Shown here: positions 1-64,000 of the stretch, in pieces
How the letters are laid out: every line of letters starts with the position of its first letter
Position numbering within the stretch: position 1 is the first letter of the stretch
Virus record (IMG/VR): IMGVR_UViG_3300025809_000014
Location: 1 to 64,000 of that record
DNA length: 64,000 nucleotides
Direction: 5' to 3' (one strand)
Origin: a virus
Translations under genes and position numbers: made by a program
Notes under the pieces: model-generated
The model's input: only the letters and a program-made list of their open reading frames with translations
What the model was told of the DNA's origin: nothing
Databases searched by the model: none

Positions 1-108
1 TCAGGAACGTCTGGCACCTCTGGAACAACAGGAACTAGCGGTACCACAGGAACAAGTGGTACTACAGGAACTTCAGGTACAACAGGAACCTCTGGTACTA
101 GTGGATCT
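1..108 (+). repeat. Gly-Thr-Ser/Gly-Thr-Thr triplet repeat (coding)
   Basis: About 12 G-T-S/T triplets with varied synonymous codons. Confidence 0.85.
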
Positions 109-1815
109 TCTGTAACAGTATCAGGAACTACAAATAGACTTGTTAAGTTTACTAGTAGCTCCACTATAGGTAACTCAAATAATGAGGATAACGGAACTAC
201 AACAAGTGTTGGTCAGAATTTTGAAGTTACTGATGGACTTGGTAATGATGAAGTATTTACAGTTTCTTCAAGTGATGGATTATTTAGACTAGGAGATATC
301 GAAGGATTAGGGGATGAAATGTATATTGAAGGTGGATATTCTGGTGCATTCAGTATGTATACAGGAGGTGTTCAAGGATTTCATATGAATAATTCTGGTA
401 GAATTGTTGTAAATGGAACAACTGAACCTATTGGTTCCACAGCAAAACTTAGTGTAAATGGTAATATATATACGAGTACAGTTTATATTGGTAATGGTTT
501 AAATAACTTTATCAGTAGTTATAATGGTGGTATGCTTATATATTCTCAATCAGGAACACAAATTTCTCTTGGTGGCGGTATAGGAAACAGACAAAACGAT
601 GTTGTAGTTGGTAATGGATATTTATATGTAAATAATAATGGTGCAGCAGCAGCATTTACTGTTAATGTTTTTCCATTTACAACAAGTAGTAGTTCTAGTT
701 ATACTCATGATGCAGTAATAGCAGGTAGAAGCAATTTATCTACTCCAGGAACTCTTTTATTACACAATACAGACACTAGTATAAGTGCTGGTGAAGCAGT
801 AGGTGTTCTTCAATTTGGTGGTAGAGATGATAGTAATACTTCATATATTTCTTCTCAAATATCTGCTGAGGTATTTCAAGGTCCAGGTACTGGTGGTACT
901 GGTGGAGGAATATTAAAACTTCAAACAAGTAATACAAGTACTGGTGGACAAGTTATAACACGTATGCTTATTGATAATGATGGTGATGTTGGTATTGGTA
1001 CACAGAATATCACACCTTTAGCTAGATTTCATGTTGATGGTGCCACATACCTTAGAGGAGACTTCTTTAGTGCAAAAACTGGAAGTATAGGAACCTCTAA
1101 TATGATAGAGGCTAAGGCAGGAGGCACTTCAAGTGGTGATGCACAGATTATAATTGGTGATGTTAATGATTATTGGGGTGGTTCAAGCAGTTATAGTGTA
1201 TGGAATACTACTGATCGAACTTTAATACATGGAGTGAATGTTGGTATAAATGTTGACCCACAAAACATGCTCCACTTATTTAAAGGTAACCTTTACCTCC
1301 AAAGCTCAGGACTAAGAGATGCTAATGGAGACTATGGTGCAGCAGGTCAAAATTTAAAATCCGATGGTCAAGGAACTGTAGGATGGAGTTGGGAAAAAAT
1401 GACACTAGTATCTACGTTCTACGCAAGTAGTTATTCGAGTGGTAGCATTATATACATGCCTGTAGGAGGAACGTTAAGTGAAAACACTAGTAATCAATAC
1501 TATAACAACTTCGTTGCTCCATATAATGGAAGAGTTAGACAAATAAGAATAAAAAACGTCAGTGGATCTACTCCAACAGCAACAAGCTTTACATCATTTA
1601 GAGTGTATGTTAATGGATCATTGTCAAGCTCACAAACACCTACAACAACTAATGGTGGAGCTACAGGAATGATGGGCGTGAAAGAGTACTCAGATACTGA
1701 TGCTCAATTTACTGCAGGAGATAGAGTACAATTTGCCTATGTAGCTTCTGGAGGCACAGGACATATTTACGGAGCTACAGCAACATTTATAATAGAATAC
1801 ACAGAAAACAAATAG
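1..1815 (+). CDS. Tail fibre/receptor-binding protein, 5'-truncated; begins with (Gly-Thr-Ser/Thr)n repeats
   Basis: The frame of ORF 319..1815 is open back to base 1 (SGTSGTSGTTGTSG...SVTVSGTTNRLVKFTSSSTIGNS). Gly/Ser/Thr-rich beta-repeats such as GDVGIGT and VGINVDP are typical of phage fibres. Confidence 0.7.
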   Translation, partial: SGTSGTSGTTGTSGTTGTSGTTGTSGTTGTSGTSGSSVTVSGTTNRLVKFTSSSTIGNSNNEDNGTTTSVGQNFEVTDGLGNDEVFTVSSSDGLFRLGDIEGLGDEMYIEGGYSGAFSMYTGGVQGFHMNNSGRIVVNGTTEPIGSTAKLSVNGNIYTSTVYIGNGLNNFISSYNGGMLIYSQSGTQISLGGGIGNRQNDVVVGNGYLYVNNNGAAAAFTVNVFPFTTSSSSSYTHDAVIAGRSNLSTPGTLLLHNTDTSISAGEAVGVLQFGGRDDSNTSYISSQISAEVFQGPGTGGTGGGILKLQTSNTSTGGQVITRMLIDNDGDVGIGTQNITPLARFHVDGATYLRGDFFSAKTGSIGTSNMIEAKAGGTSSGDAQIIIGDVNDYWGGSSSYSVWNTTDRTLIHGVNVGINVDPQNMLHLFKGNLYLQSSGLRDANGDYGAAGQNLKSDGQGTVGWSWEKMTLVSTFYASSYSSGSIIYMPVGGTLSENTSNQYYNNFVAPYNGRVRQIRIKNVSGSTPTATSFTSFRVYVNGSLSSSQTPTTTNGGATGMMGVKEYSDTDAQFTAGDRVQFAYVASGGTGHIYGATATFIIEYTENK

Positions 1816-1817
1816 AT

Positions 1818-3584
1818 ATGGCAGCAAGTAATTTAAATAATGATATACAACTATCACATCCTTTATACAAGAATGATCCTGGAAGAACTAGACCAGGAAA
1901 GGATGCTGATGGTGTAGTAAGAACACCTAGTAGTGAGACAGAAGACATTGCTGCTCATTCAACTATTCTGGATAGCGTTTCAGATAATGGTAAGTTTGAA
2001 TATCTTATACCTATTATAAATAACTTGGAATCTGTAAGAGAGGATTTACAAGATCTTTATACATGGACTGTTTGTGCATTTGGAAAAGATTGTAGTAAAG
2101 CTGCATCTCAGGGACCCAAAGGGGATACTGGAGCACAAGGTCCAAAAGGTGACACAGGTTCACAAGGACCTATAGGTAATACAGGACTAACTGGTGCTCA
2201 AGGTGCCCAAGGTGCTACTGGACTAAGAGGTTTACAAGGAGCAACAGGATCTCAAGGAGCAACAGGTAATAGTGGTACATCTGGTACTTCAGGAAATTCT
2301 GGTACAGCAGGTACTAGCGGTACTAGTGGTGGAAAAGGAGCAACAGGAAATACTGGAGCACAAGGTGTAAAAGGAGACACAGGAGCACAGGGTATACAAG
2401 GTGTAAAGGGTGATAAAGGTGCACAGGGAGATGCTGGATGGGGTATAACCATGAAAGGTGAGGTGGCTACTGAAGCTAACCTACCTTCTACAGGTAATTC
2501 TAACGGTGATGCTTATATTGTTCAAGCAGATGACTCTATTTGGTTATGGACATCAGCTGAGGGGTGGATAAGTGGTGGTTCTATAAAAGGACCTAAAGGA
2601 GATAAAGGTGATACTGGTGCTCAGGGAGCAACAGGTGCTCAGGGCCCACAGGGTGTCAAAGGAAATACTGGAGCAACAGGTTCACAGGGAGTTAAGGGAA
2701 ACACTGGTGCTACTGGAGCTGCTGGAACTAGTGGTGTAGACGGTGCTAAAGGAGATCAAGGAATTCAAGGGGTTAAAGGAAATACTGGATCTGCTGGTTC
2801 AAATGGATCCAATGGAGCACAAGGTATTCAAGGTATTCAGGGTGAAAAAGGAGATACTGGGGCTACTGGATCTCAAGGAATACAAGGAGTAAAAGGTAAT
2901 ACTGGAAATACAGGAGCAGCTGGTGCTAATGGAACTTCTGGTACTTCTGGAGTGAACGGAGCAACTGGACCTAAAGGTGATACTGGGTCTAAAGGTAACA
3001 CTGGGGCAGCTGGAGCAAACGGAACTTCTGGAACTAGTGGTGCTAAAGGTAATACAGGATCTACAGGTAGTCAAGGAGCACAAGGAAACCCAGGTGCCAA
3101 TGGTACATCTGGTACTTCTGGAATCAATGGAGCTAAAGGTAACACTGGTTCTACAGGTGCACAAGGAGTTAAAGGAAATACAGGTAATGCAGGAGCTAAT
3201 GGTACATCTGGCACAAGTGGATCCTCTGGTGTAAATGGAGCTAAAGGTAATACAGGTAATACAGGATCCCCTGGATCAAATGGTACATCAGGTGTTAACG
3301 GAGCAACAGGTTCACAAGGTCCAAAAGGTGATCAAGGTATACAAGGGATACAGGGTGCAACAGGTAATACAGGTGCAACTGGTGGTAAAGGAGATACAGG
3401 AGCTACTGGAGCAACAGGTCCAGCTGGAAGTAATGCAACAATAGCATGGTTTGCTGCATGTGGAGACAAAGAAACAGACCTTTATGTTGCATCAATTTGT
3501 ATAAATGAGAAAGGTGGTTATATAGGCTTTACAAATAACAAAGGTGCAACTGTTTATTGTACAAAAGTTACCCCAAAGCTTTAA
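1818..3584 (+). CDS. Collagen-like (Gly-X-Y) fibre/virion protein
   Basis: Two long G-X-Y tracts (GPKGDTGAQ, GTSGTS, GANGTS) interrupted by a LPSTGNSNGDAYIV...WLWT...W globular insert common in phage collagen proteins. Confidence 0.85.
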   Translation: MAASNLNNDIQLSHPLYKNDPGRTRPGKDADGVVRTPSSETEDIAAHSTILDSVSDNGKFEYLIPIINNLESVREDLQDLYTWTVCAFGKDCSKAASQGPKGDTGAQGPKGDTGSQGPIGNTGLTGAQGAQGATGLRGLQGATGSQGATGNSGTSGTSGNSGTAGTSGTSGGKGATGNTGAQGVKGDTGAQGIQGVKGDKGAQGDAGWGITMKGEVATEANLPSTGNSNGDAYIVQADDSIWLWTSAEGWISGGSIKGPKGDKGDTGAQGATGAQGPQGVKGNTGATGSQGVKGNTGATGAAGTSGVDGAKGDQGIQGVKGNTGSAGSNGSNGAQGIQGIQGEKGDTGATGSQGIQGVKGNTGNTGAAGANGTSGTSGVNGATGPKGDTGSKGNTGAAGANGTSGTSGAKGNTGSTGSQGAQGNPGANGTSGTSGINGAKGNTGSTGAQGVKGNTGNAGANGTSGTSGSSGVNGAKGNTGNTGSPGSNGTSGVNGATGSQGPKGDQGIQGIQGATGNTGATGGKGDTGATGATGPAGSNATIAWFAACGDKETDLYVASICINEKGGYIGFTNNKGATVYCTKVTPKL

Positions 3585-6528
3585 TTATATCAATAACCTT
3601 ATTAGATTTTATACCTCTATGGCATTCAAAGTGTCTAGGGGTATTTTTATGTTCAGGGCACCAATCCCAATCTCCTTTATCAAACTTATGGTTAGGATTA
3701 TTCCAACACCCATGACATAAAGATTCATCAGTAACTCTATAACAACTGAATTCGTGATCAGCTTCTGTAAAGTTTGATATCATCACAACAGGTGTACCTA
3801 TAGCCCAAGCTAACCAACTAAGTCCACTAGATAGCCCTATAAAGAACTCACTCTGTCTTATACAGTCAATAGTGTATTCTAAACTGGTATCAACTATCTT
3901 CTCACAATTATCAAAAGGATTGTTTTCTATAGATGTGTTGATAATAAAGTAACCTTGTTCATGTAAATAGTTTATAACTTCCTGCCACCCTTCTCTTGTC
4001 CAGAACTTACAACCAGCTGTAGAGTTAGTAGCTATAGTTACATACTTGCCTGGAACATTGTAGTTATCTTTCATACCACATTCGTTCCCCCAGTTACTTT
4101 TAACTCTTGGCACTATTTCTTTGTGCGTCAGCCCTAAAATATTGGAGGCGGCCTTTTGTAACGAAATTGTATTTGGCAACTCTGGCTCTCTATTCTTGTC
4201 ATAAAACCAACCTATCTTATACATTGCATATATATTAGGTACTTCTGAACCAGGGTTTACAAATTCTAATTCAGGATACACCTCTTCAAATAAGAAGTTC
4301 TTAAAAGTACTTACAATCACTTTACAATTATGCTTATTCTGAAACTCTAATACATAAGGTATCCATGCTATAGAGTCTCCTAAGGAGCTACTGTCAAAAG
4401 ATATATAGACACGCTTATCTTCTAAGTTTAATGTTTCATTATACACCTCTACACCATCCTTTAACACAACAGTTTTCCACTTTGTATAGTATTCTCTATA
4501 AACAGTTGACCAGTGATTAACCTTCATAACATTATGATATACTAGCTCTTCTCCATCAAGTAGATGAACAGCGAATTCGCTTTCAGATGTACCTGTAATT
4601 TCTATTCTTGGCTTTCCTATAAAGCTTTGATTTATTTGATAATCATCGTGACTTTTTACTTCTAGATTTAAAACATCCTCATATAAATTAACATGCTTTT
4701 TACCAAAGACACTACTAGTGTTATGTGTAGGCACCTCATATTTTAAAGGCTCATTTAACAAGCGCTTTAGTTGGTTCTTCATCTTCATAGGGTTTAGATC
4801 CTCTATGTAAGGTGTGAACATATCTTTATACTGTGCAAGATTACGTGCTAATATAGGTAGGCCATATGAAATAGCTTCTCTAATTGCTAGTGGGTTACAT
4901 TCCCATACAGAGTTAAACATAAATGCATCTGCAGCTAATAAGAATTTATCTACATCATTACGTTCTCCCCACACGGTAACATTACTTGGCAAGTCTGTCA
5001 TTAAAGGTTCCCAATAGTCTTGAAAGTTTCCAGCTTGGTTACCAACAAAATGAAACTGTACATTTGGTAGCTTTCTTGCAATAGCTATACCTTCTCCTTG
5101 GTTCTTACCTTTAGTCCAGAGCCCTACATTGACTACATGTTTTTTATTGATATCTAATCCTAAGTCATATTTAGCATTCATCTTGCTCTGCCAGTCATAT
5201 ATCACTGCGTCTACTGGAAACTCTAGAACTGCTCTGTGAGAAGGCATGTTTTTAAATGTTTCTAAATGATAAGGTGTACAGAATGCATATGCGTCTGGAT
5301 GGTACCTCTTATCCCTATCAGGTCTAAACGATATATTATGACAAGTTTCTATCACCTTCCAAGATCTGTCTTCAGCATATAGTAAAGGTAATACCTCTTC
5401 TGAACCATCCCCTAAATGCTCACTCATCTCATCTATATGTACAATATCAATACTATTGTATTTTATAATGTCTAGCAGTTCTGTTTTATCTTCACCTAAT
5501 GTGTAGAAGTTAGGTACAAGTTGTTTTATCTGGTTTTTTTGTACAACAAAATGATCACTATAATTAGCCCACTCTACTACATATATATTAAAACCTCTCA
5601 AGGCCTTTATTCTCTTTAGTAGAAACTCAGGCATCCCACCTGTAGAAAGATGTGGTGCTAAAAACAATACTTTTTTAGATAACTTGTTTATCATATCTTG
5701 CATTAAGATTGTATTCTTTTCTCCATGTAAGGCCATAAGATGTTCTTCTTTTGCAGGAACCGCTACCCATTCTGCTGTATGATTAATGCTACCAGTGAAT
5801 TCTAATGTCATTAGATCTACATCCTTTGTATAGTTTATATACATTATAGGAAGCCCTTCATGTATATTATACTTCCACAATAATACATTTGCTATTGTTT
5901 CTTCGTGATATGGTGCATATAACTCATGATTAGTTATAACTTTTGGGTGGTTACACATCCATGACCACTCACTTATAAAATCTTTTGATTGCTGTCCTGC
6001 TACAAAATATCCTGTTTGCCTATACTTGTTTCTAACTGACTGGTCTACATTAAATAGATCACATGCTGGATACTCTAAACTAAGATGTAACTCATCTCTA
6101 GTCTCTACACCACCACGTCCATTTATAAATAGGTAGTCATATATACCTTCTACAAAATAAGGATGTGTACAATTATCAGGGTAATGGTCAAATATTTTGT
6201 TTATGTTTGAAGTTACTACTGTATCAGAATCTATATATGCTACAGTTTTTGCATATTTATCTAAAGCATCTAATATAATAGCTGGCCTTTGAATAAGAAG
6301 CTTGTATATGTTAGGATCACTTCTGTCAATGTAATCTTTTTTTGAGGAATCTGCACTATTTAGTGTCCAAGGTATTGTTCTAGATGCATCATGTACAGAC
6401 TTGTTACAGTTCATCATGTATACAATAACTGGTATATTACTAACATTATTTATACTTTTTACTGCCATTGATACAACATCATAATATGCTTCATTAGCAT
6501 AAAGTACAAAGGCTTTATCTACTTTCAT
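3568..6528 (-). CDS. Three-domain glycosyltransferase: GT-A domain (DSD), GT4-like GT-B domain, and Aah/TibC-type autotransporter O-heptosyltransferase domain
   Basis: N-terminal YIDSDTVV. Middle APHLSTGGMP...FNSVWECNPLAIREAISYGLP. C-terminal SLGDSIAW, FFIGLSSGLSWLAWA and the 4-Cys iron-finger CHGCWN...WCP...ECHR. Confidence 0.8.
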   Translation of the reverse strand: MKVDKAFVLYANEAYYDVVSMAVKSINNVSNIPVIVYMMNCNKSVHDASRTIPWTLNSADSSKKDYIDRSDPNIYKLLIQRPAIILDALDKYAKTVAYIDSDTVVTSNINKIFDHYPDNCTHPYFVEGIYDYLFINGRGGVETRDELHLSLEYPACDLFNVDQSVRNKYRQTGYFVAGQQSKDFISEWSWMCNHPKVITNHELYAPYHEETIANVLLWKYNIHEGLPIMYINYTKDVDLMTLEFTGSINHTAEWVAVPAKEEHLMALHGEKNTILMQDMINKLSKKVLFLAPHLSTGGMPEFLLKRIKALRGFNIYVVEWANYSDHFVVQKNQIKQLVPNFYTLGEDKTELLDIIKYNSIDIVHIDEMSEHLGDGSEEVLPLLYAEDRSWKVIETCHNISFRPDRDKRYHPDAYAFCTPYHLETFKNMPSHRAVLEFPVDAVIYDWQSKMNAKYDLGLDINKKHVVNVGLWTKGKNQGEGIAIARKLPNVQFHFVGNQAGNFQDYWEPLMTDLPSNVTVWGERNDVDKFLLAADAFMFNSVWECNPLAIREAISYGLPILARNLAQYKDMFTPYIEDLNPMKMKNQLKRLLNEPLKYEVPTHNTSSVFGKKHVNLYEDVLNLEVKSHDDYQINQSFIGKPRIEITGTSESEFAVHLLDGEELVYHNVMKVNHWSTVYREYYTKWKTVVLKDGVEVYNETLNLEDKRVYISFDSSSLGDSIAWIPYVLEFQNKHNCKVIVSTFKNFLFEEVYPELEFVNPGSEVPNIYAMYKIGWFYDKNREPELPNTISLQKAASNILGLTHKEIVPRVKSNWGNECGMKDNYNVPGKYVTIATNSTAGCKFWTREGWQEVINYLHEQGYFIINTSIENNPFDNCEKIVDTSLEYTIDCIRQSEFFIGLSSGLSWLAWAIGTPVVMISNFTEADHEFSCYRVTDESLCHGCWNNPNHKFDKGDWDWCPEHKNTPRHFECHRGIKSNKVIDIIKALG

Positions 6529-6547
6529 AAAGTTTTATATTTGTAAA

Positions 6548-6555
6548 CAAAGTTA
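6548..6555 (-). promoter_or_regulatory. Bacteroidota-type -7 box (TAACTTTG) for the glycosyltransferase
   Basis: TAnnTTTG about 20 nt upstream of the ATG at 6528. Confidence 0.55.
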
Positions 6556-6608
6556 GTAAAATAAATTAAAAGTTTATGCTATATTATGCAAATAATTTGA
6601 CTAACAGT

Positions 6609-6639
6609 TTTGGTATTCTAAAAAGTTTAGTTATATTTG
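6609..6639 (+). promoter_or_regulatory. Bacteroidota primary-sigma promoter for the lysis cassette
   Basis: TTTG-N19-TATATTTG. Confidence 0.75.
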
Positions 6640-6749
6640 TTCATTACATCGTGTAACTTCTACACAACTACACCTATATCTAGTATAAAACCATCCACTA
6701 CACTTATAGAATAGGTGTGTTACTTTTATATATATATAAAGAATAAATC

Positions 6750-7073
6750 ATGGCTGACCACACTGCTTATCAACAACAAGTAAAACAAGAATTAAAAAAC
6801 ATGGACCATCGTTTAGACGAGATGGAGGAAAAAATGAACTCCATTGATACAAAATTAACACAAGTAGTTGATGCAATATTAGGAAACTCCCTCACTAAAA
6901 CAGGTGGATTTGTTAATGACATTGATGAACTTAAAAAGAAAATAGAGTTATTAGAATCACAAGTTGAAAAACAAGAAGAATTTAAAAAGAAATTCTCTTG
7001 GACTGTTGGACTTGTTACAGCAGGGGCACTAGTTATACAGTATTTAATTAATCTATATTCTAAAATTAAATAA
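6750..7073 (+). CDS. Coiled-coil protein with C-terminal TM helix (holin/antiholin candidate)
   Basis: Heptad-rich N-terminus, hydrophobic C-terminus, first gene of the lysis cassette. Confidence 0.5.
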   Translation: MADHTAYQQQVKQELKNMDHRLDEMEEKMNSIDTKLTQVVDAILGNSLTKTGGFVNDIDELKKKIELLESQVEKQEEFKKKFSWTVGLVTAGALVIQYLINLYSKIK

Positions 7074-7074
7074 T

Positions 7075-7269
7075 ATGAAAAAGTTAAAAAACATTATAAG
7101 CGTTATTAAGAACTGGATTATTTCAAATGGAGTTGAAGGCGCTTTAGGATTAATTCTTGGACTCATTCTTTGGGTTGCAGGATATAAGATATGGGCAGGT
7201 GTGTCTTTTGGCGTATTTGCACATAAGAACTGGGATATTGTAAAGTCTTGGATCAATAAAAATATATGA
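7075..7269 (+). CDS. Small membrane protein, holin candidate
   Basis: 64 aa with hydrophobic segments, upstream of the endolysin. Confidence 0.5.
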   Translation: MKKLKNIISVIKNWIISNGVEGALGLILGLILWVAGYKIWAGVSFGVFAHKNWDIVKSWINKNI

Positions 7270-7505
7270 GTAGAAAAGAGAAGATAGATTATTACTTAAA
7301 GAAATGGATTAGTAGGAAGCTCACTGTGTTTATAGTAGCTTGCTTTGGTCTATTCTCTGATAATATAACATCTTCTGACTGGGTAATAATAGCCACTGTA
7401 TACATATCTATACAAGGTGTTTCTGATCTAGTAGAAAAACTATTCAAAGCAAAGAAATCAGATAGTCCAATATATAATCCTTATTCTAATGAAGAAGGGC
7501 CATGA
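7266..7505 (+). CDS. Holin candidate (2 TM)
   Basis: W-x-SRK motif followed by two hydrophobic helices; ATGA-coupled to the endolysin. Confidence 0.55.
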   Translation: MSRKEKIDYYLKKWISRKLTVFIVACFGLFSDNITSSDWVIIATVYISIQGVSDLVEKLFKAKKSDSPIYNPYSNEEGP

Positions 7506-7951
7506 GAAGAATAGACAAGATCATATTACATTGTAGTGCTACTCCTGCTGGAAAACACTTTGACGTTGATGAAATTAGAAGATGGCATGTTGAAGGAAGA
7601 GGTTGGAGAGATATAGGATATCACTATATAGTTTATTTAGATGGAAGTATACATAACGGAAGACCTGTTGAAATCCCAGGGGCTCACGTCAGGGGAAAAA
7701 ATAAACACAGCATTGGTGTTTGTTACATTGGTGGAGTATCTGCAGTAAAAGATAAAAGAGGTAAGTGGCCTGCTGAAGACACAAGAACACCTGAACAAAA
7801 AGAAACTTTATGGAAATTACTCATGGAGTTGATGGCTTGTTATGATGGTGCAACTCTTCACGGACACAATGAGTTTGCCAGGAAAGCTTGTCCAAGTTTT
7901 TCTGTGGCAAGAGAATATAAAGATATAATAGAATTCTATGAAGATAATTAA
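7502..7951 (+). CDS. Endolysin, N-acetylmuramoyl-L-alanine amidase (T7 lysozyme-like)
   Basis: IILHCSAT, GWRDIGYHY, GAHV, GHNE...KACPSF zinc-amidase motifs. Confidence 0.93.
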   Translation: MRRIDKIILHCSATPAGKHFDVDEIRRWHVEGRGWRDIGYHYIVYLDGSIHNGRPVEIPGAHVRGKNKHSIGVCYIGGVSAVKDKRGKWPAEDTRTPEQKETLWKLLMELMACYDGATLHGHNEFARKACPSFSVAREYKDIIEFYEDN

Positions 7952-8276
7952 CTTTTTCAAAGAACAATGGTTTTTTGTTTTATTTATTATAGTTTTATTA
8001 ATGATGCAATATGAATCAGATAAGACTATAAAGAAGTACGAAGTACAGTTAAAAGAGTTAAACTTACAAATAGAAATCTACGAAAGACAAGATGCACGTA
8101 TGCAAATTCTTGTAGATAGTTTTAGTACTTTAGATACTAGAGTGGTGGAGAAAATAAGAACCATCAAAGAAAAAGAATATGTACAAATTAAAATGGTTGA
8201 TGATATGCCTGTTAGTGACCTTCAAGAGTTTTTCACAGACAGATACTCTGAGGGCTCCAGTAGTAACACTAACTGA
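7938..8276 (+). CDS. Inner-membrane spanin (i-spanin) candidate
   Basis: N-terminal TM helix plus coiled coil, directly after the endolysin and overlapped by the next gene. Confidence 0.6.
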   Translation: MKIINFFKEQWFFVLFIIVLLMMQYESDKTIKKYEVQLKELNLQIEIYERQDARMQILVDSFSTLDTRVVEKIRTIKEKEYVQIKMVDDMPVSDLQEFFTDRYSEGSSSNTN

Positions 8277-8652
8277 GAAGCAAGCTAAGCAGGTAATAAA
8301 AGATCTAATTCAATATGATAATCTTAAACTTATAACAGCAAAGTTAGAGGATAGAATATCATTATTTGAAAAGAAAGAGTTTAGTCTTCTACAGAGATTA
8401 AACTTGAAGGACAGTATTATCTCTACCAAAAATGCTTACATAGACATACAAGAAGATATAATAAACAAGAAAAAACCTCTTAGGTTTAATGGTTTTGTGG
8501 GTGTACAAACTTTTCAAGCATCTTTAATAGATCCTATTCTATATTTTCAAACAGATATGGAACTTAAAAAAATAACTGTAGGAGTTAGAGTATTTGCACA
8601 AGTTAATAATGTTGTAGGATATGGCTTTGTTTTACAATACAAAATATTTTAA
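8179..8652 (+). CDS. Outer-membrane spanin candidate: signal peptide, coiled coil, C-terminal amphipathic beta-strands ending in Phe
   Basis: MYKLKWLMICLLVTFKSFS|Q signal; starts inside the i-spanin gene; ends GFVLQYKIF. Confidence 0.55.
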   Translation: MYKLKWLMICLLVTFKSFSQTDTLRAPVVTLTEKQAKQVIKDLIQYDNLKLITAKLEDRISLFEKKEFSLLQRLNLKDSIISTKNAYIDIQEDIINKKKPLRFNGFVGVQTFQASLIDPILYFQTDMELKKITVGVRVFAQVNNVVGYGFVLQYKIF

Positions 8653-8653
8653 T

Positions 8654-8800
8654 ATGAATGATTGGGAATTAGAAATAGCATTTCACTGGCCACACCAAAG
8701 ATTTGCACTAGGTTGGGAATTTATAGAACCAACAGAAAAGTTTAATTATACAACTATTAAGTTATATCTGTTTGCAATATCAATAACATTAGACTTCTAA
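8654..8800 (+). CDS. Hypothetical 48-aa protein (MNDWELEIAFHWPHQRFALGWEF...)
   Basis: Read from the sequence (below the track cut-off); starts 1 nt after the previous stop. Confidence 0.6.
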   Translation: MNDWELEIAFHWPHQRFALGWEFIEPTEKFNYTTIKLYLFAISITLDF

Positions 8801-8904
8801 TTAAATCAGTTAGAAGTCTTTAACATATTTAATTATTTTAATTTATCACGATACTAAGATAAGTCTAGGAATATTCATATTTTTGTATTATAAAAACATA
8901 CATC

Positions 8905-9042
8905 ATGCCTATACCAAATAAACAAATCGGCTGGAGTGCAACAGAAAACTTGTTGTGGAATATCTCGAAACAGTTAGAAAGACTGATTCAAGTAACAGGT
9001 AAGAATAATCCTACTACCACAACTACTACCACTACTCCGTAA
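8905..9042 (+). CDS. 45-aa microprotein with C-terminal Pro-Thr8-Pro (MPIPNKQIGWSATENLLWNISKQLERLIQVTGKNNPTTTTTTTTP)
   Basis: Read from the sequence; A-rich leader and an upstream TATTTTTG -7 box at 8878-8885. Confidence 0.7.
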   Translation: MPIPNKQIGWSATENLLWNISKQLERLIQVTGKNNPTTTTTTTTP

Positions 9043-9072
9043 CAAGAATTAAAAAACCAATAACTACATATT

Positions 9073-10011
9073 ATGATCAGCATATGTTCACAACCAGATG
9101 AACCATATTTTCACTGGCAAAACTTAGTACAATTCCACAATCTAGAAAAGATGGGATTATTAAAAGACCATCGTGCAGTGTTTTTATACAAAGCTGGGAG
9201 AAAGGCTTCAGAGTTTTTGAATAAGTTTAAAGAAGCATTCCCTGAAAATGTTTTCATTTTTGAAGACACTAGACAGCAAAAACATTACATACCTACATTA
9301 AAAATACATGGAGTTGTTAAGTATTTGCAGGATGACACTAAGGAACAAGATCTATTTTTAATAGATTCAGATGTTATATTTAGAGAACCTATTGATTACA
9401 GTTTGTTTAAACAAGACAACACTGTTTATTGCAGCGATACTAAAGGTTACCTAGGATATCAATACCTTAAAACAAAAGGTGATGAGATTGTAAAAGATAT
9501 GTGTAACTATATTGGTGTTTCTTTTGATACAATTGTTGAGAAGAATGATGACTCTGGAGGAGCTCAGCTATACTATAAAGGAATTCCTCATGACATACTA
9601 TTAGATTACTTCAAAGAAGTTGAGGTGCAATCACCTAAATTATATGATGTTATGAGAAAACATAAAACATATAATGATTATGATCCTCCAATACAAGCTT
9701 GGACTTCAGAAATGTGGTGTGTTCTATGGTTACTATGGAAACGAAACATTAAAACTGAGATTGTCAAAGAACTAAACTTTAGATGGGCCACAGATTCTAT
9801 AGAGATGTGGGAAACCTACAAAATCTTACACATGGCTGGTGTTGTACCAGATCATAAAGATAAGTTTTATAAAGGGCATTTTATAAATAACAACCCTTTT
9901 AATTACAATTACGACTATGTAGATGATAAATCTATAACAAAAATCTACATAGAAGAGATAATAAATACTAAGAACTCAAAAACTTTTGAGAAGCTAGTAT
10001 CTGAATTTTAA
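9073..10011 (+). CDS. GT-A glycosyltransferase resembling peptidyl O-glycosyltransferases (GT96 SERGT1 / GT95 HPAT)
   Basis: Ordered motifs YFHWQ, YIPTLKIHGVVKYL, FLIDSDVIFREPI (DxD) and AWTSEMW. Confidence 0.7.
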   Translation: MISICSQPDEPYFHWQNLVQFHNLEKMGLLKDHRAVFLYKAGRKASEFLNKFKEAFPENVFIFEDTRQQKHYIPTLKIHGVVKYLQDDTKEQDLFLIDSDVIFREPIDYSLFKQDNTVYCSDTKGYLGYQYLKTKGDEIVKDMCNYIGVSFDTIVEKNDDSGGAQLYYKGIPHDILLDYFKEVEVQSPKLYDVMRKHKTYNDYDPPIQAWTSEMWCVLWLLWKRNIKTEIVKELNFRWATDSIEMWETYKILHMAGVVPDHKDKFYKGHFINNNPFNYNYDYVDDKSITKIYIEEIINTKNSKTFEKLVSEF

Positions 10012-10049
10012 TATAACCTTAATTACTAACCCTTTAAAACAAATTAAAA

Positions 10050-10478
10050 ATGGGAAGCATTAACAAAAGACCGTTAAAGGCATACGTGAGATTCGATGGA
10101 TCTGGGCGTGTAGTAGCAGGTTCTCTTGTATTACGCAGGAATAAACCTAAGGTTGGAAATTGGCAGGAGATTGTAGCATATGAATGTTGCAACCCTACAA
10201 CTACAACAACAACAACAGCACCTTTACCAGCAGGTCAGATTTCTTCAACTTCTGACGTAGCTAACGCATGTACTGAAACACTAGACACTACTGTGTATTT
10301 ACAACTAGCAAGTGTACCTTCAATAGCAATAAATGATATAATCTATCTTGATGCTTCAGGAAGCACTCCTTTCGTTGGAGATGGATCTTACCATAGAGTT
10401 GCAAGTACTGATGGCCAAGAATGGAATGTACAAGTAAACGCTACTGGAGTAGTTCTAGCAGCTGCACTGTGTGTATAA
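10050..10478 (+). CDS. Probable virion accessory protein with CCNP-Thr7 linker
   Basis: Basic N-terminal domain, poly-Thr linker, small beta-rich C-terminal domain. Confidence 0.6.
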   Translation: MGSINKRPLKAYVRFDGSGRVVAGSLVLRRNKPKVGNWQEIVAYECCNPTTTTTTTAPLPAGQISSTSDVANACTETLDTTVYLQLASVPSIAINDIIYLDASGSTPFVGDGSYHRVASTDGQEWNVQVNATGVVLAAALCV

Positions 10479-10487
10479 TATAACTAA

Positions 10488-10518
10488 TAGCTAGGGGTGA
10501 AAACCCCTGGCTGTTTTT
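10488..10518 (+). terminator. Intrinsic terminator
   Basis: TAGCTAGGGGT-GAAA-ACCCCTGGCTG followed by T5. Confidence 0.8.
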
Positions 10519-10531
10519 AACTTAAATATTA

Positions 10532-10819
10532 ATGGAGATAAACAAGAAGTTCTTTCCTGAAGTCTTGTTAGAAAACGAAAAAGCCTATTTTGCACATCTT
10601 GAAGGTGTGATAGGTTCTGTTGATGAGTACTCTAATTTGCAGATTACTCATACAAACAATGCCTACATCTTTAGGTTAGCACCTAGTATGCCTAAGTATA
10701 ATGACATGCTGCTAGAAGAGATTCTTAGACTCCATAATATGTTTAGAATAAAGTTAGATATATCAAAAAGTATAAAAACTACAGGTACTATTGTATTTAA
10801 GATAGACTTGGAAAGCTAA
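10532..10819 (+). CDS. Hypothetical protein
   Basis: 95-aa ORF with A-rich leader. Confidence 0.65.
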   Translation: MEINKKFFPEVLLENEKAYFAHLEGVIGSVDEYSNLQITHTNNAYIFRLAPSMPKYNDMLLEEILRLHNMFRIKLDISKSIKTTGTIVFKIDLES

Positions 10820-10838
10820 CAAATGTTTAGTATATTTG
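10807..10838 (+). promoter_or_regulatory. Bacteroidota-type promoter
   Basis: CTTG-N20-TATATTTG. Confidence 0.65.
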
Positions 10839-10871
10839 TTAGAATTATTATAAACCAATAAATTAAAAATT

Positions 10872-11126
10872 ATGGCACAGTACGATCCAAACAAACGTTA
10901 CACATGGGGACCTGACTCTAAATTTGAACTATCAGGACAAGATTTTGGACTAATTCTTAATACAGTTAGAACATTTTTAGCAACTGAAGAGGCTGGTAAA
11001 TATCAGTTAATGATGCGAACTAATGAAATAATTGAAAAGCTTATGAAAGAAGGAGTTACAAATGAAGTAATTGTTGAAGCTCCAGAAACAGAAACACCTG
11101 CTCCTGCATTGGAAGCAGTAAAGTAA
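10872..11126 (+). CDS. Hypothetical protein
   Basis: 84-aa ORF after a promoter and A-rich leader. Confidence 0.65.
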   Translation: MAQYDPNKRYTWGPDSKFELSGQDFGLILNTVRTFLATEEAGKYQLMMRTNEIIEKLMKEGVTNEVIVEAPETETPAPALEAVK

Positions 11127-11150
11127 AAAACAATCAAAACTTAAGAACTT

Positions 11151-11345
11151 ATGCCTGTAAAGAAAGCTAAGGGAGGGAAGAAAATGATTAAACGTAAAGA
11201 TGGATCCTATAGTCGAAGAGGGCTATGGGATAACATCCGTGCGAACAAAGGTAGTGGTAGAAAACCTACTAAGGCTATGTTAAAGCAAGAGAAAAAGATT
11301 AAAGCAAAAACAAAAAAGAAGAGGGCTACAAAGAAAAAGAAGTAG
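11151..11345 (+). CDS. Small Lys/Arg-rich protein
   Basis: 64 aa, strongly basic, with a GLWDNIRA core. Confidence 0.7.
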   Translation: MPVKKAKGGKKMIKRKDGSYSRRGLWDNIRANKGSGRKPTKAMLKQEKKIKAKTKKKRATKKKK

Positions 11346-11347
11346 TA

Positions 11348-11644
11348 ATGGCTAAGAAAGAAAAAGCTATCAGAAAAACCACTAAGGGTAAATCTGCTAA
11401 TTACAGAGCTACCAAGAAAGGTGCTGGGATGACTAAAAAAGGAGTCAAAGCCTACAGAAAAGCTAATCCTGGATCTAAATTAAAAACTGCTGTAACAGGT
11501 AAGGTTAAGAAAGGATCTAAAGCTGCAAAGAGACGTAAGTCTTATTGCGCTCGTAGTTTGGGACAGTTAAAACGCAGTAGTGCAAAAACTAAAAACAATC
11601 CTAATTCTAGAATAAGACAAGCTAGAAGAAGGTGGAAATGTTAA
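11348..11644 (+). CDS. Small Lys/Arg-rich protein (DUF6321-like)
   Basis: RRKSYCARS...NSRI...RRWKC motif. Confidence 0.65.
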   Translation: MAKKEKAIRKTTKGKSANYRATKKGAGMTKKGVKAYRKANPGSKLKTAVTGKVKKGSKAAKRRKSYCARSLGQLKRSSAKTKNNPNSRIRQARRRWKC

Positions 11645-11662
11645 ATCTCAAAATATATAATT

Positions 11663-11902
11663 ATGATGCGTAAGTATAAAGCAGGTGGAGCTAAAAAGAA
11701 AAAAGCTATGTCTGGAACTAAAATGAAAAAAGCTAAGGCTGGATTAAAGACACCTAAACCTTCACAGAAAGGACTTAAGAAACTGCCTACAGCTGTCCGT
11801 AATAAAATGGGATATGCTAAGAAAGGTAAAACAGTAGCTAAGAAAGCTGGATATGGTAAATCCATGAAAGCTAAAGCTGGTTGTAGAACTAGAAAAAAAT
11901 AA
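11663..11902 (+). CDS. Histone H1/Hc-like Lys/Ala-rich protein
   Basis: KAK/KAG repeats; no acidic residues. Confidence 0.65.
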   Translation: MMRKYKAGGAKKKKAMSGTKMKKAKAGLKTPKPSQKGLKKLPTAVRNKMGYAKKGKTVAKKAGYGKSMKAKAGCRTRKK

Positions 11903-11920
11903 AACACTAACTAATCAACA

Positions 11921-11948
11921 AAGAAGCCCCTTAATTGGGGCTTTTTTT
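11921..11948. terminator. Bidirectional intrinsic terminator at the convergence of the + and - blocks
   Basis: AAGCCCC-TTAATT-GGGGCTT with A- and T-tracts on either side. Confidence 0.8.
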
Positions 11949-11949
11949 A

Positions 11950-12219
11950 TTATAAAGAGTTTATGAAGTGAATGGTCCATGCTATCAACCCATTAAGTTG
12001 CAATAGCACCAGGTTCCACTGTCTTCTAACAGCTACCTGTATCATTACACATATAAACCCTGCTATAAAACATGTTGGTATAAGTGTCCACTGTCCCATG
12101 ATTAAAAAACCTACACCCATGTAACCAACTCTTGTAGCTAGTCTTTCTATAGGAGATAGTCTTCTGTCTCTAACCATTGCTCTAAGCAGTGGCATCCATC
12201 TTGCTTTTATCTTTTTCAT
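11950..12219 (-). CDS. Small multi-pass membrane protein
   Basis: About three hydrophobic helices in 89 aa. Confidence 0.6.
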   Translation of the reverse strand: MKKIKARWMPLLRAMVRDRRLSPIERLATRVGYMGVGFLIMGQWTLIPTCFIAGFICVMIQVAVRRQWNLVLLQLNGLIAWTIHFINSL

Positions 12220-12863
12220 TTTGTATAACTGTTATCATATACATTCTTTTCAAAGAATTTATATTTGGTTTTAAATTTATGTAACAGATAGGGTAGACTT
12301 ATTTGATCTTGTATGGACCATAAACAATTATGGTAAAACCATTCTTTCATTAAGTTATACTCTCTATTCTCCACCACACTTTTAGAGTAAATAAATGTAC
12401 CACACTCTACTAAAAAGTTGTCATTCCAATCGTTATCTTTTTGGTAATGACTTAGTTGTTCGTGTAACTTTTCTCCTCTATATCTATCTAAAATGTATTG
12501 ATTGTTACCATTTAGAAGATCTATTACAAATTTAGTCTCTGATTCTACAGAAGATCTTCCAGAATGTTTAAAGAAACATGCATCAGTGTCTCTACAATAG
12601 TCTACCATTCGTTCAATGGCCCTACCATTTAACAAAGAGAAAGAAGAATCTAACCATATATAATAATCATATCCTGGATAGTCTTCCCAAGCTAACATCT
12701 TTGGCATTTTTGCACGCAATCTAGGATGCATTGCTAAAGGCCTAGCACTGTCAGTTTCATCACTTATTCTATTAAGAGTTATGTCATACTTATTAGACTC
12801 TTGAGGTACCCATGTAGAATGTAGAGGGCTACTAAATGATGCTGTAGTTACTAATACTTTCAT
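12216..12863 (-). CDS. GT-A glycosyltransferase (DUF616/TOD1-MUCI70-like)
   Basis: AKMPKML, YYIWLDSS, FFKH..R, QDQISLPYLL. Confidence 0.7.
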   Translation of the reverse strand: MKVLVTTASFSSPLHSTWVPQESNKYDITLNRISDETDSARPLAMHPRLRAKMPKMLAWEDYPGYDYYIWLDSSFSLLNGRAIERMVDYCRDTDACFFKHSGRSSVESETKFVIDLLNGNNQYILDRYRGEKLHEQLSHYQKDNDWNDNFLVECGTFIYSKSVVENREYNLMKEWFYHNCLWSIQDQISLPYLLHKFKTKYKFFEKNVYDNSYTK

Positions 12864-13618
12864 TTTATAAAGTCAGATAACATTTTTGCATAATCTTTAT
12901 TCCATTTGGGACGCAAGTATACTTCACCTGTAGGTATATTACCTTTTATCCTCTCGTTTTCTATGTGAGCTGAGTGTCTTTCTATAATATTAGGTTTAGT
13001 GTCATCATCTGCACCTTGTCCAGATTGATGATATCCTCTACCGCCCCACATGTAAAACCAAGAAGCTTCTTTTTCAGGGAGCTTAACATTATTAACATAC
13101 TGTCTTCCAAAACCATGGATCTTATTTGTTAAAATTGCATCACCACCAGCATTTACTAATGGACTTTTACCTATTCTCTCCCAGACACTCTTACTATATA
13201 CTATTCCTGAGTTACCCACTCCAGTTATAGCTGTAATGTTAGGTTCATTATAAAACACACCTGTTTCCCAGTGTATTATATTAGTATCATGATTCCAGTT
13301 CTGAGCTATGTTTGTTAAATGATTAGTTAGTGCTACATCATCGTCATCCCATACAGCAATAAGATCTCCTTTACATCGCTCAATAGCATAGTTCTCTTTC
13401 TCTCCTATTAAAGGAAATGTTTCATCTAAGTTATAAATGGTAACTTGGGGGTGATCGTATATTAGTTTTTGTTTGGGGTAATCATTAACAATAACTAACT
13501 CACATCTATCTTTTGGATAATCCTGTATAAGAAAGCTATAAAGTGCTTCTTCTAGTGTATCAACTCGTCCGTATGTAATACATTTACAAGATATAAAAGG
13601 AAATCGACTCATTACCAA
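12860..13618 (-). CDS. Glycosyltransferase family 2
   Basis: ITYGR..LEEAL, ELVIVND, GDLIAVWDDDD. Confidence 0.85.
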   Translation of the reverse strand: MVMSRFPFISCKCITYGRVDTLEEALYSFLIQDYPKDRCELVIVNDYPKQKLIYDHPQVTIYNLDETFPLIGEKENYAIERCKGDLIAVWDDDDVALTNHLTNIAQNWNHDTNIIHWETGVFYNEPNITAITGVGNSGIVYSKSVWERIGKSPLVNAGGDAILTNKIHGFGRQYVNNVKLPEKEASWFYMWGGRGYHQSGQGADDDTKPNIIERHSAHIENERIKGNIPTGEVYLRPKWNKDYAKMLSDFIK

Positions 13619-13908
13619 ACATGTAATATATCAAACGGAGATACTAATAGTACATCTTTTTCATCAGTTAGAGGAATAACCATTGCATCTTTTAACTTTC
13701 CTGGATCTACTAATACTATATCACCAGGTTTTACAGTCTTCACTATGTCTCCAACATCATAAACTTTAAGTTTAGACATCTTTTTTAACATCTGACGCTG
13801 TAACTCTTCTTTAGTGTTCTCGTCAACTATAATTTTACTCTCATCTTTTTTAGGAATCTCTACATAAATTCTGTTTCCTAATAATGCTTTGTATAATTTC
13901 TTTGCCAT
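13612..13908 (-). CDS. groES: Co-chaperonin GroES-like
   Basis: LLGNRIYVE...IIV...VYDVGD..KTVKPGDIVLV; 98 aa. Confidence 0.75.
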   Translation of the reverse strand: MAKKLYKALLGNRIYVEIPKKDESKIIVDENTKEELQRQMLKKMSKLKVYDVGDIVKTVKPGDIVLVDPGKLKDAMVIPLTDEKDVLLVSPFDILHVW

Positions 13909-13909
13909 T

Positions 13910-14209
13910 TTATTCTATGTTTGTTAGTTTTCTAAATCTTTCAATATCTTCTCCATGTAAGTAAGCTTCTGTCTGGTAGACTTCCACTTTCTTTTTAGTG
14001 CCAATAACCTTATTGTTCTTATGGTTAATGTTAGGCACCTCTGTGATACGCTCATGCATGTCATCTAGTAAGACAACAATTGAGTCATCGTTCATCTGAA
14101 CGCTACGAATTACTTTGTTAAGGTTAATACTGTCCGTGTACTCTTTGTACTCTACAGGATCTGTATCCTGTATAGCCTCTTTACGTGTGTAAAAAAATTG
14201 GTTTTTCAT
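13910..14209 (-). CDS. Hypothetical protein
   Basis: 99-aa ORF in a tight operon. Confidence 0.65.
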   Translation of the reverse strand: MKNQFFYTRKEAIQDTDPVEYKEYTDSINLNKVIRSVQMNDDSIVVLLDDMHERITEVPNINHKNNKVIGTKKKVEVYQTEAYLHGEDIERFRKLTNIE

Positions 14210-14224
14210 AATTTTGATTTTAAT

Positions 14225-14683
14225 TTAGTTCCATGATCCACTACCACCAAATGCACCTAGGCCTTCACCTATACCTGCAGCTGTAGCATTTCCACTTGTT
14301 CCCCAAGTTACTTGACATACACCACCATCTTCTGCACCAAATGCAACACCAAATGTTGTAGCCTTTAACAATGTGTCCTGATTACCATAGTAGATAACAC
14401 CTTCACATGTAAGATCACCTACACCAACTCCTCCTGATCCACCTTGGAATTCATAAGACTTTGATCCATCATTGAACTCTACAGTTACGTGTGCATAAAA
14501 TAAAAACCCTTCTACAGTGATTGTACAAGGATGACTAACAACACCATCCATATCTTCTGTAAAACTTTGAGCTGGACGTACATCTAATACTCTTTGATTA
14601 CCATCAGAATCTGGTGTGTTAGGATTGATACCATGAGCAGCAAACCATTTTTCTGCTCTCTTTCTTTTTTGTTCTTTGTTCAT
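14225..14683 (-). CDS. VapA/VapB (Rhodococcus equi virulence-associated protein)-like beta-barrel
   Basis: FY..V....F.G.SGG.G.G....G.IY....L....F...GGSGSW C-terminal pattern. Confidence 0.55.
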   Translation of the reverse strand: MNKEQKRKRAEKWFAAHGINPNTPDSDGNQRVLDVRPAQSFTEDMDGVVSHPCTITVEGFLFYAHVTVEFNDGSKSYEFQGGSGGVGVGDLTCEGVIYYGNQDTLLKATTFGVAFGAEDGGVCQVTWGTSGNATAAGIGEGLGAFGGSGSWN

Positions 14684-14692
14684 AATGTTGAT

Positions 14693-15106
14693 TTATATAT
14701 TTAACTTGTATTTATCTATAAGATATTCTCGTATCTCATTTATTTTTTTATACTTGTAGATATCAGATTCTACATTAGCATGTTCATCAGCTGTCAAAAG
14801 TATAATATTTTCTTTAAGATTCCTAAATTGTGGGTATTTACTTTTAGGAAGTATATGATGAAAATACAAACTAAGCGCTTCTTTACCTAGATATGCACCA
14901 CTCACTTCAGATTTATGAGGTCTTTCTTTCCAAATCTCTTTGAATGTTATATGGTCTGTGTTTGGTTTGGATTTACCAACATTAACTTTACTTTTAAGAG
15001 CTAATGTTGGTTTTTTAAATCCCCTGTTGCCAGACAGTTGTTTTCTAGGCTTATGTTGGAAACAATACTCAGAGTCTGAGTTCTTTCCACATACTAAACA
15101 TTTCAC
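14693..15106 (-). CDS. HNH-type endonuclease with N-terminal Zn ribbon
   Basis: CLVC..CFQH; HHILPKS...NIILLTADEH. Confidence 0.7.
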   Translation of the reverse strand: MKCLVCGKNSDSEYCFQHKPRKQLSGNRGFKKPTLALKSKVNVGKSKPNTDHITFKEIWKERPHKSEVSGAYLGKEALSLYFHHILPKSKYPQFRNLKENIILLTADEHANVESDIYKYKKINEIREYLIDKYKLNI

Positions 15107-16260
15107 AGATCAGATGCATCAAATAGGTCAGGTGATAACACTTGAGGAGCAGTCACTTCTATATCTTTTGCTGCTTCATAATGTATACCGTCATTACCAT
15201 TCTGTCCTATAATATTCATCCTTTCATCGTTTTCTACAATTGGTTCTGGTTCTACTTCAGGTTCTTCTTCAATGCCTTTAATTGCAGAAACTAATGTAGA
15301 TTTTATTGTATCAAAGAAGTTTACATCTTCTAACACCATTTGTTTAAATTCTTCTAAGTCATACTTTACACCGTCAAATGTATACGTTTTACCATACTTA
15401 CGACCTAACTCAAAATCATGTAGCATTTGTAACGCTTCTCCCACTCTATCTATACCTATACCATATACAATATCAAATTGATGCTTCTGGTATGGAGGTG
15501 TCATCTTATTTTTTGTACATCTAACCTTAGTAATGTTACCGTACACATCTTGACCATCCTTTGCTAGTGACCTACTAACTTCTATTCTTACATCAGAATA
15601 AAACTTTAGTGCATGACCACCTTGTGTAGTTGTAGGATTTCCAAACATAACACCAATCTTTTCTCTATATTGAGAGATTACTATAAGACATGTGTTTGTA
15701 TTATGTGCAATAGACTTTAGTTTTGGGTAAGCGCTACTATTTAATCTAGCCTTCTTACCTATTGCATGTTCTCCTACTTCTCCATCTAATACAGCTTTAG
15801 GTATTAATGATGAGTCTGAATCTATAATAATAAGATCCACTTCTCCAGATGACATTAACTCTACAGCAATGTTAAAACCTTCTTCTCCAGATGATGGTTG
15901 TGCAATTAACATACTTCCTGTGTCAACACCTAGAGCTTCAAAGTAATTCTTATCAACAGCATGCTCGCCATCAATATAAACTACTTTACCTCCTTTAGCT
16001 TGAGCGCTAGCTACAGCATGTCCACATATAGTAGATTTACCTGTACCTTCCCAGCCCATAAGCTCGTACATTTTACCTTTTGCAAAACCACCTATCCCTA
16101 AGGTGATCCAATCGAAACCTATTGATCCTGTACTAATTAGATCATAGTCCCCTCCTGTTTTACTGTTTAAAGCTAATACAGTACCTTGACCATATTGCTT
16201 GTTTAACTTTTCCAGCGCATCCTGGAATTTATTCCCTGTTTCTTTCAGCTTTTTCGCCAT
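15103..16260 (-). CDS. recA: RecA recombinase
   Basis: ISTGSIGFD, GWEGTGKST (Walker A), YIDGEHA, QYREKIGVMFGNPTTTQGGHALKFY. Confidence 0.95.
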   Translation of the reverse strand: MAKKLKETGNKFQDALEKLNKQYGQGTVLALNSKTGGDYDLISTGSIGFDWITLGIGGFAKGKMYELMGWEGTGKSTICGHAVASAQAKGGKVVYIDGEHAVDKNYFEALGVDTGSMLIAQPSSGEEGFNIAVELMSSGEVDLIIIDSDSSLIPKAVLDGEVGEHAIGKKARLNSSAYPKLKSIAHNTNTCLIVISQYREKIGVMFGNPTTTQGGHALKFYSDVRIEVSRSLAKDGQDVYGNITKVRCTKNKMTPPYQKHQFDIVYGIGIDRVGEALQMLHDFELGRKYGKTYTFDGVKYDLEEFKQMVLEDVNFFDTIKSTLVSAIKGIEEEPEVEPEPIVENDERMNIIGQNGNDGIHYEAAKDIEVTAPQVLSPDLFDASDL

Positions 16261-16283
16261 ATTTAATTGTTTTAAATTATATT

Positions 16284-16315
16284 CAAATATACTAAAATCT
16301 ACTCTATTTTACAAG
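16284..16315 (-). promoter_or_regulatory. Bacteroidota-type promoter for the recA operon
   Basis: CTTG-N20-TATATTTG on the minus strand. Confidence 0.7.
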
Positions 16316-16316
16316 C

Positions 16317-16348
16317 AAAAAAAGGCCTTAGATTTCTCCAAGGCCCCT
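16317..16348 (-). terminator. Intrinsic terminator
   Basis: GGCCTTGGA-GAAA-TCTAAGGCC followed by T7 on the minus strand. Confidence 0.85.
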
Positions 16349-16399
16349 TTCACAATTAAAAACAGAACAGAAATATTTAATTCAAATCTTGTACCCCCA
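16317..16399 (-). ncRNA. Candidate ~83-nt small RNA
   Basis: Lies between a consensus promoter (16405-16436) and a terminator; no ATG-initiated ORF; carries a 16-nt complement of a phage translation-initiation region. Confidence 0.5.
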
Positions 16400-16404
16400 C
16401 AGTT

Positions 16405-16436
16405 CAAAGTTATAAAATGTATTTCAAACTACCAAA
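16405..16436 (-). promoter_or_regulatory. Bacteroidota-type promoter driving the candidate sRNA
   Basis: TTTG-N20-TAACTTTG. Confidence 0.7.
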
Positions 16437-16476
16437 CTAAATTTGTTAGAAGCTTACATTTTTATAATTAACTTAG

Positions 16477-18105
16477 TTAGCCCTCACAACTTGCACACTC
16501 TAAAATATTACGTGCAAATGCTTGTGCAGAACTTTGACTGAACTGATAGTAAAGAGTTTTAACACCCTCATCATGAGCATAAAGATACAATTGATTTATA
16601 TCTTTAGCTGGTACACTAGGATCTATCATAAGGTTCAAGCTCTGTGACTGATCAATAAACTTTTGTCTTTGCGCAGCCTGCAGAACTATTTCCTTAGGAC
16701 TAATCTCTATAAATGATTTGAATACTCCCTTTGTAGGGAATTTTAAGTGTTGGACAGACCCATCTTTCTTTAAGATAGACTCCCAAGTTTCATCGTTATT
16801 AAGATCATACTTCTCAAGCTCAGCCTCTAAGAAAGGATTCTTATAAACTGTCTTACTCTTAGCGAGATCTTTAATAAAGTAGTTAGATTTTATTGGTTCA
16901 ATACCCATAGACACTGCACCGTGTATAAACGAACTAGATTTAGTTGGTGCTATAGCCATTAGTGTAGTGTTAGCATAACCTTCTCTAATTGATGTGTACC
17001 CTTTGGCATCATGTAGCCATTTAGATGCATTTTCTGTACGTTCTTTTAACGTCTTAAAAATCTGATGGTTAAGTTGTTTAGCTTCCAGTGATTCAAACTC
17101 TATAAGTTTAGACTGAAACAAGGAATGATATCCTAATACACCAACTCCAATAGCTCTATGTTCTTTTGCAAATCTATATGCTCTTCGCATACCAGGAAGA
17201 TGTTCTGCTTTCTGAACAAACTCATTCATTACAGCGTTCAGGAACAATACATAGGTTTCTACAGCATCTGTTTCTTTAATCTCATCCCAATGTAAAAGAT
17301 TTATAGATCCTAAGCAACAAACAAAACTATTAAAGCTGTCTGTTGGTAGTTGTATCTCACTACACAAGTTACTTGCTGTAACTTCATACCCAAGCTCCTT
17401 GTAAGGAGATGTCTCGTTGTTTGAATTATCTTTAAACATAATGTATGGAAACCCAAACTCATTACGTCTTTGTATAATCTTAGCCCATATCTTACGCTTT
17501 TCTTTACTACCAGCTTTCATACTCTTCAACCATGCATCACCAACTGTGACACCATATTGAAGATTCTGAATAGGGTTACCCTCTGTACCAATATCTAGAA
17601 ACTCTTCTATATCTGCATGCTCTACAGGTAAATACACTGCACATGCTCCACGTCTAGCTGCAGATTGTTTACACACATCTACAACTGTGTCATACATTCT
17701 AGCATAATGTATAGGGCCATCAGCTTCTCCTCCAGTACTAATTTTAGTACCTCTTGGTCTAATATTACCTAAATAAGCACTGGTTCCTCCACCATATTTA
17801 CTCATCATACCTATCTCACGGCCTGCATTTAATATACTATCTAGTGTGTCATCCACATTAGATCCATAGCAACTGATAGGTAAACCTTTTTGTTTACCAA
17901 AGTTAATCCATACAGGTGTTGATAGTGAATAGTATCCTTTTGCCATGTAGTCTTCAAACTTGCAGGCAAAGTCTTTAATAGCTAAATACTTTTCAGCAAT
18001 ATTAGCTATGTCTCTTACTCTTTGTTCAGGAGATTCATCTAAATACCCCCTGGACAAGAATGTTCTACTGTCTTCATTGAGCCAGTAATATCTTTTATAT
18101 TCCAT
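16477..18105 (-). CDS. nrdA: Class I ribonucleoside-diphosphate reductase alpha subunit (no ATP cone)
   Basis: LSTPVW, PISC, GGGT, ASNLCSEI, AIAPT, DQSQSLN, KTLYY, C-terminal CASC. Confidence 0.95.
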   Translation of the reverse strand: MEYKRYYWLNEDSRTFLSRGYLDESPEQRVRDIANIAEKYLAIKDFACKFEDYMAKGYYSLSTPVWINFGKQKGLPISCYGSNVDDTLDSILNAGREIGMMSKYGGGTSAYLGNIRPRGTKISTGGEADGPIHYARMYDTVVDVCKQSAARRGACAVYLPVEHADIEEFLDIGTEGNPIQNLQYGVTVGDAWLKSMKAGSKEKRKIWAKIIQRRNEFGFPYIMFKDNSNNETSPYKELGYEVTASNLCSEIQLPTDSFNSFVCCLGSINLLHWDEIKETDAVETYVLFLNAVMNEFVQKAEHLPGMRRAYRFAKEHRAIGVGVLGYHSLFQSKLIEFESLEAKQLNHQIFKTLKERTENASKWLHDAKGYTSIREGYANTTLMAIAPTKSSSFIHGAVSMGIEPIKSNYFIKDLAKSKTVYKNPFLEAELEKYDLNNDETWESILKKDGSVQHLKFPTKGVFKSFIEISPKEIVLQAAQRQKFIDQSQSLNLMIDPSVPAKDINQLYLYAHDEGVKTLYYQFSQSSAQAFARNILECASCEG

Positions 18106-18106
18106 A

Positions 18107-19087
18107 TTAAAATAAATCGTCTAAAGTTATACTCTTACTCTTTTTATTATAGTCTACACTCTTCTTATAAAAGAAGTCTCCCTCTTTAGTAGCAGTGATT
18201 TCTATATCAAACCATTTTGTTGATGCAATTAGTTCTTTATTTACATCAAACATTGGCTTCATTCCAATCTTATTCAAAGAATTATTGAATCGATTCATGA
18301 TGAAGTGTTGAATTGTTTCTTTTGGAAGAAAAGTAAGTTCTCCTTTCTCAAAGATCCAATCTAATATATCACACTCAGCGTTATATGCTTTTTTACATGC
18401 TGAATAAATTAAATCTTCAAACTCCTCATCAAACCATTCAGGGTTCTCTTTCTTAATAATGTTGATAATCTCAGCACCAAAGTTACCGTGTATCTCCTCT
18501 TCTTTACTTGTAGCTTCAACAACATTAGATATACCCTTGAGTACATTCCTCTCTTTGTTAAAACTCATCATGATTAAGAATTGACTAAACAAGCTTACAT
18601 GCTCTATAAATAAAGAAAATAATAATACAGACTTAGTATACATTTTGTCATCTCTAGAACGTGTACCATCTAAGTACTTCTTTAAGTACTTAAGTCTACC
18701 TTCTATTGCAGGCACCTCTATAACACTTTGAAACTCTTTCTCAAGGCCAAGTATTCTCAATAGTCTAGCATAAGCATCTTTGTGTCTTACTTCTGACTCA
18801 GCAAACGTCATTCCTACATCTCCAACTTCTGTAATAGGCATACGCTTATACATATCAGCCCAGAATGTTTTTACATTAACTTCTATTTGTGCAATAGCAA
18901 GCATAGTCTTCTTAATAACGTCACGCTCTTCTTCAGAGATGGTTACCTTAAAGTCTTGTATGTCTTCTGTAAAATTAAATTCTGTGTCAATCCAGTAGGA
19001 ATGCCTGATAGCATCTTTGTAGTCTAAAAGTTGTGGATACTCGTAAGGTAGAATATTTACCCTTTGTTTAAAAATGTTTTTGTTCAT
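18107..19087 (-). CDS. nrdB: Class I ribonucleotide reductase beta subunit
   Basis: W..TE...EDI.DF, ESEVRHKDAY, IEHVSLFSQF, KEEEIH, DFF C-terminus. Confidence 0.95.
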   Translation of the reverse strand: MNKNIFKQRVNILPYEYPQLLDYKDAIRHSYWIDTEFNFTEDIQDFKVTISEEERDVIKKTMLAIAQIEVNVKTFWADMYKRMPITEVGDVGMTFAESEVRHKDAYARLLRILGLEKEFQSVIEVPAIEGRLKYLKKYLDGTRSRDDKMYTKSVLLFSLFIEHVSLFSQFLIMMSFNKERNVLKGISNVVEATSKEEEIHGNFGAEIINIIKKENPEWFDEEFEDLIYSACKKAYNAECDILDWIFEKGELTFLPKETIQHFIMNRFNNSLNKIGMKPMFDVNKELIASTKWFDIEITATKEGDFFYKKSVDYNKKSKSITLDDLF

Positions 19088-19413
19088 AGTATTAATGGGT
19101 TACCGTGTTTATCTAAGTTTATTGATCTTAACCTTTCTTCAATCTCAAACTCAACTTTTAACATGAGTGATATCTTCTCTTCTAGCTCTGATTGAATTAC
19201 TCTACCTACATAAGGCATAATGTCTGGAAGATTAGTATCAACTCTAGGTATTCCACGAATTGTTGAGATTTCTTTATATTCAAATCCTTCTATTCTCAAG
19301 AAGTCAATGAATGCTGAGTTTAAGAATTGTACTACAGAGGGAACTTCTATTGTAAGCCCTTCTCCATTACAAATTAACTCATATGTTTGATTAAATTGTT
19401 TTACTGTTCTCAT
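19084..19413 (-). CDS. Hypothetical protein
   Basis: Track ORF; probable start at MRTVKQ (19413), ATGA-coupled to the upstream ORF. Confidence 0.55.
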   Translation of the reverse strand: MRTVKQFNQTYELICNGEGLTIEVPSVVQFLNSAFIDFLRIEGFEYKEISTIRGIPRVDTNLPDIMPYVGRVIQSELEEKISLMLKVEFEIEERLRSINLDKHGNPLIL

Positions 19414-19574
19414 AGTGTGGTTGTTTGATACCAATAGGGACTAGCAGTCCGTTCAGGTTGATAACCTGAAGGTCTTTTACTGTCTGAAAGGTGAGTGATC
19501 ATTAATTCAGCTTCTTCTGCTGAAATTTGATTGTCGGATAGCAAATCTACTATAATTTTTCCAATTGTTCTCAT
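19410..19574 (-). CDS. Hypothetical 54-aa protein (MRTIGKIIVDLLSDNQISAEEA...)
   Basis: Read from the sequence; ATGA overlaps on both sides. Confidence 0.6.
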   Translation of the reverse strand: MRTIGKIIVDLLSDNQISAEEAELMITHLSDSKRPSGYQPERTASPYWYQTTTL

Positions 19575-19984
19575 GATTTATCTTCTTTTTTTTGCTCTTC
19601 TATAACTTCTTCAACATCAGGTGTAATTAAAGCCTCAAGAATACTTACAGCTTTAGACATTGCATCTTTCTCTGCCTCTTTTCTTAAAGAGTATTTACCA
19701 GTTTGTTTTCCATCATTTATACGATAAGAAAACTTCTTTGTCTTCCAGTCATGTATTATGTTTACTACCACATCATTTTCATCAAACATATCTAAACTGG
19801 CTCTACCTCCCTCTTTAAATATTGTTATTATTTGATCATCTGTAATACCAGACTTAATCATAAACTCTTTAAAAGAGTCATCTTGTTCAAATTCATTTGC
19901 TGAAGCCATAAGCCTATCTAAAAACCACTCTTTTAATTTGTTTTTTGTTAAAGGGTTTTCATTCATTAATTTTTCTGCATCCAT
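19571..19984 (-). CDS. Hypothetical protein
   Basis: 137-aa ORF in operon. Confidence 0.65.
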   Translation of the reverse strand: MDAEKLMNENPLTKNKLKEWFLDRLMASANEFEQDDSFKEFMIKSGITDDQIITIFKEGGRASLDMFDENDVVVNIIHDWKTKKFSYRINDGKQTGKYSLRKEAEKDAMSKAVSILEALITPDVEEVIEEQKKEDKS

Positions 19985-19986
19985 AA

Positions 19987-20547
19987 TTATTTTTTTATTA
20001 GTTCAATACTTTTTTTCATCTTATTTATATCAAGAATCTCCTTACCTTCATCAAATCCTTCCCATACCTCAAGACTATCATCCCAATCTATACCAAGTTT
20101 ATTTTCCCAATACTTTATCATGTCATCTGTTTTATTAAACACTCTGTATTGAAGACTAATTTCATCTCTGTGTAAACCGTTCTTTTTAATCTTTATAACT
20201 TTTGGAAATAACTTTTGAAAGTTATCACTTGTCTCAGAATATCTACCTTGTTTGATTAAATCAAAGTCTGTCTCCCATTTCATATTAAGCTTGTATACTA
20301 ATACAACAAAACCACCTTCATAATCGTAATCCTCAACAATTTCTGTGGTACGCTCATATTCATTATCAAGAAACTCTCTAAATTTTGCCAAGTCAGTAGG
20401 TAAGAACAAGACATAAATAACATTATTGTATTTAAAGTCTCGTCCTACATCATCTAAGTAAGCATTTATAAATCCATTATCTTTTAATGAATTCTTTGGC
20501 ACCTTTAAAGAAGGTACCATAAATATACTAGTTATTGTGTTTTTCAT
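19987..20547 (-). CDS. Hypothetical protein of the replication block
   Basis: 186-aa ORF overlapping the exonuclease gene. Confidence 0.65.
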   Translation of the reverse strand: MKNTITSIFMVPSLKVPKNSLKDNGFINAYLDDVGRDFKYNNVIYVLFLPTDLAKFREFLDNEYERTTEIVEDYDYEGGFVVLVYKLNMKWETDFDLIKQGRYSETSDNFQKLFPKVIKIKKNGLHRDEISLQYRVFNKTDDMIKYWENKLGIDWDDSLEVWEGFDEGKEILDINKMKKSIELIKK

Positions 20548-21376
20548 TAGCGTTTTTTAATTCTTTATGTGTATATAATTTTAATACACTATAATATAAC
20601 CTTGCTTGTTCTTTTGCTATTTTAGCATTACCACCACTTGATTTTAAGTAACCTTTAAATATAGCTTTAGTAAATTGATAGTCTGTCATACCTATGTGCA
20701 TATTATCTCTACACCAAGCTTTACCAACTCCATAAGCTCCAGGTATACCATCACCACTATCTCCTATTACAACTTGAGAAGCTATAGCTAGTCTACTTTC
20801 TTCTTTAGAAATCTTCTTAAACTCTCCTAATGTATCACCATAACTTCTATAATTATAAAATGGTACATCAGGACAATTATATAGTACATCTTTATCTATA
20901 GCTGCTACAACACAATTACCCTCGCTCAATACATAACTATCATATACATAGTCATCAGCCTCTGCTCCTTGAGAAGGTATACACTGTAATTCATCTAACA
21001 TATACTCTGCAATGATTGGAATTAGTGGATTCTTCTCTTTTCGATTTGATTTATAGTCAGGATAAAGTTTGTATCTAAAGTTACCACGACCTCCTATAAA
21101 TATAAAGGTTTCTTGTATATTGTAAAACTCTTCTATATTATTATGAATCTCTTCTAACTTAGTTCTAGTTCTATATTTAGCTTCTTCTATTCTTTCTTCT
21201 TCTGTTGGAAACTCCATCAGAGAGTCTTCAGGAAAGTGTGTAGCAAAATACATAATACTATCAGCATCTATTAGTAACACTCTTTGCGTATTGTCATATT
21301 TAAGAGGACAGTTCTTAACTTCTTTTACAACTATGTCAACTTCTTGAATAGTTTCTGATTTAACTCCTTTTATCAT
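20528..21376 (-). CDS. 5'-3' exonuclease / flap endonuclease (PolA N-terminal, T7 gp6-like)
   Basis: LLIDADS, NFRY..YPDYKSNR, EADD, IDKD, GDSGDGIPG. Confidence 0.9.
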   Translation of the reverse strand: MIKGVKSETIQEVDIVVKEVKNCPLKYDNTQRVLLIDADSIMYFATHFPEDSLMEFPTEEERIEEAKYRTRTKLEEIHNNIEEFYNIQETFIFIGGRGNFRYKLYPDYKSNRKEKNPLIPIIAEYMLDELQCIPSQGAEADDYVYDSYVLSEGNCVVAAIDKDVLYNCPDVPFYNYRSYGDTLGEFKKISKEESRLAIASQVVIGDSGDGIPGAYGVGKAWCRDNMHIGMTDYQFTKAIFKGYLKSSGGNAKIAKEQARLYYSVLKLYTHKELKNANEKHNN

Positions 21377-21612
21377 AACTTCCCTCTTGATTTAACGTAC
21401 TCAATTTCTCTCTGTAAATAATCTAAAGCTTTATGTAAATCCTTTAGCTCGTTCTCTTTCTTTCCTGCTCTAGCTATATATTTTAGAACATTACCCCTGT
21501 TAAACGAAAGAGAGTAATCATTACACACGTCTATAATATCATACTCTTTTCCATTTTCATAATGTTCAGGTGTTTTAAAATACTCAATAGTATTATTTAT
21601 AAAATGTTTCAT
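21373..21612 (-). CDS. DUF3310-type protein (T7 gp1.7-like nucleotide kinase candidate)
   Basis: PEHY, F.RGNVLKYIARAGKK, DL.KA..YL.REI. Confidence 0.85.
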   Translation of the reverse strand: MKHFINNTIEYFKTPEHYENGKEYDIIDVCNDYSLSFNRGNVLKYIARAGKKENELKDLHKALDYLQREIEYVKSRGKL

Positions 21613-22010
21613 TTTTTAAATTGTTTTAATTGTTTTTCTAATTGTGTTTTTTGATCATGGCATGTTTTACAGAGCACTTGTAAGTTTTCCTGTTCACAAA
21701 ATAGAGTATCTACAAAGGCTGGAAGATCGTTTGAGCAATTTAAACTACCTGCAGGTTCAATGTGGTCAACGTTAACTTGATCACTTTTAAACCAACTCTT
21801 ACACTTATTGCAATGGTATTCCCACTTCTGTCTTTTGTTTTTTCCTTTGTAAGCTCTTCTTGCTAACTTCTTACATTCAGCAATTGGTTTCCACCATCTG
21901 CTTTTCTGTCTTAATGCACTTCTAATCATAGACCAAAACATTGATTCTGTCATTGTTCCAGCGTTTCTAGTACGAGCTACTCTTGGTTTTCTTATTGGTT
22001 TTTTTGCCAT
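21609..22010 (-). CDS. HNH endonuclease
   Basis: CNKC, VNVDHIEP, NLQVLCKTCHDQKT; likely start MAKK at 22010, below the promoter at 22033. Confidence 0.85.
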   Translation of the reverse strand: MAKKPIRKPRVARTRNAGTMTESMFWSMIRSALRQKSRWWKPIAECKKLARRAYKGKNKRQKWEYHCNKCKSWFKSDQVNVDHIEPAGSLNCSNDLPAFVDTLFCEQENLQVLCKTCHDQKTQLEKQLKQFKK

Positions 22011-22025
22011 AATTTTAAAATTAAA

Positions 22026-22060
22026 GGGATAACAAATATAATTCAAATAAATGTTATCCC
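22026..22060 (-). promoter_or_regulatory. -7 box (TATATTTG) overlapped and bracketed by a 9-bp inverted repeat
   Basis: GGGATAACA...TGTTATCCC around CAAATATA (22033-22040). Confidence 0.5.
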
Positions 22061-22068
22061 CTAATTTA

Positions 22069-23592
22069 TTAATCTACCATCCTAACTCTTGCAGTAATTT
22101 CAGCTTTCATCTCTTCAAGACTTCCAATGATATTACGTACATCTACAGAGGATATGTTTGGTAAGCTAAATTCATACTTATTAGATTCCTTAGCAAAACC
22201 TTCTTTCACTTTGGTTTGTAAGTCATCAAGCTCACGTACAGCATATACCTCATCTAACTGAAGAGTGTCAAACTGATTATCATGAAGAATAGTAGTAGCC
22301 TCTTCTCTTGGTACAGTCATAATTGGAAGATACTCATAGCATCTACCTTTGTGTGCACCAATACCAACAACCTTCATAGGGTTGATAAGAACAAGAACAG
22401 ATTGATCACCACATCCTACATAATGTATCTGGTCAGAAGTAAAATGTAAACCAGCTGCAGCACAATCTTGTGTTGACCAGTTACACTCTTCTTGTGGCAT
22501 ATTAACCACCTTACCAATACGTATGTCAAATGTTTTAGTCCAATCATCTGTAAAGCGATTCTCATGTCTGTTAGGAAGGTCTAAGTATAGATCTGTAAGC
22601 TTACCTATCTCTTTTCCGTGATCTATCTTATGTGTAACGGTATATTCATACTCTTCTACCTCACCTGTACCATCACATGTTTCACAGTGTATCCAATCTC
22701 CTTCATTCCATTCATCTTCATCATCATAGTAATCACCTTCATCATAGTAACCACCCTCACCACCACAATCTGGACAAACTGTACTAGTAACAATCTCTTC
22801 CTTATACAGTTTATCTGTATGTACAATCTTGTAATCACCATCTTGTAAGAATATAGTATAGTCATCTGGACTCTTTTTCCATACAGCTTTCACCTTGTTA
22901 TATGTATTAGATATAAAGTGTACAAGCTCTGGAGATCCATGCAATGTAACAACATTACGTAGCGCTACAAAGAACCCTTGCTTAGTAATACGAAAGCTAT
23001 TCTCTTTTAAGAATCTGTATAACTCATGTGCCACTTCAGCTCTTGGATTAAGAGCACACCACATAAAGAAACGTTTAAGAGATTGATACTCTGCATGCTC
23101 ACTAAGAGGCATGTTAAGTGATTTAGCATCTGATACAGCCTCAATAAGTTCTTCAACTAATAGCTGTGGTAAAGACCTAGATATACCTTTAAAGTACACT
23201 GAGTCTCCATCAAGTACAAATTCACCACTCTCTTCTAGAATAACAAGGCCCTTTCTAAGAGCCTTTAGTCTTCTTTCTGATCTATCTCTTTCTGCAATTT
23301 CAGAAACTACATTAGAATCACTAACGATTGTATAAAGATCTCCAATAGTAACAGCTGACTCTGCACTATGATAATCATCTTCAGTAGCATTTACTTTAGA
23401 TATTATAGAATCATCATGTAGTACAATAGTAAGCACATCGTTTACCAGTTTTATAGTTTTGTACGGATTTTCTTGAGGAGAACTATCGTTGTCTACCTCT
23501 TCAACTAGCTTATCAAGTTTCTTCTCGATAACTTTTTCAATTGAGTGGTCCACTTTATTTTTGAACCACTCTAAACTTAGAAATTTACTCAT
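22069..23592 (-). CDS. rIIB: RIIB-like protein with inserted DnaJ-type Zn finger
   Basis: LNP....ELYRFL....IT..G.FVA, G.VV.MP, C.AGLH, LVLINPMKVV, KGRCYEY; follows rIIA. Confidence 0.8.
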   Translation of the reverse strand: MSKFLSLEWFKNKVDHSIEKVIEKKLDKLVEEVDNDSSPQENPYKTIKLVNDVLTIVLHDDSIISKVNATEDDYHSAESAVTIGDLYTIVSDSNVVSEIAERDRSERRLKALRKGLVILEESGEFVLDGDSVYFKGISRSLPQLLVEELIEAVSDAKSLNMPLSEHAEYQSLKRFFMWCALNPRAEVAHELYRFLKENSFRITKQGFFVALRNVVTLHGSPELVHFISNTYNKVKAVWKKSPDDYTIFLQDGDYKIVHTDKLYKEEIVTSTVCPDCGGEGGYYDEGDYYDDEDEWNEGDWIHCETCDGTGEVEEYEYTVTHKIDHGKEIGKLTDLYLDLPNRHENRFTDDWTKTFDIRIGKVVNMPQEECNWSTQDCAAAGLHFTSDQIHYVGCGDQSVLVLINPMKVVGIGAHKGRCYEYLPIMTVPREEATTILHDNQFDTLQLDEVYAVRELDDLQTKVKEGFAKESNKYEFSLPNISSVDVRNIIGSLEEMKAEITARVRMVD

Positions 23593-23613
23593 TTTTAATT
23601 GTTTTTAATTGTT

Positions 23614-25932
23614 TTAATTATTCTCTTGTTCTTCTATTTCTTTTCTATCTTTAATAAACTCATAGTGAGCATTTATAGGAATACCATTACACTTAAACAG
23701 TTGAGCTAAACAGTCTAAAATACCATCCTGTTTATAACTACCACCACTTAAACAACTTGCCATAGTATTCACATAAGTATGCTCTCTAAAGAATGCATCT
23801 AATTCTTCTATCAAATCATAAATCTCAGCATTATATAGATTATTAGCCTCAGCATCTTCAAGTAATTTAAGCCCATCTGTATATGACTGATATCTACCAC
23901 CTGAAATATATAGTTTTTGGTATTCCGATATCTTTGTCAATTTATCTGATAGTGTAGGTTTAACTTTACTAATTAAATAACTTTTATCAAATATATCAGA
24001 AATATGATCTTTCCGTATAAATCTCCAGCAACATAATGCAGTCATGTATTTAATAAACATATTATCACCCTTTATGAAGTCATCATAAGAAACTAGATTA
24101 TCAATCTTAGGAGACTTTTCTAACGCATCTAACTCTCTCTGTGAAAAGGTAAGATATTTTATAGGCATACGTTTAGTTTCTTCATACAAGTTGTCAAGCT
24201 TCATGTAATCATCATGATGAGTGTATACATAAGTAGCATTCCCTTCTTCCACAGATTCAATATTAATTCGATGTGATACAAACTTACAGTTTCTACCATC
24301 ATTATATCTGAGAAGATCTTCAGCTACTTTACAATTAAAGTCTCCTGCAACTTTTTCACCTTTAGCAGCTTTAGTAGCTCGCATCTTAGATACAGTGTTA
24401 GCTTTTCTATCATCTATCCACTCTTGAGGAACCTCAATAGTATCAGCATCTTTAATAGATTCTAAAAGTAATGATGCAACACGCTGAAAGTCCTCGATTA
24501 CACCTCTCCACTGATGCTTAGGGTAATTAGTTAACTTTAGAATATCATAATAGTTATCAACAGAGCTACTACCAGTTAAAGGAGACCTTAATGGATATTC
24601 CTTTTTTTTACGAATAAATGTAACTCTTCTAAGATTATTATTCTTATCATTATCAATTAAGTCTTGAGCTATTTCTCTAAGATATGCCTTTTTATGACCT
24701 CTCATTGGATCTTGCATTCTGAATTGATAATTGCTCATATCACTCCAATTTACATTTTTACCCCAATGACTATCTTTTACCTTATACATTCTACCATTCT
24801 CATATCTGTGACTACACGTATATTCTCCTAAGATATAATGAAACTCATGTTTACCAAATGTAGAAATGTCCCAAGTGTCCACTCCTTCAAGTTTTGGTTT
24901 AGCAAAAGGAATTGTTATATAATCTTTTAGAGAGTTAAGATTAAACTTTTTTCCAAATAAGTCTATATTTCTTGTATCAGCATAATAATAGTTTAGAAAA
25001 CCATGAACGTCATCACTATCTATAACACTACTATTATATTTTTCTACATAATAATTAGAAAACTCACTTAACTTCTTAAGAATCTTTGACTTTGTTTCTT
25101 TTGTATAAATTAAAGACTCTCTATTAGGAGTTGGAAATAAACCATCTGTTAAACTAAATCTTAAACCTACAGGCATGTATATAGTTTCTACACCTAGCTT
25201 GTCAAAATCAAGAGGATAATAAACATTATCAAGACAAATATGTAACTTGTCATCTTCAGCTAGTTCAGAAAACTGAAATAGTTTAGATCTATGAATAGTA
25301 AAATTATTATCAACATCATCTACATTAAAGTATACATCCTCAAAGTATGCAAGCTGTTGCTTAATCTTTCTAAGAAAATCAGATTTATCACCCCACTTTA
25401 TAGGTACAGTAACTTTTACACCATTACACTCTGTTGTAGGAGTTTCATTAATTAAATCAATAGTGTTTGTTTCCTCACCCTCATACATCATATACTTACG
25501 TTCCATACCATCTTTTCTACATGTAAAATAGAAACTACTAGCATAAGCTAAAGGAGCCTTGAAACCAAGACCCATCATACCAAGTTCTGTATCACTATTA
25601 CGTTTAGTAGACTTACCATACTTACTAATAATATTTTCTACATCACCATGATCTAAGCCTGTACCAAAATCCTCAACAGAGAATTCCCAATTATTAGAAT
25701 TATTCATAACTAATGATACAACTATAGGTTTATTCACCCCAGCTCGTCTATGACTATCAAGTGCATTACTTGCACATTCTCTAACAGTTGAACCTATTGC
25801 ATCTGAATAAAGGTTCTTACTTAACATCTGCATCAAAACTTGTGCAGAATCCATGTCTAATGACATGCCTATACTCTCATTTTTCTGTCCTGAGTATAGA
25901 ACATGTGCTTGTTTTTGTTTTTCTAATCGCAT
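23614..25932 (-). CDS. rIIA: RIIA-like protein (N-terminal GHKL ATPase)
   Basis: LYSD...VRECASNALDSH, VEDFGTG, YGKSTK, GMMGLGFKAP, PNRESL. Confidence 0.85.
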   Translation of the reverse strand: MRLEKQKQAHVLYSGQKNESIGMSLDMDSAQVLMQMLSKNLYSDAIGSTVRECASNALDSHRRAGVNKPIVVSLVMNNSNNWEFSVEDFGTGLDHGDVENIISKYGKSTKRNSDTELGMMGLGFKAPLAYASSFYFTCRKDGMERKYMMYEGEETNTIDLINETPTTECNGVKVTVPIKWGDKSDFLRKIKQQLAYFEDVYFNVDDVDNNFTIHRSKLFQFSELAEDDKLHICLDNVYYPLDFDKLGVETIYMPVGLRFSLTDGLFPTPNRESLIYTKETKSKILKKLSEFSNYYVEKYNSSVIDSDDVHGFLNYYYADTRNIDLFGKKFNLNSLKDYITIPFAKPKLEGVDTWDISTFGKHEFHYILGEYTCSHRYENGRMYKVKDSHWGKNVNWSDMSNYQFRMQDPMRGHKKAYLREIAQDLIDNDKNNNLRRVTFIRKKKEYPLRSPLTGSSSVDNYYDILKLTNYPKHQWRGVIEDFQRVASLLLESIKDADTIEVPQEWIDDRKANTVSKMRATKAAKGEKVAGDFNCKVAEDLLRYNDGRNCKFVSHRINIESVEEGNATYVYTHHDDYMKLDNLYEETKRMPIKYLTFSQRELDALEKSPKIDNLVSYDDFIKGDNMFIKYMTALCCWRFIRKDHISDIFDKSYLISKVKPTLSDKLTKISEYQKLYISGGRYQSYTDGLKLLEDAEANNLYNAEIYDLIEELDAFFREHTYVNTMASCLSGGSYKQDGILDCLAQLFKCNGIPINAHYEFIKDRKEIEEQENN

Positions 25933-25940
25933 TTTACTAT

Positions 25941-26237
25941 TTATTTATTTATTAATTCTTGTTCTCTTTTTACTAACCAGATTGATTTCCATACAAAATC
26001 AAATCTCACCTTTTCTTTATCATCTGCATGCTTAACTCCAAACCTACTGTTAATTCTATTACATATAGCTGATGTCCATACCATACAAGGATTACCCTGC
26101 CAATCTTTAGATTGTTTTTGTTTTGGAGGTCTTACAATTTGCATGTAGTTGAGGTCTACACCTCGTACAATCACTTCATCTCCTACTTGGAGATCTTCCA
26201 TTTTAATGGGCCTATTTACTTCTTTAGTCATTTCCAT
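25941..26237 (-). CDS. Hypothetical SH3-like protein
   Basis: DLQVGDEVIV; loosely similar to the neighbouring ORF (LEPGDEII, FVWKSIWLV vs LNWKQIYIT). Confidence 0.6.
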   Translation of the reverse strand: MEMTKEVNRPIKMEDLQVGDEVIVRGVDLNYMQIVRPPKQKQSKDWQGNPCMVWTSAICNRINSRFGVKHADDKEKVRFDFVWKSIWLVKREQELINK

Positions 26238-26565
26238 ATTTATTAGTTATATATATTTGTTTCCAGTTTAAATCCACTTTTTTTATTGGATCGTTTTCAT
26301 TAGGTACTCTGAACTCATACGTTTTGTAAGTATTAGTCCAAGGTTTATTAGTCCAAGTATTCATACCTGAAGCTGTCTTCTCTACCATAGCAACTCTACA
26401 CTTTACAGCTATGTATCGTGTTTTACCGTTATGCCATGTTTTTAATTTACTAACTCGTGGAATCTCCTCCACTACGTAATATCTCATCTCTGAGCCTTGG
26501 TTAGTAATAATTTCATCTCCTGGTTCTAATACACCAGGATCGTCTGTTAATGTTCCTCTAATCAT
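26224..26565 (-). CDS. Hypothetical SH3-like protein
   Basis: Track ORF; probable start MIRGTL at 26565 after an A-rich leader. Confidence 0.6.
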   Translation of the reverse strand: MIRGTLTDDPGVLEPGDEIITNQGSEMRYYVVEEIPRVSKLKTWHNGKTRYIAVKCRVAMVEKTASGMNTWTNKPWTNTYKTYEFRVPNENDPIKKVDLNWKQIYITNKYGND

Positions 26566-26585
26566 TTTTCTGTTTTTAATTGTTT

Positions 26586-27308
26586 TTAAAATGGATCTTC
26601 TGCATCTTTTAGCCAATTGATGCTATATCCGTTATTTTCATAAATTAATGTATCCACTTTTGTGAACACACCTTCACTGTCCCAATCAACTCCTTTATAA
26701 GAAGCACTAGCTGGGTGACTTACAACAAATGTGTGAGCAAATATTCCTGCATACCTTTTGTATCGTCCAGCATCTTTACCAAGAAAGACATATGGTACAC
26801 CTAGTGGGTTGAGAACTTCTTCAAACAAATACTTTGTGAAAGGTTCCCAATTAGCTATATGACTACCAGCTTTGTTCTTCTCAGTAGTCAGTGCTACATT
26901 AAGCATTAGTATTCCTTGCTCTGCTAGATAGGCCACGTTAGGAGATGGATCATAGCTTAGATTAAGCCCTCTGTGAAACTCAGTCTCAAGTGCATTGTAA
27001 AATTGCTTTAGAGAAGGTTGTACATATTCTGTCACTGAGCACCCCATAAGCAAACCATCTGCCACAGGTAGTCCGTTCTTAAATGTGTGATATGGACACA
27101 TGCCCACAATCACTGCCTTCACTTCATCTAGTGGTGTTTCTTTAAAACATCTATAGACTTGAGATGACAAAGGAGCAATCTGTTTGCCCCTCTTACTCTC
27201 TTTCTTTAAGAATGCATATATATCATCGCACTCATTACTTTCTATAAATGTTTTCATTTTTCCATGCCACGATGGATGAAAGTGTTCTTTAAAATTATCC
27301 CATTTCAT
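26586..27308 (-). CDS. ung: Family-1 uracil-DNA glycosylase with atypical catalytic motifs
   Basis: VKAVIVGMCPYH, A.GL, PSL, LAEQGILMLN.ALT, AGSH...WE.FT, SHPAS. Confidence 0.85.
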   Translation of the reverse strand: MKWDNFKEHFHPSWHGKMKTFIESNECDDIYAFLKKESKRGKQIAPLSSQVYRCFKETPLDEVKAVIVGMCPYHTFKNGLPVADGLLMGCSVTEYVQPSLKQFYNALETEFHRGLNLSYDPSPNVAYLAEQGILMLNVALTTEKNKAGSHIANWEPFTKYLFEEVLNPLGVPYVFLGKDAGRYKRYAGIFAHTFVVSHPASASYKGVDWDSEGVFTKVDTLIYENNGYSINWLKDAEDPF

Positions 27309-27309
27309 A

Positions 27310-27711
27310 TTAATATTTTTTATAAGATTTCTCTTCAGTTAAATTAGAATTAGTTAATTGATTAATTTGCTTTTTAATTAAAGCTCGTTTGTCATTAGTA
27401 ACATAAACAGATCTAGCTAAGTCTATAAACTTTTGACTAAAGTCTTTGTCTCTTTCACAATCACGAATGTCATCCTCTATATTCCATAATAAGGAATTTA
27501 CTTCAGTAAGTTCATCATAGAGTTTTCTTAGTGGTGCCTGATGAAGATCTAAGAGCATTAAAACATAAGGATAGAGTGTTTGATGTTCATTTTTAACATT
27601 AACAAGTTTATCCTCATTATCCATTTTTAACAGTTTGATATCTAGAATTGACAATTTATCTACTAGTTCACCGTGTGATATTTCTATTTTCATTTTATTG
27701 ATTTTATCCAA
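27310..27711 (-). CDS. DUF6165-like protein
   Basis: ISHGELVDKLSILDIK, LWNIEDDIR, F..LARSVY.TND.RA.IK..IN, EEKSY. Confidence 0.75.
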   Translation of the reverse strand: MDKINKMKIEISHGELVDKLSILDIKLLKMDNEDKLVNVKNEHQTLYPYVLMLLDLHQAPLRKLYDELTEVNSLLWNIEDDIRDCERDKDFSQKFIDLARSVYVTNDKRALIKKQINQLTNSNLTEEKSYKKY

Positions 27712-28568
27712 TTAATTAAACTTACCTGTGGTGTCCAACCCAAGTCTTTCTTTATCTTACTTATGTCACTAAGAGATCGTTTAGCTTCTTCTCTAGCAGG
27801 TATAAATTCTATTTTGTTACTAAAAGCTTTAGCTACATCTATAATCTTTACCTCCTGACCAGAACCAACGTTCCAAGTGCCTTCAGTTCCTATTGCAGCT
27901 ATGATAGCATCAACTACATCTTTAACATATACAAAGTCTCTGGTTTGTTGACCATCTCCTGTAACTGTTAGCTTCTTGTGACTTAAGTATTGCTTTAAAA
28001 ATATGGGTACAGCTGAAAGGTAACCACCTTCAGTAAGCTGTCTTTCTCCAAAAACATTAAAGAATCTTAATACTGCCACAGAAACATGATCTGGTACTGC
28101 TTTACAGAGCGCTTCCATCATGTATTTAGACATTGCATATGGATTCAGTGGATCTAAATCACTATTTTCTGATAGAGGAAAGCTTCTTGAATTACCATAC
28201 ACAGCAGCTGTAGAAGCTACAACTATCTCTTTACAACCACATTGTCTAACAGCCCATTCAAATAAAAGAGCTGAACCATCAACAATCTGATCATGATACT
28301 TCTGTTTATTATTTAAACTTTCTTCTACAGATACAGGTGCTGCTAAATGAATGAGTGTATTAAACTGCATATCAGGTAAATGTCCCCACATAGTATTACC
28401 TACCTCGTAGATTATCACTAAAGGTTGAGGTTTTAATGGAAATAAGTTCTTAACCTTTCCAGTGCTAAAGTTATCAAGAATTACTATCTCTTGCCCTAAC
28501 TTCTGTAGTTGTTCAGATAAATGACTTCCAATAAAACCTGCTCCCCCTGTTATTAATACCCTATTCAT
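27690..28568 (-). CDS. NAD-dependent nucleotide-sugar epimerase/dehydratase (GalE/HldD-like SDR)
   Basis: ITGGAGFIGSH, STAAVYG, YAMSK, RFFNVFG, GDGQQTRDFVYV. Confidence 0.9.
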   Translation of the reverse strand: MNRVLITGGAGFIGSHLSEQLQKLGQEIVILDNFSTGKVKNLFPLKPQPLVIIYEVGNTMWGHLPDMQFNTLIHLAAPVSVEESLNNKQKYHDQIVDGSALLFEWAVRQCGCKEIVVASTAAVYGNSRSFPLSENSDLDPLNPYAMSKYMMEALCKAVPDHVSVAVLRFFNVFGERQLTEGGYLSAVPIFLKQYLSHKKLTVTGDGQQTRDFVYVKDVVDAIIAAIGTEGTWNVGSGQEVKIIDVAKAFSNKIEFIPAREEAKRSLSDISKIKKDLGWTPQVSLINWIKSIK

Positions 28569-28792
28569 CAGTTAACACATAAAACATTACCGTCATCATC
28601 AATGTTCATTATTGACTGCACTTCTATATAGGCATTATCTAGACCATCAGCTATCATCACTGTTGGTGTAAAGTTTACCTTTTGAAATGTATTACCTTCA
28701 TCATCTGCAGAATAGATAACTTCATAGTGTTCTATCTCAGGATTCTTTTTTACCATCTCTACGAGAGTATTTATATAATTTCTAACTGTCAT
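28568..28792 (-). CDS. Hypothetical protein
   Basis: DDEGN motif seen in small phage proteins. Confidence 0.6.
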   Translation of the reverse strand: MTVRNYINTLVEMVKKNPEIEHYEVIYSADDEGNTFQKVNFTPTVMIADGLDNAYIEVQSIMNIDDDGNVLCVN

Positions 28793-28794
28793 AA

Positions 28795-29583
28795 TTAAAA
28801 CATTTCTAATTGGTTATCTGTATATCCTAAAATCTCATGCATAGCTAAAGGTTCATCCTTAATAGGCGTACCCTCTATTCCTAGAAAGAAATCATGAATG
28901 TTTACATGGTCTTGCATCCACCTTTGTGGGTGAGCATCTTTCATTGCAAATGTAACGTGATTATAAAGTTCCCACATACTTCCTTCAGCCCCATAATCAT
29001 GAGTTGGTTTTCTAAGCTCTCTTTTAATCGTAGATAGTTGTGTAGCACTAATTATGCTCTCTTGAACAAACAACCTACCTAAAAGCTCTGCTTGTGTCTT
29101 CTCTGTGGCTTCATATGTTTTTAACTTATCACGATCTAACTGTAAGTTTCTAAACGTATCTCCACCACCTTTAATATACTCTGATATAGCTGATGGTGTA
29201 AAAGTTTGTATATCTCCTTGATGCTTTTTTCTAAATGCACCGTGATCACCTTTTACCATACCATTAGAACATATAATAATACTAGTTCCAAGAGCAAATT
29301 TAAGTGATAAACTTCTGTCATAACTGTTCTGCCATCCAATTTGTAATTTCATCTCAGTATCAGCAACGTTAGCTATTGTATAACGCCCATTTGCTATTTC
29401 TCCATCTTTTGCAGTAGAGTAACTTTGACTCTCTAGTGTATACCCTGATTGATATATACTTTCAAGTGTTAAATCTATTAACTGTTGATGACTTACAGGT
29501 TTGTAAGTTCTTGTTAGTTTTGGTACTGGCGCTGTTAACATTATGTCTCTTGCTGTACCACTGTCTTTAGTTCTTGCTTTCAT
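28795..29583 (-). CDS. DUF932/DUF945-like protein
   Basis: YKPVSH, NSYDRS, ICSNG, WELYNHVT. Confidence 0.75.
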   Translation of the reverse strand: MKARTKDSGTARDIMLTAPVPKLTRTYKPVSHQQLIDLTLESIYQSGYTLESQSYSTAKDGEIANGRYTIANVADTEMKLQIGWQNSYDRSLSLKFALGTSIIICSNGMVKGDHGAFRKKHQGDIQTFTPSAISEYIKGGGDTFRNLQLDRDKLKTYEATEKTQAELLGRLFVQESIISATQLSTIKRELRKPTHDYGAEGSMWELYNHVTFAMKDAHPQRWMQDHVNIHDFFLGIEGTPIKDEPLAMHEILGYTDNQLEMF

Positions 29584-30590
29584 TATTTTAAAATTTGTTT
29601 ATTTATTAAATATTCTTCTATTATTTTAAGGCCATGAACTCTTGCAAGGTCTGCCCAGTCTTTAATTCCATCTTTTAGGAACTGTCTAGGAACATTACAA
29701 TAGTCAAATCCAAACATCTCAGTAATCTTCTTACTGTTAGATACACCTGTTTCATCGCTATCAAATGACAGTATTTGTCTGCTTGAGTTATCAAGTAAGA
29801 ATTGTACATTCTCATCAGAGAAACAACCCATACCTTCATTCTGAACAGCACAACAACATGGGTATAATTTCTTCATAACCATATAGTCTTTCTTACTCTT
29901 GTTGATAAATGCAACATTACAATTTGTAATATCATCTTTACCATCCATAGCGGTGATTGGCACGTTATTAGGCATCCATTTCCATCTTCTATCAGAGAAT
30001 GGTCTATATATTTTCCAGTGACCATCATAGAGGTATCCAAACCTAAGCTCATTATCTGGTATAACAATACGCTTCTTGTTTAGATAAACCTCAGCGATTG
30101 AAAATACATTGTTAGCTTTAAGATCTTCAATATCTTGATAGTATTCATTCCAGTAAGCTAATTCTTCATGTGTGAAGCTTCTTGTCTTCACTTGAATAAA
30201 AGAATAATCTTTTGCTACCATCTCTGGTTGAGAGTAAGACTTAATTATCTTCTTATATTCTTTTGAATCAGATCCTGAACTTATTCCTAGATTAAAATCA
30301 TTATCAATTTTAATTAGTACTTCATTGAATGTAGGAATGTTGTAAAGCTTCTTTACAAACTCAAAACAATCTCCCTTCATACTTGTATCACCAAAATCAA
30401 TAAACATTATAGTATCTCCTCTAACTCCAATTAGGAACGATGGATTCTTCTCATCTCTAAATGGAGAATATGTTGCCTGTCCTAACTTCCAACCATTATT
30501 AGGCATATAAAACCTGAAGATATCATACTCTGATATTTTAGATAGTATTAGCTCTGCACTTATACGTACATACTTCTTTCCTTTTATCAT
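29583..30590 (-). CDS. DNA primase (DnaG-type, crAss-like)
   Basis: SPFRDEKNPSF, DFG...GDCF.FV, TOPRIM KS.KD and FDSDETG, KDWAD. Confidence 0.8.
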   Translation of the reverse strand: MIKGKKYVRISAELILSKISEYDIFRFYMPNNGWKLGQATYSPFRDEKNPSFLIGVRGDTIMFIDFGDTSMKGDCFEFVKKLYNIPTFNEVLIKIDNDFNLGISSGSDSKEYKKIIKSYSQPEMVAKDYSFIQVKTRSFTHEELAYWNEYYQDIEDLKANNVFSIAEVYLNKKRIVIPDNELRFGYLYDGHWKIYRPFSDRRWKWMPNNVPITAMDGKDDITNCNVAFINKSKKDYMVMKKLYPCCCAVQNEGMGCFSDENVQFLLDNSSRQILSFDSDETGVSNSKKITEMFGFDYCNVPRQFLKDGIKDWADLARVHGLKIIEEYLINKQILK

Positions 30591-30602
30591 AAGTTTTATA
30601 TT

Positions 30603-30635
30603 AAAAAAGCCCTCAACATTTCTGAAGAGGGCTCT
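30603..30635 (-). terminator. Intrinsic terminator after the SSB gene
   Basis: AGCCCTC...GAGGGCT stem followed by T6 on the minus strand. Confidence 0.65.
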
Positions 30636-30653
30636 TATTATAGATTAGTTTGG

Positions 30654-31535
30654 TTAGTAGTCTGACCCTTCATCTGATATGTAACTATCAGAGGCGACAA
30701 GATTATCACCAGGGTTATACTCTTCTATTTCTTTAAGAATATAGTAGTCTTTACAACCGTACTCACCACTTACACGAACTGCAAAACGTTCATGTGGTTT
30801 AAGTTCACGAGGTTTTCTAGATCTCAAACTATCTAATGTTCTCTTATCTGTGTAGTCTACTAGTCTAAACTGTTTCATAGTATAACCACCTAAGAATCCT
30901 TTGTTATAGATACCCTGATACTCTTTAGTCTCACCATCACGCTCTTTAACAACAACAGTTGCTAATGCTACAACAGTATTACACCACTCACCATCTACTT
31001 CACCTTTAAGATCACTAATGTTACCACGCATAAGTTTCTTCCAGTCTAGCTGTAGAACTGTATCTGCATGACGGTAATCTAACTTACCTAACCATGTGCG
31101 AACAAAATCATACAAGTCTTCCTCACCAACATATGCAACACGATAGTCACGTCCTTTAGTAAACCAGTCCCATAAGTCATTCTCATCAGCAGCCCAAGCT
31201 GTCATACCTACACTGTTTATATATTGCTTTTTAGTTCCATCACGGTTCTCTCTTTCTTTATCTTCCAAGAAGAAACTTACTTTGTATTGATTCTCTGTTT
31301 TGACTTGTTTTAACCACACATCTACACGAAGATATGTATTACCGTCTTTAGTAGTTCCTAAATACTCAGTAGCTTTGCTATCTGGGTTTAGTTCCATTCC
31401 AAGTTTTGTACTATACTCTTCTATAGTTGGATTAATTGCAATTATGTTTGCTTCAAACAGCCCTACTTTCTTTGGGTAAGCTGTGTTTTCACTGTTGATT
31501 GCGGATTCTCTTTTTACTCCTCCAATTGTACTCAT
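30654..31535 (-). CDS. Single-stranded DNA-binding protein candidate
   Basis: Between AAA ATPase and primase; beta-rich with an acidic tail ending in an aromatic residue. Confidence 0.55.
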   Translation of the reverse strand: MSTIGGVKRESAINSENTAYPKKVGLFEANIIAINPTIEEYSTKLGMELNPDSKATEYLGTTKDGNTYLRVDVWLKQVKTENQYKVSFFLEDKERENRDGTKKQYINSVGMTAWAADENDLWDWFTKGRDYRVAYVGEEDLYDFVRTWLGKLDYRHADTVLQLDWKKLMRGNISDLKGEVDGEWCNTVVALATVVVKERDGETKEYQGIYNKGFLGGYTMKQFRLVDYTDKRTLDSLRSRKPRELKPHERFAVRVSGEYGCKDYYILKEIEEYNPGDNLVASDSYISDEGSDY

Positions 31536-31564
31536 AAATTTTAATTTTAATTGTTATTTATTTA

Positions 31565-32233
31565 TTAATTATAATAGTCTACTATACTATCTCTTACTGT
31601 TTGTAGATTGTTAGGTATTCTTGTTGTTTCAAACATACCATCTGGACTCTTTGCAGGCTTCTTACGAAATCTATTTGTTAGAAATTCATAAGTAGCACCA
31701 CTCTTAGTTTCTTCTACATGAGTATACAAACATACAGTTAATAAACCTTCTAACAATACTTGATTGTCAATAAGTTTACCAGCTGTTTTAATTTTGTATC
31801 CCACTATCTCTCCTGCGTCTTCAATAGTCTCAGGGTGAGAGAAGTAAAAGATAACTAGGTCATCACGTAGTGCTCTAGCTGTTCTAAACATGTCAACCAT
31901 GTCCTTAGCCATTACACTAAACTTTGTAAATCCAGTTTCCATAGCTTTTTCTACCATTCTGAAACCCATTAAGTAATTACTGTCTTCTATGACAATAGTT
32001 TTGATGTGTGGGGCTTTCTCCGAGATAGTTCTAAGCAACCTTGTAATGTCAGTTGGATCATCTACTTCTTTGTAATTTTTGTTTTCTGTGTTGTAAAGTT
32101 TCTGAGAACCTTTAAAGGGTAACTCTTTTTTTGCAACATTAATAATGTAAGTTTCTTCAGGGTTTAAGTGCTTTACTGCTGTTGACTTACCTGTCCCTGT
32201 TTCGCCAACAACTCCAATTAATTTTGAACTCAT
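31565..32233 (-). CDS. AAA_24/Sak4-like P-loop ATPase
   Basis: GETGTGKST, IVIEDS, KIKTAGKL, PAKSPDGMF. Confidence 0.85.
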   Translation of the reverse strand: MSSKLIGVVGETGTGKSTAVKHLNPEETYIINVAKKELPFKGSQKLYNTENKNYKEVDDPTDITRLLRTISEKAPHIKTIVIEDSNYLMGFRMVEKAMETGFTKFSVMAKDMVDMFRTARALRDDLVIFYFSHPETIEDAGEIVGYKIKTAGKLIDNQVLLEGLLTVCLYTHVEETKSGATYEFLTNRFRKKPAKSPDGMFETTRIPNNLQTVRDSIVDYYN

Positions 32234-32264
32234 TTTATTTATTTATTTATTAATATTAGGTTTA

Positions 32265-32272
32265 CAAATATA
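32265..32272 (-). promoter_or_regulatory. -7 box (TATATTTG)
   Basis: Intergenic TAnnTTTG about 30 nt upstream of the ATPase start. Confidence 0.55.
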
Positions 32273-32278
32273 CGATTT

Positions 32279-33364
32279 TTATACGTATTTAATCTTACTT
32301 TTGTCAAAGAATTCAAGTGCTTTGTTAAGCCATTTGTCTTCAACTTTCTCATCAGAAGATATAATATATATCTGTGCTTTCTTATCTGGAGTATCATATT
32401 CCATAGCCATACATCTATTAATCTTCTGTGCTAGATTCTCACCATTACTGTCAAAGTAATTAATGATAACCTTGTTTAGTGGTTTATACGTAACTCCTGT
32501 GTTACCTATCTTTACAACAGCCATGTGTGTACCTTTTCCTTCTGCGAAGTTTTTGAGTGCATCTTTGTCTTTAGACTTGCTGTGATAAGATGGTATACCA
32601 AGGCTATCAGCTATTGCTGTTACACCACAAAACACTAGTATTCTCTGATCCTTGTTATCATTAAGAATCTGTTTAGTCTTTTGTTTCTTAGCTAAGCTAC
32701 TTTGTATAAGTCTCATACGTGCTAAACGCATGAACATACTATTACCACCAGAGTACATCATCTTGTTTATAACACCACTAAGGTATTTAAACTGTTGAAG
32801 CTCTGTTTTCTTTATTTTCTTTTTACCATACTCATTACGAGTTATGTTATCCAAAGGCACCTTGACTACTGTTATCTGGTAGTCAGCTATAACACCTTCC
32901 TCAATAGCTTTATGTATTGGGTAGTCAGCAATCACAGATATACCAAGTTCTTCGCTTAAAGTTCTTTTGGTCCATCTAGATAATGTACCTGTTAAGCCTA
33001 GTATGTTATCGTTCTGAGAGAATAAATCTACACAAACACCTATCTGGGCCTCTGATAATAAATGTATCTCATCAATAACAACAATATCAAATTCAGTACC
33101 TGAGTGCTTGTGTAGAGATCTATGAGTTGTGTAGGTTATATTGTCATTAATATACTCCATCTCTTCAAACTCTTCTATCCAAGACTGTTTAATCTTGTTA
33201 TCAGGATATGCAATCAGCATAGTACAATTGTCATTCATCTGGTTTAAGATGTTGATGGTCGTTCTAATCTTACCAAACCTAGGACATAAGTTTAGGATCC
33301 CAAACTTACCATGGTTTAGCCAAGTGTCTGCAAACTCTGCCTGTCTTTTATCTCTTAATGTCAT
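32279..33364 (-). CDS. Superfamily 2 helicase-like protein
   Basis: PRFGK (motif I), IDEIH (motif II), GLTGT (motif III). Confidence 0.8.
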   Translation of the reverse strand: MTLRDKRQAEFADTWLNHGKFGILNLCPRFGKIRTTINILNQMNDNCTMLIAYPDNKIKQSWIEEFEEMEYINDNITYTTHRSLHKHSGTEFDIVVIDEIHLLSEAQIGVCVDLFSQNDNILGLTGTLSRWTKRTLSEELGISVIADYPIHKAIEEGVIADYQITVVKVPLDNITRNEYGKKKIKKTELQQFKYLSGVINKMMYSGGNSMFMRLARMRLIQSSLAKKQKTKQILNDNKDQRILVFCGVTAIADSLGIPSYHSKSKDKDALKNFAEGKGTHMAVVKIGNTGVTYKPLNKVIINYFDSNGENLAQKINRCMAMEYDTPDKKAQIYIISSDEKVEDKWLNKALEFFDKSKIKYV

Positions 33365-34425
33365 GATATAAAAAATGATTTATTTACTACAGATTCATAA
33401 TCTGCATCAGTTATATTTCTACGTTTAGGTAACTCTTTGAACATACCTATCTGACCAAGAAACGCAAGACCAATTCTGATATCATCTTCGCCATAACTAT
33501 TCTTGATTAACCTTAAGCTTCTAAAATATTTACCACCAAAGTCATCTCTAAGTTTGCCTAGATTATACCCAGATGGATCTTCAACATTATAACGCATAGG
33601 GTCAAACAAGGCCATACATATATCAGAATCATTCTGTGTAGTAGAACTATCAGCAAAGTCTTCCAGCTGTGGTTCAACATCACCATTCTTTATCCTGATA
33701 GGATTAGAAATAGATCGATTGAACTGACTAACTACTACTGGTGAGTGACCATAGAAGTCACGTGCATAACGTAACTCATCACTCATCTTGTCAATAGCTG
33801 CTTTCTTTGTTGGTTGGTCCCTAGTAGTCTTTAATAAACCAATATGATCTAACACTACAATAGTTATCTCACTAGGGTCATTAGGTATGTATACCTTATT
33901 GTATTTGTCTTGCTGTATTATCTCACCACGCTCTAGTGCATAAGCTTTTAGCTCTTTAGCAATACCTACAGGATTCTCTGGCCCATCAATGATTGTAACC
34001 ACATCTTCAAGCTTTGTCATATAGTCTTCATACATAAGAAACAGATCATGCTCATCCTTAGTCATCTTCTCTGTCCAACCAAGTAATTTGTTAACAGGTA
34101 TAATTATACCCTGATCTAAAAATATCTTACGAGATGTCCACTTTGCAAGCTTGTAGGTTCTACTACGCTCCATAGATCTGTACCACACTTTAATCTTTAT
34201 ACCAGACTTCTGTCCTTCTTCAGACATGGCCCAGTCTACAGGATTAAGTACAAATGCATCATCAATGAAGCTAGTCTTACCTGAACCAGTCAATCCACCA
34301 ATTAAATAGTACATTGACTTTCTAATGCCAACATACCTATTGAGCCTGTCAAAGCCCATAGGTATACCACCATTTCTTCCGTCAAGGCCCTTCTGGACCT
34401 CTTCTTTTAGTAACTTAAAACTCAT
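33361..34425 (-). CDS. DnaB-like replicative helicase
   Basis: GGLTGSGKTS, SME, VLDHIGLL, SQFNR, P.LEDF.DS, IKNSYG. Confidence 0.85.
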   Translation of the reverse strand: MSFKLLKEEVQKGLDGRNGGIPMGFDRLNRYVGIRKSMYYLIGGLTGSGKTSFIDDAFVLNPVDWAMSEEGQKSGIKIKVWYRSMERSRTYKLAKWTSRKIFLDQGIIIPVNKLLGWTEKMTKDEHDLFLMYEDYMTKLEDVVTIIDGPENPVGIAKELKAYALERGEIIQQDKYNKVYIPNDPSEITIVVLDHIGLLKTTRDQPTKKAAIDKMSDELRYARDFYGHSPVVVSQFNRSISNPIRIKNGDVEPQLEDFADSSTTQNDSDICMALFDPMRYNVEDPSGYNLGKLRDDFGGKYFRSLRLIKNSYGEDDIRIGLAFLGQIGMFKELPKRRNITDADYESVVNKSFFIS

Positions 34426-34541
34426 TAGTATCTTAAATCGTTATCAAAGTCATCTTTATCTTCTGGCCAGATGAATCCACCTATCCACATCATTAATCTA
34501 GCTACTACTATCCATAGTATTACACTTAATATTATTTTCAT
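34425..34541 (-). CDS. 38-aa membrane microprotein (MKIILSVILWIVVARLMMWIGGFIWPEDKDD...)
   Basis: Read from the sequence; TAATG-coupled to the helicase gene. Confidence 0.5.
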   Translation of the reverse strand: MKIILSVILWIVVARLMMWIGGFIWPEDKDDFDNDLRY

Positions 34542-34668
34542 CTTTATAGTTTTTATTGTTTGCTAATTCTTTTAGTTTATCAAAAGCGTTGGTCATTCTT
34601 TTATCATCTGAATAATAATTGCTTTTAATCTTTTTCATCCACTCGTTAAATTCTGCTGTGTTTTCCAT
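34498..34668 (-). CDS. Hypothetical 56-aa protein (MENTAEFNEWMKKI...)
   Basis: Read from the sequence. Confidence 0.45.
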   Translation of the reverse strand: MENTAEFNEWMKKIKSNYYSDDKRMTNAFDKLKELANNKNYKDENNIKCNTMDSSS

Positions 34669-34671
34669 AAT

Positions 34672-35301
34672 TTAAATATCTGTTGGACCTCCTGAATTTA
34701 CATCTACATCATCCTGATCTTTATTTTGCTCCATGAGCTCTATAAAACTTTCAAATGTACGTTGATTCAAATAGGGAATAGAACCCTGCATAAAACTCAT
34801 TATATTTTTTCTCTCACGTATTGAGCGTTCAGCTTTTTGTTTTACCTCATACTTTAGAGCATCTGTTAGTTGTTTTGCAGTGAATTCTCCTTCTTCTATA
34901 ATAGTTTTAAACTTCCTTCTACATTCTTCTTTACCTCTACGTAATGATCTAGTTCCTTTGAACTGCTTACCATTAATAGTAAATGAATCTGTAGGAGGGT
35001 ATTGTTTCCACCACTCTTCAAAGTCCGTTGTTATTGGTTTACGTTTTATTATCTTTTTAGCATTCTCATCAGTAACAAACTTTAGTAAATCTTTACCAAT
35101 AGCTGTTATCTTTTCTTCATCCTTAGTTATTAATCCCTTTCTTATTAAGCTTTGATACAGAGCAGCAATTTTCATACTATCCTCATATAAAGGTTGTACG
35201 TCATACTGCTCTTCTATCAATTTAAGCAAATAAATCAGATCAAGATTATAACTTTTTTTGATGAGTTCTTTGAATACTTGTGGGCTTATGTGCATTCTCA
35301 T
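34672..35301 (-). CDS. Replication initiator/replisome organiser-like protein
   Basis: N-terminal winged-helix-like part, FEEWWKQYP...YLNQ C-terminal domain; upstream of the helicase. Confidence 0.55.
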   Translation of the reverse strand: MRMHISPQVFKELIKKSYNLDLIYLLKLIEEQYDVQPLYEDSMKIAALYQSLIRKGLITKDEEKITAIGKDLLKFVTDENAKKIIKRKPITTDFEEWWKQYPPTDSFTINGKQFKGTRSLRRGKEECRRKFKTIIEEGEFTAKQLTDALKYEVKQKAERSIRERKNIMSFMQGSIPYLNQRTFESFIELMEQNKDQDDVDVNSGGPTDI

Positions 35302-35473
35302 CTTTTACTGGTTTTTCTACTACTATAGTAGCAGGTTTCTTTCTCTTTTTCTGTTGTTCGTATTCCCACTCTTGCCATTCTGCTTCCATTATATACTGCT
35401 TATGCAGTGTATCAAACCCTTCTTCAGCAAAACGTGATGCATGTTCCCAGTCTTCATTGATTAACTTAGACAT
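35246..35473 (-). CDS. Hypothetical protein (C-terminal part of track ORF 35246..35704; probable start MSKLINE)
   Basis: Internal ATG overlaps the stop of 35466..35732. Confidence 0.5.
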   Translation of the reverse strand: MSKLINEDWEHASRFAEEGFDTLHKQYIMEAEWQEWEYEQQKKRKKPATIVVEKPVKDENAHKPTSIQRTHQKKL

Positions 35474-35732
35474 TCTTCTTAGTTTTTGGCTTGTTCTTAG
35501 AACCTTTTGGTCTACCTCTACCTCTTTTAGGTTTCTTACCACCTTCCCAGGCTTCATTAACTTTAGGTGTGCTCTTATCATCACCCACATACTCACCTTT
35601 CTTATTACGAGCTCTCTTTGGCTCTTCAAAAGGATCTGGTTCTGCTTTAAAGATTTGATAAACTGTGAATAAGATACCCACGATAATAACTGTTGCCCAT
35701 ACATAGGCTGATGTACTTAAATTTAACTCCAT
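35466..35732 (-). CDS. Membrane-anchored protein with AT-hook-like motif
   Basis: N-terminal TM helix; RARNKKGEYVGDD...NEAW; KRGRGRPKGSKNK. Confidence 0.65.
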   Translation of the reverse strand: MELNLSTSAYVWATVIIVGILFTVYQIFKAEPDPFEEPKRARNKKGEYVGDDKSTPKVNEAWEGGKKPKRGRGRPKGSKNKPKTKKNV

Positions 35733-35756
35733 TTTTCTGGTTTTTAATTATTAATA

Positions 35757-36020
35757 TTAATTTTTGATTCTAAGGCCAAATTGACTGTGAAACCAATTTA
35801 GATTTTCTATTGCTTTATTTGTATTAAACTTGAAGACTTTCTTCATAGTTTTAATTGCATATTTATTAAACTCTTCACGTTGTTTAGATGTCATGGTCCA
35901 GTTAAAGTACCACTTATCATCATCTAACGTGTCTACTAGTCGCTTACCAACTATATCTAGTTGATATTCAATAAGGTGCTTCATGACATTACCTCTATTG
36001 ATAGTTGCTTTTTTTTTCAT
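35757..36020 (-). CDS. Hypothetical protein
   Basis: 87-aa ORF after PolB. Confidence 0.6.
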   Translation of the reverse strand: MKKKATINRGNVMKHLIEYQLDIVGKRLVDTLDDDKWYFNWTMTSKQREEFNKYAIKTMKKVFKFNTNKAIENLNWFHSQFGLRIKN

Positions 36021-36024
36021 TTAC

Positions 36025-37983
36025 TTAAAATAGATTTAATTGATTAGGCACTACTGTATTTTTCTTGCGCTTTCCCTTAGTAAGAATCTTTACTATCATA
36101 CTTTCTGCTTGATCTATATAGTATTTGTAGTTTATATTATCTACTGAAGAACCTTTCTCTAGATAATTACAAACGTGACACACCCATTCACCAGCTTCCA
36201 CCTGACTTCTCTTAGCAGCCTTGCTATCAGAGTTGTGCTTCTTTACCTTGTAAACCTTCTCACCAACTTTAGCTACATAGTACCTAATTAGTTTATTATA
36301 CTTATTTGTAGTATTATTCACCTTATCAATACCTTCGTAATGAAAGTCTCTAGATGCTTTCTTCCTGATACAGAAATCATACAAATTCTTATGATTCATA
36401 ATAGTATCTTTAACAGGAGTACCGTGCACATAGTACTGCTCAAGAGCAATGGGAACTATTCTAGCAGACTTGTTCTTGTGTAGTTCAAAGTCTGTAAGAA
36501 AGTCCCCCTTTTTCTTGACATAACCATCAGGCATGATGGCCAGGTAGTCATTAACAGTGGAAAACAAGATCTTTGTATAGTCTGTACGTTCTAGTACATA
36601 CTGTGTGGTCTTACACCACCAGTCATTGATCTCATGCATCTTAGGAATCAAGTCTTTTCTCACTTTAACTGTTACACCGTCTGTGTTAGCAGATATAATC
36701 TTGATATCATTAAGCTCATACTTCTCAATAAGCATCATTAGACTAAACTCACCAGTTATAGTGGTGAACATAGTTAACTGCCTATCATATATCCATGAGT
36801 TCATGTCAGATGATTTACCGTACACAGAATTGACTGCAAGTTTAAGTGCTCCTACAATTCCTTTAATCCTCCTGTCACCCTTAGCTTGTGGTTTAAGCTC
36901 TAGTCGTTTCTCAAACATACGTTTGTATCCATTCAAGAACTCTTTACCCAGGTGAGCAGGATATTTCTCATTGTTAATTATTATAGCAGGATAATAGCTA
37001 GCTACATCCCAATCTATAATCTCATGATCTTCATCTTCTTCAAACACTTCTGGTTTGTTTTCTGTATGAAGACCGCCTTTCATAAAAGAATACACATTAT
37101 CATAGAAATGCACGTGCTCTTTGAAGTTATCCATGAGTCCTAGCTTACGCTTCTTAACACTGCTTAACAGGTCTTGTAGCTGCTTGGTCTCAAACTTAAC
37201 GTAGTGAGCAATACAATTCTTCATATTGATACTCTTCCTAAAATATCCTTTACGTGGAAGCTCACGTATATCTATACCCCTTTCTTGACAGTAATACTTC
37301 TTGATGATCTCATCACCAATCTTACTATCAGAGTAATTAAGACAGCTTATACCAAACTCCTCTTCTATATCTCTACGAAGCTGCACTTGATTGTTACCCT
37401 TGTATAATGGGTGCTCTGTCTCACCTATGGTAATCTTATAGAACTCATAAGTTGCATCAACATCATTAAAACAATACTGCAATGACAAGAACACTTCATC
37501 CTTGGTCATGTTTGTCTTAGTGTGATGTATAGGCATCTCTTCAATGTTCTCAAGATCCATTTCAAACTCTAACCTCTTCAGGCTAACACGTCTGTTCTTA
37601 TTGTCATAGTGGTGTATCTTAAACAAATCCATTTGCTTTAGAGAAAGCTCGTGCTCTCTGTACTCTGCAAACACATCATAATTAGCATCATGTATGACAT
37701 CTTGGGCCTTCTGTGCAATCTTAGCACATATCTCTAGTCCAGTTAAATCATGCCAATGCTCATAGTTTCTAAGAATCCACTCAACAACCTGACTGTCAAA
37801 GCGTAGATTATTATAACCTACCCAATACACATCCTTGTTATCTTCAGTGTACTTAACAAATGCATCAAGCTGATTCTGCCACTTACTAACTGTAAAGCTC
37901 TTAGGTGTGCTCTCAGGCTTCATGCATACAACTATAAAGCATTCCTGCATAGTTTCTATGTCATATATAATTACATCATTCAT
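36025..37983 (-). CDS. DNA polymerase family B (crAss-like) with 3'-5' exonuclease
   Basis: YDIET, GYNNLRFD, YCFNDV, DWDVASYYP, KLAVNSVYGK, ANTDGV, VNDY. Confidence 0.92.
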   Translation of the reverse strand: MNDVIIYDIETMQECFIVVCMKPESTPKSFTVSKWQNQLDAFVKYTEDNKDVYWVGYNNLRFDSQVVEWILRNYEHWHDLTGLEICAKIAQKAQDVIHDANYDVFAEYREHELSLKQMDLFKIHHYDNKNRRVSLKRLEFEMDLENIEEMPIHHTKTNMTKDEVFLSLQYCFNDVDATYEFYKITIGETEHPLYKGNNQVQLRRDIEEEFGISCLNYSDSKIGDEIIKKYYCQERGIDIRELPRKGYFRKSINMKNCIAHYVKFETKQLQDLLSSVKKRKLGLMDNFKEHVHFYDNVYSFMKGGLHTENKPEVFEEDEDHEIIDWDVASYYPAIIINNEKYPAHLGKEFLNGYKRMFEKRLELKPQAKGDRRIKGIVGALKLAVNSVYGKSSDMNSWIYDRQLTMFTTITGEFSLMMLIEKYELNDIKIISANTDGVTVKVRKDLIPKMHEINDWWCKTTQYVLERTDYTKILFSTVNDYLAIMPDGYVKKKGDFLTDFELHKNKSARIVPIALEQYYVHGTPVKDTIMNHKNLYDFCIRKKASRDFHYEGIDKVNNTTNKYNKLIRYYVAKVGEKVYKVKKHNSDSKAAKRSQVEAGEWVCHVCNYLEKGSSVDNINYKYYIDQAESMIVKILTKGKRKKNTVVPNQLNLF

Positions 37984-38173
37984 TCTCTGTCTTTTTTAAA
38001 TCTTTCCACTCTAAATAAAATCCAATTGCTACAATAACATTCATGCCTACACTACTGAGTATTTCGTATAGGTCATGAAAGTTATGTATAGACAAATGCA
38101 CATGTCCAACCACCCAGAAAGGTATAGCCAAGTTGCCTGCTACCCATCTAATTAAAAAGGTTATAAACTTCAT
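37976..38173 (-). CDS. Small membrane protein
   Basis: Two hydrophobic segments; -7 box TACTTTTG at 38195-38202. Confidence 0.6.
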   Translation of the reverse strand: MKFITFLIRWVAGNLAIPFWVVGHVHLSIHNFHDLYEILSSVGMNVIVAIGFYLEWKDLKKTENE

Positions 38174-38217
38174 ACTAAGTTATTGGTGAGCTTACAAAAG
38201 TAATCAATTTAATGAGA

Positions 38218-38793
38218 TTACCAAATAGAAAATCCACCAGAATTTCTAAGAAAGTTAATAAACTCCTTAATCATCCACAATGGTGTACCGTGTGAAGGAT
38301 AGTAGACATTACCATCATTACTAACAACACTAGTAAACATAATTGTACCATAAGGATAATCTTCGTTAAGTTTATCTGTTAAGTCATCATCAAGTAAACC
38401 TTGACTTCCTGATTGACTCCAAGAATTCATGTTACAATAGATTTGATCGTCAGGATCTTTTAAATTATCTTCTTCATCAACAACTTTTTCTAGTGCATCT
38501 GCCATAGCATTACACTCTTGCCAGTTTTCTAACCCCAATCCATCATTACCCATCCATGAATCAAAGTCAAAATTGAGTTCATATTGTTCTGCTGCATGTT
38601 TACATAACATAACTATTGGTCTCCAAGACCACCAATTACTTCTAAAGTAATAACCAGGATTCTTATCTTCCCACTTTTCTAGTGCATCCCAGTACTCTTT
38701 CTTTTGATCTTCAGTAATACTATCATCACTGTAATCAATCTCAGGCCTTTTACCTGTTAACTTTGGCGATTTGCCATAAATATCTACTCCCAT
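38218..38793 (-). CDS. Conserved-type hypothetical phage protein
   Basis: MG.DIY...GYYFRSNWWSWRP...EFINFLRNSGGFSIW. Confidence 0.7.
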   Translation of the reverse strand: MGVDIYGKSPKLTGKRPEIDYSDDSITEDQKKEYWDALEKWEDKNPGYYFRSNWWSWRPIVMLCKHAAEQYELNFDFDSWMGNDGLGLENWQECNAMADALEKVVDEEDNLKDPDDQIYCNMNSWSQSGSQGLLDDDLTDKLNEDYPYGTIMFTSVVSNDGNVYYPSHGTPLWMIKEFINFLRNSGGFSIW

Positions 38794-38795
38794 AA

Positions 38796-38900
38796 TTATT
38801 CTTCGTTTTCTTCGTTAAACTCTGCATGCTCTTTACAATCAGAGCATCTGTCTGTGTCATACCACCTTGATGCGCCACAGCAATTACTTAATTCTTCCAT
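38796..38900 (-). CDS. 34-aa Cys microprotein (MEELSNCCGASRWYDTDRCSDCKEHAEF...)
   Basis: Read from the sequence; SNCCGA...CSDCKEH Zn-binding pattern; fills the intergenic gap. Confidence 0.65.
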   Translation of the reverse strand: MEELSNCCGASRWYDTDRCSDCKEHAEFNEENEE

Positions 38901-38902
38901 AA

Positions 38903-39364
38903 TTATTCTTCTTCTAAATATAATTCATCATCGTTATCATCTAAAAACTTCATTATAACCTTACCATCATCTAGTACAGGTACAGTGAGTCCTTGTTCGT
39001 ATTCATCTTCATCAACAAATACTTCAAGTAATCCATCAAACTCTCTCATTATAAAGTTCATCTCTTTGACACCAAAGTCTATAAGATTAACTGATACATC
39101 ACCTGGATCAAACAGACCTATCTCTTCAGGTGTTGATACAACTTTACCGTCTAAGTCTAATAAATATGGATAAACAGGAAATCCGTTCTCCATGTACATT
39201 ATTTCTGGTGTAACTTGCTCGTGTATTGATTCTTCAGTAAGCTCAAATACTTCTACGTGCTCTCTTTCTTCACTACCAGGATACAAATGATTCATGAACA
39301 GCATACCTGCTCTTAACTCTTCTGCATCATAGTGACGAAAGTGTAGTTCTACAGCCACAAACAT
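38903..39364 (-). CDS. Acidic hypothetical protein
   Basis: 153-aa D/E-rich ORF. Confidence 0.65.
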   Translation of the reverse strand: MFVAVELHFRHYDAEELRAGMLFMNHLYPGSEEREHVEVFELTEESIHEQVTPEIMYMENGFPVYPYLLDLDGKVVSTPEEIGLFDPGDVSVNLIDFGVKEMNFIMREFDGLLEVFVDEDEYEQGLTVPVLDDGKVIMKFLDDNDDELYLEEE

Positions 39365-39537
39365 TAGACAAATCTTACACTACTACCATGTTTAGTGAAC
39401 TTTGTGCCACAATTGTCACATGATCCCTCATTAGTAATAAAATTAAACTTAATACCCCCTTTAAAACACGCTGGGCACATAACGTGAGGCTGCTTGTTGC
39501 TAGCCATTTCATCTGGTAATCTTTTTTGTCCTTCCAT
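39364..39537 (-). CDS. 57-aa Zn-ribbon protein (CPAC...CDNC)
   Basis: Read from the sequence; TAATG-coupled. Confidence 0.6.
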   Translation of the reverse strand: MEGQKRLPDEMASNKQPHVMCPACFKGGIKFNFITNEGSCDNCGTKFTKHGSSVRFV

Positions 39538-39539
39538 TT

Positions 39540-39908
39540 TTATCTATTTAATAGTTCTTTTCTCTTTATTAATTCACTCTCAACACACTTTGGACATCTG
39601 CTTACATTATCATATGCCCATTTTAAGTATTGTAGTGGTATATCTCTCATTGGTACATTCTTATGTTTACCAAAGTTTAATGTTTTACCATCTTCTGTTT
39701 TAGATTTGTGTACAACAGATCTATATCTTTTTGATCCACCTAATGTAAATTTAAGCTTCTTACCTCTTTCAGTAATCACTTCTTCTTTTTTCCTAATACT
39801 TCTAGTAACTAAAGAATAAGGTATATTGAAGTAACTAGCTGCTAGATTCTTAGAATGAAATGACTGTCCAGTGTTCCATTCTATTACACTTATATTTAAA
39901 GGAGACAT
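39540..39908 (-). CDS. NUMOD1-like HTH plus DUF3820-like domain protein
   Basis: F.S..LAA.YFNI; LNFGKHKNVPMRDIPLQYLKW. Confidence 0.65.
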   Translation of the reverse strand: MSPLNISVIEWNTGQSFHSKNLAASYFNIPYSLVTRSIRKKEEVITERGKKLKFTLGGSKRYRSVVHKSKTEDGKTLNFGKHKNVPMRDIPLQYLKWAYDNVSRCPKCVESELIKRKELLNR

Positions 39909-40129
39909 ACCTCAACCCATCCTTTCTCAGAGTGGTTTGCATCTGCAACATAACCATCATCTTTTAGTTGTTGTTCTAATTCTAAAGCTGCTTTCCATAG
40001 CCCTGGTTCAGGTATCTCATCATGTTCATCATCATAATAAACATCACCACGACACTGATAGAATCTATCATCTGGTCCTTGATCTATAAATTCAAACTCA
40101 TAACCTTTTACTCTTCTGTAACTTTCCAT
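39896..40129 (-). CDS. Hypothetical protein
   Basis: 77-aa ORF. Confidence 0.6.
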   Translation of the reverse strand: MESYRRVKGYEFEFIDQGPDDRFYQCRGDVYYDDEHDEIPEPGLWKAALELEQQLKDDGYVADANHSEKGWVEVCLL

Positions 40130-40136
40130 TTTTTAT

Positions 40137-40286
40137 CTATGTTTTTAATATTTCATAAGTTATCATACCAAGCATGAGGATTAGCATAAATATAATAATA
40201 TATAAACACCCACTTGCATTACGTTGGTAATGTTCTCTTGTTCTTCCTTGACTTTCCATGAAGTCCCATTCTTTATGTCTACTCAT
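40137..40286 (-). CDS. 49-aa membrane microprotein (MSRHKEWDFMESQGRT...)
   Basis: Read from the sequence; C-terminal TM helix; ATGA-coupled. Confidence 0.55.
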   Translation of the reverse strand: MSRHKEWDFMESQGRTREHYQRNASGCLYIIIFMLILMLGMITYEILKT

Positions 40287-40426
40287 CTCTTAAAAAGTTT
40301 ACGTTTAACTCTGCTCCACCACGTAATGTGTAAGTATTCAGCTTCTGTGAATACATGTACATGGTTCTTTTTGTCTATAATACAGTGTAATCCTGTTGGA
40401 AGTACTATATGTCTTTTAATAATCAT
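40283..40426 (-). CDS. 47-aa hypothetical protein (MIIKRHIVLPTGLHC...)
   Basis: Read from the sequence; overlaps both neighbours. Confidence 0.55.
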   Translation of the reverse strand: MIIKRHIVLPTGLHCIIDKKNHVHVFTEAEYLHITWWSRVKRKLFKR

Positions 40427-40664
40427 GCTCGTAGTATTTATTTAAGATTAATCTTTCTATCTCTCCTATTGTATCATAATGTAGAATGCCAATGATATCT
40501 TGGCCTCCACATGATATAATATGTGATTCAAACTCTGCAGGTGCTCCTGGATAACCAGCCATATCTGCGTCATACATCACTTGCTTCTCCTCTGGTGCAT
40601 AAAAACCAGTGACATTGAGTACAACATTGTCATACTCAATCTCATGTGTGGTTCCATTAGCCAT
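40416..40664 (-). CDS. Hypothetical protein
   Basis: 82 aa with a GYPGAPAEFE motif. Confidence 0.65.
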   Translation of the reverse strand: MANGTTHEIEYDNVVLNVTGFYAPEEKQVMYDADMAGYPGAPAEFESHIISCGGQDIIGILHYDTIGEIERLILNKYYEHDY

Positions 40665-40665
40665 A

Positions 40666-40812
40666 TCAATAGCCTATTTGTTCTAGCGCTTCATCTTCTG
40701 CTTCTACTGTATACATAGTATTAGCAATGTTGCACATAAATAGCACTCCAAACATGAATGCTGCTTTTCTAAATCTGTAAAACTCCGTGGGTGTTAATTT
40801 AATTTTTCTCAT
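40666..40812 (-). CDS. 48-aa hypothetical protein (MRKIKLTPTEFYRFRK...)
   Basis: Read from the sequence; A-rich leader. Confidence 0.55.
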   Translation of the reverse strand: MRKIKLTPTEFYRFRKAAFMFGVLFMCNIANTMYTVEAEDEALEQIGY

Positions 40813-40847
40813 TTTGTATTTATTAATGGTTCAACTTATTTATTAAT

Positions 40848-41121
40848 TAATAACAATCATTCAGGTTTTAACGCATAACCTTATTCCCCTGATATACTTT
40901 GCTCACTCAACCTCATACTTCGTGAGGTATCTACCCTTGTTCTACAAGTGAGTTTATCATTGTTATTATAATATACTTAGAGTGCTTATCCATTGTTGGC
41001 TGACACTATTTCAGAATAGTCAGTGGTATTGCTTGACTCATTTCTCTAAGTATAAGAACTATCATCTGCTCTCCTGCAGCGTTGAGGTTATCTAGAAACC
41101 AAGATTGTTAGTCTAGTTCTT
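40848..41121 (-). ncRNA. Candidate structured RNA of three abutting domains (strand assumed from flanking genes)
   Basis: Perfect closing inverted repeats of 10, 11 and 7-8 bp, each enclosing further hairpins; fills the intergenic space. Confidence 0.5.
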
Positions 41122-41247
41122 TTTCTCTTTCTCTTTCTTTGCTTCTTCATAACACTGTTGACAAGTATGAACCTCGTCACAAGTGCATGTTAGCTCAGGA
41201 GATATCTTATAGAGCTCCCAAGCAAACTGTGCATCTTCAAAGAACAT
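41113..41247 (-). CDS. 44-aa Cys microprotein (MFFEDAQ...CTCDEVHTCQQC...)
   Basis: Read from the sequence; TAATG-coupled. Confidence 0.55.
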   Translation of the reverse strand: MFFEDAQFAWELYKISPELTCTCDEVHTCQQCYEEAKKEKEKKN

Positions 41248-41534
41248 TAGCACCAGTCTTTATAAGTGCAAAGAGTTCTCATTGATATATTTGGATACAT
41301 TAGTTTGATTTCATCTAATGTTCTATCATCAACGTTAACTAATTCAATTTCATAACTATCATTAGTACTAATATCATTAAAGGTTATAGAACCTAACTTA
41401 TTAGTCAAGAAGTTCATAATTCCCTGATGAATAAGATCAGCTATATGAAAAGCTTTGAAGTGATCTCCTTCTGCTCTATCCATGTATGTATGTGGATATA
41501 CTTTAATTGTATTTATCATAATGTTGTAGTACAA
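41247..41534 (-). CDS. Hypothetical protein
   Basis: 95-aa ORF; true start possibly at the second Met. Confidence 0.55.
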   Translation of the reverse strand: MYYNIMINTIKVYPHTYMDRAEGDHFKAFHIADLIHQGIMNFLTNKLGSITFNDISTNDSYEIELVNVDDRTLDEIKLMYPNISMRTLCTYKDWC

Positions 41535-41772
41535 TGCTCTTCAGCTTTAGAGCTCCCTAACTTAATATAAGCATAGAGAGAAAGTTATTAGGTGTTAGTA
41601 TAAGTGTAGCATGTTAATGCTATATTTATTTATTATACTATGAGGATTATAAGAGGTGGTAAAAAGTGGATAAAAGTGGATACTGTGTACACGTCCGTTC
41701 TGTTACATACACAAAACACACGTAAGTTTACGTTTTTTAAGGCCCACCCTTGCTTATTCCCACCCTATATAT

Positions 41773-41803
41773 AAAAGAGAGAGCTGTTACACTCTCTCCT
41801 TTT
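41773..41803 (-). terminator. Intrinsic terminator, possibly bidirectional
   Basis: GAGAGAG/CTCTCTC stem flanked by A4 and T4, just after the stop of 41816..42226. Confidence 0.7.
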
Positions 41804-41815
41804 AAGGATTGTTGC

Positions 41816-42226
41816 TTAGAAAGCAACCAAATCAGATGGTTCAAATGTTTCAGGCACGTACTCAGCAACTTCAGTGATTGCACCTGCATTGATTAAGCCT
41901 TGACCATCAGGCATTGCTATCATTGCTAATACTAATCCTGCATTAGCGTACTCTTCTCCAACAACATGCTCAATGATTGGAAAGCCTGCAAGTTGTGACA
42001 TTGTAATGGTCTTGTTTCTTACACCACTACCAACTGCAGGTGAGCAGTTAATACCAAAGCTTGTACCATCAGGTCTTTCTAATACAACGTGCAAACGCTT
42101 AGTCGGATGGTTAAAGTTGTTCTTCGTAAAGTTAATTGTTGCACCAGGCCCTGCAATCTTTGCTACTGTTCCTAATACTTTTCTTTCTACAGCAGTTCTC
42201 TGCTCAAATTTAATTAAGTTTTCCAT
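41816..42226 (-). CDS. Hypothetical protein; first gene of the leftward (early) block
   Basis: 136-aa ORF with a strong A-rich leader and its own terminator. Confidence 0.7.
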   Translation of the reverse strand: MENLIKFEQRTAVERKVLGTVAKIAGPGATINFTKNNFNHPTKRLHVVLERPDGTSFGINCSPAVGSGVRNKTITMSQLAGFPIIEHVVGEEYANAGLVLAMIAMPDGQGLINAGAITEVAEYVPETFEPSDLVAF

Positions 42227-42372
42227 TTTGTTTCTGTTTTTAATGGATTAATATTTGTCATAGGGGGCTACCCCAATGCTCCAATTTTTACGTGGGGTCT
42301 CTGAGGGGGAGGGGTCTCCTATGTTACACACACGATGGGGTGGGGCGTTTTTAAAAAAAAGTTTTCAGAAAA

Positions 42373-42405
42373 TTTGGTTGGCATCACAAAAATGTTATAC
42401 CTTTG
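42373..42405 (+). promoter_or_regulatory. Bacteroidota-type promoter at the strand switch
   Basis: TTTG-N21-TACCTTTG. Confidence 0.6.
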
Positions 42406-42523
42406 GAGGGTGGGTGGGTTTAGTTAATACCACTTATAAAGTTCCAAGAAAGGAAAAAAAGAAATGTTAGACATAATATAGCATTGAAAAACAAAGAGAT
42501 GTAGAACATTAAAATATTTATTG

Positions 42524-42531
42524 TATATTTG
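42524..42531 (+). promoter_or_regulatory. -7 box (TATATTTG) for the packaging/structural block
   Basis: About 35 nt upstream of ATG 42566. Confidence 0.55.
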
Positions 42532-42565
42532 TGATGTACATATGTATAATAAGAATAACTAAATC

Positions 42566-43024
42566 ATGGAAGAAAGAAAGATAGTCATACAAAAGCTACA
42601 GAAAAGCTTAAGTGATGAATATGCTATAGCTCAAAAGTATTATTCTATACTATCAGCTATAAACAATCTTGGTCTTACTAAACGTGAGATTGAGTTAGTA
42701 GCATTTACAGCTGTCAAGGGTACAATATCTTATGCTAATGCAAGAACACAATTTTGTGATAAGTACAAAACAACAACAGCAACAATCAATAACATTGTAT
42801 CTAAGCTCAAGAAGATAGGTATATTTGTAAAGGAGTCAGGTAAGGTGAAGGTTAATCCCATCATCGTTTTAGACTTCAAAAAAAATTTAAACTTAGTAGT
42901 AAAGATAGTGCACTATGAAGAAACCGAAAGACATGACACTCAGAGAGTGGATAGTAAGGAAGATGTCAACAAAGGTGGTGATATCAGAAAGAGTGATAAA
43001 CCAAGTGATAACACACCAATTTGA
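42566..43024 (+). CDS. Winged-helix DNA-binding protein
   Basis: LTKREIELV...TINNIVSKLKKIGIF.K...VNP. Confidence 0.65.
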   Translation: MEERKIVIQKLQKSLSDEYAIAQKYYSILSAINNLGLTKREIELVAFTAVKGTISYANARTQFCDKYKTTTATINNIVSKLKKIGIFVKESGKVKVNPIIVLDFKKNLNLVVKIVHYEETERHDTQRVDSKEDVNKGGDIRKSDKPSDNTPI

Positions 43025-43280
43025 TGGTCTTCATGATGCTTTAAAAACAAACAATAGTGTAGAACTTTCTGGGTTTGGTAAGTTTTTATTCAATAAGAAG
43101 AAAGCAAAGAAACATGTAAGTAAACTTGAAAAGATTAAACTTGGATACGAAAAGGTGATAGCAGATGAGAGCACCCCAGAAAAAAAATTAAATTTTATAA
43201 AGAGTAAACTAAGTAGACTAAACCTAACATTGATGTCATTAAAACCAAAACTAGATGATCAAGATAAAGGAAATATATGA
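42915..43280 (+). CDS. HU/IHF-like DNA-binding protein
   Basis: IN.VI...F...AL.....VELSGFGKF. Confidence 0.7.
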   Translation: MKKPKDMTLREWIVRKMSTKVVISERVINQVITHQFDGLHDALKTNNSVELSGFGKFLFNKKKAKKHVSKLEKIKLGYEKVIADESTPEKKLNFIKSKLSRLNLTLMSLKPKLDDQDKGNI

Positions 43281-43554
43281 AGGTTGGAGAAATAACCTTT
43301 TACCTCCAGAGAAACTAAAGGAGCAGATAGCTGTGGTGAGTGCAGATCGCCTAGCAATATGTAATGAATGCGAAAATCATTCTAAGAATCACTCCAATAT
43401 ACGACCAGATGCACACTGTATGGCTTGTGGTTGTACACTCTCTGCAAAGAGTAAATGTTTATCATGCTCTTGCCCTATCGAAAAATGGAAAGCTGTATTA
43501 ACAGAGAATGAAGAACACGAATATAACAAACATGAAGCATCTAAAGTTAAATAA
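43255..43554 (+). CDS. Cys-rich Zn-binding protein
   Basis: R.AICNEC, CMACGC.L.AK, C..CSCP..KW. Confidence 0.7.
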   Translation: MIKIKEIYEGWRNNLLPPEKLKEQIAVVSADRLAICNECENHSKNHSNIRPDAHCMACGCTLSAKSKCLSCSCPIEKWKAVLTENEEHEYNKHEASKVK

Positions 43555-43804
43555 AATACCAGTGACATCACTTATTCATGTACTAACTAAGTTATATGAA
43601 GAAGGAGCAGACTTTATTGATATAGAAGGAGAACCAAGAGAGGATTCAGAAAATGATGTAATAAAAGTTACAGTTAGACCTGAATATTATGATGGTGAAT
43701 CAAAAACAGAAGAAACAGATCCAGAATATTTATTTACAGAAGTTAAACCACCTGAGGAAGATATAAACCCTATATCTGATGAAGACATAAATGATCTGAT
43801 ATAA
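43508..43804 (+). CDS. Acidic hypothetical protein
   Basis: Track ORF; true start probably MKHLKL. Confidence 0.6.
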   Translation: MKNTNITNMKHLKLNKIPVTSLIHVLTKLYEEGADFIDIEGEPREDSENDVIKVTVRPEYYDGESKTEETDPEYLFTEVKPPEEDINPISDEDINDLI

Positions 43805-43806
43805 AC

Positions 43807-44088
43807 ATGAGTGCAACATATTACCACAAAATAACTAAATTACTAGCAGAACTTAAAAGAGATCATCCCTCTCTAAGTCTAGGAAAACACTTAGCTACAT
43901 CATTCGATGGTCTAGAAACTAAGTATTTATGGGGATTAACAGATAAGAACCTATATCACACATTACAAAAATATCAAATTAGTATAGATATGGATGTACC
44001 TCATGATGAGTCTGAGATAGATAAGATACTACGAGATGGTATGAGAATCAGTAACATTCATGAATTAAATGACGATGATGGATACTAA
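43807..44088 (+). CDS. Hypothetical protein
   Basis: 93-aa ORF. Confidence 0.6.
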   Translation: MSATYYHKITKLLAELKRDHPSLSLGKHLATSFDGLETKYLWGLTDKNLYHTLQKYQISIDMDVPHDESEIDKILRDGMRISNIHELNDDDGY

Positions 44089-44117
44089 TAGTAATCTCAT
44101 CTTCATATATTGGGAAG

Positions 44118-44474
44118 ATGGGTGGAATGAACAAAATACAAATGGCAAAGAAAACTACATACATAAACGCTGAGCTTGATTGGGCAGAACAACAACTACT
44201 TTCTTGGAAAGAGTATGTTGATGCTAATCCATTACATAAGCTTGAAGATAGGGTGAAATACAAAGAAACATCAAATGGAGGACAAATTCCAATGGTTGTT
44301 GCAAGTATTGAGTCCCAAGGTAAATTTGTTCAAGATACAATGAAAAACTACCTATCTCTATTAGAACAAGTTGATAAACTACGTGAGAAAGAAGAAAAGA
44401 AGAAAATAGAAACAAGAGGTGGTCAAGAATTAGGATCTATGGCTGAAGAGTTTATCAAGAGTAGAAAAGAATGA
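44118..44474 (+). CDS. Terminase small subunit candidate
   Basis: Helical protein ATGA-coupled to TerL; start probably MAKK. Confidence 0.45.
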   Translation: MGGMNKIQMAKKTTYINAELDWAEQQLLSWKEYVDANPLHKLEDRVKYKETSNGGQIPMVVASIESQGKFVQDTMKNYLSLLEQVDKLREKEEKKKIETRGGQELGSMAEEFIKSRKE

Positions 44475-46492
44475 AACTAAAAAGCATAGACTATAAGGAT
44501 TGGATGATTAATCAGAAAAGAATTCCTGATAAAGATTCTGAAGAATACAAACCTTTCTATGACTTTCATAAAGAGTTATGTATGAACGGATGTATGATGG
44601 ATGGTACATATATAAACCCATTCCTATACTGGCACTTAAATGCTTGGCATACAGAAGTTGATATTATAGATGAATATGGTAGAATCAATCAGAAGTATGC
44701 TAACCCACTACTTAGAGATAATGAATGGTTAGTAACTAATGAAATAGATAGAGCCCATAAAGAAAAGAAAGGATTAGTAATACTAGGAATTAGACGTTTT
44801 GCTAAATCTGTAATAGAAGCAAGTTATATTGCTCAAGGTGCAACCTTTGATGAAAACTCTCAGAATATTATTGCAGGACTAAACGCACCTGATATTAAAC
44901 TTATTACTGATAAGATTGATAAAGGTTTAAACTTTTTACCTAAAGCTTGGAGGTGGCAGAGAGTAGAAGATAACTGGAAAAATCAAGTTACCTTAGGAAT
45001 TAAAACTAGAGGTGGTGAAAGAATTCCATTTTCACAAATACTTGTTCGTAACTTAGATGATGGTAACAATGAAGAGGCTATTGCAGGTACAAAACCTAGA
45101 AGACTAATCATTGATGAAATAGGTAAAGGATCTTTTCTTCGTGGACTACAAGCTGCAATACCTGGATTTACAACACCATTTGGATGGGGATGTAGTCCTA
45201 TACTTACAGGAACAGGTGGAGATATGAAAAAGTTCATGGATGCAAAATCTTTAATGTTTGATGTAGATAACTTTAACTTTCTTACATACAATAATGCAAA
45301 AGATAATAAACGTATACACGGATTATTCATCTCACATAAATATAGAATGGAAGCTAAAGAGGATTCAACTCTTGGAGCTTTTTTAGATAAGCCTAAATCA
45401 TCTGAACTGCACAATGTAGAGATGATGGTATCTAATGAAGAACTAGCTAATAAAGTTACTAATGAAAACTTAGAAAGATTAAAAAAGGCTGGAGATAGAC
45501 TAGCTTATCTAAAAGAAAAGATGTACTATCCACAAGAGGTAGATGATATATTCTTAAATGAAGACACAAACATCTTTGATATAGAAGCAGCTAAACGTCA
45601 GAAGCATAGATTAATAGAAGGTGAAAGAACAGGAACTCCTGTTATATTATATGATGATGGTGAAGGTGTAAAGCATGATTTTACAGATAAGCGCCCTATT
45701 CTTAACTTTCCATTGAAGCATACAGATTTAAAAGATGCTCCTGTAATTATTTATGAATTTCCTGTAGATGATCCACCTTATGGCCTATATGTTGCAGGTA
45801 TTGACCCTTATAGACAGGGTAAATCAGCATATAGTTCATCATTAGGATCAGTATACATATATAAACGTATGCATGCTATATCTGGTGAGAAATACCAAGA
45901 TATGTTTGTAGCTAGTTATTGTGCACGTCCAGATAAGAAAGAAACCTGGGAAAATCAAGCACGATACTTAATAAAATATTACAATGCAAGAGCATTGTGT
46001 GAAAATGATGAAATATCATTTATAGATCACATGATAAGTAAAGGAGATGCTCAATATTTGGAAAGACAACCTACATGGTTAAAAGAAATAGTACCAAACA
46101 CTACCGTAAGACGTGATTATGGTATACATAGATCATCTGAAAAGATTAGAGACTTCTTACATGGTTGTCTCAAGAAGTACACAGAAGAAATTGTACACTC
46201 TGAGACTAACGAAGATGGTGAGGTTGTTTCTCAAATTAAAGGTATGGCTAAAGTGTTAGATCCTGTACTACTAGAAGAAATGATACAGTATAATGAATCA
46301 GGTAACTTTGACCGAATCATTGCAGCTGAGTTAGCAATTGCGCTAGCTATGAAACTAGATCCCATTCTTGGAAAAGCAGGGGAACAACAGGATGTAAGAT
46401 TAACATCTATGGTCAACCGAAACAAAAAAAATAAACTATTTACACAATCCAGAGGGTTGTTTAATAGAAAGAAAAATAAACTTTTTTCATAA
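44471..46492 (+). CDS. terL: Terminase large subunit
   Basis: GIRRFAKS (Walker A variant), LIIDEIG (Walker B), TGTGG, AGIDPY nuclease motif, GNFDRI. Confidence 0.92.
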   Translation: MKLKSIDYKDWMINQKRIPDKDSEEYKPFYDFHKELCMNGCMMDGTYINPFLYWHLNAWHTEVDIIDEYGRINQKYANPLLRDNEWLVTNEIDRAHKEKKGLVILGIRRFAKSVIEASYIAQGATFDENSQNIIAGLNAPDIKLITDKIDKGLNFLPKAWRWQRVEDNWKNQVTLGIKTRGGERIPFSQILVRNLDDGNNEEAIAGTKPRRLIIDEIGKGSFLRGLQAAIPGFTTPFGWGCSPILTGTGGDMKKFMDAKSLMFDVDNFNFLTYNNAKDNKRIHGLFISHKYRMEAKEDSTLGAFLDKPKSSELHNVEMMVSNEELANKVTNENLERLKKAGDRLAYLKEKMYYPQEVDDIFLNEDTNIFDIEAAKRQKHRLIEGERTGTPVILYDDGEGVKHDFTDKRPILNFPLKHTDLKDAPVIIYEFPVDDPPYGLYVAGIDPYRQGKSAYSSSLGSVYIYKRMHAISGEKYQDMFVASYCARPDKKETWENQARYLIKYYNARALCENDEISFIDHMISKGDAQYLERQPTWLKEIVPNTTVRRDYGIHRSSEKIRDFLHGCLKKYTEEIVHSETNEDGEVVSQIKGMAKVLDPVLLEEMIQYNESGNFDRIIAAELAIALAMKLDPILGKAGEQQDVRLTSMVNRNKKNKLFTQSRGLFNRKKNKLFS

Positions 46493-49077
46493 TGGCAATT
46501 ATAAGATATACAAAAGAAGACAATGTCAAGTATGCTTACCTAAACATCTTTCCTGACCAGTTTAAAACTGAGAAGCAGAAGAAAGATGATAGTTGGGTAA
46601 AGAATACTATGGATTACTTTGCAAATAAGGCATATTCAGAATATGTAAAAAATAGAGACACATTTGTAAAGAACTATGATCTCATGAAAGGAATATTAAG
46701 AAAAGAAGATTTCTTAATTGATGAGCCAGAGGTTAAAAGTTTTACAGATATGTTAGAGAAAGATATAGATCTTCCTGCATATGTAAAACATTATTCAATC
46801 ATTACTACTCCTGTAAACGAACTAGTGGGTGAGATATCAAAACGCCCTGATTCATTTAGAGTGAAAGCATTTGATGATGACAGTCAAGCCCAAGAGTTAC
46901 AGTTTAAAACAGATACATTACAAGCTTATATAATCAATCAAGTTAAACAGCAAGTGATGGCAAAAGCTTCCATAAGTGGTCAAGAAGTATCTATGGAAGA
47001 TATTGAGGCAATCACTATGGAGCAAGTAAAAGATCAGCTAGATAGTTACACATCTGTTGCTGAAAAGTGGGCTAATCACACACTTACATCAAATAAAGCA
47101 GACTTTAACGTAAAAGAAATGTCAGAGGATGCTTTTAGAGATTTACTAATATCTGCAAGAGAGTTTTATCACATATATGAAGATAACTCTAAACTTGGAT
47201 TTAACATAGAAGTGGCTAACCCAAAGAACACTTGGTTTCTTACAACACCAGATAAAAAATATATATCAGATCCAACAGGAAGATCACAAGGAGCATATGC
47301 TGCAGGTACTGTTGAGGTTATGGAAATCTCAGAAATCATTGAAGCTTTTCCAGATCTAACTAAAGAAGAGATTGATCATTTAAGAAGTTCATTACAAGAC
47401 TATGGACTAATTGATGTACAAGAGTCAAACCTTGGTAATCCAAGTGTTGATCCTGGAATAGATTCTATAAACTATGATACATATGATCCATTAATCTTAC
47501 AGACACGTATGATTATTGAGTCAGAGATGAAAGAGAACAACGATGGATTGCAGGACTTTTTAGGTCTTACATCTAATGTGTCTTCATTTGGATACAAGTA
47601 TGTTGTTGTAAGAAGCTATTGGATATCTAAAAGAAAAATAGGTAAACTTATTTATATAGACGAATTAGGTAATGAACAATCAACTCTTGTAGATGAAACA
47701 TACAAGTCAGGTGATATGCCTACACAAATATCTCTAGAATGGGGATGGGTTAACCAATGGTATCAAGGAACTAAGATTGGTCCAGATATTTATCATGTTA
47801 AACCATATAAACTTCTAAACTATTGCCCAATTATAGGTACTACGTATGAAGTAAAGAACACAGAGGCACGATCTCTAGTAGATCTAATGAAACCCTTCCA
47901 AGTTATTTATAACGTCTGTATGAATCAATTATACAAGCTTCTAGAAAAAGAAGTTGGTAAGGTTCAATTAATGTCACTTAGACATATCCCTGTTCCTAAA
48001 GATGGAGATGCACAAGATGCACTTGATATTTGGGAAATGGAAGCTCGTGAACGTGGTGTTGTATTTGTTGATGACAGTCCAGAGAATCTTAAGAGTCCAA
48101 GTTCATTTAATCAATTTACATCTTTAGATCTTACAAGAACACAAGAGATACAAGCTCGTTATACACTAGCACAACAAATGAAGGTAGAATGCTGGGAACT
48201 GATTGGTATGTCTAAACAACGTATGGGATCAGTGGCTGCATCAGAAACAGCTACAGGTACAAGAACAGCAATGCAACAAAGTTATTCTCAGACAGAGCCT
48301 CTATTTATTGCTCATGAGTATGTGTTGGGTCAACTATACCAATCTATTATTGATGCATCTTTATATGTTGAAAGTTCTAAACCAGAATCTACCCTGTCAT
48401 ATATAACAAACGAAGGAGAATCTGCATTTGTTCAAGTGAATGGATCAGAGTTAAAACTTCGTGACTTAAAAGTGTTCTTAACTAATAGACCTGAGGATAC
48501 TCAAATGTTTAATGAACTTAGACAACTATCTCAAGCTATTATTCAGAACGGTGGCACACTTTATGATGTAATCGAGCTTTACAGTACTAAGTCTATGAGA
48601 GATATGAAGAAAACTTTCAAGGATCTTAGAGATAGACAAGTACAACAGCAGCAACAACAGATGGAGTTGCAACAAAAACAACAAGAGCAACAAGGTCAAA
48701 TTGCACAAGCTCAAATGCAAGAAGCTGCTAGAATGACTCAAGAGAAACAAGCTAATGAAAACTTACAAAACGAACTAGATCGTGTGAACAAAAAAGAGAT
48801 TGCAATGATAAATGCAATGTCTAAAGAAGGTGGAGCAAGTGCTGATCTTGATGACTCAGGTACACCAGATTCACTAGAGATAGAGAAATTAGCATCTCAA
48901 CAATCTAAAGCTCAAAAAGATTATGAAAGTAAAATGGCTGATATAAATTCAAAAAATACTTTAGCTCAGCAAAAGTTACAGATTGAAAGAGAGAAAATAA
49001 AATTAGCTCGTGACAATCAAGCAAATGATCTTGCTGTAGCAAAAGAAAATGCAAAAGGTAGAAATAAGAAAAACTAA
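46492..49077 (+). CDS. Portal protein (crAss-like)
   Basis: 861 aa, TAATG-coupled to TerL; SLVDLMKPFQ..YN, IG...QRMG, Gln-rich C-terminal coiled coil. Confidence 0.88.
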   Translation: MAIIRYTKEDNVKYAYLNIFPDQFKTEKQKKDDSWVKNTMDYFANKAYSEYVKNRDTFVKNYDLMKGILRKEDFLIDEPEVKSFTDMLEKDIDLPAYVKHYSIITTPVNELVGEISKRPDSFRVKAFDDDSQAQELQFKTDTLQAYIINQVKQQVMAKASISGQEVSMEDIEAITMEQVKDQLDSYTSVAEKWANHTLTSNKADFNVKEMSEDAFRDLLISAREFYHIYEDNSKLGFNIEVANPKNTWFLTTPDKKYISDPTGRSQGAYAAGTVEVMEISEIIEAFPDLTKEEIDHLRSSLQDYGLIDVQESNLGNPSVDPGIDSINYDTYDPLILQTRMIIESEMKENNDGLQDFLGLTSNVSSFGYKYVVVRSYWISKRKIGKLIYIDELGNEQSTLVDETYKSGDMPTQISLEWGWVNQWYQGTKIGPDIYHVKPYKLLNYCPIIGTTYEVKNTEARSLVDLMKPFQVIYNVCMNQLYKLLEKEVGKVQLMSLRHIPVPKDGDAQDALDIWEMEARERGVVFVDDSPENLKSPSSFNQFTSLDLTRTQEIQARYTLAQQMKVECWELIGMSKQRMGSVAASETATGTRTAMQQSYSQTEPLFIAHEYVLGQLYQSIIDASLYVESSKPESTLSYITNEGESAFVQVNGSELKLRDLKVFLTNRPEDTQMFNELRQLSQAIIQNGGTLYDVIELYSTKSMRDMKKTFKDLRDRQVQQQQQQMELQQKQQEQQGQIAQAQMQEAARMTQEKQANENLQNELDRVNKKEIAMINAMSKEGGASADLDDSGTPDSLEIEKLASQQSKAQKDYESKMADINSKNTLAQQKLQIEREKIKLARDNQANDLAVAKENAKGRNKKN

Positions 49078-49151
49078 TTAATTAAATTAGGAGAGTAGAA
49101 AATATTAATGCTATATTATCTAGAAAAGTTGTAAGAAAGGATAAAATATAC

Positions 49152-49182
49152 TTTGATATTAGATACTCTTAGCTTAGTTTTA
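49152..49182 (+). promoter_or_regulatory. Promoter candidate for the scaffold/capsid operon
   Basis: TTTG-N19-TAGTTTTA (one mismatch to TAnnTTTG). Confidence 0.45.
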
Positions 49183-49220
49183 CATAAGTAAACCAAATAC
49201 ATAACAAAATACAACTACAT

Positions 49221-50507
49221 ATGTCTGATAATTTAGATAAACTCGGTGATTTCGGTATTCAAGATACTGTTGAAGCTGGTGCAGGAGATACTCAATTATT
49301 GAATGATCTACTTGCTCCAGAAACTGCTTCAGGTGACCCTGATGATGTTGAACCTATAGTGAATGAAATAGATTCTCCAAAACAGGAAGTAAACAATGAT
49401 CCCCCAAGAGGTAAAGATATCACACCACCAAAAAGTGCGGATGGTAAAACTGATGAAGAAAAACAAACAGGAGAATCTTTAATAGCTGACTTTTTAAGTG
49501 ATGTTCCAGAAGAGGAAGAGGCTGAGAAAGAAGTTACTTCTAAAAAAGAAACAAAAGCAAAAGATACACCTGTTGAGGAAGATGTTGAAGAAGATCTTGA
49601 AGAAGAGGAACCTAAAGAAGGAAATCAATTCACTGCATTAGCTAATGATTTATTTAACTTGGGAGTCTTTACAAAAGAGAACGAGGAAGAAGTATCAATA
49701 AATACTCCAGAAGAATTTCTAGAAAGATTTACTGCTGAAAAGAAAAAAGGAGCATCTGAGATAGTTCAAAACTTCATTGGTCAATTTGGAGAAGATTACC
49801 AACAAGCCTTTGAATCTATCTTTGTAAAAGGTGTAGATCCTAAAGAGTATTTCGGAACATACAATCAAATTGTAAGTTTTACTGAAATGGATTTATCTAA
49901 AGAAAATAATCAAGTATCAATAATGAAACAAGCATTAGCTGATCAAGGATTTGAACCAGAAGACATAGGTAAAGAAATTGAAAGATTACAAAATTACGGT
50001 GATTTAGAAGCCGTATCTACAAGACATCATAAGGTGTTAGTAAAGAAAGAAGCTAAAAAGCTTCAACAACTAGATAAAGAAGCTGAACAGGTTGAGCAAC
50101 AAAAAGTTGCTATTAAGAGCCAATATGTAAATAATGTTCAGACTATTTTAAATGATAAGCTAAAAGAAAAAGAGTTTGATGGTATTCCAATCAACCCTAA
50201 CTTAGCAAACGAACTACAAGACTTCCTATTAGTAGACAAGTGGAAAACTCCTGCTGGAGAAAATCTCACTGACTTTGATCGTGCTATCTTAGATTTGAAA
50301 AGACCTGAGAATCATGAAATGAAAGTAAAGGTGGGGCTTTTGATGAAGATTTTAGAAAAAGATCCTACCCTAACTACTATACAGAGAACTGGTGTGACTA
50401 AAAAGTCCAATCAGTTATTTGGGGAAGTAGCTAGGCAAGTAACTAGGAGCAAGTCAGCTTCTAAGACTTCAAACAAAAAGACCAAACCTAATTCATGGTT
50501 TTTATAA
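49221..50507 (+). CDS. Capsid scaffolding protein candidate
   Basis: Acidic disordered N-terminus plus coiled coil, between portal and capsid genes. Confidence 0.65.
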   Translation: MSDNLDKLGDFGIQDTVEAGAGDTQLLNDLLAPETASGDPDDVEPIVNEIDSPKQEVNNDPPRGKDITPPKSADGKTDEEKQTGESLIADFLSDVPEEEEAEKEVTSKKETKAKDTPVEEDVEEDLEEEEPKEGNQFTALANDLFNLGVFTKENEEEVSINTPEEFLERFTAEKKKGASEIVQNFIGQFGEDYQQAFESIFVKGVDPKEYFGTYNQIVSFTEMDLSKENNQVSIMKQALADQGFEPEDIGKEIERLQNYGDLEAVSTRHHKVLVKKEAKKLQQLDKEAEQVEQQKVAIKSQYVNNVQTILNDKLKEKEFDGIPINPNLANELQDFLLVDKWKTPAGENLTDFDRAILDLKRPENHEMKVKVGLLMKILEKDPTLTTIQRTGVTKKSNQLFGEVARQVTRSKSASKTSNKKTKPNSWFL

Positions 50508-50533
50508 TAATTTAATAATTTAAAACGAATAAA

Positions 50534-52087
50534 ATGGCAATTCAAACAATCCCAGGTCTAACTGGTTTTACTTATGCACGAGTAGCTTCTATGGATAAGC
50601 GTGCTGTAGGAAAACTAACAGACGCAAATCACTTAGAGTCTTTCCACTCTACTGAGCCTGCGGACTATGATAAAAAGATTATCAGTCTGTATACTCAATC
50701 TTCATTGTATAGCAATGATTTCCTTGACATGATCAACAAAAGCACTCCTTATTATATTGATAATAATAGTGATGCTTGGAAATGGAAAATCGCTGTACCT
50801 TACAAATTCCCAAAAATCATTGATATTCCTGATTCAACAGCTGCTATGGCTAAACCAGGTATTGATGGTCAAGAGTTTCAGTTAATACTTGATACTAACG
50901 AATTCTCTAAAAATGCTATTATATCTGTAGGAACACGTCAGTATGGACCACGTTTCTACGTAATTAAAGATCCACAGCCTTGGAATGCTGGATTTATTTA
51001 CACATTTACTTTAGTAAGTGACAACCCAACTGTAGATTTTGTAAGCTCTACTTTCTTATCTACTGGTATCGAATTAGAATTAGTTGATGCTGCAATTGGA
51101 GAGTTTGACCAAGATTTATTAGGACTTCCAAGATTGGGCGAAGAGATCACTATGTTTGAATCATTAGGTTCTGCATATGGATACGAGCACAAAATTACTG
51201 AATGGGCTGATGACAAAATGTTACGTGATTCTTCAGGTAAAGCATTAGACATCTTAGTATATGCTCCACAAAGACGTAATCAACTACCTTTAACAAGAAA
51301 TGATGTTAAATGGGAGCCTTTCGTTGAGTTCTGGATGCGTAAGTCTATGATAGAGTTGAAAGTTAAGAGAATGATCTGGGCTAAGCCTGGAACAGTTAAG
51401 ACTAACGGTTCTAAACAAGAATTAAAAAGAACTTCTGCTGGTGTATACCACAGAATGAGAAATAACGGAAACTTAGTACAATATAATAGAGGTGAGTTCT
51501 CTGCAAACTTGATTCGTTCAGTATTTGGAGACTTATTCTATAGAAGAGTAGACGTTAAAGATCGTAGAGTTAAAATGTATACTAATGAGGCTGGATTCGA
51601 TGTATTCCAACAAGCTCTTAAAGATGATGCACTTAACTCTGGATTAACATTTATGGCTGATTCTGGAAACAGATACATGCAAGGAGAAGGACAGTCTATT
51701 ACTTATAACTTTGCATTTGATGCAATGGTTACTCGTGAGACTGGACGTGTAGAACTTGTTCACTTAAAAGAACTAGATTTGCCACAAACTAATCTAGAAT
51801 TCGGACAAAACAAGAAGTCTACTCCTGTATTCATGGTATTTGATGTTTCTCCTCAGTCTGATGGATCAATGATCAACAACATCCGTGAGGTACGTATGAA
51901 GGGTGCACCTTCTATGACTTGGGGTTATATTGATGGAACTCGTCACCACTTAGGTTTTGCTAAGTCTCAAGGTATGAGCTCTGCTAATAAATTCCCAGGA
52001 TACGAAATCTGGATGAAAGATCGTTGTGATGTATTCATCGAGGATTTATCTAGAACTGTACTTATCGAAGAGATTCCACAGTTCTAA
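50534..52087 (+). CDS. Major capsid protein (crAss-like)
   Basis: 517 aa in the TerL-portal-scaffold-MCP order; MYTNEAG..VF and H..ELD motifs; followed by strong hairpins. Confidence 0.85.
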   Translation: MAIQTIPGLTGFTYARVASMDKRAVGKLTDANHLESFHSTEPADYDKKIISLYTQSSLYSNDFLDMINKSTPYYIDNNSDAWKWKIAVPYKFPKIIDIPDSTAAMAKPGIDGQEFQLILDTNEFSKNAIISVGTRQYGPRFYVIKDPQPWNAGFIYTFTLVSDNPTVDFVSSTFLSTGIELELVDAAIGEFDQDLLGLPRLGEEITMFESLGSAYGYEHKITEWADDKMLRDSSGKALDILVYAPQRRNQLPLTRNDVKWEPFVEFWMRKSMIELKVKRMIWAKPGTVKTNGSKQELKRTSAGVYHRMRNNGNLVQYNRGEFSANLIRSVFGDLFYRRVDVKDRRVKMYTNEAGFDVFQQALKDDALNSGLTFMADSGNRYMQGEGQSITYNFAFDAMVTRETGRVELVHLKELDLPQTNLEFGQNKKSTPVFMVFDVSPQSDGSMINNIREVRMKGAPSMTWGYIDGTRHHLGFAKSQGMSSANKFPGYEIWMKDRCDVFIEDLSRTVLIEEIPQF

Positions 52088-52100
52088 AAAAAGAGATATA

Positions 52101-52232
52101 AAGTTGACTGTCCCTAGTCAACTTTTCTCAGAGAAGAGTCCCCTCATCCCACACTGTCCCTCCTCAGAGGGGATATTCTTCTCGATATAAGAATGCTGAA
52201 TTAAGTTTCTACCTGTTCAATCAGAGCATTCT
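52101..52232 (+). other. Three-hairpin structured intergenic element after the capsid gene
   Basis: Stems 52101-52124, 52131-52183 (21-nt C-rich loop) and 52190-52232. Confidence 0.6.
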
Positions 52233-52268
52233 ACAAATAAATAAACCAAAAACTAATTAAACTACATT

Positions 52269-53237
52269 ATGGGTAAAATAGGAAAAGTTTCTACTATCAA
52301 GAAACAATACAATAGTTCTCAATTGCAAACTATGGATAGTAATCTTGCTCAACAAGGTATGACAAGAATTCCTGGAACAGGAGTTTTTAAGTATCCTTAT
52401 AAAGAGTTAGACGGTAAATACAGAACAGGGCTAGACCCTACTGCTGGATACATTAAACGTATTCAAGATCCTACTGAACAAGAACTAGAAATTGAGCGTG
52501 TTACAGAACTTAGAGATAAATTACAAGCAGTTTTAGGAGATATTGACTTAGGACCAAGAGCTAAATTCTGGAACTATGCATTATCTACAGGAGTAAATGA
52601 TACAATACATGTACAACCTGTAAAACTTTTAGATGGAGATAACTTCTACGATCTAACACAACCTCTTCAAGAGCTAGCTTTTGCATGGTTGAGAGTGCAT
52701 CCAACGGTTGCATCTTCTTATCAAGCATGGGAAAGAGGTGAGTTTCCTGCAGACACACAATTCTATATTGTTAATGATGATATTGAAAATGCAATTGTCT
52801 ACAAGAAAAAACAGCTTATTAACAAAGCTATTATCAAGTTTGACTCAATGAGTCCTGAAAAGAAAAAGAAAGTTTCAAGACTACTTGGGCTTCCTGTAAC
52901 TGATGAGACAAAAGAAGAAGTTGTATATAACCAAGTTGATAACATGTTGAAACAATCTGAAGTTAAGTCTGGAAGCTTTAAAGGGTTAAATCCTGTAGAA
53001 GTATTTAACAGATTTGCTGATATGAAAGAAAATTTACTCCATATTAAAGATTTAATTAAACAAGCTATTCAACATTCAATTTACAGAGTTAAACCGAGTG
53101 GAAAAATCTATGAAGGTGAATACGAAGTAGCAATGGATGAAGAAGAATTATTAAAATATTTGGTAGATGAAGATCACCAAGAAGACTTAATAGTTCTAGA
53201 AAAAAAGTTGAAAACAAAGAAACTAGCTTCTGTATAA
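52269..53237 (+). CDS. Conserved crAss-like protein following the capsid gene
   Basis: Synteny; 322 aa, helical. Confidence 0.6.
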   Translation: MGKIGKVSTIKKQYNSSQLQTMDSNLAQQGMTRIPGTGVFKYPYKELDGKYRTGLDPTAGYIKRIQDPTEQELEIERVTELRDKLQAVLGDIDLGPRAKFWNYALSTGVNDTIHVQPVKLLDGDNFYDLTQPLQELAFAWLRVHPTVASSYQAWERGEFPADTQFYIVNDDIENAIVYKKKQLINKAIIKFDSMSPEKKKKVSRLLGLPVTDETKEEVVYNQVDNMLKQSEVKSGSFKGLNPVEVFNRFADMKENLLHIKDLIKQAIQHSIYRVKPSGKIYEGEYEVAMDEEELLKYLVDEDHQEDLIVLEKKLKTKKLASV

Positions 53238-53249
53238 GAGGCTAGTTTT
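53221..53249 (+). terminator. Intrinsic terminator overlapping the stop codon
   Basis: AACTAGCTTCT/AGAGGCTAGTT stem followed by T's. Confidence 0.65.
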
Positions 53250-53264
53250 AAAACTCTTTTATAA

Positions 53265-53996
53265 ATGATACCAGTAGATAGTTTATTATACAAAATAGAC
53301 CAAAAACTAAATAAACTATCAACTAACGAGCATCAGCAAATTCAACTTGAAGATAAGATCTTAGCTTTGAATGAGGCTCAGATTAAGTTGATAAAACAAA
53401 AAGTTGATGGTTTTGCAATCCCTAACAAACTAGGGTTTGATGCTTTTAAAAAAAGGTACGAAGATTTACAAAATTTAGTTATAGATTTTACAAATCAACC
53501 GCTATCTTTAACAGAAACTAATACCGAACTACATCAATGGGATGCTGATTTAACTTCACTAAAACCTGAATACATGTTTTATGTTGATAGTTATGTATTG
53601 GCTGATAAAGGTAAATGCAAAGATCGTAAGATATGGATTAACAAGGACTTAAGTAAACATGGAGACTTATCTCTCTTACTTAATAATGATCACTACAAGC
53701 CTAGCTTTGAGTATCAAGAAACGTTAAATGCAATATCATCTAACACTATTAGTATATATACTGATGGTACATTTACTCCCAATGATATTTACATAATGTA
53801 TATGAGATATCCTGTGTATATTAACAAAACAGGTTATGTCATGATGGATGGAAATCCATCTACTAATCAAGATTGTGAGCTTGCCTCATATCTAGAAGAC
53901 GAGCTTTTAGATTTGACAGTTCAAAATCTTGCAATGTATACTGAAAACGCTAGTGCGGTGCAAAGTGCACAATTCAGAATACAAACTAATGAATAA
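53265..53996 (+). CDS. Neck/ring (head-tail adaptor) protein candidate
   Basis: LNEAQ...Y.RYP...CEL...L.DE..DL.V pattern; synteny. Confidence 0.6.
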   Translation: MIPVDSLLYKIDQKLNKLSTNEHQQIQLEDKILALNEAQIKLIKQKVDGFAIPNKLGFDAFKKRYEDLQNLVIDFTNQPLSLTETNTELHQWDADLTSLKPEYMFYVDSYVLADKGKCKDRKIWINKDLSKHGDLSLLLNNDHYKPSFEYQETLNAISSNTISIYTDGTFTPNDIYIMYMRYPVYINKTGYVMMDGNPSTNQDCELASYLEDELLDLTVQNLAMYTENASAVQSAQFRIQTNE

Positions 53997-54026
53997 AAAT
54001 TAATTATTAACCTTAAATCATAAACA

Positions 54027-55169
54027 ATGGCTGATTTTTCATTAACCACGTTATTCGTGGTGCCAGTAGGGCAAACTGCTGTCCCTAGCTCTGGTTCGAC
54101 TCAAGATTTAACTGCAGGAACTGTAGGAATCTTTGATCAAAATTATGCAACTGTAACTGCTGCTGCTGGAGCAAATCCTGCTAGTGATGCAAAGTACATT
54201 TACATCGCTCAAGGTAGAGCAAACACTTATTTACAAGGATCTAAAAGATCTGACAAGATTAAAGGATGCCCAACAGCTGGTGCTTCCTGCAATTCAAATG
54301 TAACAGAATGGTACAAAGTATCAGGTTGTGCTACTGCTGCTAATCAAATTACTGATGTAACAGACTTCAAAGTACAATGTGGTGAAATCGTAACTTTAAC
54401 ATTACGTGCTCACTCTTCTTACATTGATACACTATACTTCAATGGATTTACACGTTCTGTAACTGTAAATGCTCCATGTTGTGAATGTGGTGGTGATGTA
54501 TGTACTGATGTAGATGTTAACGCATTAATCAACTCTCTAATTGTTAAATTACAACAAGAGGCTCCTGGAGATAATCCAGACAACGTTTCTTTCAACTCTT
54601 TCTTTACTTTTGAAAATGTTGGTGGAACTAAACTTAGAATCGAAGGTAAACCATTAACTAAATATGGTCAACCTTGTGATGTTGCTGCATTCCCATTCGA
54701 GTATGACAGAATGTACTTCAGTACTTTTGTATACGATGGACCAGCTACAACTGCTGATTTTATTGTTGCTGACGCTTGTAATATCGTTGCTAACTCTGCT
54801 GTAGTCCAAAAAGCATCTTATGCTTCTGGAGGATCTGAAGAATTCAAGCAATTAGAAAAGAACTTCTACAGCTACCAAGCTGGATATTTAAAGTCACTAT
54901 ATAGAATGGGTGGCTACAATGAGAACTTTGAATCTTATGTGACTGATGGAGTTGTTTACGATAGCTACTACATTAGATTTAACCAATTAGATAAGGCAGC
55001 TTATCAATGGGGAGATTACATCATGCAAGACTCAACTGTAATCATTGCTGTACCTAATGCTGACACAAGTGGAATTGCTGCTCTTATTGAGCCAATCCTA
55101 GAAGATGCTTTAGGACTTGTTGATGATGACAACACTTGTATTACAACTACGACTACTGCTGCTGCTTAA
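54027..55169 (+). CDS. Structural protein (auxiliary capsid/decoration candidate) with C-terminal Thr5
   Basis: 380 aa, beta-rich, Cys pairs, own terminator; ends CITTTTTAAA. Confidence 0.6.
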   Translation: MADFSLTTLFVVPVGQTAVPSSGSTQDLTAGTVGIFDQNYATVTAAAGANPASDAKYIYIAQGRANTYLQGSKRSDKIKGCPTAGASCNSNVTEWYKVSGCATAANQITDVTDFKVQCGEIVTLTLRAHSSYIDTLYFNGFTRSVTVNAPCCECGGDVCTDVDVNALINSLIVKLQQEAPGDNPDNVSFNSFFTFENVGGTKLRIEGKPLTKYGQPCDVAAFPFEYDRMYFSTFVYDGPATTADFIVADACNIVANSAVVQKASYASGGSEEFKQLEKNFYSYQAGYLKSLYRMGGYNENFESYVTDGVVYDSYYIRFNQLDKAAYQWGDYIMQDSTVIIAVPNADTSGIAALIEPILEDALGLVDDDNTCITTTTTAAA

Positions 55170-55208
55170 ACAGCGTCAGAAGTAGGGATAGAACATTAAC
55201 ATAAACCT

Positions 55209-55254
55209 ATGCCAGAGGTGAGAGGATTATCTCATATCCTCTGGCATTTTTTTT
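55209..55254 (+). terminator. Intrinsic terminator
   Basis: ATGCCAGAGG...CCTCTGGCAT followed by a T-tract. Confidence 0.85.
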
Positions 55255-55265
55255 AAAACAATAGT

Positions 55266-55838
55266 ATGGCAGCCACATTACAATTAGATATTATAGTACC
55301 TCCTACCTATAGTACTTCATTGCTTGCTGTTACAGATGCATCTGTCTATCCAGACAGCCCACCAATTGTATCAGCTCCAACAATTGAGATAGAAATACCA
55401 AATTTTGGTAAACAGATATTACCTTTTCTACCATTAGAAACTAATATCTTTGGATCAGACACTTTAGGAATAACTGAAGATGGCTGCAAACAAGCATTAC
55501 CTGATGGTATATATAAATTAAAATATTCAATAGCTCCAGCATATGTAAACTATGTTGAGAAGACTATTATGCGTGTTGACAAATTACAGGAGAAATTTGA
55601 CAGTGCATTTTTAAAACTTGATATGATGGAGTGCGATAGTGCTCTTAAAACTCAAGCTAGTGTAAATTTAAACACAATAAACTTTTTTATTCAAGGAGCA
55701 ATTTCTTTAGCAAATAATTGTGCTGAGCAAGATGCTCTTAAGTTATATACAAAAGCAAGCAACATGCTTGATCAATTTATAAAAACCAATTGTGGTTGTA
55801 CTGGTAACGGTAACAATTACATAATAAACTTTAGATAA
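55266..55838 (+). CDS. Virion structural protein
   Basis: D.S.YP and LPDGIY.LKYS motifs; structural block. Confidence 0.6.
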   Translation: MAATLQLDIIVPPTYSTSLLAVTDASVYPDSPPIVSAPTIEIEIPNFGKQILPFLPLETNIFGSDTLGITEDGCKQALPDGIYKLKYSIAPAYVNYVEKTIMRVDKLQEKFDSAFLKLDMMECDSALKTQASVNLNTINFFIQGAISLANNCAEQDALKLYTKASNMLDQFIKTNCGCTGNGNNYIINFR

Positions 55839-55840
55839 AA

Positions 55841-56002
55841 ATGGCCCAGTGTGCAAATTGTGGTGCAAAGGTAGGATGTGGATGTCAGTTAACTAACGGT
55901 CTATGTGCTCATTGTAATGGTAATTCTAAAAAGGAAGTAACAACATCAACTTATGTTAACACCCAGATTAACAAACTGTCAGGACTGTCACAAGATACCT
56001 GA
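55841..56002 (+). CDS. 53-aa Cys-rich microprotein (MAQCANCGAKVGCGCQLTNGLCAHC...)
   Basis: Read from the sequence; ATG 2 nt after the previous stop; overlaps the next gene. Confidence 0.6.
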   Translation: MAQCANCGAKVGCGCQLTNGLCAHCNGNSKKEVTTSTYVNTQINKLSGLSQDT

Positions 56003-57872
56003 TTTACTTAGACAGATAGACTGTAAGATAGCAGAGCTTGCTAACGGTGCATACAATAATGTTGTATTCATGTTAGGTGATTGTGTTCCTGCTACTACAA
56101 TTGTTCAGTTACTAGCATATAAACGTATATTAACGTTTAAATACTGCAATCCTCATTATGGAGGATGTTCGTCTGTCAATGATATTGCTGGTAAAGTTAT
56201 TCGTTTAACATCTGGATGTGTTGCTAAATGTAACGAACCTACAGTATGTGAAATAACAACATGCCCTATACCTATAGTACCAAACCCAACAACTACAACA
56301 ACTACTACTTCTCCAATAATTTGTGAGTTTAGTGGAAATATAATTTGTATTCCACCAACAACCACTACAACTACTACTACTATATTACCAGATTGTAGAG
56401 TTGAAGGATGTTTCCAAATTAGAGAGATCCCACCTCCACCTCAATGTGATGCACCTTTTAATACAAATTTACCAGAAGGTTTCCCTGATGGTATAACAGG
56501 TAACGGTACAAAAGTATTATCTAATGGTGTTCAATTAACTACAACTTATACAGGACCAACAATTTCACCTTTTTTATTAACAGATCCTGGAACAGAGGAG
56601 TTATGTGATGGAGTATTGATTAATACATATAATGATACTGACAAGACTCAGCTACCTCTAATAATAGGAGGATCTATAGTTTTAGAATTTGACCCACCTG
56701 TAGTTTCTGTAGCACTTGTTAGTACTGGATACGGATACAGTAGTTTATTAGGTGAGGTAGAAACTATAACTGTAGAGTCTTTAGATCCTATTATAGGTGA
56801 AACATTACTTAGCTGTAGCTTAAATGAAGCTAATGCTACATACGAAACAACTCAAGTTAATGAAAATCAAATTAACTTAACAGGTGTACAAATTAGCCCA
56901 AGTTTACAAACTGGTATTACTGTTATTACACCAGAAGCAGGAGGTATATCTAGATTAGTATTAACTAACACTACAAGTCTTCCATTAGCTGGTGTAGCAT
57001 TTGATTTATATGCATGTGGTGGAGTAGCTCCAACAACTACAACCACTACAACTGTTATTCCACCAGGTCCTGAGTGTACAGAGGGGCTGGATGTAGCATT
57101 TGTAATTGATTATACTGCATCTATGACTAGTGTAATTGAAAATGTAAAATCAGGAGTAGCAGGTATTGTAAATGCTATTTATACTCAGTCAGGTGCTGGT
57201 GGGTATAGATTAGCTCTAACTACTAGTGATCAATATTTTGATACAATAGATCCATATTATGGAAATTGTTTTGATTATTTACAATTACCATTATCTCAAA
57301 GATTAATAGAAGGACCTTTTCCAACAGCAGCACCAAATTCTATTGACACAAACATAGTAAGTACTGCTTGGGAAAAATTTAGTGATAATAATCAAGCAAC
57401 ATTTAATGCACAACTTCAAAAATTAAATGAAGGTGTAGATGGTAATTGTATACAAATAGGAGAGGGTGCAGCTGGTCCAGAACCTTGTGATTATGTTTCC
57501 AAATTAATTATAGAATCAGATTTTGTAGGAGCATTTAGACCAACTGCTGCAAAGCGTATTATTATATTAACTGATCAATTTCCAGGAAGCACTAGAGATT
57601 ATTTTGACGTAGTTACTTGGCAAGGTATACAAGATCTAATTACACATGCTAATGCAAATGGAATTAAATATTTTGTTTTAGGTATGGGTGTTAATTTGGT
57701 TGGTGGTCCATATCCAAATACTAATCAAAGTGTTGCTGGTATATATCCATGGAGAGAGTTAGCAGAACAAACTGGTGGAGATTGGAGCTTTGATGCAACT
57801 TCAGAAGAAATACAACAGCAAATAGTAGCTGGATGTGAGACAACTACAACTACAACCACAAATCAAAACTAA
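55953..57872 (+). CDS. Modular virion protein: Cys-rich N-terminus, poly-Thr linkers, beta-sandwich module, vWA domain
   Basis: LDVAFVIDYTASM (MIDAS-like), IIILTD, ELAEQTGG; four Thr7-8 tracts. Confidence 0.75.
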   Translation: MLTPRLTNCQDCHKIPDLLRQIDCKIAELANGAYNNVVFMLGDCVPATTIVQLLAYKRILTFKYCNPHYGGCSSVNDIAGKVIRLTSGCVAKCNEPTVCEITTCPIPIVPNPTTTTTTTSPIICEFSGNIICIPPTTTTTTTTILPDCRVEGCFQIREIPPPPQCDAPFNTNLPEGFPDGITGNGTKVLSNGVQLTTTYTGPTISPFLLTDPGTEELCDGVLINTYNDTDKTQLPLIIGGSIVLEFDPPVVSVALVSTGYGYSSLLGEVETITVESLDPIIGETLLSCSLNEANATYETTQVNENQINLTGVQISPSLQTGITVITPEAGGISRLVLTNTTSLPLAGVAFDLYACGGVAPTTTTTTTVIPPGPECTEGLDVAFVIDYTASMTSVIENVKSGVAGIVNAIYTQSGAGGYRLALTTSDQYFDTIDPYYGNCFDYLQLPLSQRLIEGPFPTAAPNSIDTNIVSTAWEKFSDNNQATFNAQLQKLNEGVDGNCIQIGEGAAGPEPCDYVSKLIIESDFVGAFRPTAAKRIIILTDQFPGSTRDYFDVVTWQGIQDLITHANANGIKYFVLGMGVNLVGGPYPNTNQSVAGIYPWRELAEQTGGDWSFDATSEEIQQQIVAGCETTTTTTTNQN

Positions 57873-57881
57873 GTAAAGAAA

Positions 57882-60800
57882 ATGATAATATTTATAACAT
57901 TAAGTTTCGCAGGTGCAGAGTCAGGTCCTTTTGATCTGTACTCTGATGTTGATGGTTTTACTACACCATTTGCACAAAATGTAAGCAAGGCTGACCTTTT
58001 ATTAGGTTATGAAGCCGTAGCTCCTGATGGAACAACAACTGTTAGATTGTTAGATTTAGGTGCAGACTGTGCACCCTTTACAACAGATATATACAACTGT
58101 GCTACACCAAATTGTGATTTCTCTGGAGAGATTAATTGTATAATACCAGACTGTAACTTTAGTGGAACAATTGTTTGCCCTGCGCCAGAAACTACAACCA
58201 CCACTACTACTGGATATCCAGGATTCTCACCATGTACTTGGTCAACTTATGGAGGTAACCCTGGAGAAATAGCTGTATACGACTTTAATACTGGTTCATC
58301 AACCGTGGTGTTAGTACCTAATGATTTTACAACCACTTCAGGAATAAACAGACCTATCTGTTCTACATCAAGTAAGTTATGGTTAGCTGGCTATCCTGCA
58401 TCTTCTACAACTTGTGGTAATATTAATATAACTAAACCAGAAGGTTTCCCTAATGCTGTAACAGGAAATGGAACAAAAACATTATCTAATGGTGTAGTGT
58501 TAACTACAACATATACTGGTCCTGCTCCAATATATGATTCACAACCAGGAAATTGGGAGGTATGTGATGGATTTTACCTAAATCGGACAAATACTAGTAC
58601 AAGTGCAAGTTTCTCATTAAAAGTTAATGGAGAATTGACTATGGAGTTTGATCCTCCTATAAACTGTATTCAATTTATATCTAGTGCATGGGGTTATAGT
58701 GGAGATCCAAAAACAGAAGGTGATATGGAGATTGTATCTGTAACCAGTGCGTCTTCTATTATAGGTGAGCAGATTATGCAATGTACTAGAGGTAATGATC
58801 CTGAAGACATTCCTACATACCAAACAATACAGATAAGTCCAAATCAAGTTAACATGCAAGGTTATCAGGAGTTTGAAAATTCGTCTTTTCAAGTTGGATC
58901 AACTAGAATTATATCAGAAGAGAACGGTATTTCAAAATTAGTACTTACTAATATATCTCCAACAAATGTGAGGGGAGTAATTATTGATTTCTATGTAGAC
59001 GATATTTCGGTTACAAATAATCCTACTGGACTTCAATATATTAGAGAATGGGATATAGATACATCTGGTGCTACACCAACTCTATCTTTTGTTAGAGAAA
59101 TATCTATTGACGTAGATAATCTATCTAACCAAGGTATATGGGGAAGTGAAATAACTGCAATAGCTACAACTACTGACAATAATACATTACTTGCAGGATT
59201 TGGTGCAAGAGATAATGGCGAAACTAGTATGGGTGTTTACTCATGGGATATTTCTACATCTGGTAATATTTTACTAAATGAAAGTAATAAAATAGATAAA
59301 GCATCTGTAAGTTTTGGTAATACGTTTGGAATTATAACAGAGCTTACAGGAATGTTTATCACTAATGATGACAATGTTATTCTTTCTGCTAGATACTACG
59401 AAGATGAAAGTCCTAATAATGCAGCAAACCGTGTAAGACAATATGAAGGACTAGACTTAAGTTCTTGGACATCATCATCACCTGTTATTAATTTACAACA
59501 GCGTGGTGTTCCTGAATTTACCACTGCGTGGACTAGTACAAGTAAAGCTATGCCTGTATGGGGCGTAAATGGATTATTACAGGTAATTCAACCAGAAACA
59601 CTTCAAGTATATAACATTGATCAAATAGGACCATACAATGCTACACTGTCAGGTACAGTGGCTGATGATACTGTTTGGATACACACATCAACTGGTTGTG
59701 CAAATGTTAATATTCAGTATGATGATTGTGAAGGAGCTACGTGGATACCTGCATTAACTGAACAAATTGAAGATGAGTGGGTATATACAGGACCTGCTAC
59801 TTTTACATATGCAGGAGTTGAGGTTACAGCTAGTGCCACTCAAGATAATATGAGATTACAATCAGGTGATACTATAGGAGGTATACCACAAGAAGGATGT
59901 AGTGGAATATCTAACCCATCTGCAAATAATGTATTAACAACTCTTAAAGGTTTTGATTTTACTATTACGTTAAGTTTTTCACAGCCTGTTAATAATATTC
60001 CTATTAGAGCTGCTGTACTTAATAGTCAACCTGACTTAAGTTCTGGAGATGTTTATACATTTGACACAAACACAGGAACACCTACTGTATCAATTAGTAC
60101 TGGATGTAATGTTCAAGTGCAAGGAAATAAAATAGGTGGAGGTGTACCAGATTACAATACTGAAGGTGACGGAGAGTTTATTGTATCGTCTGATGAAAAC
60201 TATACAATTTTAACTATATCTGGTGATGCACCAACTGGAGGACCATTATTATTAGGTTGTTTAGAAGTTGAAAAAAACTGTACATGGGCAACACCTTTTA
60301 GAGGAAGTGCTGGAGCTGATACAGTGTTTATATATAACCCACTAGCTAATACATATTTACCACAATCTCTTTCAAATGGGTTTGGTAGTGTATTTGACTA
60401 TCTCAGAGGAAATTTTAGCTCAGAGAATATTTTGTTTTTTGCAAAAAAAGATGGATCTGATCTTCGTATAAAAAGATATAATATAGGACAAGGTTTAACA
60501 TACATTGATGAGATAGTAGTAACTGCTCCTTCTGGTGAACAATTTTCAGCACCAGTTACATGTGCGATAGATGATAATACTCTTTTATTAAATACAACCC
60601 AAGGAACTCTAGGGTACGTTGGTAAAATATATAAACTAGTAATAAATTCAGACGGTACAACTACACTAACATTCTTATTTACTTTAGAAAGTGAGAGACC
60701 TTATTGGACATCTCCGATATTTTCAAATAATAAAATAATATATCAGAGACTAGATACTCAAGATATTGGCGATCCACGTTATATAGTTCAAAGGGATTAC

Positions 60801-61190
60801 GCTACCTTAGATATAGAACTTGAAATAAATGTAACATACTTAGACATTGGTGGATCATCACCAGATGGGTATCTTATTCAGAACACTACCCAGTCTATGT
60901 TTTTCTATGAGGATAAAATGTACATACTTGTAAGTGGTATTAAATTATATGAAATAGATACAACTTTCCCTTACAATACTACATTAATAAATGAAAACAC
61001 AGAATTCTTTGGTCCAGGAGAATTTAATAATCAATATTTAAGAGCTTGGAGTAATTCAGGTGAATGTAGTTCAAACCTATCTTTCATTCCAACAAATGAA
61101 ACTACAACAACTACCACTAGTGTAACAACGCTACCACCAAATGCTCCAAATACAATATGGATAAAGTTTAACCCTGTAACTCCAGCATAG
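57882..61190 (+). CDS. Large modular virion/spike protein with poly-Thr linkers
   Basis: GPFDLYSD N-terminus, module shared with the previous gene, propeller-like segments. Confidence 0.65.
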   Translation: MIIFITLSFAGAESGPFDLYSDVDGFTTPFAQNVSKADLLLGYEAVAPDGTTTVRLLDLGADCAPFTTDIYNCATPNCDFSGEINCIIPDCNFSGTIVCPAPETTTTTTTGYPGFSPCTWSTYGGNPGEIAVYDFNTGSSTVVLVPNDFTTTSGINRPICSTSSKLWLAGYPASSTTCGNINITKPEGFPNAVTGNGTKTLSNGVVLTTTYTGPAPIYDSQPGNWEVCDGFYLNRTNTSTSASFSLKVNGELTMEFDPPINCIQFISSAWGYSGDPKTEGDMEIVSVTSASSIIGEQIMQCTRGNDPEDIPTYQTIQISPNQVNMQGYQEFENSSFQVGSTRIISEENGISKLVLTNISPTNVRGVIIDFYVDDISVTNNPTGLQYIREWDIDTSGATPTLSFVREISIDVDNLSNQGIWGSEITAIATTTDNNTLLAGFGARDNGETSMGVYSWDISTSGNILLNESNKIDKASVSFGNTFGIITELTGMFITNDDNVILSARYYEDESPNNAANRVRQYEGLDLSSWTSSSPVINLQQRGVPEFTTAWTSTSKAMPVWGVNGLLQVIQPETLQVYNIDQIGPYNATLSGTVADDTVWIHTSTGCANVNIQYDDCEGATWIPALTEQIEDEWVYTGPATFTYAGVEVTASATQDNMRLQSGDTIGGIPQEGCSGISNPSANNVLTTLKGFDFTITLSFSQPVNNIPIRAAVLNSQPDLSSGDVYTFDTNTGTPTVSISTGCNVQVQGNKIGGGVPDYNTEGDGEFIVSSDENYTILTISGDAPTGGPLLLGCLEVEKNCTWATPFRGSAGADTVFIYNPLANTYLPQSLSNGFGSVFDYLRGNFSSENILFFAKKDGSDLRIKRYNIGQGLTYIDEIVVTAPSGEQFSAPVTCAIDDNTLLLNTTQGTLGYVGKIYKLVINSDGTTTLTFLFTLESERPYWTSPIFSNNKIIYQRLDTQDIGDPRYIVQRDYATLDIELEINVTYLDIGGSSPDGYLIQNTTQSMFFYEDKMYILVSGIKLYEIDTTFPYNTTLINENTEFFGPGEFNNQYLRAWSNSGECSSNLSFIPTNETTTTTTSVTTLPPNAPNTIWIKFNPVTPA

Positions 61191-61197
61191 ATAATTT

Positions 61198-62520
61198 ATG
61201 AAAGCAACACAAAAAATAAAAGATAAGTTAAGGGAGATTCGTAGATCAAATCCAGGTCTTACTTCTGTCTGGTATGGTTATAAATCATCTAATGGAATTA
61301 ACACAGGAGAGTTAAGTGTTGTATGTGGTGTTGAAAAGAAAAAACCTCTTTCAGAATTATCTGACGATGAGATTATTCCAACTGAAGTTAAAGTTGGAAG
61401 TCAGTCTATTAAAACAGATATTGTGGAAATAGGTAAACCAGAGCTACTAGGTACTTGTAATTCTGCATGTGGTGAAAACGCAGGATCAGCATCAATACCT
61501 AACAGATCATATACAAGACCTGTTAAAGGTGGTTTATCTATAAGTAGTAATAACACTAACACAAGTGTAGGTACATTTGGATTAGTTGTAAAAGATGTTG
61601 CTACAGGAGCCATATTAGGACTTAGTAATAATCATGTTACAATTGCAGATGCATTTTATACAGACTCTAGAGATTTATCTGGAGTGATACAAAATGATTA
61701 TGACCCAACAAATAACATATACCAAGGAACTGAAGGAACTGTTGCTGGAGGTAGTTGGGCAGAATACTTTACCTCAGCAAATATAATTGGAAGAGGTGTA
61801 AGATATGTTCCTGTACACCCAAAGAGTTCAGGATTAGTAAATAATGTAGATGCTGCATTATTTTCATTAACCGAAAATTCTATAGATCTTAATGAAAGCT
61901 TCAAACAAGTAGGATTAGATTCAGTTATAACAAGTAATCTTGCTTTTGCTACAACTTCGGAGATAGACAATGCTCTTGCAAGTAATCCAGAATTATATAG
62001 TTCAGGAAGAACAACAGGTCCTAAAGGTGGAGCTAGTTGTCCCATGAGAATTTTTACAACAACAGGAGGATTCCCTATTTCATATAAAAGACAAGGAGTA
62101 AACACTCAGATTGAAATGGAAGATATTATAGGATATTTTAAACCTCCTTTAGAAGATCCTACATCACAAGATCCAAGTGAACTTTGTTGTAATCCAGTAA
62201 GGGGTGGAGATTCAGGATCTGCTTTAATTGCTAATATAGGAGGAACTATAAAAGTGATTGGACTAGTTTTTGCTGGAGGTGGATCAGGATGTGATGGTGG
62301 ACCAAATTCATATCAAGTTGGATGGGCTTGTAGAATAGATGAAGTAGCTAACCAATTAGGAATCACTAGTCTTGATGCAGGTGACAAACTTACTATTGTA
62401 AATAACGCCTCAATAGAGTATGTAACTCAAATTGGAGGAAGTGATCAAATAAATAAAGAATGTGACGGAGCAACTTATTGGCAAGTTGGTCTAACGGACA
62501 CATTAAATAACCCTTGTTAA
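61198..62520 (+). CDS. Trypsin-like (S1, Nal1-like) serine protease
   Basis: GTFG, SNNHV (His), VDAA (Asp), GRTTG, GGDSGS (Ser), IGLVFAG. Confidence 0.85.
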   Translation: MKATQKIKDKLREIRRSNPGLTSVWYGYKSSNGINTGELSVVCGVEKKKPLSELSDDEIIPTEVKVGSQSIKTDIVEIGKPELLGTCNSACGENAGSASIPNRSYTRPVKGGLSISSNNTNTSVGTFGLVVKDVATGAILGLSNNHVTIADAFYTDSRDLSGVIQNDYDPTNNIYQGTEGTVAGGSWAEYFTSANIIGRGVRYVPVHPKSSGLVNNVDAALFSLTENSIDLNESFKQVGLDSVITSNLAFATTSEIDNALASNPELYSSGRTTGPKGGASCPMRIFTTTGGFPISYKRQGVNTQIEMEDIIGYFKPPLEDPTSQDPSELCCNPVRGGDSGSALIANIGGTIKVIGLVFAGGGSGCDGGPNSYQVGWACRIDEVANQLGITSLDAGDKLTIVNNASIEYVTQIGGSDQINKECDGATYWQVGLTDTLNNPC

Positions 62521-62533
62521 AATATAAAATATC

Positions 62534-63634
62534 ATGTCAAATAATTGCTCAAATTGCTATAACGGATGTACTCAGATATGCTCAGATAAATGCGTTAAAT
62601 ATACAGGGGTAGATGTCCCTGTTCTAGGAATAAAAAATGGAGACTCTCTGTCTTATGTGGAGCAGTCAATAATAGGTTTTCTAACTTCAACACTTGATGG
62701 TACAGGAATATTTCCTGTAGTACCACAGACAGATATATGTCCAAGTTTACAAGCAGAACTAGACGATTGTAATCCCCTTTCATTAAATAATTACTTAACA
62801 GGAATCGTAAAGTTTTTATGTAGTTTAGAAGAACAAATTTCAGGAGAAGGAGGAGAAACACCCTTACCAGCCTATGACCTAGATTGTATAACTATACCAA
62901 CCACAGATACAAGTGACACGTTTGCAGTATTACAAAGTGTGATATATAAGGTGTGTACAGTGGCTGAGCAACTTAATGATTTTATAACTTTTGTTGAAAA
63001 CACTTATGTTAGAATTTCAGATATAAATACGTATATTGAAAACTATATACAAAATGATCCAGGTCAACAACTTATTGCTAATAGGATGGTTCCATTTTCA
63101 ATTGTTGCTGCTACTGGAGGTGCTGCATTTCTTAACAACTTTAATGCTTCTGGTGCTGGTATAGGTGAATGGGAAAGTATATATTTGTGTAATGGTGAAA
63201 ATGGAACTCCTGATTTAAGAGGTAGAGTACTAGTTGGAACTAGTGATGGAAGCATGGGTGGTGCAGCAATGGATGTAACTGTAGATCCTGCTCAACCTGA
63301 TAACCCAACTTATACAATATCAACTGCAATAGGTAATAATGGTATAGTTTTGACTCAAGGACAAATTCCTTCACACATACACGATGTTACTCTTGGACAA
63401 TCAACACCTACAATAACCCCTACAGGATGGGCAGCAGGACCTTACCTTGGTGATAGTATACCAGGTGGTGGAGGATTTGATGGTGGAAATAATGCCTTTA
63501 GACAAAGACAGTTTAATGCAAATCCCCTTCCTCCACATACACATAGTGTTACTCTTGATCCTACAGGTGGTGGACAATCACATAGTAACTATCAACCTGG
63601 ACGTGGAGTATATTATATAATTTACATACCTTAA
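62534..63634 (+). CDS. Tail collar/short fibre protein with Cys-rich N-terminus
   Basis: CVKYTG; W..YLCNGENGTPDLRGRVLVG; LT..QIPSHIH, HTH, H.N.QP. Confidence 0.8.
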   Translation: MSNNCSNCYNGCTQICSDKCVKYTGVDVPVLGIKNGDSLSYVEQSIIGFLTSTLDGTGIFPVVPQTDICPSLQAELDDCNPLSLNNYLTGIVKFLCSLEEQISGEGGETPLPAYDLDCITIPTTDTSDTFAVLQSVIYKVCTVAEQLNDFITFVENTYVRISDINTYIENYIQNDPGQQLIANRMVPFSIVAATGGAAFLNNFNASGAGIGEWESIYLCNGENGTPDLRGRVLVGTSDGSMGGAAMDVTVDPAQPDNPTYTISTAIGNNGIVLTQGQIPSHIHDVTLGQSTPTITPTGWAAGPYLGDSIPGGGGFDGGNNAFRQRQFNANPLPPHTHSVTLDPTGGGQSHSNYQPGRGVYYIIYIP

Positions 63635-63645
63635 AACAAAATAAA

Positions 63646-63972
63646 ATGGCATATCTACCTGTAAACCCTTGCTGCACTGATGTAGTTTTAAATAACCCTT
63701 GTGGATGCACAAGTACATGTAATCAATGTACTAACTCCTGTGGAACAAATGGTACTGTATCGAGCACAGTTGTGTACGATGGTCCAACTCTTCCAGGATC
63801 TGGTGTAGAAGCTTGTGACACAATCAATGTAGCATTATCAAAAATAGACTCTGTTCTTGTCGAGTTAAAGAGTCAAGTTGCAACTAACACTAGTGACATT
63901 GCTTCTATTAAAGAACAGATAATAAACATTAACTCACAAATAACAAACATTAATAACAACTGTTGTTCATAA
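63646..63972 (+). CDS. Cys-rich coiled-coil virion protein
   Basis: PCC/PCGC N-terminus, VVYDGP, heptad repeats. Confidence 0.65.
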   Translation: MAYLPVNPCCTDVVLNNPCGCTSTCNQCTNSCGTNGTVSSTVVYDGPTLPGSGVEACDTINVALSKIDSVLVELKSQVATNTSDIASIKEQIININSQITNINNNCCS

Positions 63973-64000
63973 TGATGACCGTACTACTAACCATATCCCA
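63972..64000 (+). CDS. Start of the next gene (MMTVLLTIS...), truncated by the window
   Basis: TAATG coupling. Confidence 0.4.

Follow-up and report, generated by a model that had tools for sequence, protein, structure and literature searches.

Two overlapping genes of an uncultured marine phage, placed directly after an endolysin gene, on balance probably encode a non-lipoprotein, two-part envelope-spanning lysis complex, a spanin analogue that would be anchored at the outer membrane by beta strands. Current search rules for spanins seek a lipoprotein (PMC6139136), and roughly 15% of phages of Gram-negative hosts lack a recognizable spanin in one survey (bioRxiv 10.1101/515445). The gene pair lies in a window of 64,000 nucleotides (positions 1 to 64,000) of the IMG/VR record IMGVR_UViG_3300025809_000014, a virus record of 97,655 bp that is ~86% complete. 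Three genes for membrane or holin-like proteins and one for an Amidase_2 endolysin precede it:

6750-7073, + strand: XhlA-like coiled-coil protein with a C-terminal membrane helix (phrog_937, 1.1e-6)
7075-7269, + strand: small holin-like protein, apparently with two membrane helices (read from the sequence)
7266-7505, + strand: small holin-like protein, apparently with two membrane helices (read from the sequence)
7502-7951, + strand: endolysin, N-acetylmuramoyl-L-alanine amidase (Pfam Amidase_2, 1.5e-11; phrog_822, 1e-52)
7938-8276, + strand: inner partner, i-spanin-like, 112 aa by translation (hydrophobic helix at the N-terminus in all 27 loci)
8179-8652, + strand: outer partner, 157 aa including a signal peptide (no Pfam or PHROG family)

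The two small proteins at 7075-7269 and 7266-7505 are putative holins, and a 170-bp piece of a holin-like gene resembles Flavobacterium phages. The 3' end of the amidase gene overlaps the inner-partner gene by 14 nt, and the inner and outer genes share 98 nt (8179-8276), with the outer frame shifted by +1. The first-pass annotation had proposed an Rz/Rz1-like overlap after the endolysin, and this holds: both reading frames are present, with the amidase directly upstream. Two-component spanins (lambda Rz/Rz1, T7 gp18.5/18.7, T4 PseT.3/PseT.2) occupy the same place directly after the endolysin, and their genes likewise overlap in different frames.

The outer partner belongs to a family of ~125 clusters at 90% identity that is conserved over its full length, with 71 representatives at 50% identity matching at E ≤ 0.001. 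In each of the 27 viral loci, a gene for a protein with an N-terminal membrane helix lies upstream and overlaps the outer-partner gene by 56-98 nt. Conservation on this scale, together with the invariable partner, indicates that the outer-partner reading frame is not a chance one. All family members come from uncultured, largely marine viral contigs; a tblastn search of 50,697 phage genomes returned no match and no cultured phage with the family, and two scans of bacterial genomes found no prophage copy. A search for forms of at least 276 aa found none. One lead from the ESM Atlas, DUF6808 (PF20647), seen in 13-40% of members of some neighboring clusters, was dropped when its HMM stayed silent at E ≤ 10 on the genome and on the records of five relatives. 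The endolysins beside the pair or the fused form described below are of four unrelated types:

Loci L001-L021: Amidase_2, adjoining the pair or fusion
Locus L022: Peptidase_M15_3 (7e-21), adjoining the pair or fusion
Locus L020: Peptidase_M15_4 (5.5e-15), adjoining the pair or fusion
Locus L028: GH19-type endolysin (phrog_181, 4e-55), adjoining the pair or fusion with a stop/start overlap

Locus L022 also carries a gene for a membrane-helix/coiled-coil protein followed by a genuine lipoprotein gene, and these two could be a canonical spanin acting alongside the pair.

The inner partner consists of a membrane helix followed by a long helix or coiled coil, with two features that recur across the family:

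7968-8006, + strand: predicted membrane helix, aa 11-23 (WFFVLFIIVLLMM), from sequence and hydropathy
8220-8246, + strand: conserved C-terminal motif LQEFFTDRY, aa 95-103, from the alignment and the locus table

Lys2 and Lys8 lie on the N-terminal side of the membrane helix, the arrangement of a type II protein with its N-terminus inside, and the best 17-residue hydropathy window scores 1.66-2.71 across all 27 relatives. Type II topology, an N-terminal membrane helix, and a periplasmic coiled coil, the marks of an i-spanin and of the inner partner in two-component spanins, are found in this protein and at all 27 loci. The motif, in the general form LQxFFxDRY, is kept even in the most remote pairs (L025-L027), and the same DNA (8220-8246) encodes in the other frame the end of the outer partner's signal peptide and its cleavage site (FKSFS/QTD, cut at the slash).

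The outer partner begins MYKLKWLMICLLVTFKSFS/Q, with the slash again marking the cut, giving Gln20 as the predicted mature N-terminus:

8179-8235, + strand: signal peptide, aa 1-19, with the signal peptidase I (SPI) type site S-F-S/Q ([FIT]SQ in 128 of the 143 relatives that cover the cleavage-site columns)

The exposed glutamine matches the Q-rule for Bacteroidota proteins cleaved by SPI (PMC5837995, PMC10653852). Both earlier claims about this region, an SPI-type signal ending in SFS before Gln and the lack of a lipobox Cys at the cleavage site, agree with the family alignment. Cys10 is preceded by Ile and embedded in the signal peptide's hydrophobic core, and it is not conserved: among relatives with a complete N-terminus, position 10 is Cys in 38 of 56 and Phe, Ile, or Ala in the other 18. 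The residue before it is Leu, Ile, or Val in 53 of 56, and just 2 of 56 fit the lipobox consensus. The SPII signal and lipobox Cys of an o-spanin, an outer-membrane lipoprotein, are thus both missing, and as judged from these sequence features the view that the outer partner is not a lipoprotein is supported.

An exported outer partner is common to this pair and to two-component spanins, and the differences lie in its processing and build. Here it has no lipobox and is predicted to be cleaved by SPI. Mature Rz1 is roughly 40 aa long, whereas the mature outer partner is ~137 aa and is helical rather than proline-rich. Neither the inner partner nor the mature outer partner contains any Cys, and 116 of 132 mature outer partners in the family have none. 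The pair therefore lacks the periplasmic cysteines present in two-component spanins, in which intermolecular disulfides are reported to be near-universal (PMC6139136).

We also looked for a canonical o-spanin elsewhere, the finding of which the first-pass annotation had named as counting against its proposal. A lipobox scan of the entire 97,655-bp record yielded just short or antisense chance reading frames and no credible lipoprotein gene, and of 29 loci only L022 has a lipoprotein gene, a genuine one, within ~4 kb. An antisense 47-aa reading frame (7960-7817) with an IFSC motif was not accepted as a lipoprotein gene, being contained within the endolysin gene and having no counterpart in the 29 loci. 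Since the record is ~86% complete, a lipoprotein gene could sit in the missing part. The pair might then be an accessory envelope system, with the real outer-membrane disruptor in the unsequenced ~14% or in an unrecognized form, and the co-occurrence of pair, membrane-helix gene, and lipoprotein gene in L022 would suit such a division of labor. Against the absence of lipoprotein genes from 28 of 29 neighborhoods and from the 97.7 kb at hand, we consider this very unlikely.

Downstream of the signal peptide the outer partner has three parts:

8260-8307, + strand: conserved N-terminal motif of the mature protein, aa 28-43 (VVTLTEKQAKQVIKDL), from the alignment
8275-8469, + strand: single long helix, aa 33-97 (65 residues; AlphaFold2 block with pLDDT 80-93)
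8479-8649, + strand: four amphipathic strands, aa 101-157 (AlphaFold2)

V29, L31, E33, Q35, A36, K41, D42, and L43 of the motif are invariant in the alignment. An AlphaFold2 model computed with 78 relatives as input (pLDDT 79) places the helix at residues 33-97, ~97 Å long if straight, and strands at 101-110, 120-129, 132-141, and 147-154, in agreement with the four that had been picked out from their alternating pattern, behind a helix and before a terminal Phe. The strands are 8-10 residues long and are joined by loops of 9 and 5 residues and a 2-residue turn (KK); the termini and the short turn lie on one side of the unit and the longer loops on the opposite side. Across 158 sequences, one strand face (20 positions) is 0.1% charged and 3.9% polar, compared with 25% and 52% for the other face. 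The two faces are conserved to about the same degree; on the polar one G108, G135, and K155 are near-invariant. Positions 148, 150, 152, 154, and 156 are hydrophobic and the protein ends in a near-invariant YK[IL]F (YKIF here; F157 in 154 of 158 and Y154 in 148 of 158). The aromatic end and alternating hydrophobics are those of a BAM-type C-terminal strand, with the Tyr three positions before the end as opposed to two in the classical Y-x-F signal.

Natural fusions provide a direct view of how the two partners relate. In 14 clusters, inner and outer partner form one chain from which the signal peptide is absent. These proteins (206-238 aa, 59-68% identical, from several data sources) run from an N-terminal membrane helix to C-terminal beta strands without a lipobox; their N-terminal half is homologous to the inner partner (25-38% identity), and the outer N-terminal motif follows directly after the inner FFxDRY motif. 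The fusions indicate that the two partners are functionally tied, and the link to an inner-membrane helix means that the outer-partner helix must be periplasmic. AlphaFold2 modeled the fusion as a long antiparallel helical hairpin (pLDDT 90.1, pTM 0.66), for which the best fold matches are the antiparallel coiled-coil hairpins of EnvC, colicin E3, EmrA, and p85 iSH2, with EnvC at the top.

The fused relatives (P0155 family) resemble unimolecular spanins of the T1 gp11 type in being a single chain with one anchor per membrane. In gp11 a lipoprotein anchor lies at the N-terminus and a membrane helix at the C-terminus, and neither an N-terminal lipoprotein signal nor a C-terminal membrane helix is found in the fused proteins. 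They are instead inverted relative to gp11, with the N-terminal helix in the inner membrane and the strand unit at the outer end. Their periplasmic region folds as a helical hairpin, where a beta-rich domain has been described for gp11.

Foldseek searches with the outer-partner model returned as top matches the anchors of the trimeric autotransporters AtaA, Hia, and YadA (9vnj, 3emo, 2gr7, 2gr8, 2lme) and an EspP strand fragment on BAM, with weak E-values for the autotransporter anchors (0.016-0.2). A likeness to trimeric autotransporters had been anticipated from the strand count per monomer, and to this extent it stands. The strand unit superposes on Hia 1022-1098 (2gr8) with an rmsd of 2.8 Å over 56 columns; both protein types share a helix, a short linker, four amphipathic strands, and a C-terminal aromatic residue, and the helix and subsequent four transmembrane strands that each autotransporter chain contributes have their counterpart in the AlphaFold2 model. 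By contrast, full-length superposition on AtaA and Hia gave 17-19 Å, which shows that the helix is not modeled in the autotransporter orientation. The outer partner also differs from autotransporters in having no sequence similarity to them, no passenger domain, and the end YK[IL]F. At the sequence level it resembles no Pfam family or solved structure: YadA_anchor gave no match at E ≤ 1 in Pfam for the outer partner and 29 diverse relatives, Pfam and PHROG searches with both partners, those relatives, and the fusion found no family, and a profile search of PDB sequences with the outer partner returned nothing meaningful, YadA_anchor included. A wide VIA-align structure search with the monomer matched long helices only and was uninformative on the strand unit.

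These matches raise the prospect that the outer partner is a miniature trimeric autotransporter, whose helix would pass through its own barrel to the surface and serve, for example, superinfection exclusion or alteration of the infected-cell surface. The matching anchors do also join a helix to strand 1 through a short linker. However, only ~80 residues precede the strands, too little to constitute a surface passenger, and in the fusions the helix is tied through ~20 residues to the inner-membrane helix and so cannot be extracellular; in addition, all 27 loci pair the N-terminal motif genetically with the inner partner's periplasmic C-terminus. Considering also the full-length rmsd and the silent YadA_anchor profile, we hold this reading to be highly improbable, and under the favored spanin-like reading the helix is expected to stay periplasmic and to pair with the inner partner.

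A closed barrel needs at least eight strands, so four strands per chain would require oligomerization. Prediction of a complex of three mature outer partners (21-157) scored 0.02 against a mark of 0.42, which speaks neither for nor against an oligomer, and mean-field DCA on 158 sequences (effective number only 68) gave strand 1-strand 4 pairs without a consistent register, which we treated as noise. TolC contributes four strands per protomer to a 12-strand barrel and extends long helices into the periplasm, and the orientation that we propose for the outer partner is that of TolC-type outer-membrane factors. TolC, at about three times the size, contains an internal repeat and hairpins of helices, and no similarity of the outer partner to such factors was detected.

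The four strands could alternatively form a soluble oligomerization core with the hydrophobic face inward, as in the body of the Skp/OmpH trimer. The pair would then be an inner-membrane-anchored assembly with another late function, such as holin or endolysin regulation or scaffolding, and no outer-membrane anchor. Hydrophobic/polar alternation suits an inward face as well as an outward one, the AlphaFold2 hairpin places the strands beside the inner-membrane helix, and EnvC, the fusion's best fold match, is an amidase regulator with a coiled-coil hairpin. Yet four unrelated endolysin classes nearby argue against an enzyme-specific regulator, the strands are long, and conservation of the polar face (G108, G135, K155) would be unusual for a solvent-exposed surface. 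No Pfam scan returned an OmpH family match, and some homologs, described next, end in an obviously membrane-type C-terminus. We regard a soluble core as improbable.

In remote homologous pairs (L025-L027, P0179, P0187, P0193), a 14-17-residue hydrophobic helix replaces the C-terminal strands, and the signal peptide, N-terminal motif, and inner partner are retained. This branch suggests that the beta-barrel may be one form of a wider class of C-terminal membrane-inserting element. The helix-ended variants count against the favored reading, as after Sec export such a helix would presumably remain in the inner membrane. They fit a different scheme, in which the inner partner holds the outer one in the periplasm until the wall is lost, and the C-terminal unit of the outer partner only then penetrates the inner face of the outer membrane, in the manner of a fusion or membrane-disrupting peptide. 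The C-terminal motif, one residue off the classical signal, would be consistent with such late insertion, and there is a precedent in phage phiKT, which breaks the outer membrane by a peptide and not by a spanin (bioRxiv 10.1101/515445). Nevertheless, the regular strands, 2-residue turn, terminal Phe, and conserved polar-face Gly look like a folded barrel unit, and the best fold matches are true membrane anchors. Late insertion is in our estimate unlikely.

Our favored model is a spanin-like complex that spans the envelope before lysis. The 112-aa protein would hold its N-terminal helix in the inner membrane and extend one long helix into the periplasm. The 157-aa protein would leave the cytoplasm through Sec and lose its signal peptide to signal peptidase I after SFS, which leaves Gln at the N-terminus and adds no lipid. 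Its C-terminal four-strand unit would sit in the outer membrane, where the host BAM would probably assemble two or three copies into a small homo-oligomeric barrel, and its helix would hang into the periplasm. The outer N-terminal motif VVxLxExQAxxVxKDL may contact the inner C-terminal motif LQxFFxDRY, and both helices fully extended would reach ~200 Å. Once the endolysin has removed the wall, the helices could zip into an antiparallel hairpin that draws the inner-membrane helix toward the outer-membrane strands, and the outer membrane would be fused or ruptured. Periplasm bridging followed by collapse once the wall is gone is also the action proposed for two-component spanins. Rz and Rz1 meet C-terminus to C-terminus; here the polarity would be reversed, with the outer N-terminus meeting the inner C-terminus, and the outer partner, unlike that of two-component spanins, ends in four amphipathic strands.

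We tentatively suggest, as a possibility we rate somewhat below even odds, that these proteins represent a third structural class of spanin: one with an oligomeric beta-barrel outer anchor (four strands per chain), two-gene and single-chain forms, and a helical-hairpin fusogen that passes from an extended periplasm-spanning state to an antiparallel coiled coil. The collapse would resemble that of class I viral fusion proteins, and its end state could be a bundle of six helices topped by a barrel of 12 strands. The earlier suggestion that this architecture is undescribed stands in part. Our literature search found no described example of a beta-anchored, non-lipoprotein o-spanin, but the idea itself had been put forward by Kongari et al. 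in 2018, who wrote that "an OMP could act as an o-spanin" (PMC6139136).

Bacteroides and Croceibacter phages appear on the spanin-less list of the same study (PMC6139136). If our reading is true, a protein-anchored outer partner would fill part of this spanin-less gap and account for outer-membrane breach by many "spanin-less" Bacteroidota phages. The overlapped pair, the FSQ cleavage site, and the YK[IL]F end would together give a new annotation signature, and the natural single-chain version would be easier to study and offer a clean test of spanins as hairpin fusogens. It would also mean that a phage exploits the barrel-assembly machinery of its host in lysis.

The lysis region lies on an IMG/VR contig of 97,655 bp (34% G+C, estimated completeness 86%), where three small membrane or coiled-coil genes stand upstream of an amidase gene and two overlapping ORFs follow it.

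Genes of the lysis region
within 6750-7505 (+), first of three genes: XhlA-like protein with an N-terminal coiled coil and a C-terminal membrane helix (phrog_937, 1e-6)
within 6750-7505 (+): two small putative holins, apparently with two membrane helices apiece (read from sequence)
7502-7951 (+): endolysin, N-acetylmuramoyl-L-alanine amidase (Pfam Amidase_2, 1.5e-11; phrog_822, 1e-52)
7938-8276 (+): inner partner P0002, 112 aa; a hydrophobic helix (aa 11-23) precedes a long helical stretch
8179-8652 (+): outer partner P0001, 157 aa, in frame +1 relative to the P0002 ORF

The ORFs of the two partners share 98 nt, and neither product matched a family in Pfam or PHROG. The sole DNA similarity of the region to cultured phages is a 79-aa holin-like gene (70% over 173 bp to Flavobacterium phage vB_FspP_elemo), and the nearest relatives of the endolysin, at 56% identity, belong to Bacteroides phages. 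We also observed a 59-aa ORF (8621-8800, +) that begins within the 3' end of the outer-partner gene, lacks a signal peptide, appears beta-rich, ends in ITLDF and has no match in Pfam or PHROG. Many related viral loci (L001-L007) have a counterpart downstream of the pair, and in L020 one lies at a different place in the lysis region (5051-5200); this ORF may be a further member of the cassette.

Searching a large protein collection with P0001 returned 125 clusters. None of these is named; many lie on contigs of about 110 kb, and several come from marine samples, Tara among them. Among 1.84 billion representatives, an exhaustive HMMER search gave 71 at E<=0.001. We counted residues across 158 unique relatives. 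The N-terminus of P0001 is MYKLKWLMICLLVTFKSFS↓Q, and the cleavage-site triplet is [FIT]SQ in 128 of the 143 relatives covering the site. A +1 glutamine is the rule for Bacteroidetes signal peptidase I substrates (PMC5837995, PMC10653852), and its presence in P0001 fits the similarities to Flavobacterium and Bacteroides phages. Two constraints act on the FSQ triplet, since the other frame of its DNA encodes the FFT of the conserved LQxFFxDRY motif in the inner partner. Among relatives with a complete N-terminus, position 10 is Cys in only 38/56 and is preceded by Leu, Ile or Val in 53/56; mature proteins are cysteine-free in 116 of 132 cases, and 135/158 end in YKIF or YKLF. Public gene calls for the family often begin at codon 13 (window 8179-8215; 145-aa products), a truncation that loses the signal peptide and masks how far the two genes overlap. 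Judged by these sequence patterns, the outer partner is real, conserved and not a lipoprotein. The first-pass annotation had described two overlapping ORFs after the endolysin, the second lacking a lipobox Cys and carrying a signal peptidase I-type signal with Gln at +1, and our analysis agrees on each point.

We scanned the 97.7-kb record (estimated 86% complete) twice for lipoboxes in all six frames and recovered only short or antisense ORFs and no canonical o-spanin. One such antisense ORF (7960..7817, -; 47 aa) carries a lipobox-like IFSC, which we attribute to chance, as it lies within the endolysin gene and no equivalent turned up in the 29 related loci. A like scan of 29 related loci, covering about 4 kb around the pair, identified one convincing lipoprotein (L022, 2640-3023; LLLSC↓NDKE) and no lipoprotein gene in the other 28. 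Its recovery indicates that the scan can detect lipoproteins and that these are generally absent near the pair. In the lysis region of L022 (2380-3023), this 127-aa true lipoprotein gene comes immediately after a gene for an 86-aa protein that has a membrane helix and a coiled coil; by sequence, the two are a possible canonical separated spanin in addition to the pair.

At 27/27 viral loci, with identities from 85% down to 33%, the outer-partner gene shares 56-98 nt with an upstream gene whose product has a hydrophobic helix at its N-terminus and ends in LQxFFxDRY or a close variant. The neighboring endolysins vary.

Endolysins beside the pair or its fused form
L001-L021: Amidase_2
L022: Peptidase_M15_3 (7e-21)
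L020: Peptidase_M15_4 (5.5e-15)
L028, beside the fused gene: GH19-type (phrog_181, 4e-55), with a stop/start overlap (743-746)

Association with four unrelated classes of wall-degrading enzyme argues against the pair being a regulator of one specific enzyme, and points to a role in lysis in general. At L029, which also holds the fused form, a NUMOD-type homing-endonuclease-like gene (3156-3857; weak Pfam matches) separates the GH19 endolysin from the fused gene. Upstream of that endolysin (562-2522) are two exported proteins of 235 aa (signal LFSQ↓V) and 418 aa (signal SYSQ↓T); in the latter, a linker rich in Pro, Ala, Lys and Glu occurs together with a C-terminal half that is beta-rich.

Structural prediction of P0001 (AlphaFold2, 78 relatives; pLDDT 79) revealed one helix (33-97) and the four alternating-pattern strands that the first-pass annotation had read from sequence (101-110, 120-129, 132-141 and 147-154). 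The best PDB matches by Foldseek are trimeric autotransporter membrane anchors (AtaA 9vnj, Hia 3emo/2gr7/2gr8, YadA 2lme), along with a BAM-bound EspP strand fragment, at weak E-values of 0.016-0.2. Hia 1022-1098 and the four strands can be superposed at 2.8 Å over 56 columns; full-length superpositions on AtaA and Hia are poor (17-19 Å), indicating that the model does not orient the helix as autotransporters do. Across the 158 sequences, one strand face (20 positions) is 0.1% charged and 3.9% polar with a mean hydropathy of +2.7, and the opposite face is 25% charged and 52% polar, with G108, G135 and K155 near-invariant. From such alternation alone, a membrane barrel and a soluble core whose hydrophobic face points inward cannot be told apart. 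With strand connections of 9, 2 and 5 residues, the longer loops fall on the side opposite the helix junction, the short KK turn and the C-terminus, the same split as in outer-membrane proteins.

In remote homologous pairs (L025:1968-2673, L026:3697-4408, L027:2319-3024; P0179, P0187, P0193), the outer partner ends in a 14-17-residue hydrophobic helix in place of the strands, while the signal peptide, N-terminal motif and inner partner are kept. The L025-L027 pairs lie directly upstream of a terminase large subunit gene (phrog_2, 1e-51), and the flanks examined hold no endolysin. These variants support a membrane-embedded C-terminus in general, whichever membrane it enters.

The two partners also occur as one chain. 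In P0155 (238 aa), representing the fused family, the match to the outer partner is confined to the C-terminal half; searching with P0155 returned 14 clusters from four data sources (59-68% identity; 206-238 aa, most 232-238), one with 29 member sequences. Because the N-terminal half aligns with inner partners (25-38% identity; common motifs IDSL, DSLPxS and FFxDRY) and the C-terminal half with outer partners minus the signal peptide, each is one continuous polypeptide that begins with an inner-membrane helix and finishes with the four strands. P0001 and P0002 are thus functionally linked, and the outer partner's long helix must be periplasmic, which excludes its autotransporter-like surface display. 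The AlphaFold2 model of the fusion, from an alignment of fused, inner and outer sequences (pLDDT 90.1, pTM 0.66), contains helices 11-89, 92-103 and 114-177 followed by the four strands. The PDB structures that match it best, EnvC in FtsEX-EnvC (1.8e-4), colicin E3, EmrA, Smc arms and p85 iSH2, are all long antiparallel coiled-coil hairpins. In the model, the membrane helix and the strand unit thus share one end of a two-helix hairpin about 100 Å long.

Stretched out, two helices of about 65 residues and their junction would span roughly 200 Å, which is roughly the width of the Gram-negative periplasm. The inner partner would be seated in the inner membrane and the outer partner kept in the outer membrane by a putative oligomeric four-strand unit, the two joined tip to tip. 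Removal of the wall by the endolysin would release the helices to zip up into the hairpin of the model, drawing the two anchors together. This span, and a change that matches the extended-to-hairpin collapse proposed for Rz/Rz1, lead us to read the pair as a spanin analogue.

By tblastn against 50,697 phage genomes we found no cultured phage with the family, and two scans of bacterial genomes for a host found no prophage copy. Kongari et al. 2018 explicitly allowed that 'an OMP could act as an o-spanin' and counted the phages of Bacteroides and Croceibacter among those without a spanin (PMC6139136); our literature search found no paper describing an OMP-type o-spanin. The proposal of a spanin with a barrel-anchored outer partner is partly supported as a whole and is strengthened by the fused forms; the pair, the signal and the four strands stand. 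On computation only, we lean modestly toward these phages encoding a non-lipoprotein spanin analogue with a beta-strand anchor.

Follow-up and report, generated by a model that had tools for sequence, protein, structure and literature searches.

In the literature reached, mycobacteriophages are the only phages whose particles have been shown to be glycosylated by phage enzymes, and there the modification alters antibody recognition. Virion glycosylation is reported for mycobacteriophages Che8, Corndog and Myrna (Freeman et al. 2023, Cell Host Microbe, as cited in PMC12619734): glycosyltransferases encoded by the phage act on its structural proteins while these are in the cytoplasm, and capsid and tail-tube subunits bear the glycans at their C-termini. 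The poly-Thr tails of Gram-positive carriers of the enzyme family described here lie at just these positions. The present locus differs from the mycobacteriophage system in its hosts, which are Bacteroidota-type here and Bacillota and others among relatives, and in its candidate acceptor, a pure Thr homopolymer that is carried on small anchor and fibre-like proteins rather than on the capsid.

In plants, HPAT1-3 (GT95) and SGT1/SERGT1 (GT96) are ER/Golgi proteins that transfer the first sugar onto hydroxy-amino acids of repetitive, extended peptides (PMC4908140). The plant acceptors are Hyp and Ser next to Hyp, whereas the acceptor proposed for the phage enzyme is poly-Thr. GT8/GT24 enzymes (glycogenin, LgtC, Skp1 alpha-GalT, GlyE and UGGT) have a DxD motif in common with the phage enzyme, whose C-terminal residues resemble their His-x-x-Gly...Lys pattern, and several of these relatives by fold are cytoplasmic enzymes that modify proteins or the glycans bound to them; GlyE participates in glycosylation of serine-rich-repeat adhesins. 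In contrast to GT8 enzymes, the phage family has no Pfam GT8 match and has invariant motifs of its own. A viral parallel is A64R of PBCV-1, a soluble virus-encoded GT-A enzyme whose substrate is the viral capsid protein and which does not depend on the host ER/Golgi (fold match 2p6w, Z 11.6). A64R and other giant-virus capsid-glycosylating enzymes differ from the enzyme studied here in serving a eukaryotic virus and in their lower structural score. In PBCV-1, Asn residues rather than a homopolymer tag carry the glycans. A literature search for poly-threonine or threonine-rich glycosylated phage proteins returned no description of the system reported below, in which a 312-aa phage enzyme is likely to O-glycosylate protein Thr residues in the cytoplasm, with poly-Thr as the acceptor tag.

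Layout of the cassette and its flanking proteins

The window analysed is a 64,000-nt stretch of DNA from an uncultured phage (positions 1 to 64,000 of IMG/VR record IMGVR_UViG_3300025809_000014). The first-pass annotation had described an enzyme gene flanked by two genes for poly-Thr proteins, and all three ORFs were confirmed on the + strand, where they sit between a promoter-like box and a strong terminator:

8878..8885, + strand: -7 box-like motif TAnnTTTG, Bacteroidota-type (exact motif match, 20 nt upstream of the first cassette ATG)
8905..9042, + strand: 45-aa 'family A' mini-protein, ending N-N-P-T8-P-stop (ORF)
9013..9036, + strand: Thr8 tract, candidate acceptor, at the C-terminus of the 45-aa protein (tract scan)
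9073..10011, + strand: 312-aa soluble GT-A glycosyltransferase of the phrog_4417 family, with DxD D98/D100 and conserved H253 and K267 (profile, AF2 fold, alignments)
10050..10478, + strand: 142-aa 'family B' protein, containing C-C-N-P-T7-A-P (ORF)
10197..10217, + strand: Thr7 tract, candidate acceptor, in the 142-aa protein (tract scan)
10486..10515, + strand: intrinsic terminator closing the three-gene cassette (13-pair stem with 6 GC pairs, GAAA loop, T run)

The terminator, earlier placed at 10488, was thus recovered with its stem, loop and T run. The -7 box claimed at 8878 is also present, and is the sole + strand match to TAnnTTTG across 6632-10831; however, the motif is frequent in the window (113 matches versus 86 expected), and the box is therefore weak, suggestive evidence alone. 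A sigma-70 promoter scan was uninformative here, giving fewer matches than in shuffles.

The 45-aa protein consists of a conserved N-terminal module of ~30 aa followed only by N-N-P-T8-P. Relatives encode homologues of 49-57 aa that share both the N-module and poly-Thr, as well as paralogues in which the same N-module heads proteins of 122-382 aa, one with collagen-like Gly-Thr-Ser repeats. The short ORF is therefore a real gene. The 142-aa protein comprises a folded N-module (residues ~10-45, with a Cys-Cys end), a T7 linker and a variable C-terminal domain, the C-terminal part being matched by phrog_21885. In its AF2 model the N-module has a pLDDT of ~90, and the Thr tract and the remainder fall below 50. 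Among its paralogues in relatives the N-module is common and Thr tracts are always present, and the C-terminal domain is wholly absent in some. Five near-complete relatives, whose capsid is 94% identical, have a family member only ~30% identical in place of the enzyme, and both anchor-plus-poly-Thr gene families still flank its gene. Dedicated proteins of 45-80 aa that comprise a docking module and a Thr tag only are an unusual feature of this genome.

Fold and kinship of the 312-aa enzyme

Residues 1-300 of the enzyme aligned to positions 1-292 of the 293-position phrog_4417 profile (E 1.8e-67), which represents a large phage protein family without annotation. No Pfam family matched the enzyme at E<=1, a PDB sequence search returned noise only, and the GT8 profile (PF01501) matched neither the enzyme nor any of 39 or 51 family members; the DUF7164 profile had no match in this genome. 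The AF2 model of the enzyme (pLDDT 96.7) adopts a GT-A fold, bearing out the label originally given to it. Foldseek analysis using this model returned 196 PDB chains at E<=0.001, and GT-A enzymes ranked top in both fold searches. The best fold matches were glycogenin (Z 14.4), LgtC (14.2), Skp1 alpha-GalT (13.7), UGGT (13.3) and the GT8 structure 3tzt (13.2), and covered the whole chain (210-246 aligned residues) at 8-12% sequence identity. The best structural matches had been suggested as a test of the enzyme's substrate, and proved non-discriminating, with protein-glycosylating enzymes (glycogenin, Skp1 GalT, UGGT, GlyE) mixed with LPS enzymes (LgtC, WbbM).

Across more than 1400 homologues, D98xD100, H253 and K267 are invariant or nearly so; D98 and D100 were both invariant in alignment A1, and in alignment A2 D100 was invariant and D98 present in at least 90%. 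H253, followed by A-G, together with K267 resembles the GT8 His-x-x-Gly-x-x-Lys pattern at the sequence level, which would make H253 a candidate third metal ligand. The four enzyme motifs quoted in the first-pass annotation are all present (residues 12-16, 72-85, 96-107 and 210-215), and coincide with the family columns W15, Q16, Y72, P74, D98, D100, W210, M214 and W215, which are invariant or near-invariant. Judged by its predicted structure, the enzyme is probably nearest to the retaining GT8/GT24 enzymes, and a retaining outcome is predicted.

Further down the fold matches are GlcNAc-1-phosphotransferase and CpsY-type phosphotransferases (Z 8.8-9.3; Foldseek rank 19), as would be expected if the Thr tracts received a group other than a simple sugar, for example a sugar-phosphate, as in stealth/GlcNAc-1-phosphotransferase-like enzymes that share the GT-A core. 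Such a modification is highly improbable, given that these scores are well under those of the GT8/GT24 matches (Z 13-14) and that the DxD and C-terminal His pattern are those of GT8-type sugar transferases.

The enzyme is compact and begins directly with the first beta strand (residues 2-8), and an N-terminal membrane anchor or other extra N-terminal segment is absent from both its sequence and its AF2 model. Its soluble, anchor-free form distinguishes it from the plant HPAT/SGT1 enzymes of the ER/Golgi, which are membrane-anchored. Kinship with these plant enzymes, put forward in the first-pass annotation as a SERGT1/HPAT-like identity, is weakly indicated by borderline HPAT matches in a few family members, and did not extend to the 312-aa enzyme itself: the HPAT profile (CAZy GT95, PF23452; gathering score 23.9 bits) had no match on it or elsewhere in the genome. 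HPAT is the only named Pfam family that matches phage family members recurrently, though weakly. The model matched 1 of 39 members at E 0.38 and 3 of 51 with a best E of 1.3e-4, and a search of 50 phage carrier records gave a single match of 16.4 bits, under the cut-off. In one alignment, HPAT model positions 7-112 fall on residues 7-112 of a family member, a stretch that takes in the N-terminal aromatic-Trp-Gln motif, the Tyr-x-Pro motif and the DxD. Of the 30 named clusters that lie nearest in a language-model atlas, 17 are labelled HPAT, the label covering a 10% share of members in the best of these. A profile search of a 5.8-billion-protein set for a bridge to the plant HPATs gave unannotated phage-type proteins for all of the best 120 matches.

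Poly-threonine tracts and their co-distribution with the enzyme family

The genome holds 27 Thr5-8 tracts, all in late + strand genes, with a modal length of 7 and 16 tracts of exactly T7; ~0.00016 T7 runs are expected by chance in this proteome. Pro occupies position -1 in 14 of the 27, giving a typical form of P-T7-[S/V/A], and the tracts are encoded by mixed ACT/ACA codons, like the background. Bearers outside the cassette include the following:

54027..55169, + strand: 380-aa late protein with a T5-AAA C-terminal tail (tract scan; no family match)
55953..57872, + strand: 639-aa Cys-rich late protein with four T7-T8 tracts, one of them C-terminal (only faint VWA matches)
57882..61190, + strand: 1102-aa late protein with T7 and T6 tracts (tract scan)

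A 2225-aa virion structural protein, encoded downstream of the capsid gene, also contains poly-Thr. No Thr tail is present on the capsid protein itself, and a coat over the whole particle is therefore not implied. The capsid protein has its closest counterparts among isolates in a Leptolyngbya phage (26%) and in Flavobacterium psychrophilum phages (23%), and no cultured phage is a near DNA match to this genome.

In order to relate the tracts to the enzyme, gene contexts of close homologues were taken from IMG/VR loci and T6+ runs were counted within 10 kb. Of 80 viral loci that encode a homologue (34-83% identical), 69 contain T6+ runs, at 16 per 100 kb and for the most part on the same strand, compared to 1 of 116 random viral loci (0.10 per 100 kb; Fisher p 7e-40), a 160-fold enrichment. 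When the enzymes were clustered at 50% identity, 10 of 11 clusters were poly-Thr-positive, and the association spans enzymes that are only 30-40% identical and hosts from the Bacillota, Actinomycetota and Bacteroidota. Presence and absence could be compared within a single lineage using 27 Enterococcus-type tail-tube loci (64-100% identical). A poly-Thr tube tail is found in all 12 loci with the enzyme, where its gene lies directly downstream, versus none of the 15 without it, and the positives span at least two separate identity groups. The first-pass annotation had coupled the glycosyltransferase to poly-Thr, and the two are indeed not independently distributed, being tied closely and specifically across unrelated phages. 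This co-distribution is a functional tie between enzyme and tracts, and not proof of the chemistry.

Among cultured phages, the enzyme gene directly follows the tail-tube gene in Lactococcus phage 1706, Enterococcus phiFL1A, Clostridium phiCTP1 and Arcanobacterium TPWB06, and follows the capsid gene in Enterococcus phage Planchet. The tube protein ends in a Thr run in the first four of these, as does the capsid protein in 1706 and phiFL1A; in 1706, where the enzyme homologue is orf14, both the capsid protein (orf10) and the tube protein (orf13) end in T9-10 followed by an identical three residues. Chryseobacterium phage MA9V-3 is a further cultured carrier. Poly-Thr is thus found at capsid and tail-tube C-termini in Gram-positive phages and on small anchor and fibre-like proteins here, in agreement with the earlier description of it as a portable tag.

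In the reverse direction, the enzyme is present in 5 of 28 viral records whose ORFs contain true poly-Thr tracts, versus 0 of 67 others. The 23 poly-Thr records without the enzyme include three rated 100% or 96% complete, and indicate that poly-Thr can exist alone, as a plain linker or as the target of other enzymes. They are consistent with an alternative in which the tracts are flexible, protease-resistant linkers or tails, the enzyme acts on host envelope polysaccharide, teichoic acid or LPS (receptor masking) or on phage DNA, and the association arises from a shared neighbourhood or host ecology. Thr-rich linkers are common in secreted multi-domain proteins, and LPS and O-antigen enzymes (LgtC, WbbM) match the fold equally well. 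This alternative is nonetheless quite improbable. It does not account for the perfect presence/absence co-variation in the tail-tube lineage (12/12 versus 0/15), for an enrichment that holds across divergent enzymes and hosts, or for the position of the gene inside head/tail operons directly after the tagged protein, and the protein is soluble with no membrane segment. A role in DNA hypermodification is disfavoured because no thymidylate-synthase/hydroxymethylase-like gene was found in this genome (86% complete).

Accompanying sugar genes and proposed glycosylation of late proteins

The first-pass annotation had reported GT2, DUF616-like and GT4 domains nearby, and Pfam analysis found all three, with a GT9 domain besides:

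3568..6528, - strand: 986-aa multi-domain glycosyltransferase (PF00534, 1.4e-10; PF01075, 8.3e-9; phrog_2170 glycosyltransferase), with a GT4 domain at about 457-596 and a GT9/heptosyltransferase-like domain at about 791-924
12216..12863, - strand: TOD1/MUCI70 (DUF616)-type glycosyltransferase-like protein, candidate glycan extender (PF04765, E 7.1e-5, 22.7 bits, over the cut-off)
12860..13618, - strand: GT2 glycosyltransferase, candidate glycan extender (PF00535, E 1.8e-9)
27690..28568, - strand: NAD-dependent sugar-nucleotide epimerase/dehydratase, possible donor-sugar supply (PF01370, 5.7e-46; PF16363, 5.3e-42)

The 312-aa enzyme is thus accompanied by four or more other GT domains, a further unusual feature of this genome. 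Any of these GT2, TOD1/MUCI70-like, GT4 and GT9-like domains could itself be an initiator. The 312-aa enzyme would then extend the glycan, with the first Thr sugar coming from the GT9/heptosyltransferase-like domain or the GT2 in this phage, or from a host enzyme elsewhere. Family members are frequently fused to GT2, methyltransferase or radical-SAM domains, which fits multi-step glycan building, and several of the top fold matches extend glycans (LgtC, Skp1 alpha-GalT, LARGE1). We consider an extender role unlikely, as none of 1706, phiFL1A, phiCTP1, TPWB06 and Planchet has a GT2 or GT4 gene, leaving the enzyme as the only common first-sugar candidate in these five cultured phages, and as it is the phrog_4417 family and no other glycosyltransferase that tracks poly-Thr tails in the Enterococcus lineage. 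A host-encoded initiator is still conceivable. Host general O-glycosylation of the Bacteroidota type, which acts outside the cytoplasm on a different short motif, was rejected as a source of the modification, whereas virion proteins assemble in the cytoplasm. Self-glycosylation via a Thr tract on the enzyme was likewise ruled out, even T5 occurring in only 1 of 384 collected family proteins.

In the favoured reading, that of a protein-Thr O-glycosyltransferase, a soluble, metal-dependent and probably retaining GT-A enzyme would move a sugar from a nucleotide sugar to the hydroxyls of poly-Thr, placing the first sugar on late proteins of the phage itself, either ahead of particle assembly or while it proceeds. 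The poly-Thr run would serve as a minimal, portable, disordered acceptor tag, borne by the two small anchor-plus-tag proteins, the Cys-rich fibre-like proteins and the 2225-aa virion structural protein. The glycan may be lengthened or varied by the GT2, TOD1/MUCI70-like, GT4 and GT9-like domains and the epimerase/dehydratase. The virion would then carry mucin-like glycosylated stalks and tails, which may amount to a mucin-like coat at the particle surface.

A wider proposal is that one soluble phage family in the bacterial cytoplasm reads a bare Thr homopolymer as a universal and transplantable tag for O-glycosylation, and that thousands of phages of Bacillota, Actinomycetota and Bacteroidota, including jumbo phages, build mucin-like stalks on capsids, tail tubes, fibres and mini-proteins. 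The family would then be an ancient relative of GT95/GT96 and the prokaryotic-virus counterpart of mucin- and extensin-type glycosylation. We regard this proposal as possible rather than probable. Should such a general system exist, sugar-coated particles would be widespread, including among Enterococcus, Lactococcus, Lactobacillus, Staphylococcus and Clostridium phages and abundant environmental phages, with a bearing on phage therapy (immunogenicity, clearance and mucus adherence), dairy phage biology and host recognition. Because cultured small-genome phages carry the enzyme/poly-Thr pair, the idea can be tested directly. If it is correct, a seven-Thr acceptor and one soluble enzyme would offer an attractive means of glycosylating proteins site-specifically in bacteria. 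As a separate observation, tract length in this genome is quantised at seven.

A three-gene cassette around a putative glycosyltransferase

The 312-aa protein is probably a cytoplasmic O-glycosyltransferase that acts on protein threonines and recognises poly-Thr as its acceptor tag. In the proposed mechanism, a soluble phage enzyme would glycosylate poly-Thr acceptor tags on the phage's own proteins in the cytoplasm, with the threonine oxygen as presumed acceptor atom; it would add the first sugar, and the glycan would presumably be displayed on the virion surface. The analysis directly shows the fold, the motifs, the order of the genes, tracts that are not random, and the co-distribution and joint gain or loss of enzyme and tracts; acceptor atom, initiating role, donor, stereochemistry and surface display are inferred. 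Among established systems, virion glycosylation in mycobacteriophages, as cited in two papers (PMC12619734, PMC12582341), comes closest, and the literature searches turned up no description of poly-Thr tags paired with this enzyme family. The cassette (8905-10478) is filled by three + strand ORFs.

Features of the cassette (window coordinates)
8878-8885, + strand: TAnnTTTG box, a motif match 20 nt upstream of the first ATG
From 8905, + strand: ORF, 45-aa protein with the C-terminal end Asn-Asn-Pro, eight threonines, then proline
9073-10011, + strand: ORF, 312-aa enzyme
10050-10478, + strand: ORF, 142-aa protein with Cys-Cys-Asn-Pro, seven threonines, then Ala-Pro
10486-10515, + strand: intrinsic terminator-like hairpin (13-pair stem, GAAA loop, then a T run) closing the unit

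The three ORFs, both Thr tracts and the terminator are all present as described in the first-pass annotation. The -7 box that it named is also there, but the motif is frequent within the window (113 matches versus 86 expected), so its role as promoter of the cassette is only suggestive. Just 3′ of the cassette lie three consecutive small + strand ORFs of 64, 98 and 79 aa (11151-11907), with an extremely high content of Lys, Arg, Ala and Gly, which may encode basic DNA-binding or internal virion proteins.

A Pfam search with the enzyme gave no match, and PHROGs assigned it to phrog_4417 (annotated function unknown; E 1.8e-67). The family comprised 253 clusters at 90% identity by single-sequence search and 1480 by profile search, or 714 representatives at 50% identity; none of the members collected in these searches carried an informative name, and many carry a GT2, methyltransferase or radical-SAM/SPASM domain as a fusion. 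The motifs quoted in the first-pass annotation are all present and coincide with the family's best-conserved columns. An AlphaFold2 model (39-sequence alignment; pLDDT 96.7, pTM 0.92) gave WbbM, glycogenin and the UGGT catalytic domain as top Foldseek matches, and a Foldseek-independent structure search returned glycogenin (Z 14.4), LgtC (14.2), Skp1 alpha-galactosyltransferase (13.7), UGGT (13.3), WbbM (13.3), a GT8 protein (13.2) and GlyE (13.0), followed by LARGE1 (12.9) and PBCV-1 A64R (11.6). These neighbours are retaining GT-A enzymes of GT8/GT24 type, which upholds the earlier GT-A label and suggests a retaining mechanism. D98 and D100 (DxD), H253, G256 and K267 are fully or almost fully conserved, which fits a putative metal- and nucleotide-sugar-dependent transferase. 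With the fold's first strand right at the N-terminus of the chain and no membrane anchor, the enzyme is predicted to be soluble and cytoplasmic.

Of the kinship with plant SERGT1 (GT96) and HPAT (GT95) proposed earlier, the HPAT part was tested, via Pfam PF23452. This profile matched neither the enzyme nor anything in this genome, but it matched a few family members weakly (1 of 39 and 3 of 51; best E 1.3e-4). Across 50 carrier genomes it gave a single match, below cut-off (16.4 bits), with model positions 7-112 colinear with residues 7-112 and spanning the first three motifs, the DxD among them, in the first of two tandem enzyme paralogues (L437, a 371-kb IMG/VR jumbo phage, 591-1514 and 1518-2441). 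In a protein-language-model atlas the HPAT label fell on 17 of the 30 nearest named clusters (10% share in the best), ahead of DUF7164 and, at lower scores, GT6 and GT8. No named family other than HPAT recurs in these searches, and HPAT itself never does so convincingly, so that kinship is no more than possible. The functional analogy is good: HPAT/SERGT1-type plant enzymes add the first sugar onto hydroxy-amino acids within a repetitive peptide of extended shape (PMC4908140), as is proposed for the phage enzyme.

The GT2, DUF616-like and GT4 domains reported near the enzyme are all encoded in the window.

Other sugar genes of the window
3568-6528, - strand: 986-aa protein with GT4 and GT9/heptosyltransferase-like domains, N-terminal third without assignment
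12216-12863: TOD1/MUCI70 (DUF616) type protein, candidate glycan extender
12860-13618: GT2, candidate glycan extender
27690-28568, - strand: NAD-dependent sugar-nucleotide epimerase/dehydratase, GDP-mannose dehydratase-like

These four could extend or diversify the glycan, and the epimerase/dehydratase might supply an unusual donor sugar. The main rival reading is that one of them is the initiating enzyme in this phage, which it could be, the 986-aa protein being a second candidate protein glycosyltransferase; the cultured phages phiFL1A, 1706, phiCTP1, TPWB06 and Planchet, all with the enzyme gene, have no GT2 or GT4 genes. Sugar modification of DNA bases is disfavoured, because a thymidylate-synthase-like gene was looked for in this genome, which is 86% complete, and not found. 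The 986-aa gene is the only - strand gene of the first 11.9 kb, and the epimerase/dehydratase gene is part of the replication block, flanked by a UDG-like gene and a DUF932 gene.

Threonine tracts in the genome and its relatives

In a six-frame scan, the whole 97.7-kb record yielded 27 Thr runs five to eight residues long, and every one of them falls in a late ORF of the + strand (9013-61118 in the window; 64197-74972 in the full record, L402). Sixteen are exactly T7, against a chance expectation of about 0.00016, and two are T8. Proline directly precedes 14 of the 27, and S, V or A usually follows, the usual form being P-T7-[S/V/A].

Further proteins with Thr tracts
54027-55169, + strand: 380-aa protein, C-terminal end T5-AAA
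55953-57872, + strand: 639-aa Cys-rich protein, four tracts
57882-61190, + strand: 1102-aa protein
Past the window end, + strand: 88-aa protein
Past the window end, + strand: 419-aa protein, about ten tandem tracts
Past the window end, + strand: 2225-aa protein matching 'virion structural protein' PHROGs

No other amino acid forms comparable homopolymer runs in the record; apparent Val runs are antisense readings of Thr tracts. Like coding sequence elsewhere in the genome, the tracts mix ACT and ACA codons. This suggests that the runs are due to selection at the protein level and not to slippage of the DNA. Tract length is quantised at seven here, and other enzyme-bearing phages have T6, T9-10 or runs up to about 28; the quantisation could reflect the footprint of the enzyme, a required linker length or some restraint on slippage.

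The capsid protein (50534-52087) recruited at least 599 IMG/VR contigs, the best 80 of which are 93-99% identical, so this lineage, still uncultured, is highly abundant in metagenomic data. Its closest cultured capsid matches are only 23-26% identical and come from a Leptolyngbya phage and from Flavobacterium psychrophilum phages. Five near-complete relatives (L403-L407; capsid 94% identical) all carry an enzyme family member about 30% identical to that of the window and flanked by the same two gene families, A and B, so both small ORFs (45 and 142 aa) are real genes. A distant family member has been swapped in within a conserved cassette. Family A has a conserved N-terminal module of ~30 residues, followed by Thr runs alone (short forms, 45-57 aa in total) or by larger domains (long forms, 122-382 aa, one with collagen-like repeats). 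In family B (73-232 aa) the N-terminal module, of ~45 residues, has Cys-Cys at its end; Thr runs come next, and a variable C-terminal domain may or may not follow. AlphaFold2 predicted a confident small three-stranded unit for residues 10-45 of the family B module and low confidence for the tract and downstream part, as expected for a disordered linker. Both families would thus combine a docking module with a tag, with or without a distal domain. One to three A and B paralogues occur per genome among the five relatives. A Cys-Cys or Cys-rich motif often stands immediately N-terminal to the Thr run in proteins of different phages (loci L007, L051, L080 and others), and Cys-Cys likewise precedes the run at the end of the family B module in the window (10185-10196).

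Co-distribution of enzyme and threonine tracts

Co-occurrence, which the first-pass annotation proposed to test across Crassvirales, was examined on IMG/VR loci. In 69 of 80 loci with an enzyme homologue (34-83% identical), T6+ runs lay within 10 kb of it and for the most part on the same strand, at 16 per 100 kb, compared with 1 of 116 control loci sampled from viral contigs by an arbitrary 14-mer (974 kb; 0.10 per 100 kb; Fisher p 7e-40). Most of the negative enzyme loci are truncated, and with enzymes clustered at 50% identity, 10 of 11 clusters were poly-Thr-positive, the eleventh being a truncated contig. In the reverse test, IMG/VR was scanned for seven ACN codons and 45 records were then searched in full; 28 had true Thr runs in ORFs and five of these had the enzyme, which occurred in 0/17 of the remaining records and 0/50 random records (p 0.002). 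The enzyme is thus nearly always accompanied by poly-Thr, whereas poly-Thr often occurs without it, three such records being rated 100% or 96% complete.

Homologues were present in 77 deposited phage genomes, mostly of Lactobacillus, Enterococcus, Staphylococcus, Lactococcus and Clostridium phages (best match Chryseobacterium phage MA9V-3, 38%), and the pairing is readily testable in cultured phages. Enterococcus phiFL1A, Lactococcus 1706, Clostridium phiCTP1 and Arcanobacterium TPWB06 all have the enzyme gene immediately 3′ of the tail-tube gene, and their tube proteins have threonine-run C-termini; in Enterococcus phage Planchet the gene comes immediately after the capsid gene. In 1706 the capsid and major structural proteins both end in nine or ten threonines and an identical three residues, and phiFL1A has Thr tails on two proteins, gp45 of the capsid module and the tail tube gp50. 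The enzyme homologue of 1706 (orf14) is annotated 'unknown' and its neighbours 'structural protein', as expected for a non-packaged enzyme. Relatives of the phiFL1A tube protein (64-100% identical) were compared in 27 IMG/VR loci. In the 12 loci where the enzyme gene follows directly downstream, the tube protein always has a poly-Thr tail; in the 15 lacking the enzyme gene it never does, and these loci contain no T5+ run at all (p 6e-8). At least two separate identity groups are represented among the positives, implying that enzyme and tail were gained or lost together, and repeatedly, in this lineage. In TPWB06 the 3′ end of the tail-tube gene shares its DNA with a 69-aa ORF in a different frame that consists almost wholly of Thr runs (L398, 7720-7926), and in Planchet a Thr-rich frame, out of the capsid frame, fills the gap between the capsid stop and the enzyme gene (L399, about 7778-7880); these may be frameshift or read-through extensions, giving a longer tag on a fraction of subunits, or separate mini-proteins.

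Follow-up and report, generated by a model that had tools for sequence, protein, structure and literature searches.

The window analysed here, a stretch of 64,000 nucleotides (positions 1 to 64,000 of IMG/VR record IMGVR_UViG_3300025809_000014), derives from a marine crAss-like phage with a genome of 97.7 kb. A sequence-only reading of the window had drawn attention to nine poly-threonine (poly-Thr) tracts restricted to late/virion genes, and translation reproduced all of them (T8, T7, T5, T7, T8, T7, T7, T7 and T6, in order of position) in five + strand open reading frames (8905-9042, 10050-10478, 54027-55169, 55953-57872 and 57882-61190). The genes and features considered below, the last three of which reach or lie past the window end, are as follows:

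3568-6528, - strand: 986-aa multi-domain glycosyltransferase (Pfam Glycos_transf_1 plus Glyco_transf_9), possible glycan extender
8905-9042, + strand: 45-aa 'stub' ORF in which a small N-domain is followed by a poly-Thr tail; C-terminus NNP-T8-P
9013-9036, + strand: Thr8 tract
9073-10011, + strand: 312-aa predicted GT-A (GT8-like) glycosyltransferase of the PHROG 4417 family (AF2, Foldseek, PHROG), candidate tract modifier
10050-10478, + strand: 142-aa protein with N-domain, CCNP-T7 and C-domain
10197-10217, + strand: Thr7 tract; DNA homology to relative L114 stops at 10216
12216-12863, - strand: 215-aa TOD1/MUCI70-like glycosyltransferase-like protein (Pfam PF04765, E 7.2e-5)
12860-13618, - strand: 252-aa family-2 glycosyltransferase (Pfam PF00535, E 1.8e-9)
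50534-52087, + strand: crassvirus major capsid protein (Pfam PF23898, Crass_capsid, E 2.2e-29; PHROG)
54027-55169, + strand: 380-aa auxiliary capsid protein, crAss001 gp36-like by AF2 model and Foldseek, ending C-I-T5-AAA
55143-55157, + strand: Thr5 C-terminal tag
55953-57872, + strand: 639-aa modular particle protein with Cys-rich N-domain, T7, T8, module A, T7, VWA-like module and T7
56289-56309, + strand: Thr7 tract
56358-56381, + strand: Thr8 tract; architecture junction at 56413, 32 nt downstream
57033-57053, + strand: Thr7 tract bounding on the left the VWA cassette that relative L014 also has; homology begins at 57030
57840-57860, + strand: Thr7 tract bounding the VWA cassette on the right; a 1052-nt extra module follows directly in relatives L007, L008 and L010
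57882-61190, + strand: 1102-aa fibre-like protein with GPFDLYSD N-domain, Cys repeats, T7, large distal domains and T6
58191-58211, + strand: Thr7 linker; a linker indel relative to L007/L010 begins at 58189/58190
61101-61118, + strand: Thr6 tract close to the C-terminus
63972-64000 (to 64229 in the genome), + strand: start of an 85-aa stub protein with GPFDLYSD domain, ending T7-LIP; carries further runs
64233-65492: gene of a 419-aa protein, 29% Thr, with a (T7-VAP/AA)n array
69603-76280: gene with further runs

No run of at least four threonines was found in any - strand frame and therefore none lies inside the replication block, as had been claimed. Across the genome there are about 27 (26-27) runs of at least five threonines, all in + strand late genes; the sequence-only reading had caught one third of them, with 18 more located just beyond the window end. 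Since within-gene shuffles (n = 300) yielded a mean of 0.68 such runs and a maximum of 5, against the 26-27 observed, chance is ruled out. Exactly seven threonines make up 16 of the about 27 genomic runs.

Within the tracts, Thr is encoded by ACT, ACA, ACC and ACG at 49, 43, 6 and 2%, respectively, and outside them by ACA, ACT, ACC and ACG at 52, 39, 5 and 3%. The mixture of codons, which had been taken as a sign of selection on the protein, is the ordinary Thr usage of the genome, but the selection itself is borne out by orthologues. In ten orthologues, 22 tract codons displayed 15 variable third positions and zero variable first or second positions, and the 639-aa protein's three internal tracts kept their T7/T8/T7 lengths in ten orthologues at 76-91% identity. 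Because only synonymous positions vary and the internal run lengths are fixed, the tracts are protein features under purifying selection on both Thr identity and run length. The proposal that most runs follow Pro or Cys holds if either residue is accepted up to two residues upstream (8/9 window runs), but Pro stands at -1 in only 5/9 (14/27 genome-wide). The general O-glycosylation system of Bacteroidota is periplasmic and uses the sequon D-(S/T)-(A/I/L/V/M/T), with Asp directly before the modified Ser or Thr; Asp was found at -1 in 0/27 runs (the residues being P, E, I, A, Q, L, S or V), and the runs do not conform to this sequon.

The presence of the major capsid protein gene identifies the region around it as the late particle module. 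The description of the tract genes as virion genes stands for three of the five in the window and is putative for the two small genes that flank the glycosyltransferase gene (45 aa and 142 aa). The product of 54027-55169 is, on the strength of its structural model, an auxiliary capsid protein of the crAss001 gp36 type. In ΦcrAss001, gp36 forms the outer capsid layer and gp21/gp29 are head fibres (Bayfield et al. 2023, PMC10172136; PDB 7QOF). The model matched chain 7qof_a (Foldseek E 1.2e-7; VIA-align Z 13.3 over 277 residues, model 4-368 to chain 6-333), FliD matches span residues 105-265, and the predicted two-domain PH plus FliD-like fold, shared with gp36, extends across the full length. 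In contrast to the fold, no similarity to gp36 was detected at the sequence level (phmmer and profile search, PDB sequences). As with gp36, the gene lies in the capsid gene block, here three genes downstream of the major capsid protein gene. The last residues aligned by fold are 368 of the model and 333 of the chain, so that the poly-Thr tail reaches past the aligned gp36 part; the Cys-Ile/Val-polyThr tail is kept in 79/80 environmental relatives (at least 71% identity). The fibre-like proteins, like gp21/gp29, have a short N-terminal docking domain, and in every relative they consist of N-domain, Cys repeats, T-linker and distal domain. The 45-aa ORF and its tail are kept in relative L117 (45 aa), and the L114 version has 55 aa and ends T6-ATPV-T6-ATP.

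Homology break points and domain architectures confirm the earlier placement of the tracts at domain borders or C-termini, and they locate Thr/Pro-rich low-complexity segments between folded domains. Mucins and secreted carbohydrate-active enzymes have Pro/Thr-rich O-glycosylated linkers of this kind, which receive their sugars in the secretory pathway or the periplasm, and the 419-aa protein has a mucin-like (T7-VAP)n array. Unlike mucins, the runs are almost pure Thr and of fixed length, and the phage proteins, being folded in the cytoplasm, would depend on an enzyme located there.

A candidate for such an enzyme is the 312-aa protein, whose gene is flanked by two tract genes. The AF2 model (pLDDT 96.9) has WbbM, glycogenin and the UGGT catalytic domain as best Foldseek matches (probability 1.00, TM 0.5-0.6), and we are confident that the predicted fold is a Rossmann-type, GT8-like GT-A fold. 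The DxD motif (DSD within LIDSDVIF) is likewise shared with these enzymes, D98 and D100 being invariant in 51 family sequences. Identity to the nearest solved GT8-type folds is only 11-14%, no Pfam match was obtained at E ≤ 1, and the protein belongs to phrog_4417 (E 1.8e-67), which PHROG labels 'unknown function'. As enzymes of lipopolysaccharide and glycogen synthesis are among the nearest solved structures, the fold is also compatible with a non-protein acceptor. The 986-aa glycosyltransferase is present in the poly-Thr records G001, G003, G021, G022 and G026 and absent from G009-G017.

The enzyme family and poly-Thr runs occur together well beyond this genome. In 68/80 metagenomic loci with enzyme relatives (34-94% identity, contigs of 12-370 kb), runs of at least five threonines lie within 5 kb of the enzyme gene. 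The 76 loci at 34-40% identity contain 187 Thr runs, all on the enzyme strand, versus 10 Pro, 6 Gly and 3 Ser runs. A tblastn survey of 50,697 phage records with the 312-aa enzyme returned 77 hits, and poly-Thr runs are present in 9/9 complete GenBank phages with the enzyme (MA9V-3, phiFL1A, R3.3, SA2, 1706, phiCTP1, TPWB06, Planchet and iLp84). In eight of these the runs are at the C-termini of major tail or capsid proteins or in genes adjoining the enzyme gene (MA9V-3); those of Planchet lie in an unannotated stretch that separates the capsid and enzyme genes. Among enzyme-less relatives with a homologous tail protein, runs were found in 0/5 (Javan47, Javan505, Silenus, phiJL-1 and cIP1), and the contrast is evident even inside the genus Coetzeevirus. 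Similarly, the enzyme is encoded in three near-complete crAss-like records with poly-Thr and missing from two complete tract-free ones. These counts are phylogenetically non-independent and amount to roughly four to six independent contrasts. Our literature search found no paper on the pairing of this enzyme with poly-Thr. Overall, the occurrence of the enzyme in very different phages only where runs occur argues that the runs are most likely sugar-coated linkers; the proposal of glycosylated linkers and tags thus has strong comparative-genomic support, from the adjoining GT-A gene and the family co-occurrence, with glycosylation itself inferred.

The tracts also coincide with changes in gene architecture. 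DNA homology to relatives starts or stops at 10216, 57030, 57859-57866 and 58189-58191, and of seven clear architecture junctions four lie at a tract edge (≤6 nt), one is 32 nt off and two are away from tracts. The C-domain of the 142-aa protein is absent in L114, with the junction at the tract, and the VWA cassette, with a T7 run on each side, was found in two different protein contexts. The expectation that breakpoints fall at the tracts is therefore upheld by 4/7 clear junctions, but an unfiltered test of HSP end points was not significant (3/28 clusters, p = 0.09). Junctions at tract edges match exchange driven by microhomology, as had been suggested, and also fit plain selection for joints in linkers. 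In T-even phages, the His-box and Gly-rich conserved motifs of the tail fibre genes are said (Tétart and colleagues, 1998) to be crossover points that swap adhesin modules. Here, too, short conserved segments between fibre modules are candidate joints, but the joint, instead of being a specific peptide box, is a homopolymer with copies only about 80% alike in their (ACN)n DNA, and recombination in the tract would be hypothetical.

The closest precedent for particle glycosylation encoded by a phage is that of mycobacteriophages. According to the account of Freeman et al. 2023 relayed in PMC12363180 and PMC12582341, Che8, Corndog and Myrna modify capsid and tail-tube proteins with their own glycosyltransferases. 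As far as that account goes, the present, putative system is similar in its phage-borne enzyme genes and in the classes of tagged protein (capsid-layer, fibre and, in Gram-positive carriers, tail-tube proteins), and differs in that the candidate acceptor is a pure poly-Thr run. The hosts also differ, being Bacteroidota-type and Firmicutes, and the 312-aa enzyme family, to which this comparison with Che8 and Corndog is confined, is not detectably related, no Mycobacterium phage being among its 77 tblastn hits. Chloroviruses and other large DNA viruses decorate their own capsid protein in the cytoplasm with virus-encoded glycosyltransferases (PMC4691112, PMC7019647), which the phage enzymes putatively parallel; unlike the phage, these are eukaryotic viruses whose major capsid protein bears atypical N-linked glycans and which lack a poly-Thr acceptor.

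We considered whether the tracts could instead be plain unmodified hydrophilic spacers or tails, the glycosyltransferases being directed at host surface glycans, lipopolysaccharide or DNA. The resemblance of the 312-aa enzyme to WbbM (O-antigen) and glycogenin is in keeping with this, as are the generic GT1, GT2 and GT9 types of the remaining enzymes. We nevertheless regard it as unlikely, because it leaves unexplained the joint gain and loss of enzyme family and poly-Thr tails in unrelated phages and even in one genus, the enzyme gene directly adjoining a tagged capsid or tail gene, and the near-exclusive choice of Thr over Ser, Pro and Gly (187 Thr versus 3 Ser runs). Thr is a target of many modifications, and the tracts might carry phosphorylation, an acyl or another glycan-unrelated group, with the linked enzyme not a protein glycosyltransferase; this appears very unlikely given the confident GT-A fold with its DxD motif and the lack of any kinase beside tract genes in the loci examined.

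That the tracts are mainly recombination joints based on (ACN)n microhomology, with little protein function, would agree with the four of seven junctions at tract edges and with the T7-bounded VWA cassette. It is difficult to reconcile with purifying selection that strictly preserves Thr identity and run length while leaving synonymous change free, or with C-terminal tags kept where nothing is joined (auxiliary capsid protein; tail tube proteins of Gram-positive phages), and we hold it to be highly improbable. That the tracts are contingency repeats, prone to slippage and serving to alter fibre length or turn genes on and off, is scarcely credible: the trinucleotide periodicity and the differing unit numbers of the mucin-like array and some linkers among relatives are as expected of such repeats, but the mixed ACT/ACA/ACC/ACG codons form no pure repeat, each of the 639-aa protein's three internal tracts keeps its length across ten orthologues, and every length change observed is a multiple of three.

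We therefore consider it probable that the runs are selected, exposed spacers and tags on particle proteins, most likely glycosylated by the phage's own GT-A enzyme, and also sites of module exchange. The tracts are positioned at the joint of the N-terminal docking domain and the distal domains in fibre-like proteins, between swappable modules, and at the extreme C-terminal ends of the small stub proteins and of the auxiliary capsid protein in the outer layer. The GT-A glycosyltransferase would add sugars to the tract threonines in the host cytoplasm and other phage glycosyltransferases may lengthen them, yielding mucin-like, extended, hydrophilic linkers and a glycan coat over capsid and fibres. 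Since each tract is a domain joint and all share (ACN)n DNA, the tracts would also be the sites at which particle genes gain, lose and trade modules. A broader generalisation, possible but distinctly speculative, is that poly-Thr is a portable two-in-one device in phages of several bacterial phyla, namely a sequon-free acceptor tag by which one glycosyltransferase family could modify any particle protein, and an (ACN)n recombination joint exchanging glycan-tagged modules between genes and genomes.

Should the tracts indeed carry sugars, phages that glycosylate their own particles would be widespread beyond mycobacteriophages and could be recognised from a simple signature in the sequence, the pairing of a poly-Thr run with one enzyme family; they would include abundant crAss-like phages of marine and fresh waters as well as dairy, enterococcal and staphylococcal ones. 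As several carriers are in culture, among them Enterococcus phiFL1A, Lactococcus 1706 and Staphylococcus SA2, a direct test is feasible. Such glycosylation would bear on how particles contact polysaccharide-rich surroundings and antibodies, on the reading of capsid and fibre proteins in cryo-EM and proteomics, where unexplained masses and disordered tails would result, and on the cassette-wise building of phage fibre genes.

As the sequence-only reading had reported, translation yielded nine pure poly-Thr runs, in order T8, T7, T5, T7, T8, T7, T7, T7 and T6, in five late plus-strand genes. A further 18 runs lie directly beyond the end of the window in the same record, a single virus genome of 97,655 bp of which the window is the first 64 kb. 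The genes concerned are:

8905-9042, + strand, 45-aa protein with P-T8-P (run at 9013-9036)
10050-10478, + strand, 142-aa protein (10197-10217)
54027-55169, + strand, 380-aa protein (55143-55157)
55953-57872, + strand, 639-aa protein (56289-56309, 56358-56381, 57033-57053, 57840-57860)
57882-61190, + strand, 1102-aa protein (58191-58211, 61101-61118)
63972-64229, 85-aa protein ending T7-LIP
64233-65492, 419-aa protein with a (T7-VAP/AA)n array, 29% Thr
69603-76280, 2225-aa protein with a cluster of Thr runs

No Thr run of four or more residues occurs in any minus-strand frame, and the replication block is therefore free of tracts, as had also been noted. Genome-wide, 26-27 runs of at least five Thr were observed against 0.68 expected from within-gene shuffles; 16 of the genome's runs are exactly seven residues long and 14 of 27 are preceded by Pro.

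The mixed codons of the tracts had been taken as a sign of selection on the protein rather than simple slippage. The mix is the ordinary Thr usage of the genome; the selection was established by comparing orthologues. The 639-aa protein has ten full-length orthologues in IMG/VR (62-91% identity), and a codon-by-codon comparison of the window with nine of them (76-91% identity) revealed 15 variable third positions among the 22 codons of the three internal tracts, no change at any first or second position and no difference in length. Thr identity and run length alike have thus been preserved in these tracts. Variation that is synonymous only, at fixed length, rules out slippage-driven variation, and a contingency-repeat explanation was likewise rejected on the codon mix together with the fixed tract lengths.

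The surrounding genes, among them those for terminase, portal and major capsid protein (Pfam Crass_capsid), make up the late module of a crAss-like phage. The AlphaFold model of the 380-aa protein (pLDDT 69.5) matched the auxiliary capsid protein gp36 of ΦcrAss001 over its whole length (Foldseek 7qof_a, E 1.2e-7; VIA-align Z 13.3, 277 residues aligned, model residues 4-368), with FliD-like matches covering its middle domain, and the poly-Thr tail lies past the last gp36-aligned residue. In the capsid wall, gp36 forms the outer layer, at nine copies per asymmetric unit (PMC10172136). Relatives of the 380-aa protein are encoded on more than 590 IMG/VR stretches, and 79 of the best 80 (at least 71% identity) terminate in Cys-Ile/Val followed by a poly-Thr tail, either as C-I-T7-AA(P) or in longer forms such as C-I-T6-SSAPAS-T5-STLIP. 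The single relative without the tail, at locus L040 (IMGVR_UViG_3300023196_002416), ends NNVCA; Thr runs are still present in the 639-aa orthologue on its contig.

An N-terminal 'GPFDLYSD' domain is common to the 1102-aa, 85-aa and 419-aa proteins and is followed, in every relative, by Cys-rich repeats and then by a T-linker whose length and composition differ among relatives. The repeats (PNCDFSGEI[NL]C / PDCNFSGTIVC; 58080-58190 in the window, 7944-8060 in the related locus L007) are always upstream of the linker, differ in copy number among relatives and, at the base of the linker, could fold into disulfide or metal knots. The 45-aa and 85-aa proteins, and the 71-aa form of the 142-aa protein at related locus L114, are scarcely more than a small domain and a poly-Thr tail. 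The ORF at 63646-63972, immediately before the stub and mucin-like genes, codes for 108 residues: the N-terminus is Cys-rich (CC..C.C...C..C...C), the middle resembles a coiled coil and the C-terminus is NNNCCS. Searches of GenBank phages returned no match to the two large tract genes as DNA or to the 639-aa and 380-aa proteins, and PDB sequences none to three tract proteins or an auxiliary-capsid profile; Pfam and PHROGs gave the tract proteins just weak VWA matches under curated cut-offs (E 0.005-0.007) and PHROGs of unknown function.

Between the 45-aa and 142-aa tract genes lies the gene for a 312-aa enzyme, a putative glycosyltransferase that matched no Pfam family. Its predicted fold is GT-A (pLDDT 96.9), with WbbM, glycogenin and the UGGT catalytic domain as the nearest matches, and a DxD (D98, D100) is invariant in its family. 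The genome encodes three more glycosyltransferase-type proteins: one of 986 aa that combines GT1 and GT9 domains, a 252-aa family-2 glycosyltransferase and a 215-aa TOD1/MUCI70-like protein. The 986-aa gene overlaps, on the opposite strand, the 3' end of the gene for a 588-aa collagen-like tail fibre protein (1818-3584), which has dozens of PHROG tail-fibre matches. Downstream of the glycosyltransferase operon, three successive small, extremely Lys/Arg-rich plus-strand ORFs (64, 98 and 79 aa; 11151-11902) could encode DNA-binding or internal particle proteins.

We drew locus neighbourhoods of the enzyme and the tracts from IMG/VR and GenBank. The 19 IMG/VR records of the tract lineage hold 3-28 (ACN)7 matches each, on a single strand only. 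A related lineage of nine IMG/VR records, two of them complete, has the VWA module in common (43-50% identity) and contains no (ACN)7 match and no run of five or more Thr; the tract-free loci L017-L021, L023-L026 and L033 have no Thr run, and L022 belongs to the poly-Thr lineage. Both the 312-aa and the 986-aa genes are present in the three near-complete tract records and absent from the two complete tract-free records. Among relatives of the enzyme (34-94% identity; contigs of 12-370 kb), Thr runs lie within 5 kb of the enzyme in 68 of 80 IMG/VR loci, and the next gene downstream bears one in 41 of 79. At 34-40% identity (76 loci), 187 Thr runs were counted, all on the enzyme strand, versus 10 of Pro, 6 of Gly and 3 of Ser. 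The preferred length is T6 in most freshwater loci and T7 in the window's lineage, and in four enzyme-bearing jumbo-phage loci (L120, L122, L125, L188) pure runs of T15 to T28 occur in large structural proteins beside the enzyme gene.

By tblastn, the enzyme was also found in 77 GenBank phages, of Enterococcus, Lactobacillus, Lactococcus, Staphylococcus, Clostridium, Arcanobacterium and Chryseobacterium. All nine enzyme-bearing genomes examined (Chryseobacterium phage MA9V-3, Enterococcus phage phiFL1A, Lacticaseibacillus phage R3.3, Staphylococcus phage SA2, Lactococcus phage 1706, phiCTP1, TPWB06, Planchet and iLp84) contain (ACN)5 matches. In eight, all but Planchet, the runs are at the C-termini of the major tail and/or capsid protein or in genes next to the enzyme gene. 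The immediate upstream neighbour of the enzyme gene is the gene for the major tail or capsid protein, or a small gene beside that one, in all but MA9V-3, where the genes next to it are unannotated. The phiFL1A tail protein ends T5-S-T6-SS-T7-QASSK, and other ends are DDS-T8-P (SA2), T9-HHD and T10-HHD (1706) and, twice, T7-SK (iLp84). The enzyme is missing from five phages that have a homologous tail protein (Javan47, Javan505, Silenus, phiJL-1 and cIP1); these genomes contain no (ACN)5 match, and their tail proteins lack a terminal Thr run. One genus holds both R3.3, which has the enzyme and the tails, and Silenus, phiJL-1 and cIP1, which have neither. In Planchet, an Enterococcus phage, the runs are encoded in a stretch lacking annotation that separates the major capsid protein gene from the enzyme gene (record 9955-10022); a small ORF overlooked in annotation, or an extension of the capsid C-terminus through frameshifting, is the probable source. 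In SA2 (Staphylococcus; L202, 2667-2930) and TPWB06 (Arcanobacterium; L205, 2720-2926), the major tail protein gene is overlapped at its 3' end by a small ORF coding for a long Thr-rich sequence; the arrangement looks like a programmed-frameshift extension that would give the tail tube protein a longer poly-Thr tail.

The placement of tracts at domain borders and C-termini was borne out by the auxiliary capsid tails and by the relatives, whose architectures change exactly at the tracts. Loci L007, L008 and L010 have an additional 350-residue module past the last tract, a module that L022 fuses directly to the N-domain linker; L015 and L016 have a different module instead of VWA after the third tract; and in L014 a GPFDLYSD-type protein ends in the VWA module, which keeps a T7 run on either side. 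Edges of DNA homology coincide with tracts at four places:

57030, edge at tract 57033-57053
57859-57866, edge at tract 57840-57860
58189-58191, edge at tract 58191-58211
10216, edge at tract 10197-10217

These are four of seven junctions chosen by eye, post hoc, as clear architecture changes among close relatives, and exceed by far the chance expectation for tract sites making up 3.8% of the sequence. The others are at 56413, 32 nt past the T8 run and just beyond a conserved PDCRVEGCF motif, and at the module-A insertion edges in the 1102-aa gene (58380-58391 and 59036). Unfiltered blastn HSP end points for 55953-61190 against 31 related loci did not support the association (of 28 clusters, 3 lay no more than 6 nt from a tract; p = 0.09), most being fading similarity in distant relatives, so the claim of junctions at tracts rests on the hand-picked seven. 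It had further been suggested that (ACN)n DNA may supply microhomology for swapping. Selection alone would leave junctions at tracts because the tracts are the linkers, and the microhomology idea is therefore one possible reading of the data. Both the 639-aa and the 1102-aa gene contain module A (PEGFP..TGNGTK..LTTTYTGP; 56458-56557 and 58423-58526). The proteins are no more than ~37% alike, but a 100-nt patch is 78-89% identical between both genes in related genomes, which suggests gene conversion. In L007 and L010 the 1102-aa gene has no such copy.

A literature search turned up no account of phages that pair poly-Thr with a glycosyltransferase. For the mycobacteriophages Che8, Corndog and Myrna, it has been demonstrated that enzymes of the phage glycosylate its capsid and tail-tube proteins (Freeman et al. 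2023, as cited in PMC12363180); the putative system here would work in a similar way. It differs in its enzyme family, with no Mycobacterium phage among the 77 tblastn matches, in having a recognisable putative acceptor, poly-Thr, and in its range over several host phyla. The D-S/T sequon of host Bacteroidota was rejected, Asp preceding none of the runs. Overall, the observation behind the sequence-only reading was confirmed and extended, and its interpretation partly supported: the three comparisons, of crAss-like records, metagenomic loci and cultured phages, are strong comparative evidence linking the 312-aa family with poly-Thr, from which attachment of sugar to the tracts would follow as the likely role. 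The best reading is that the tracts are putative glycan-bearing linkers and tags on exposed particle proteins and also mark cassette borders.
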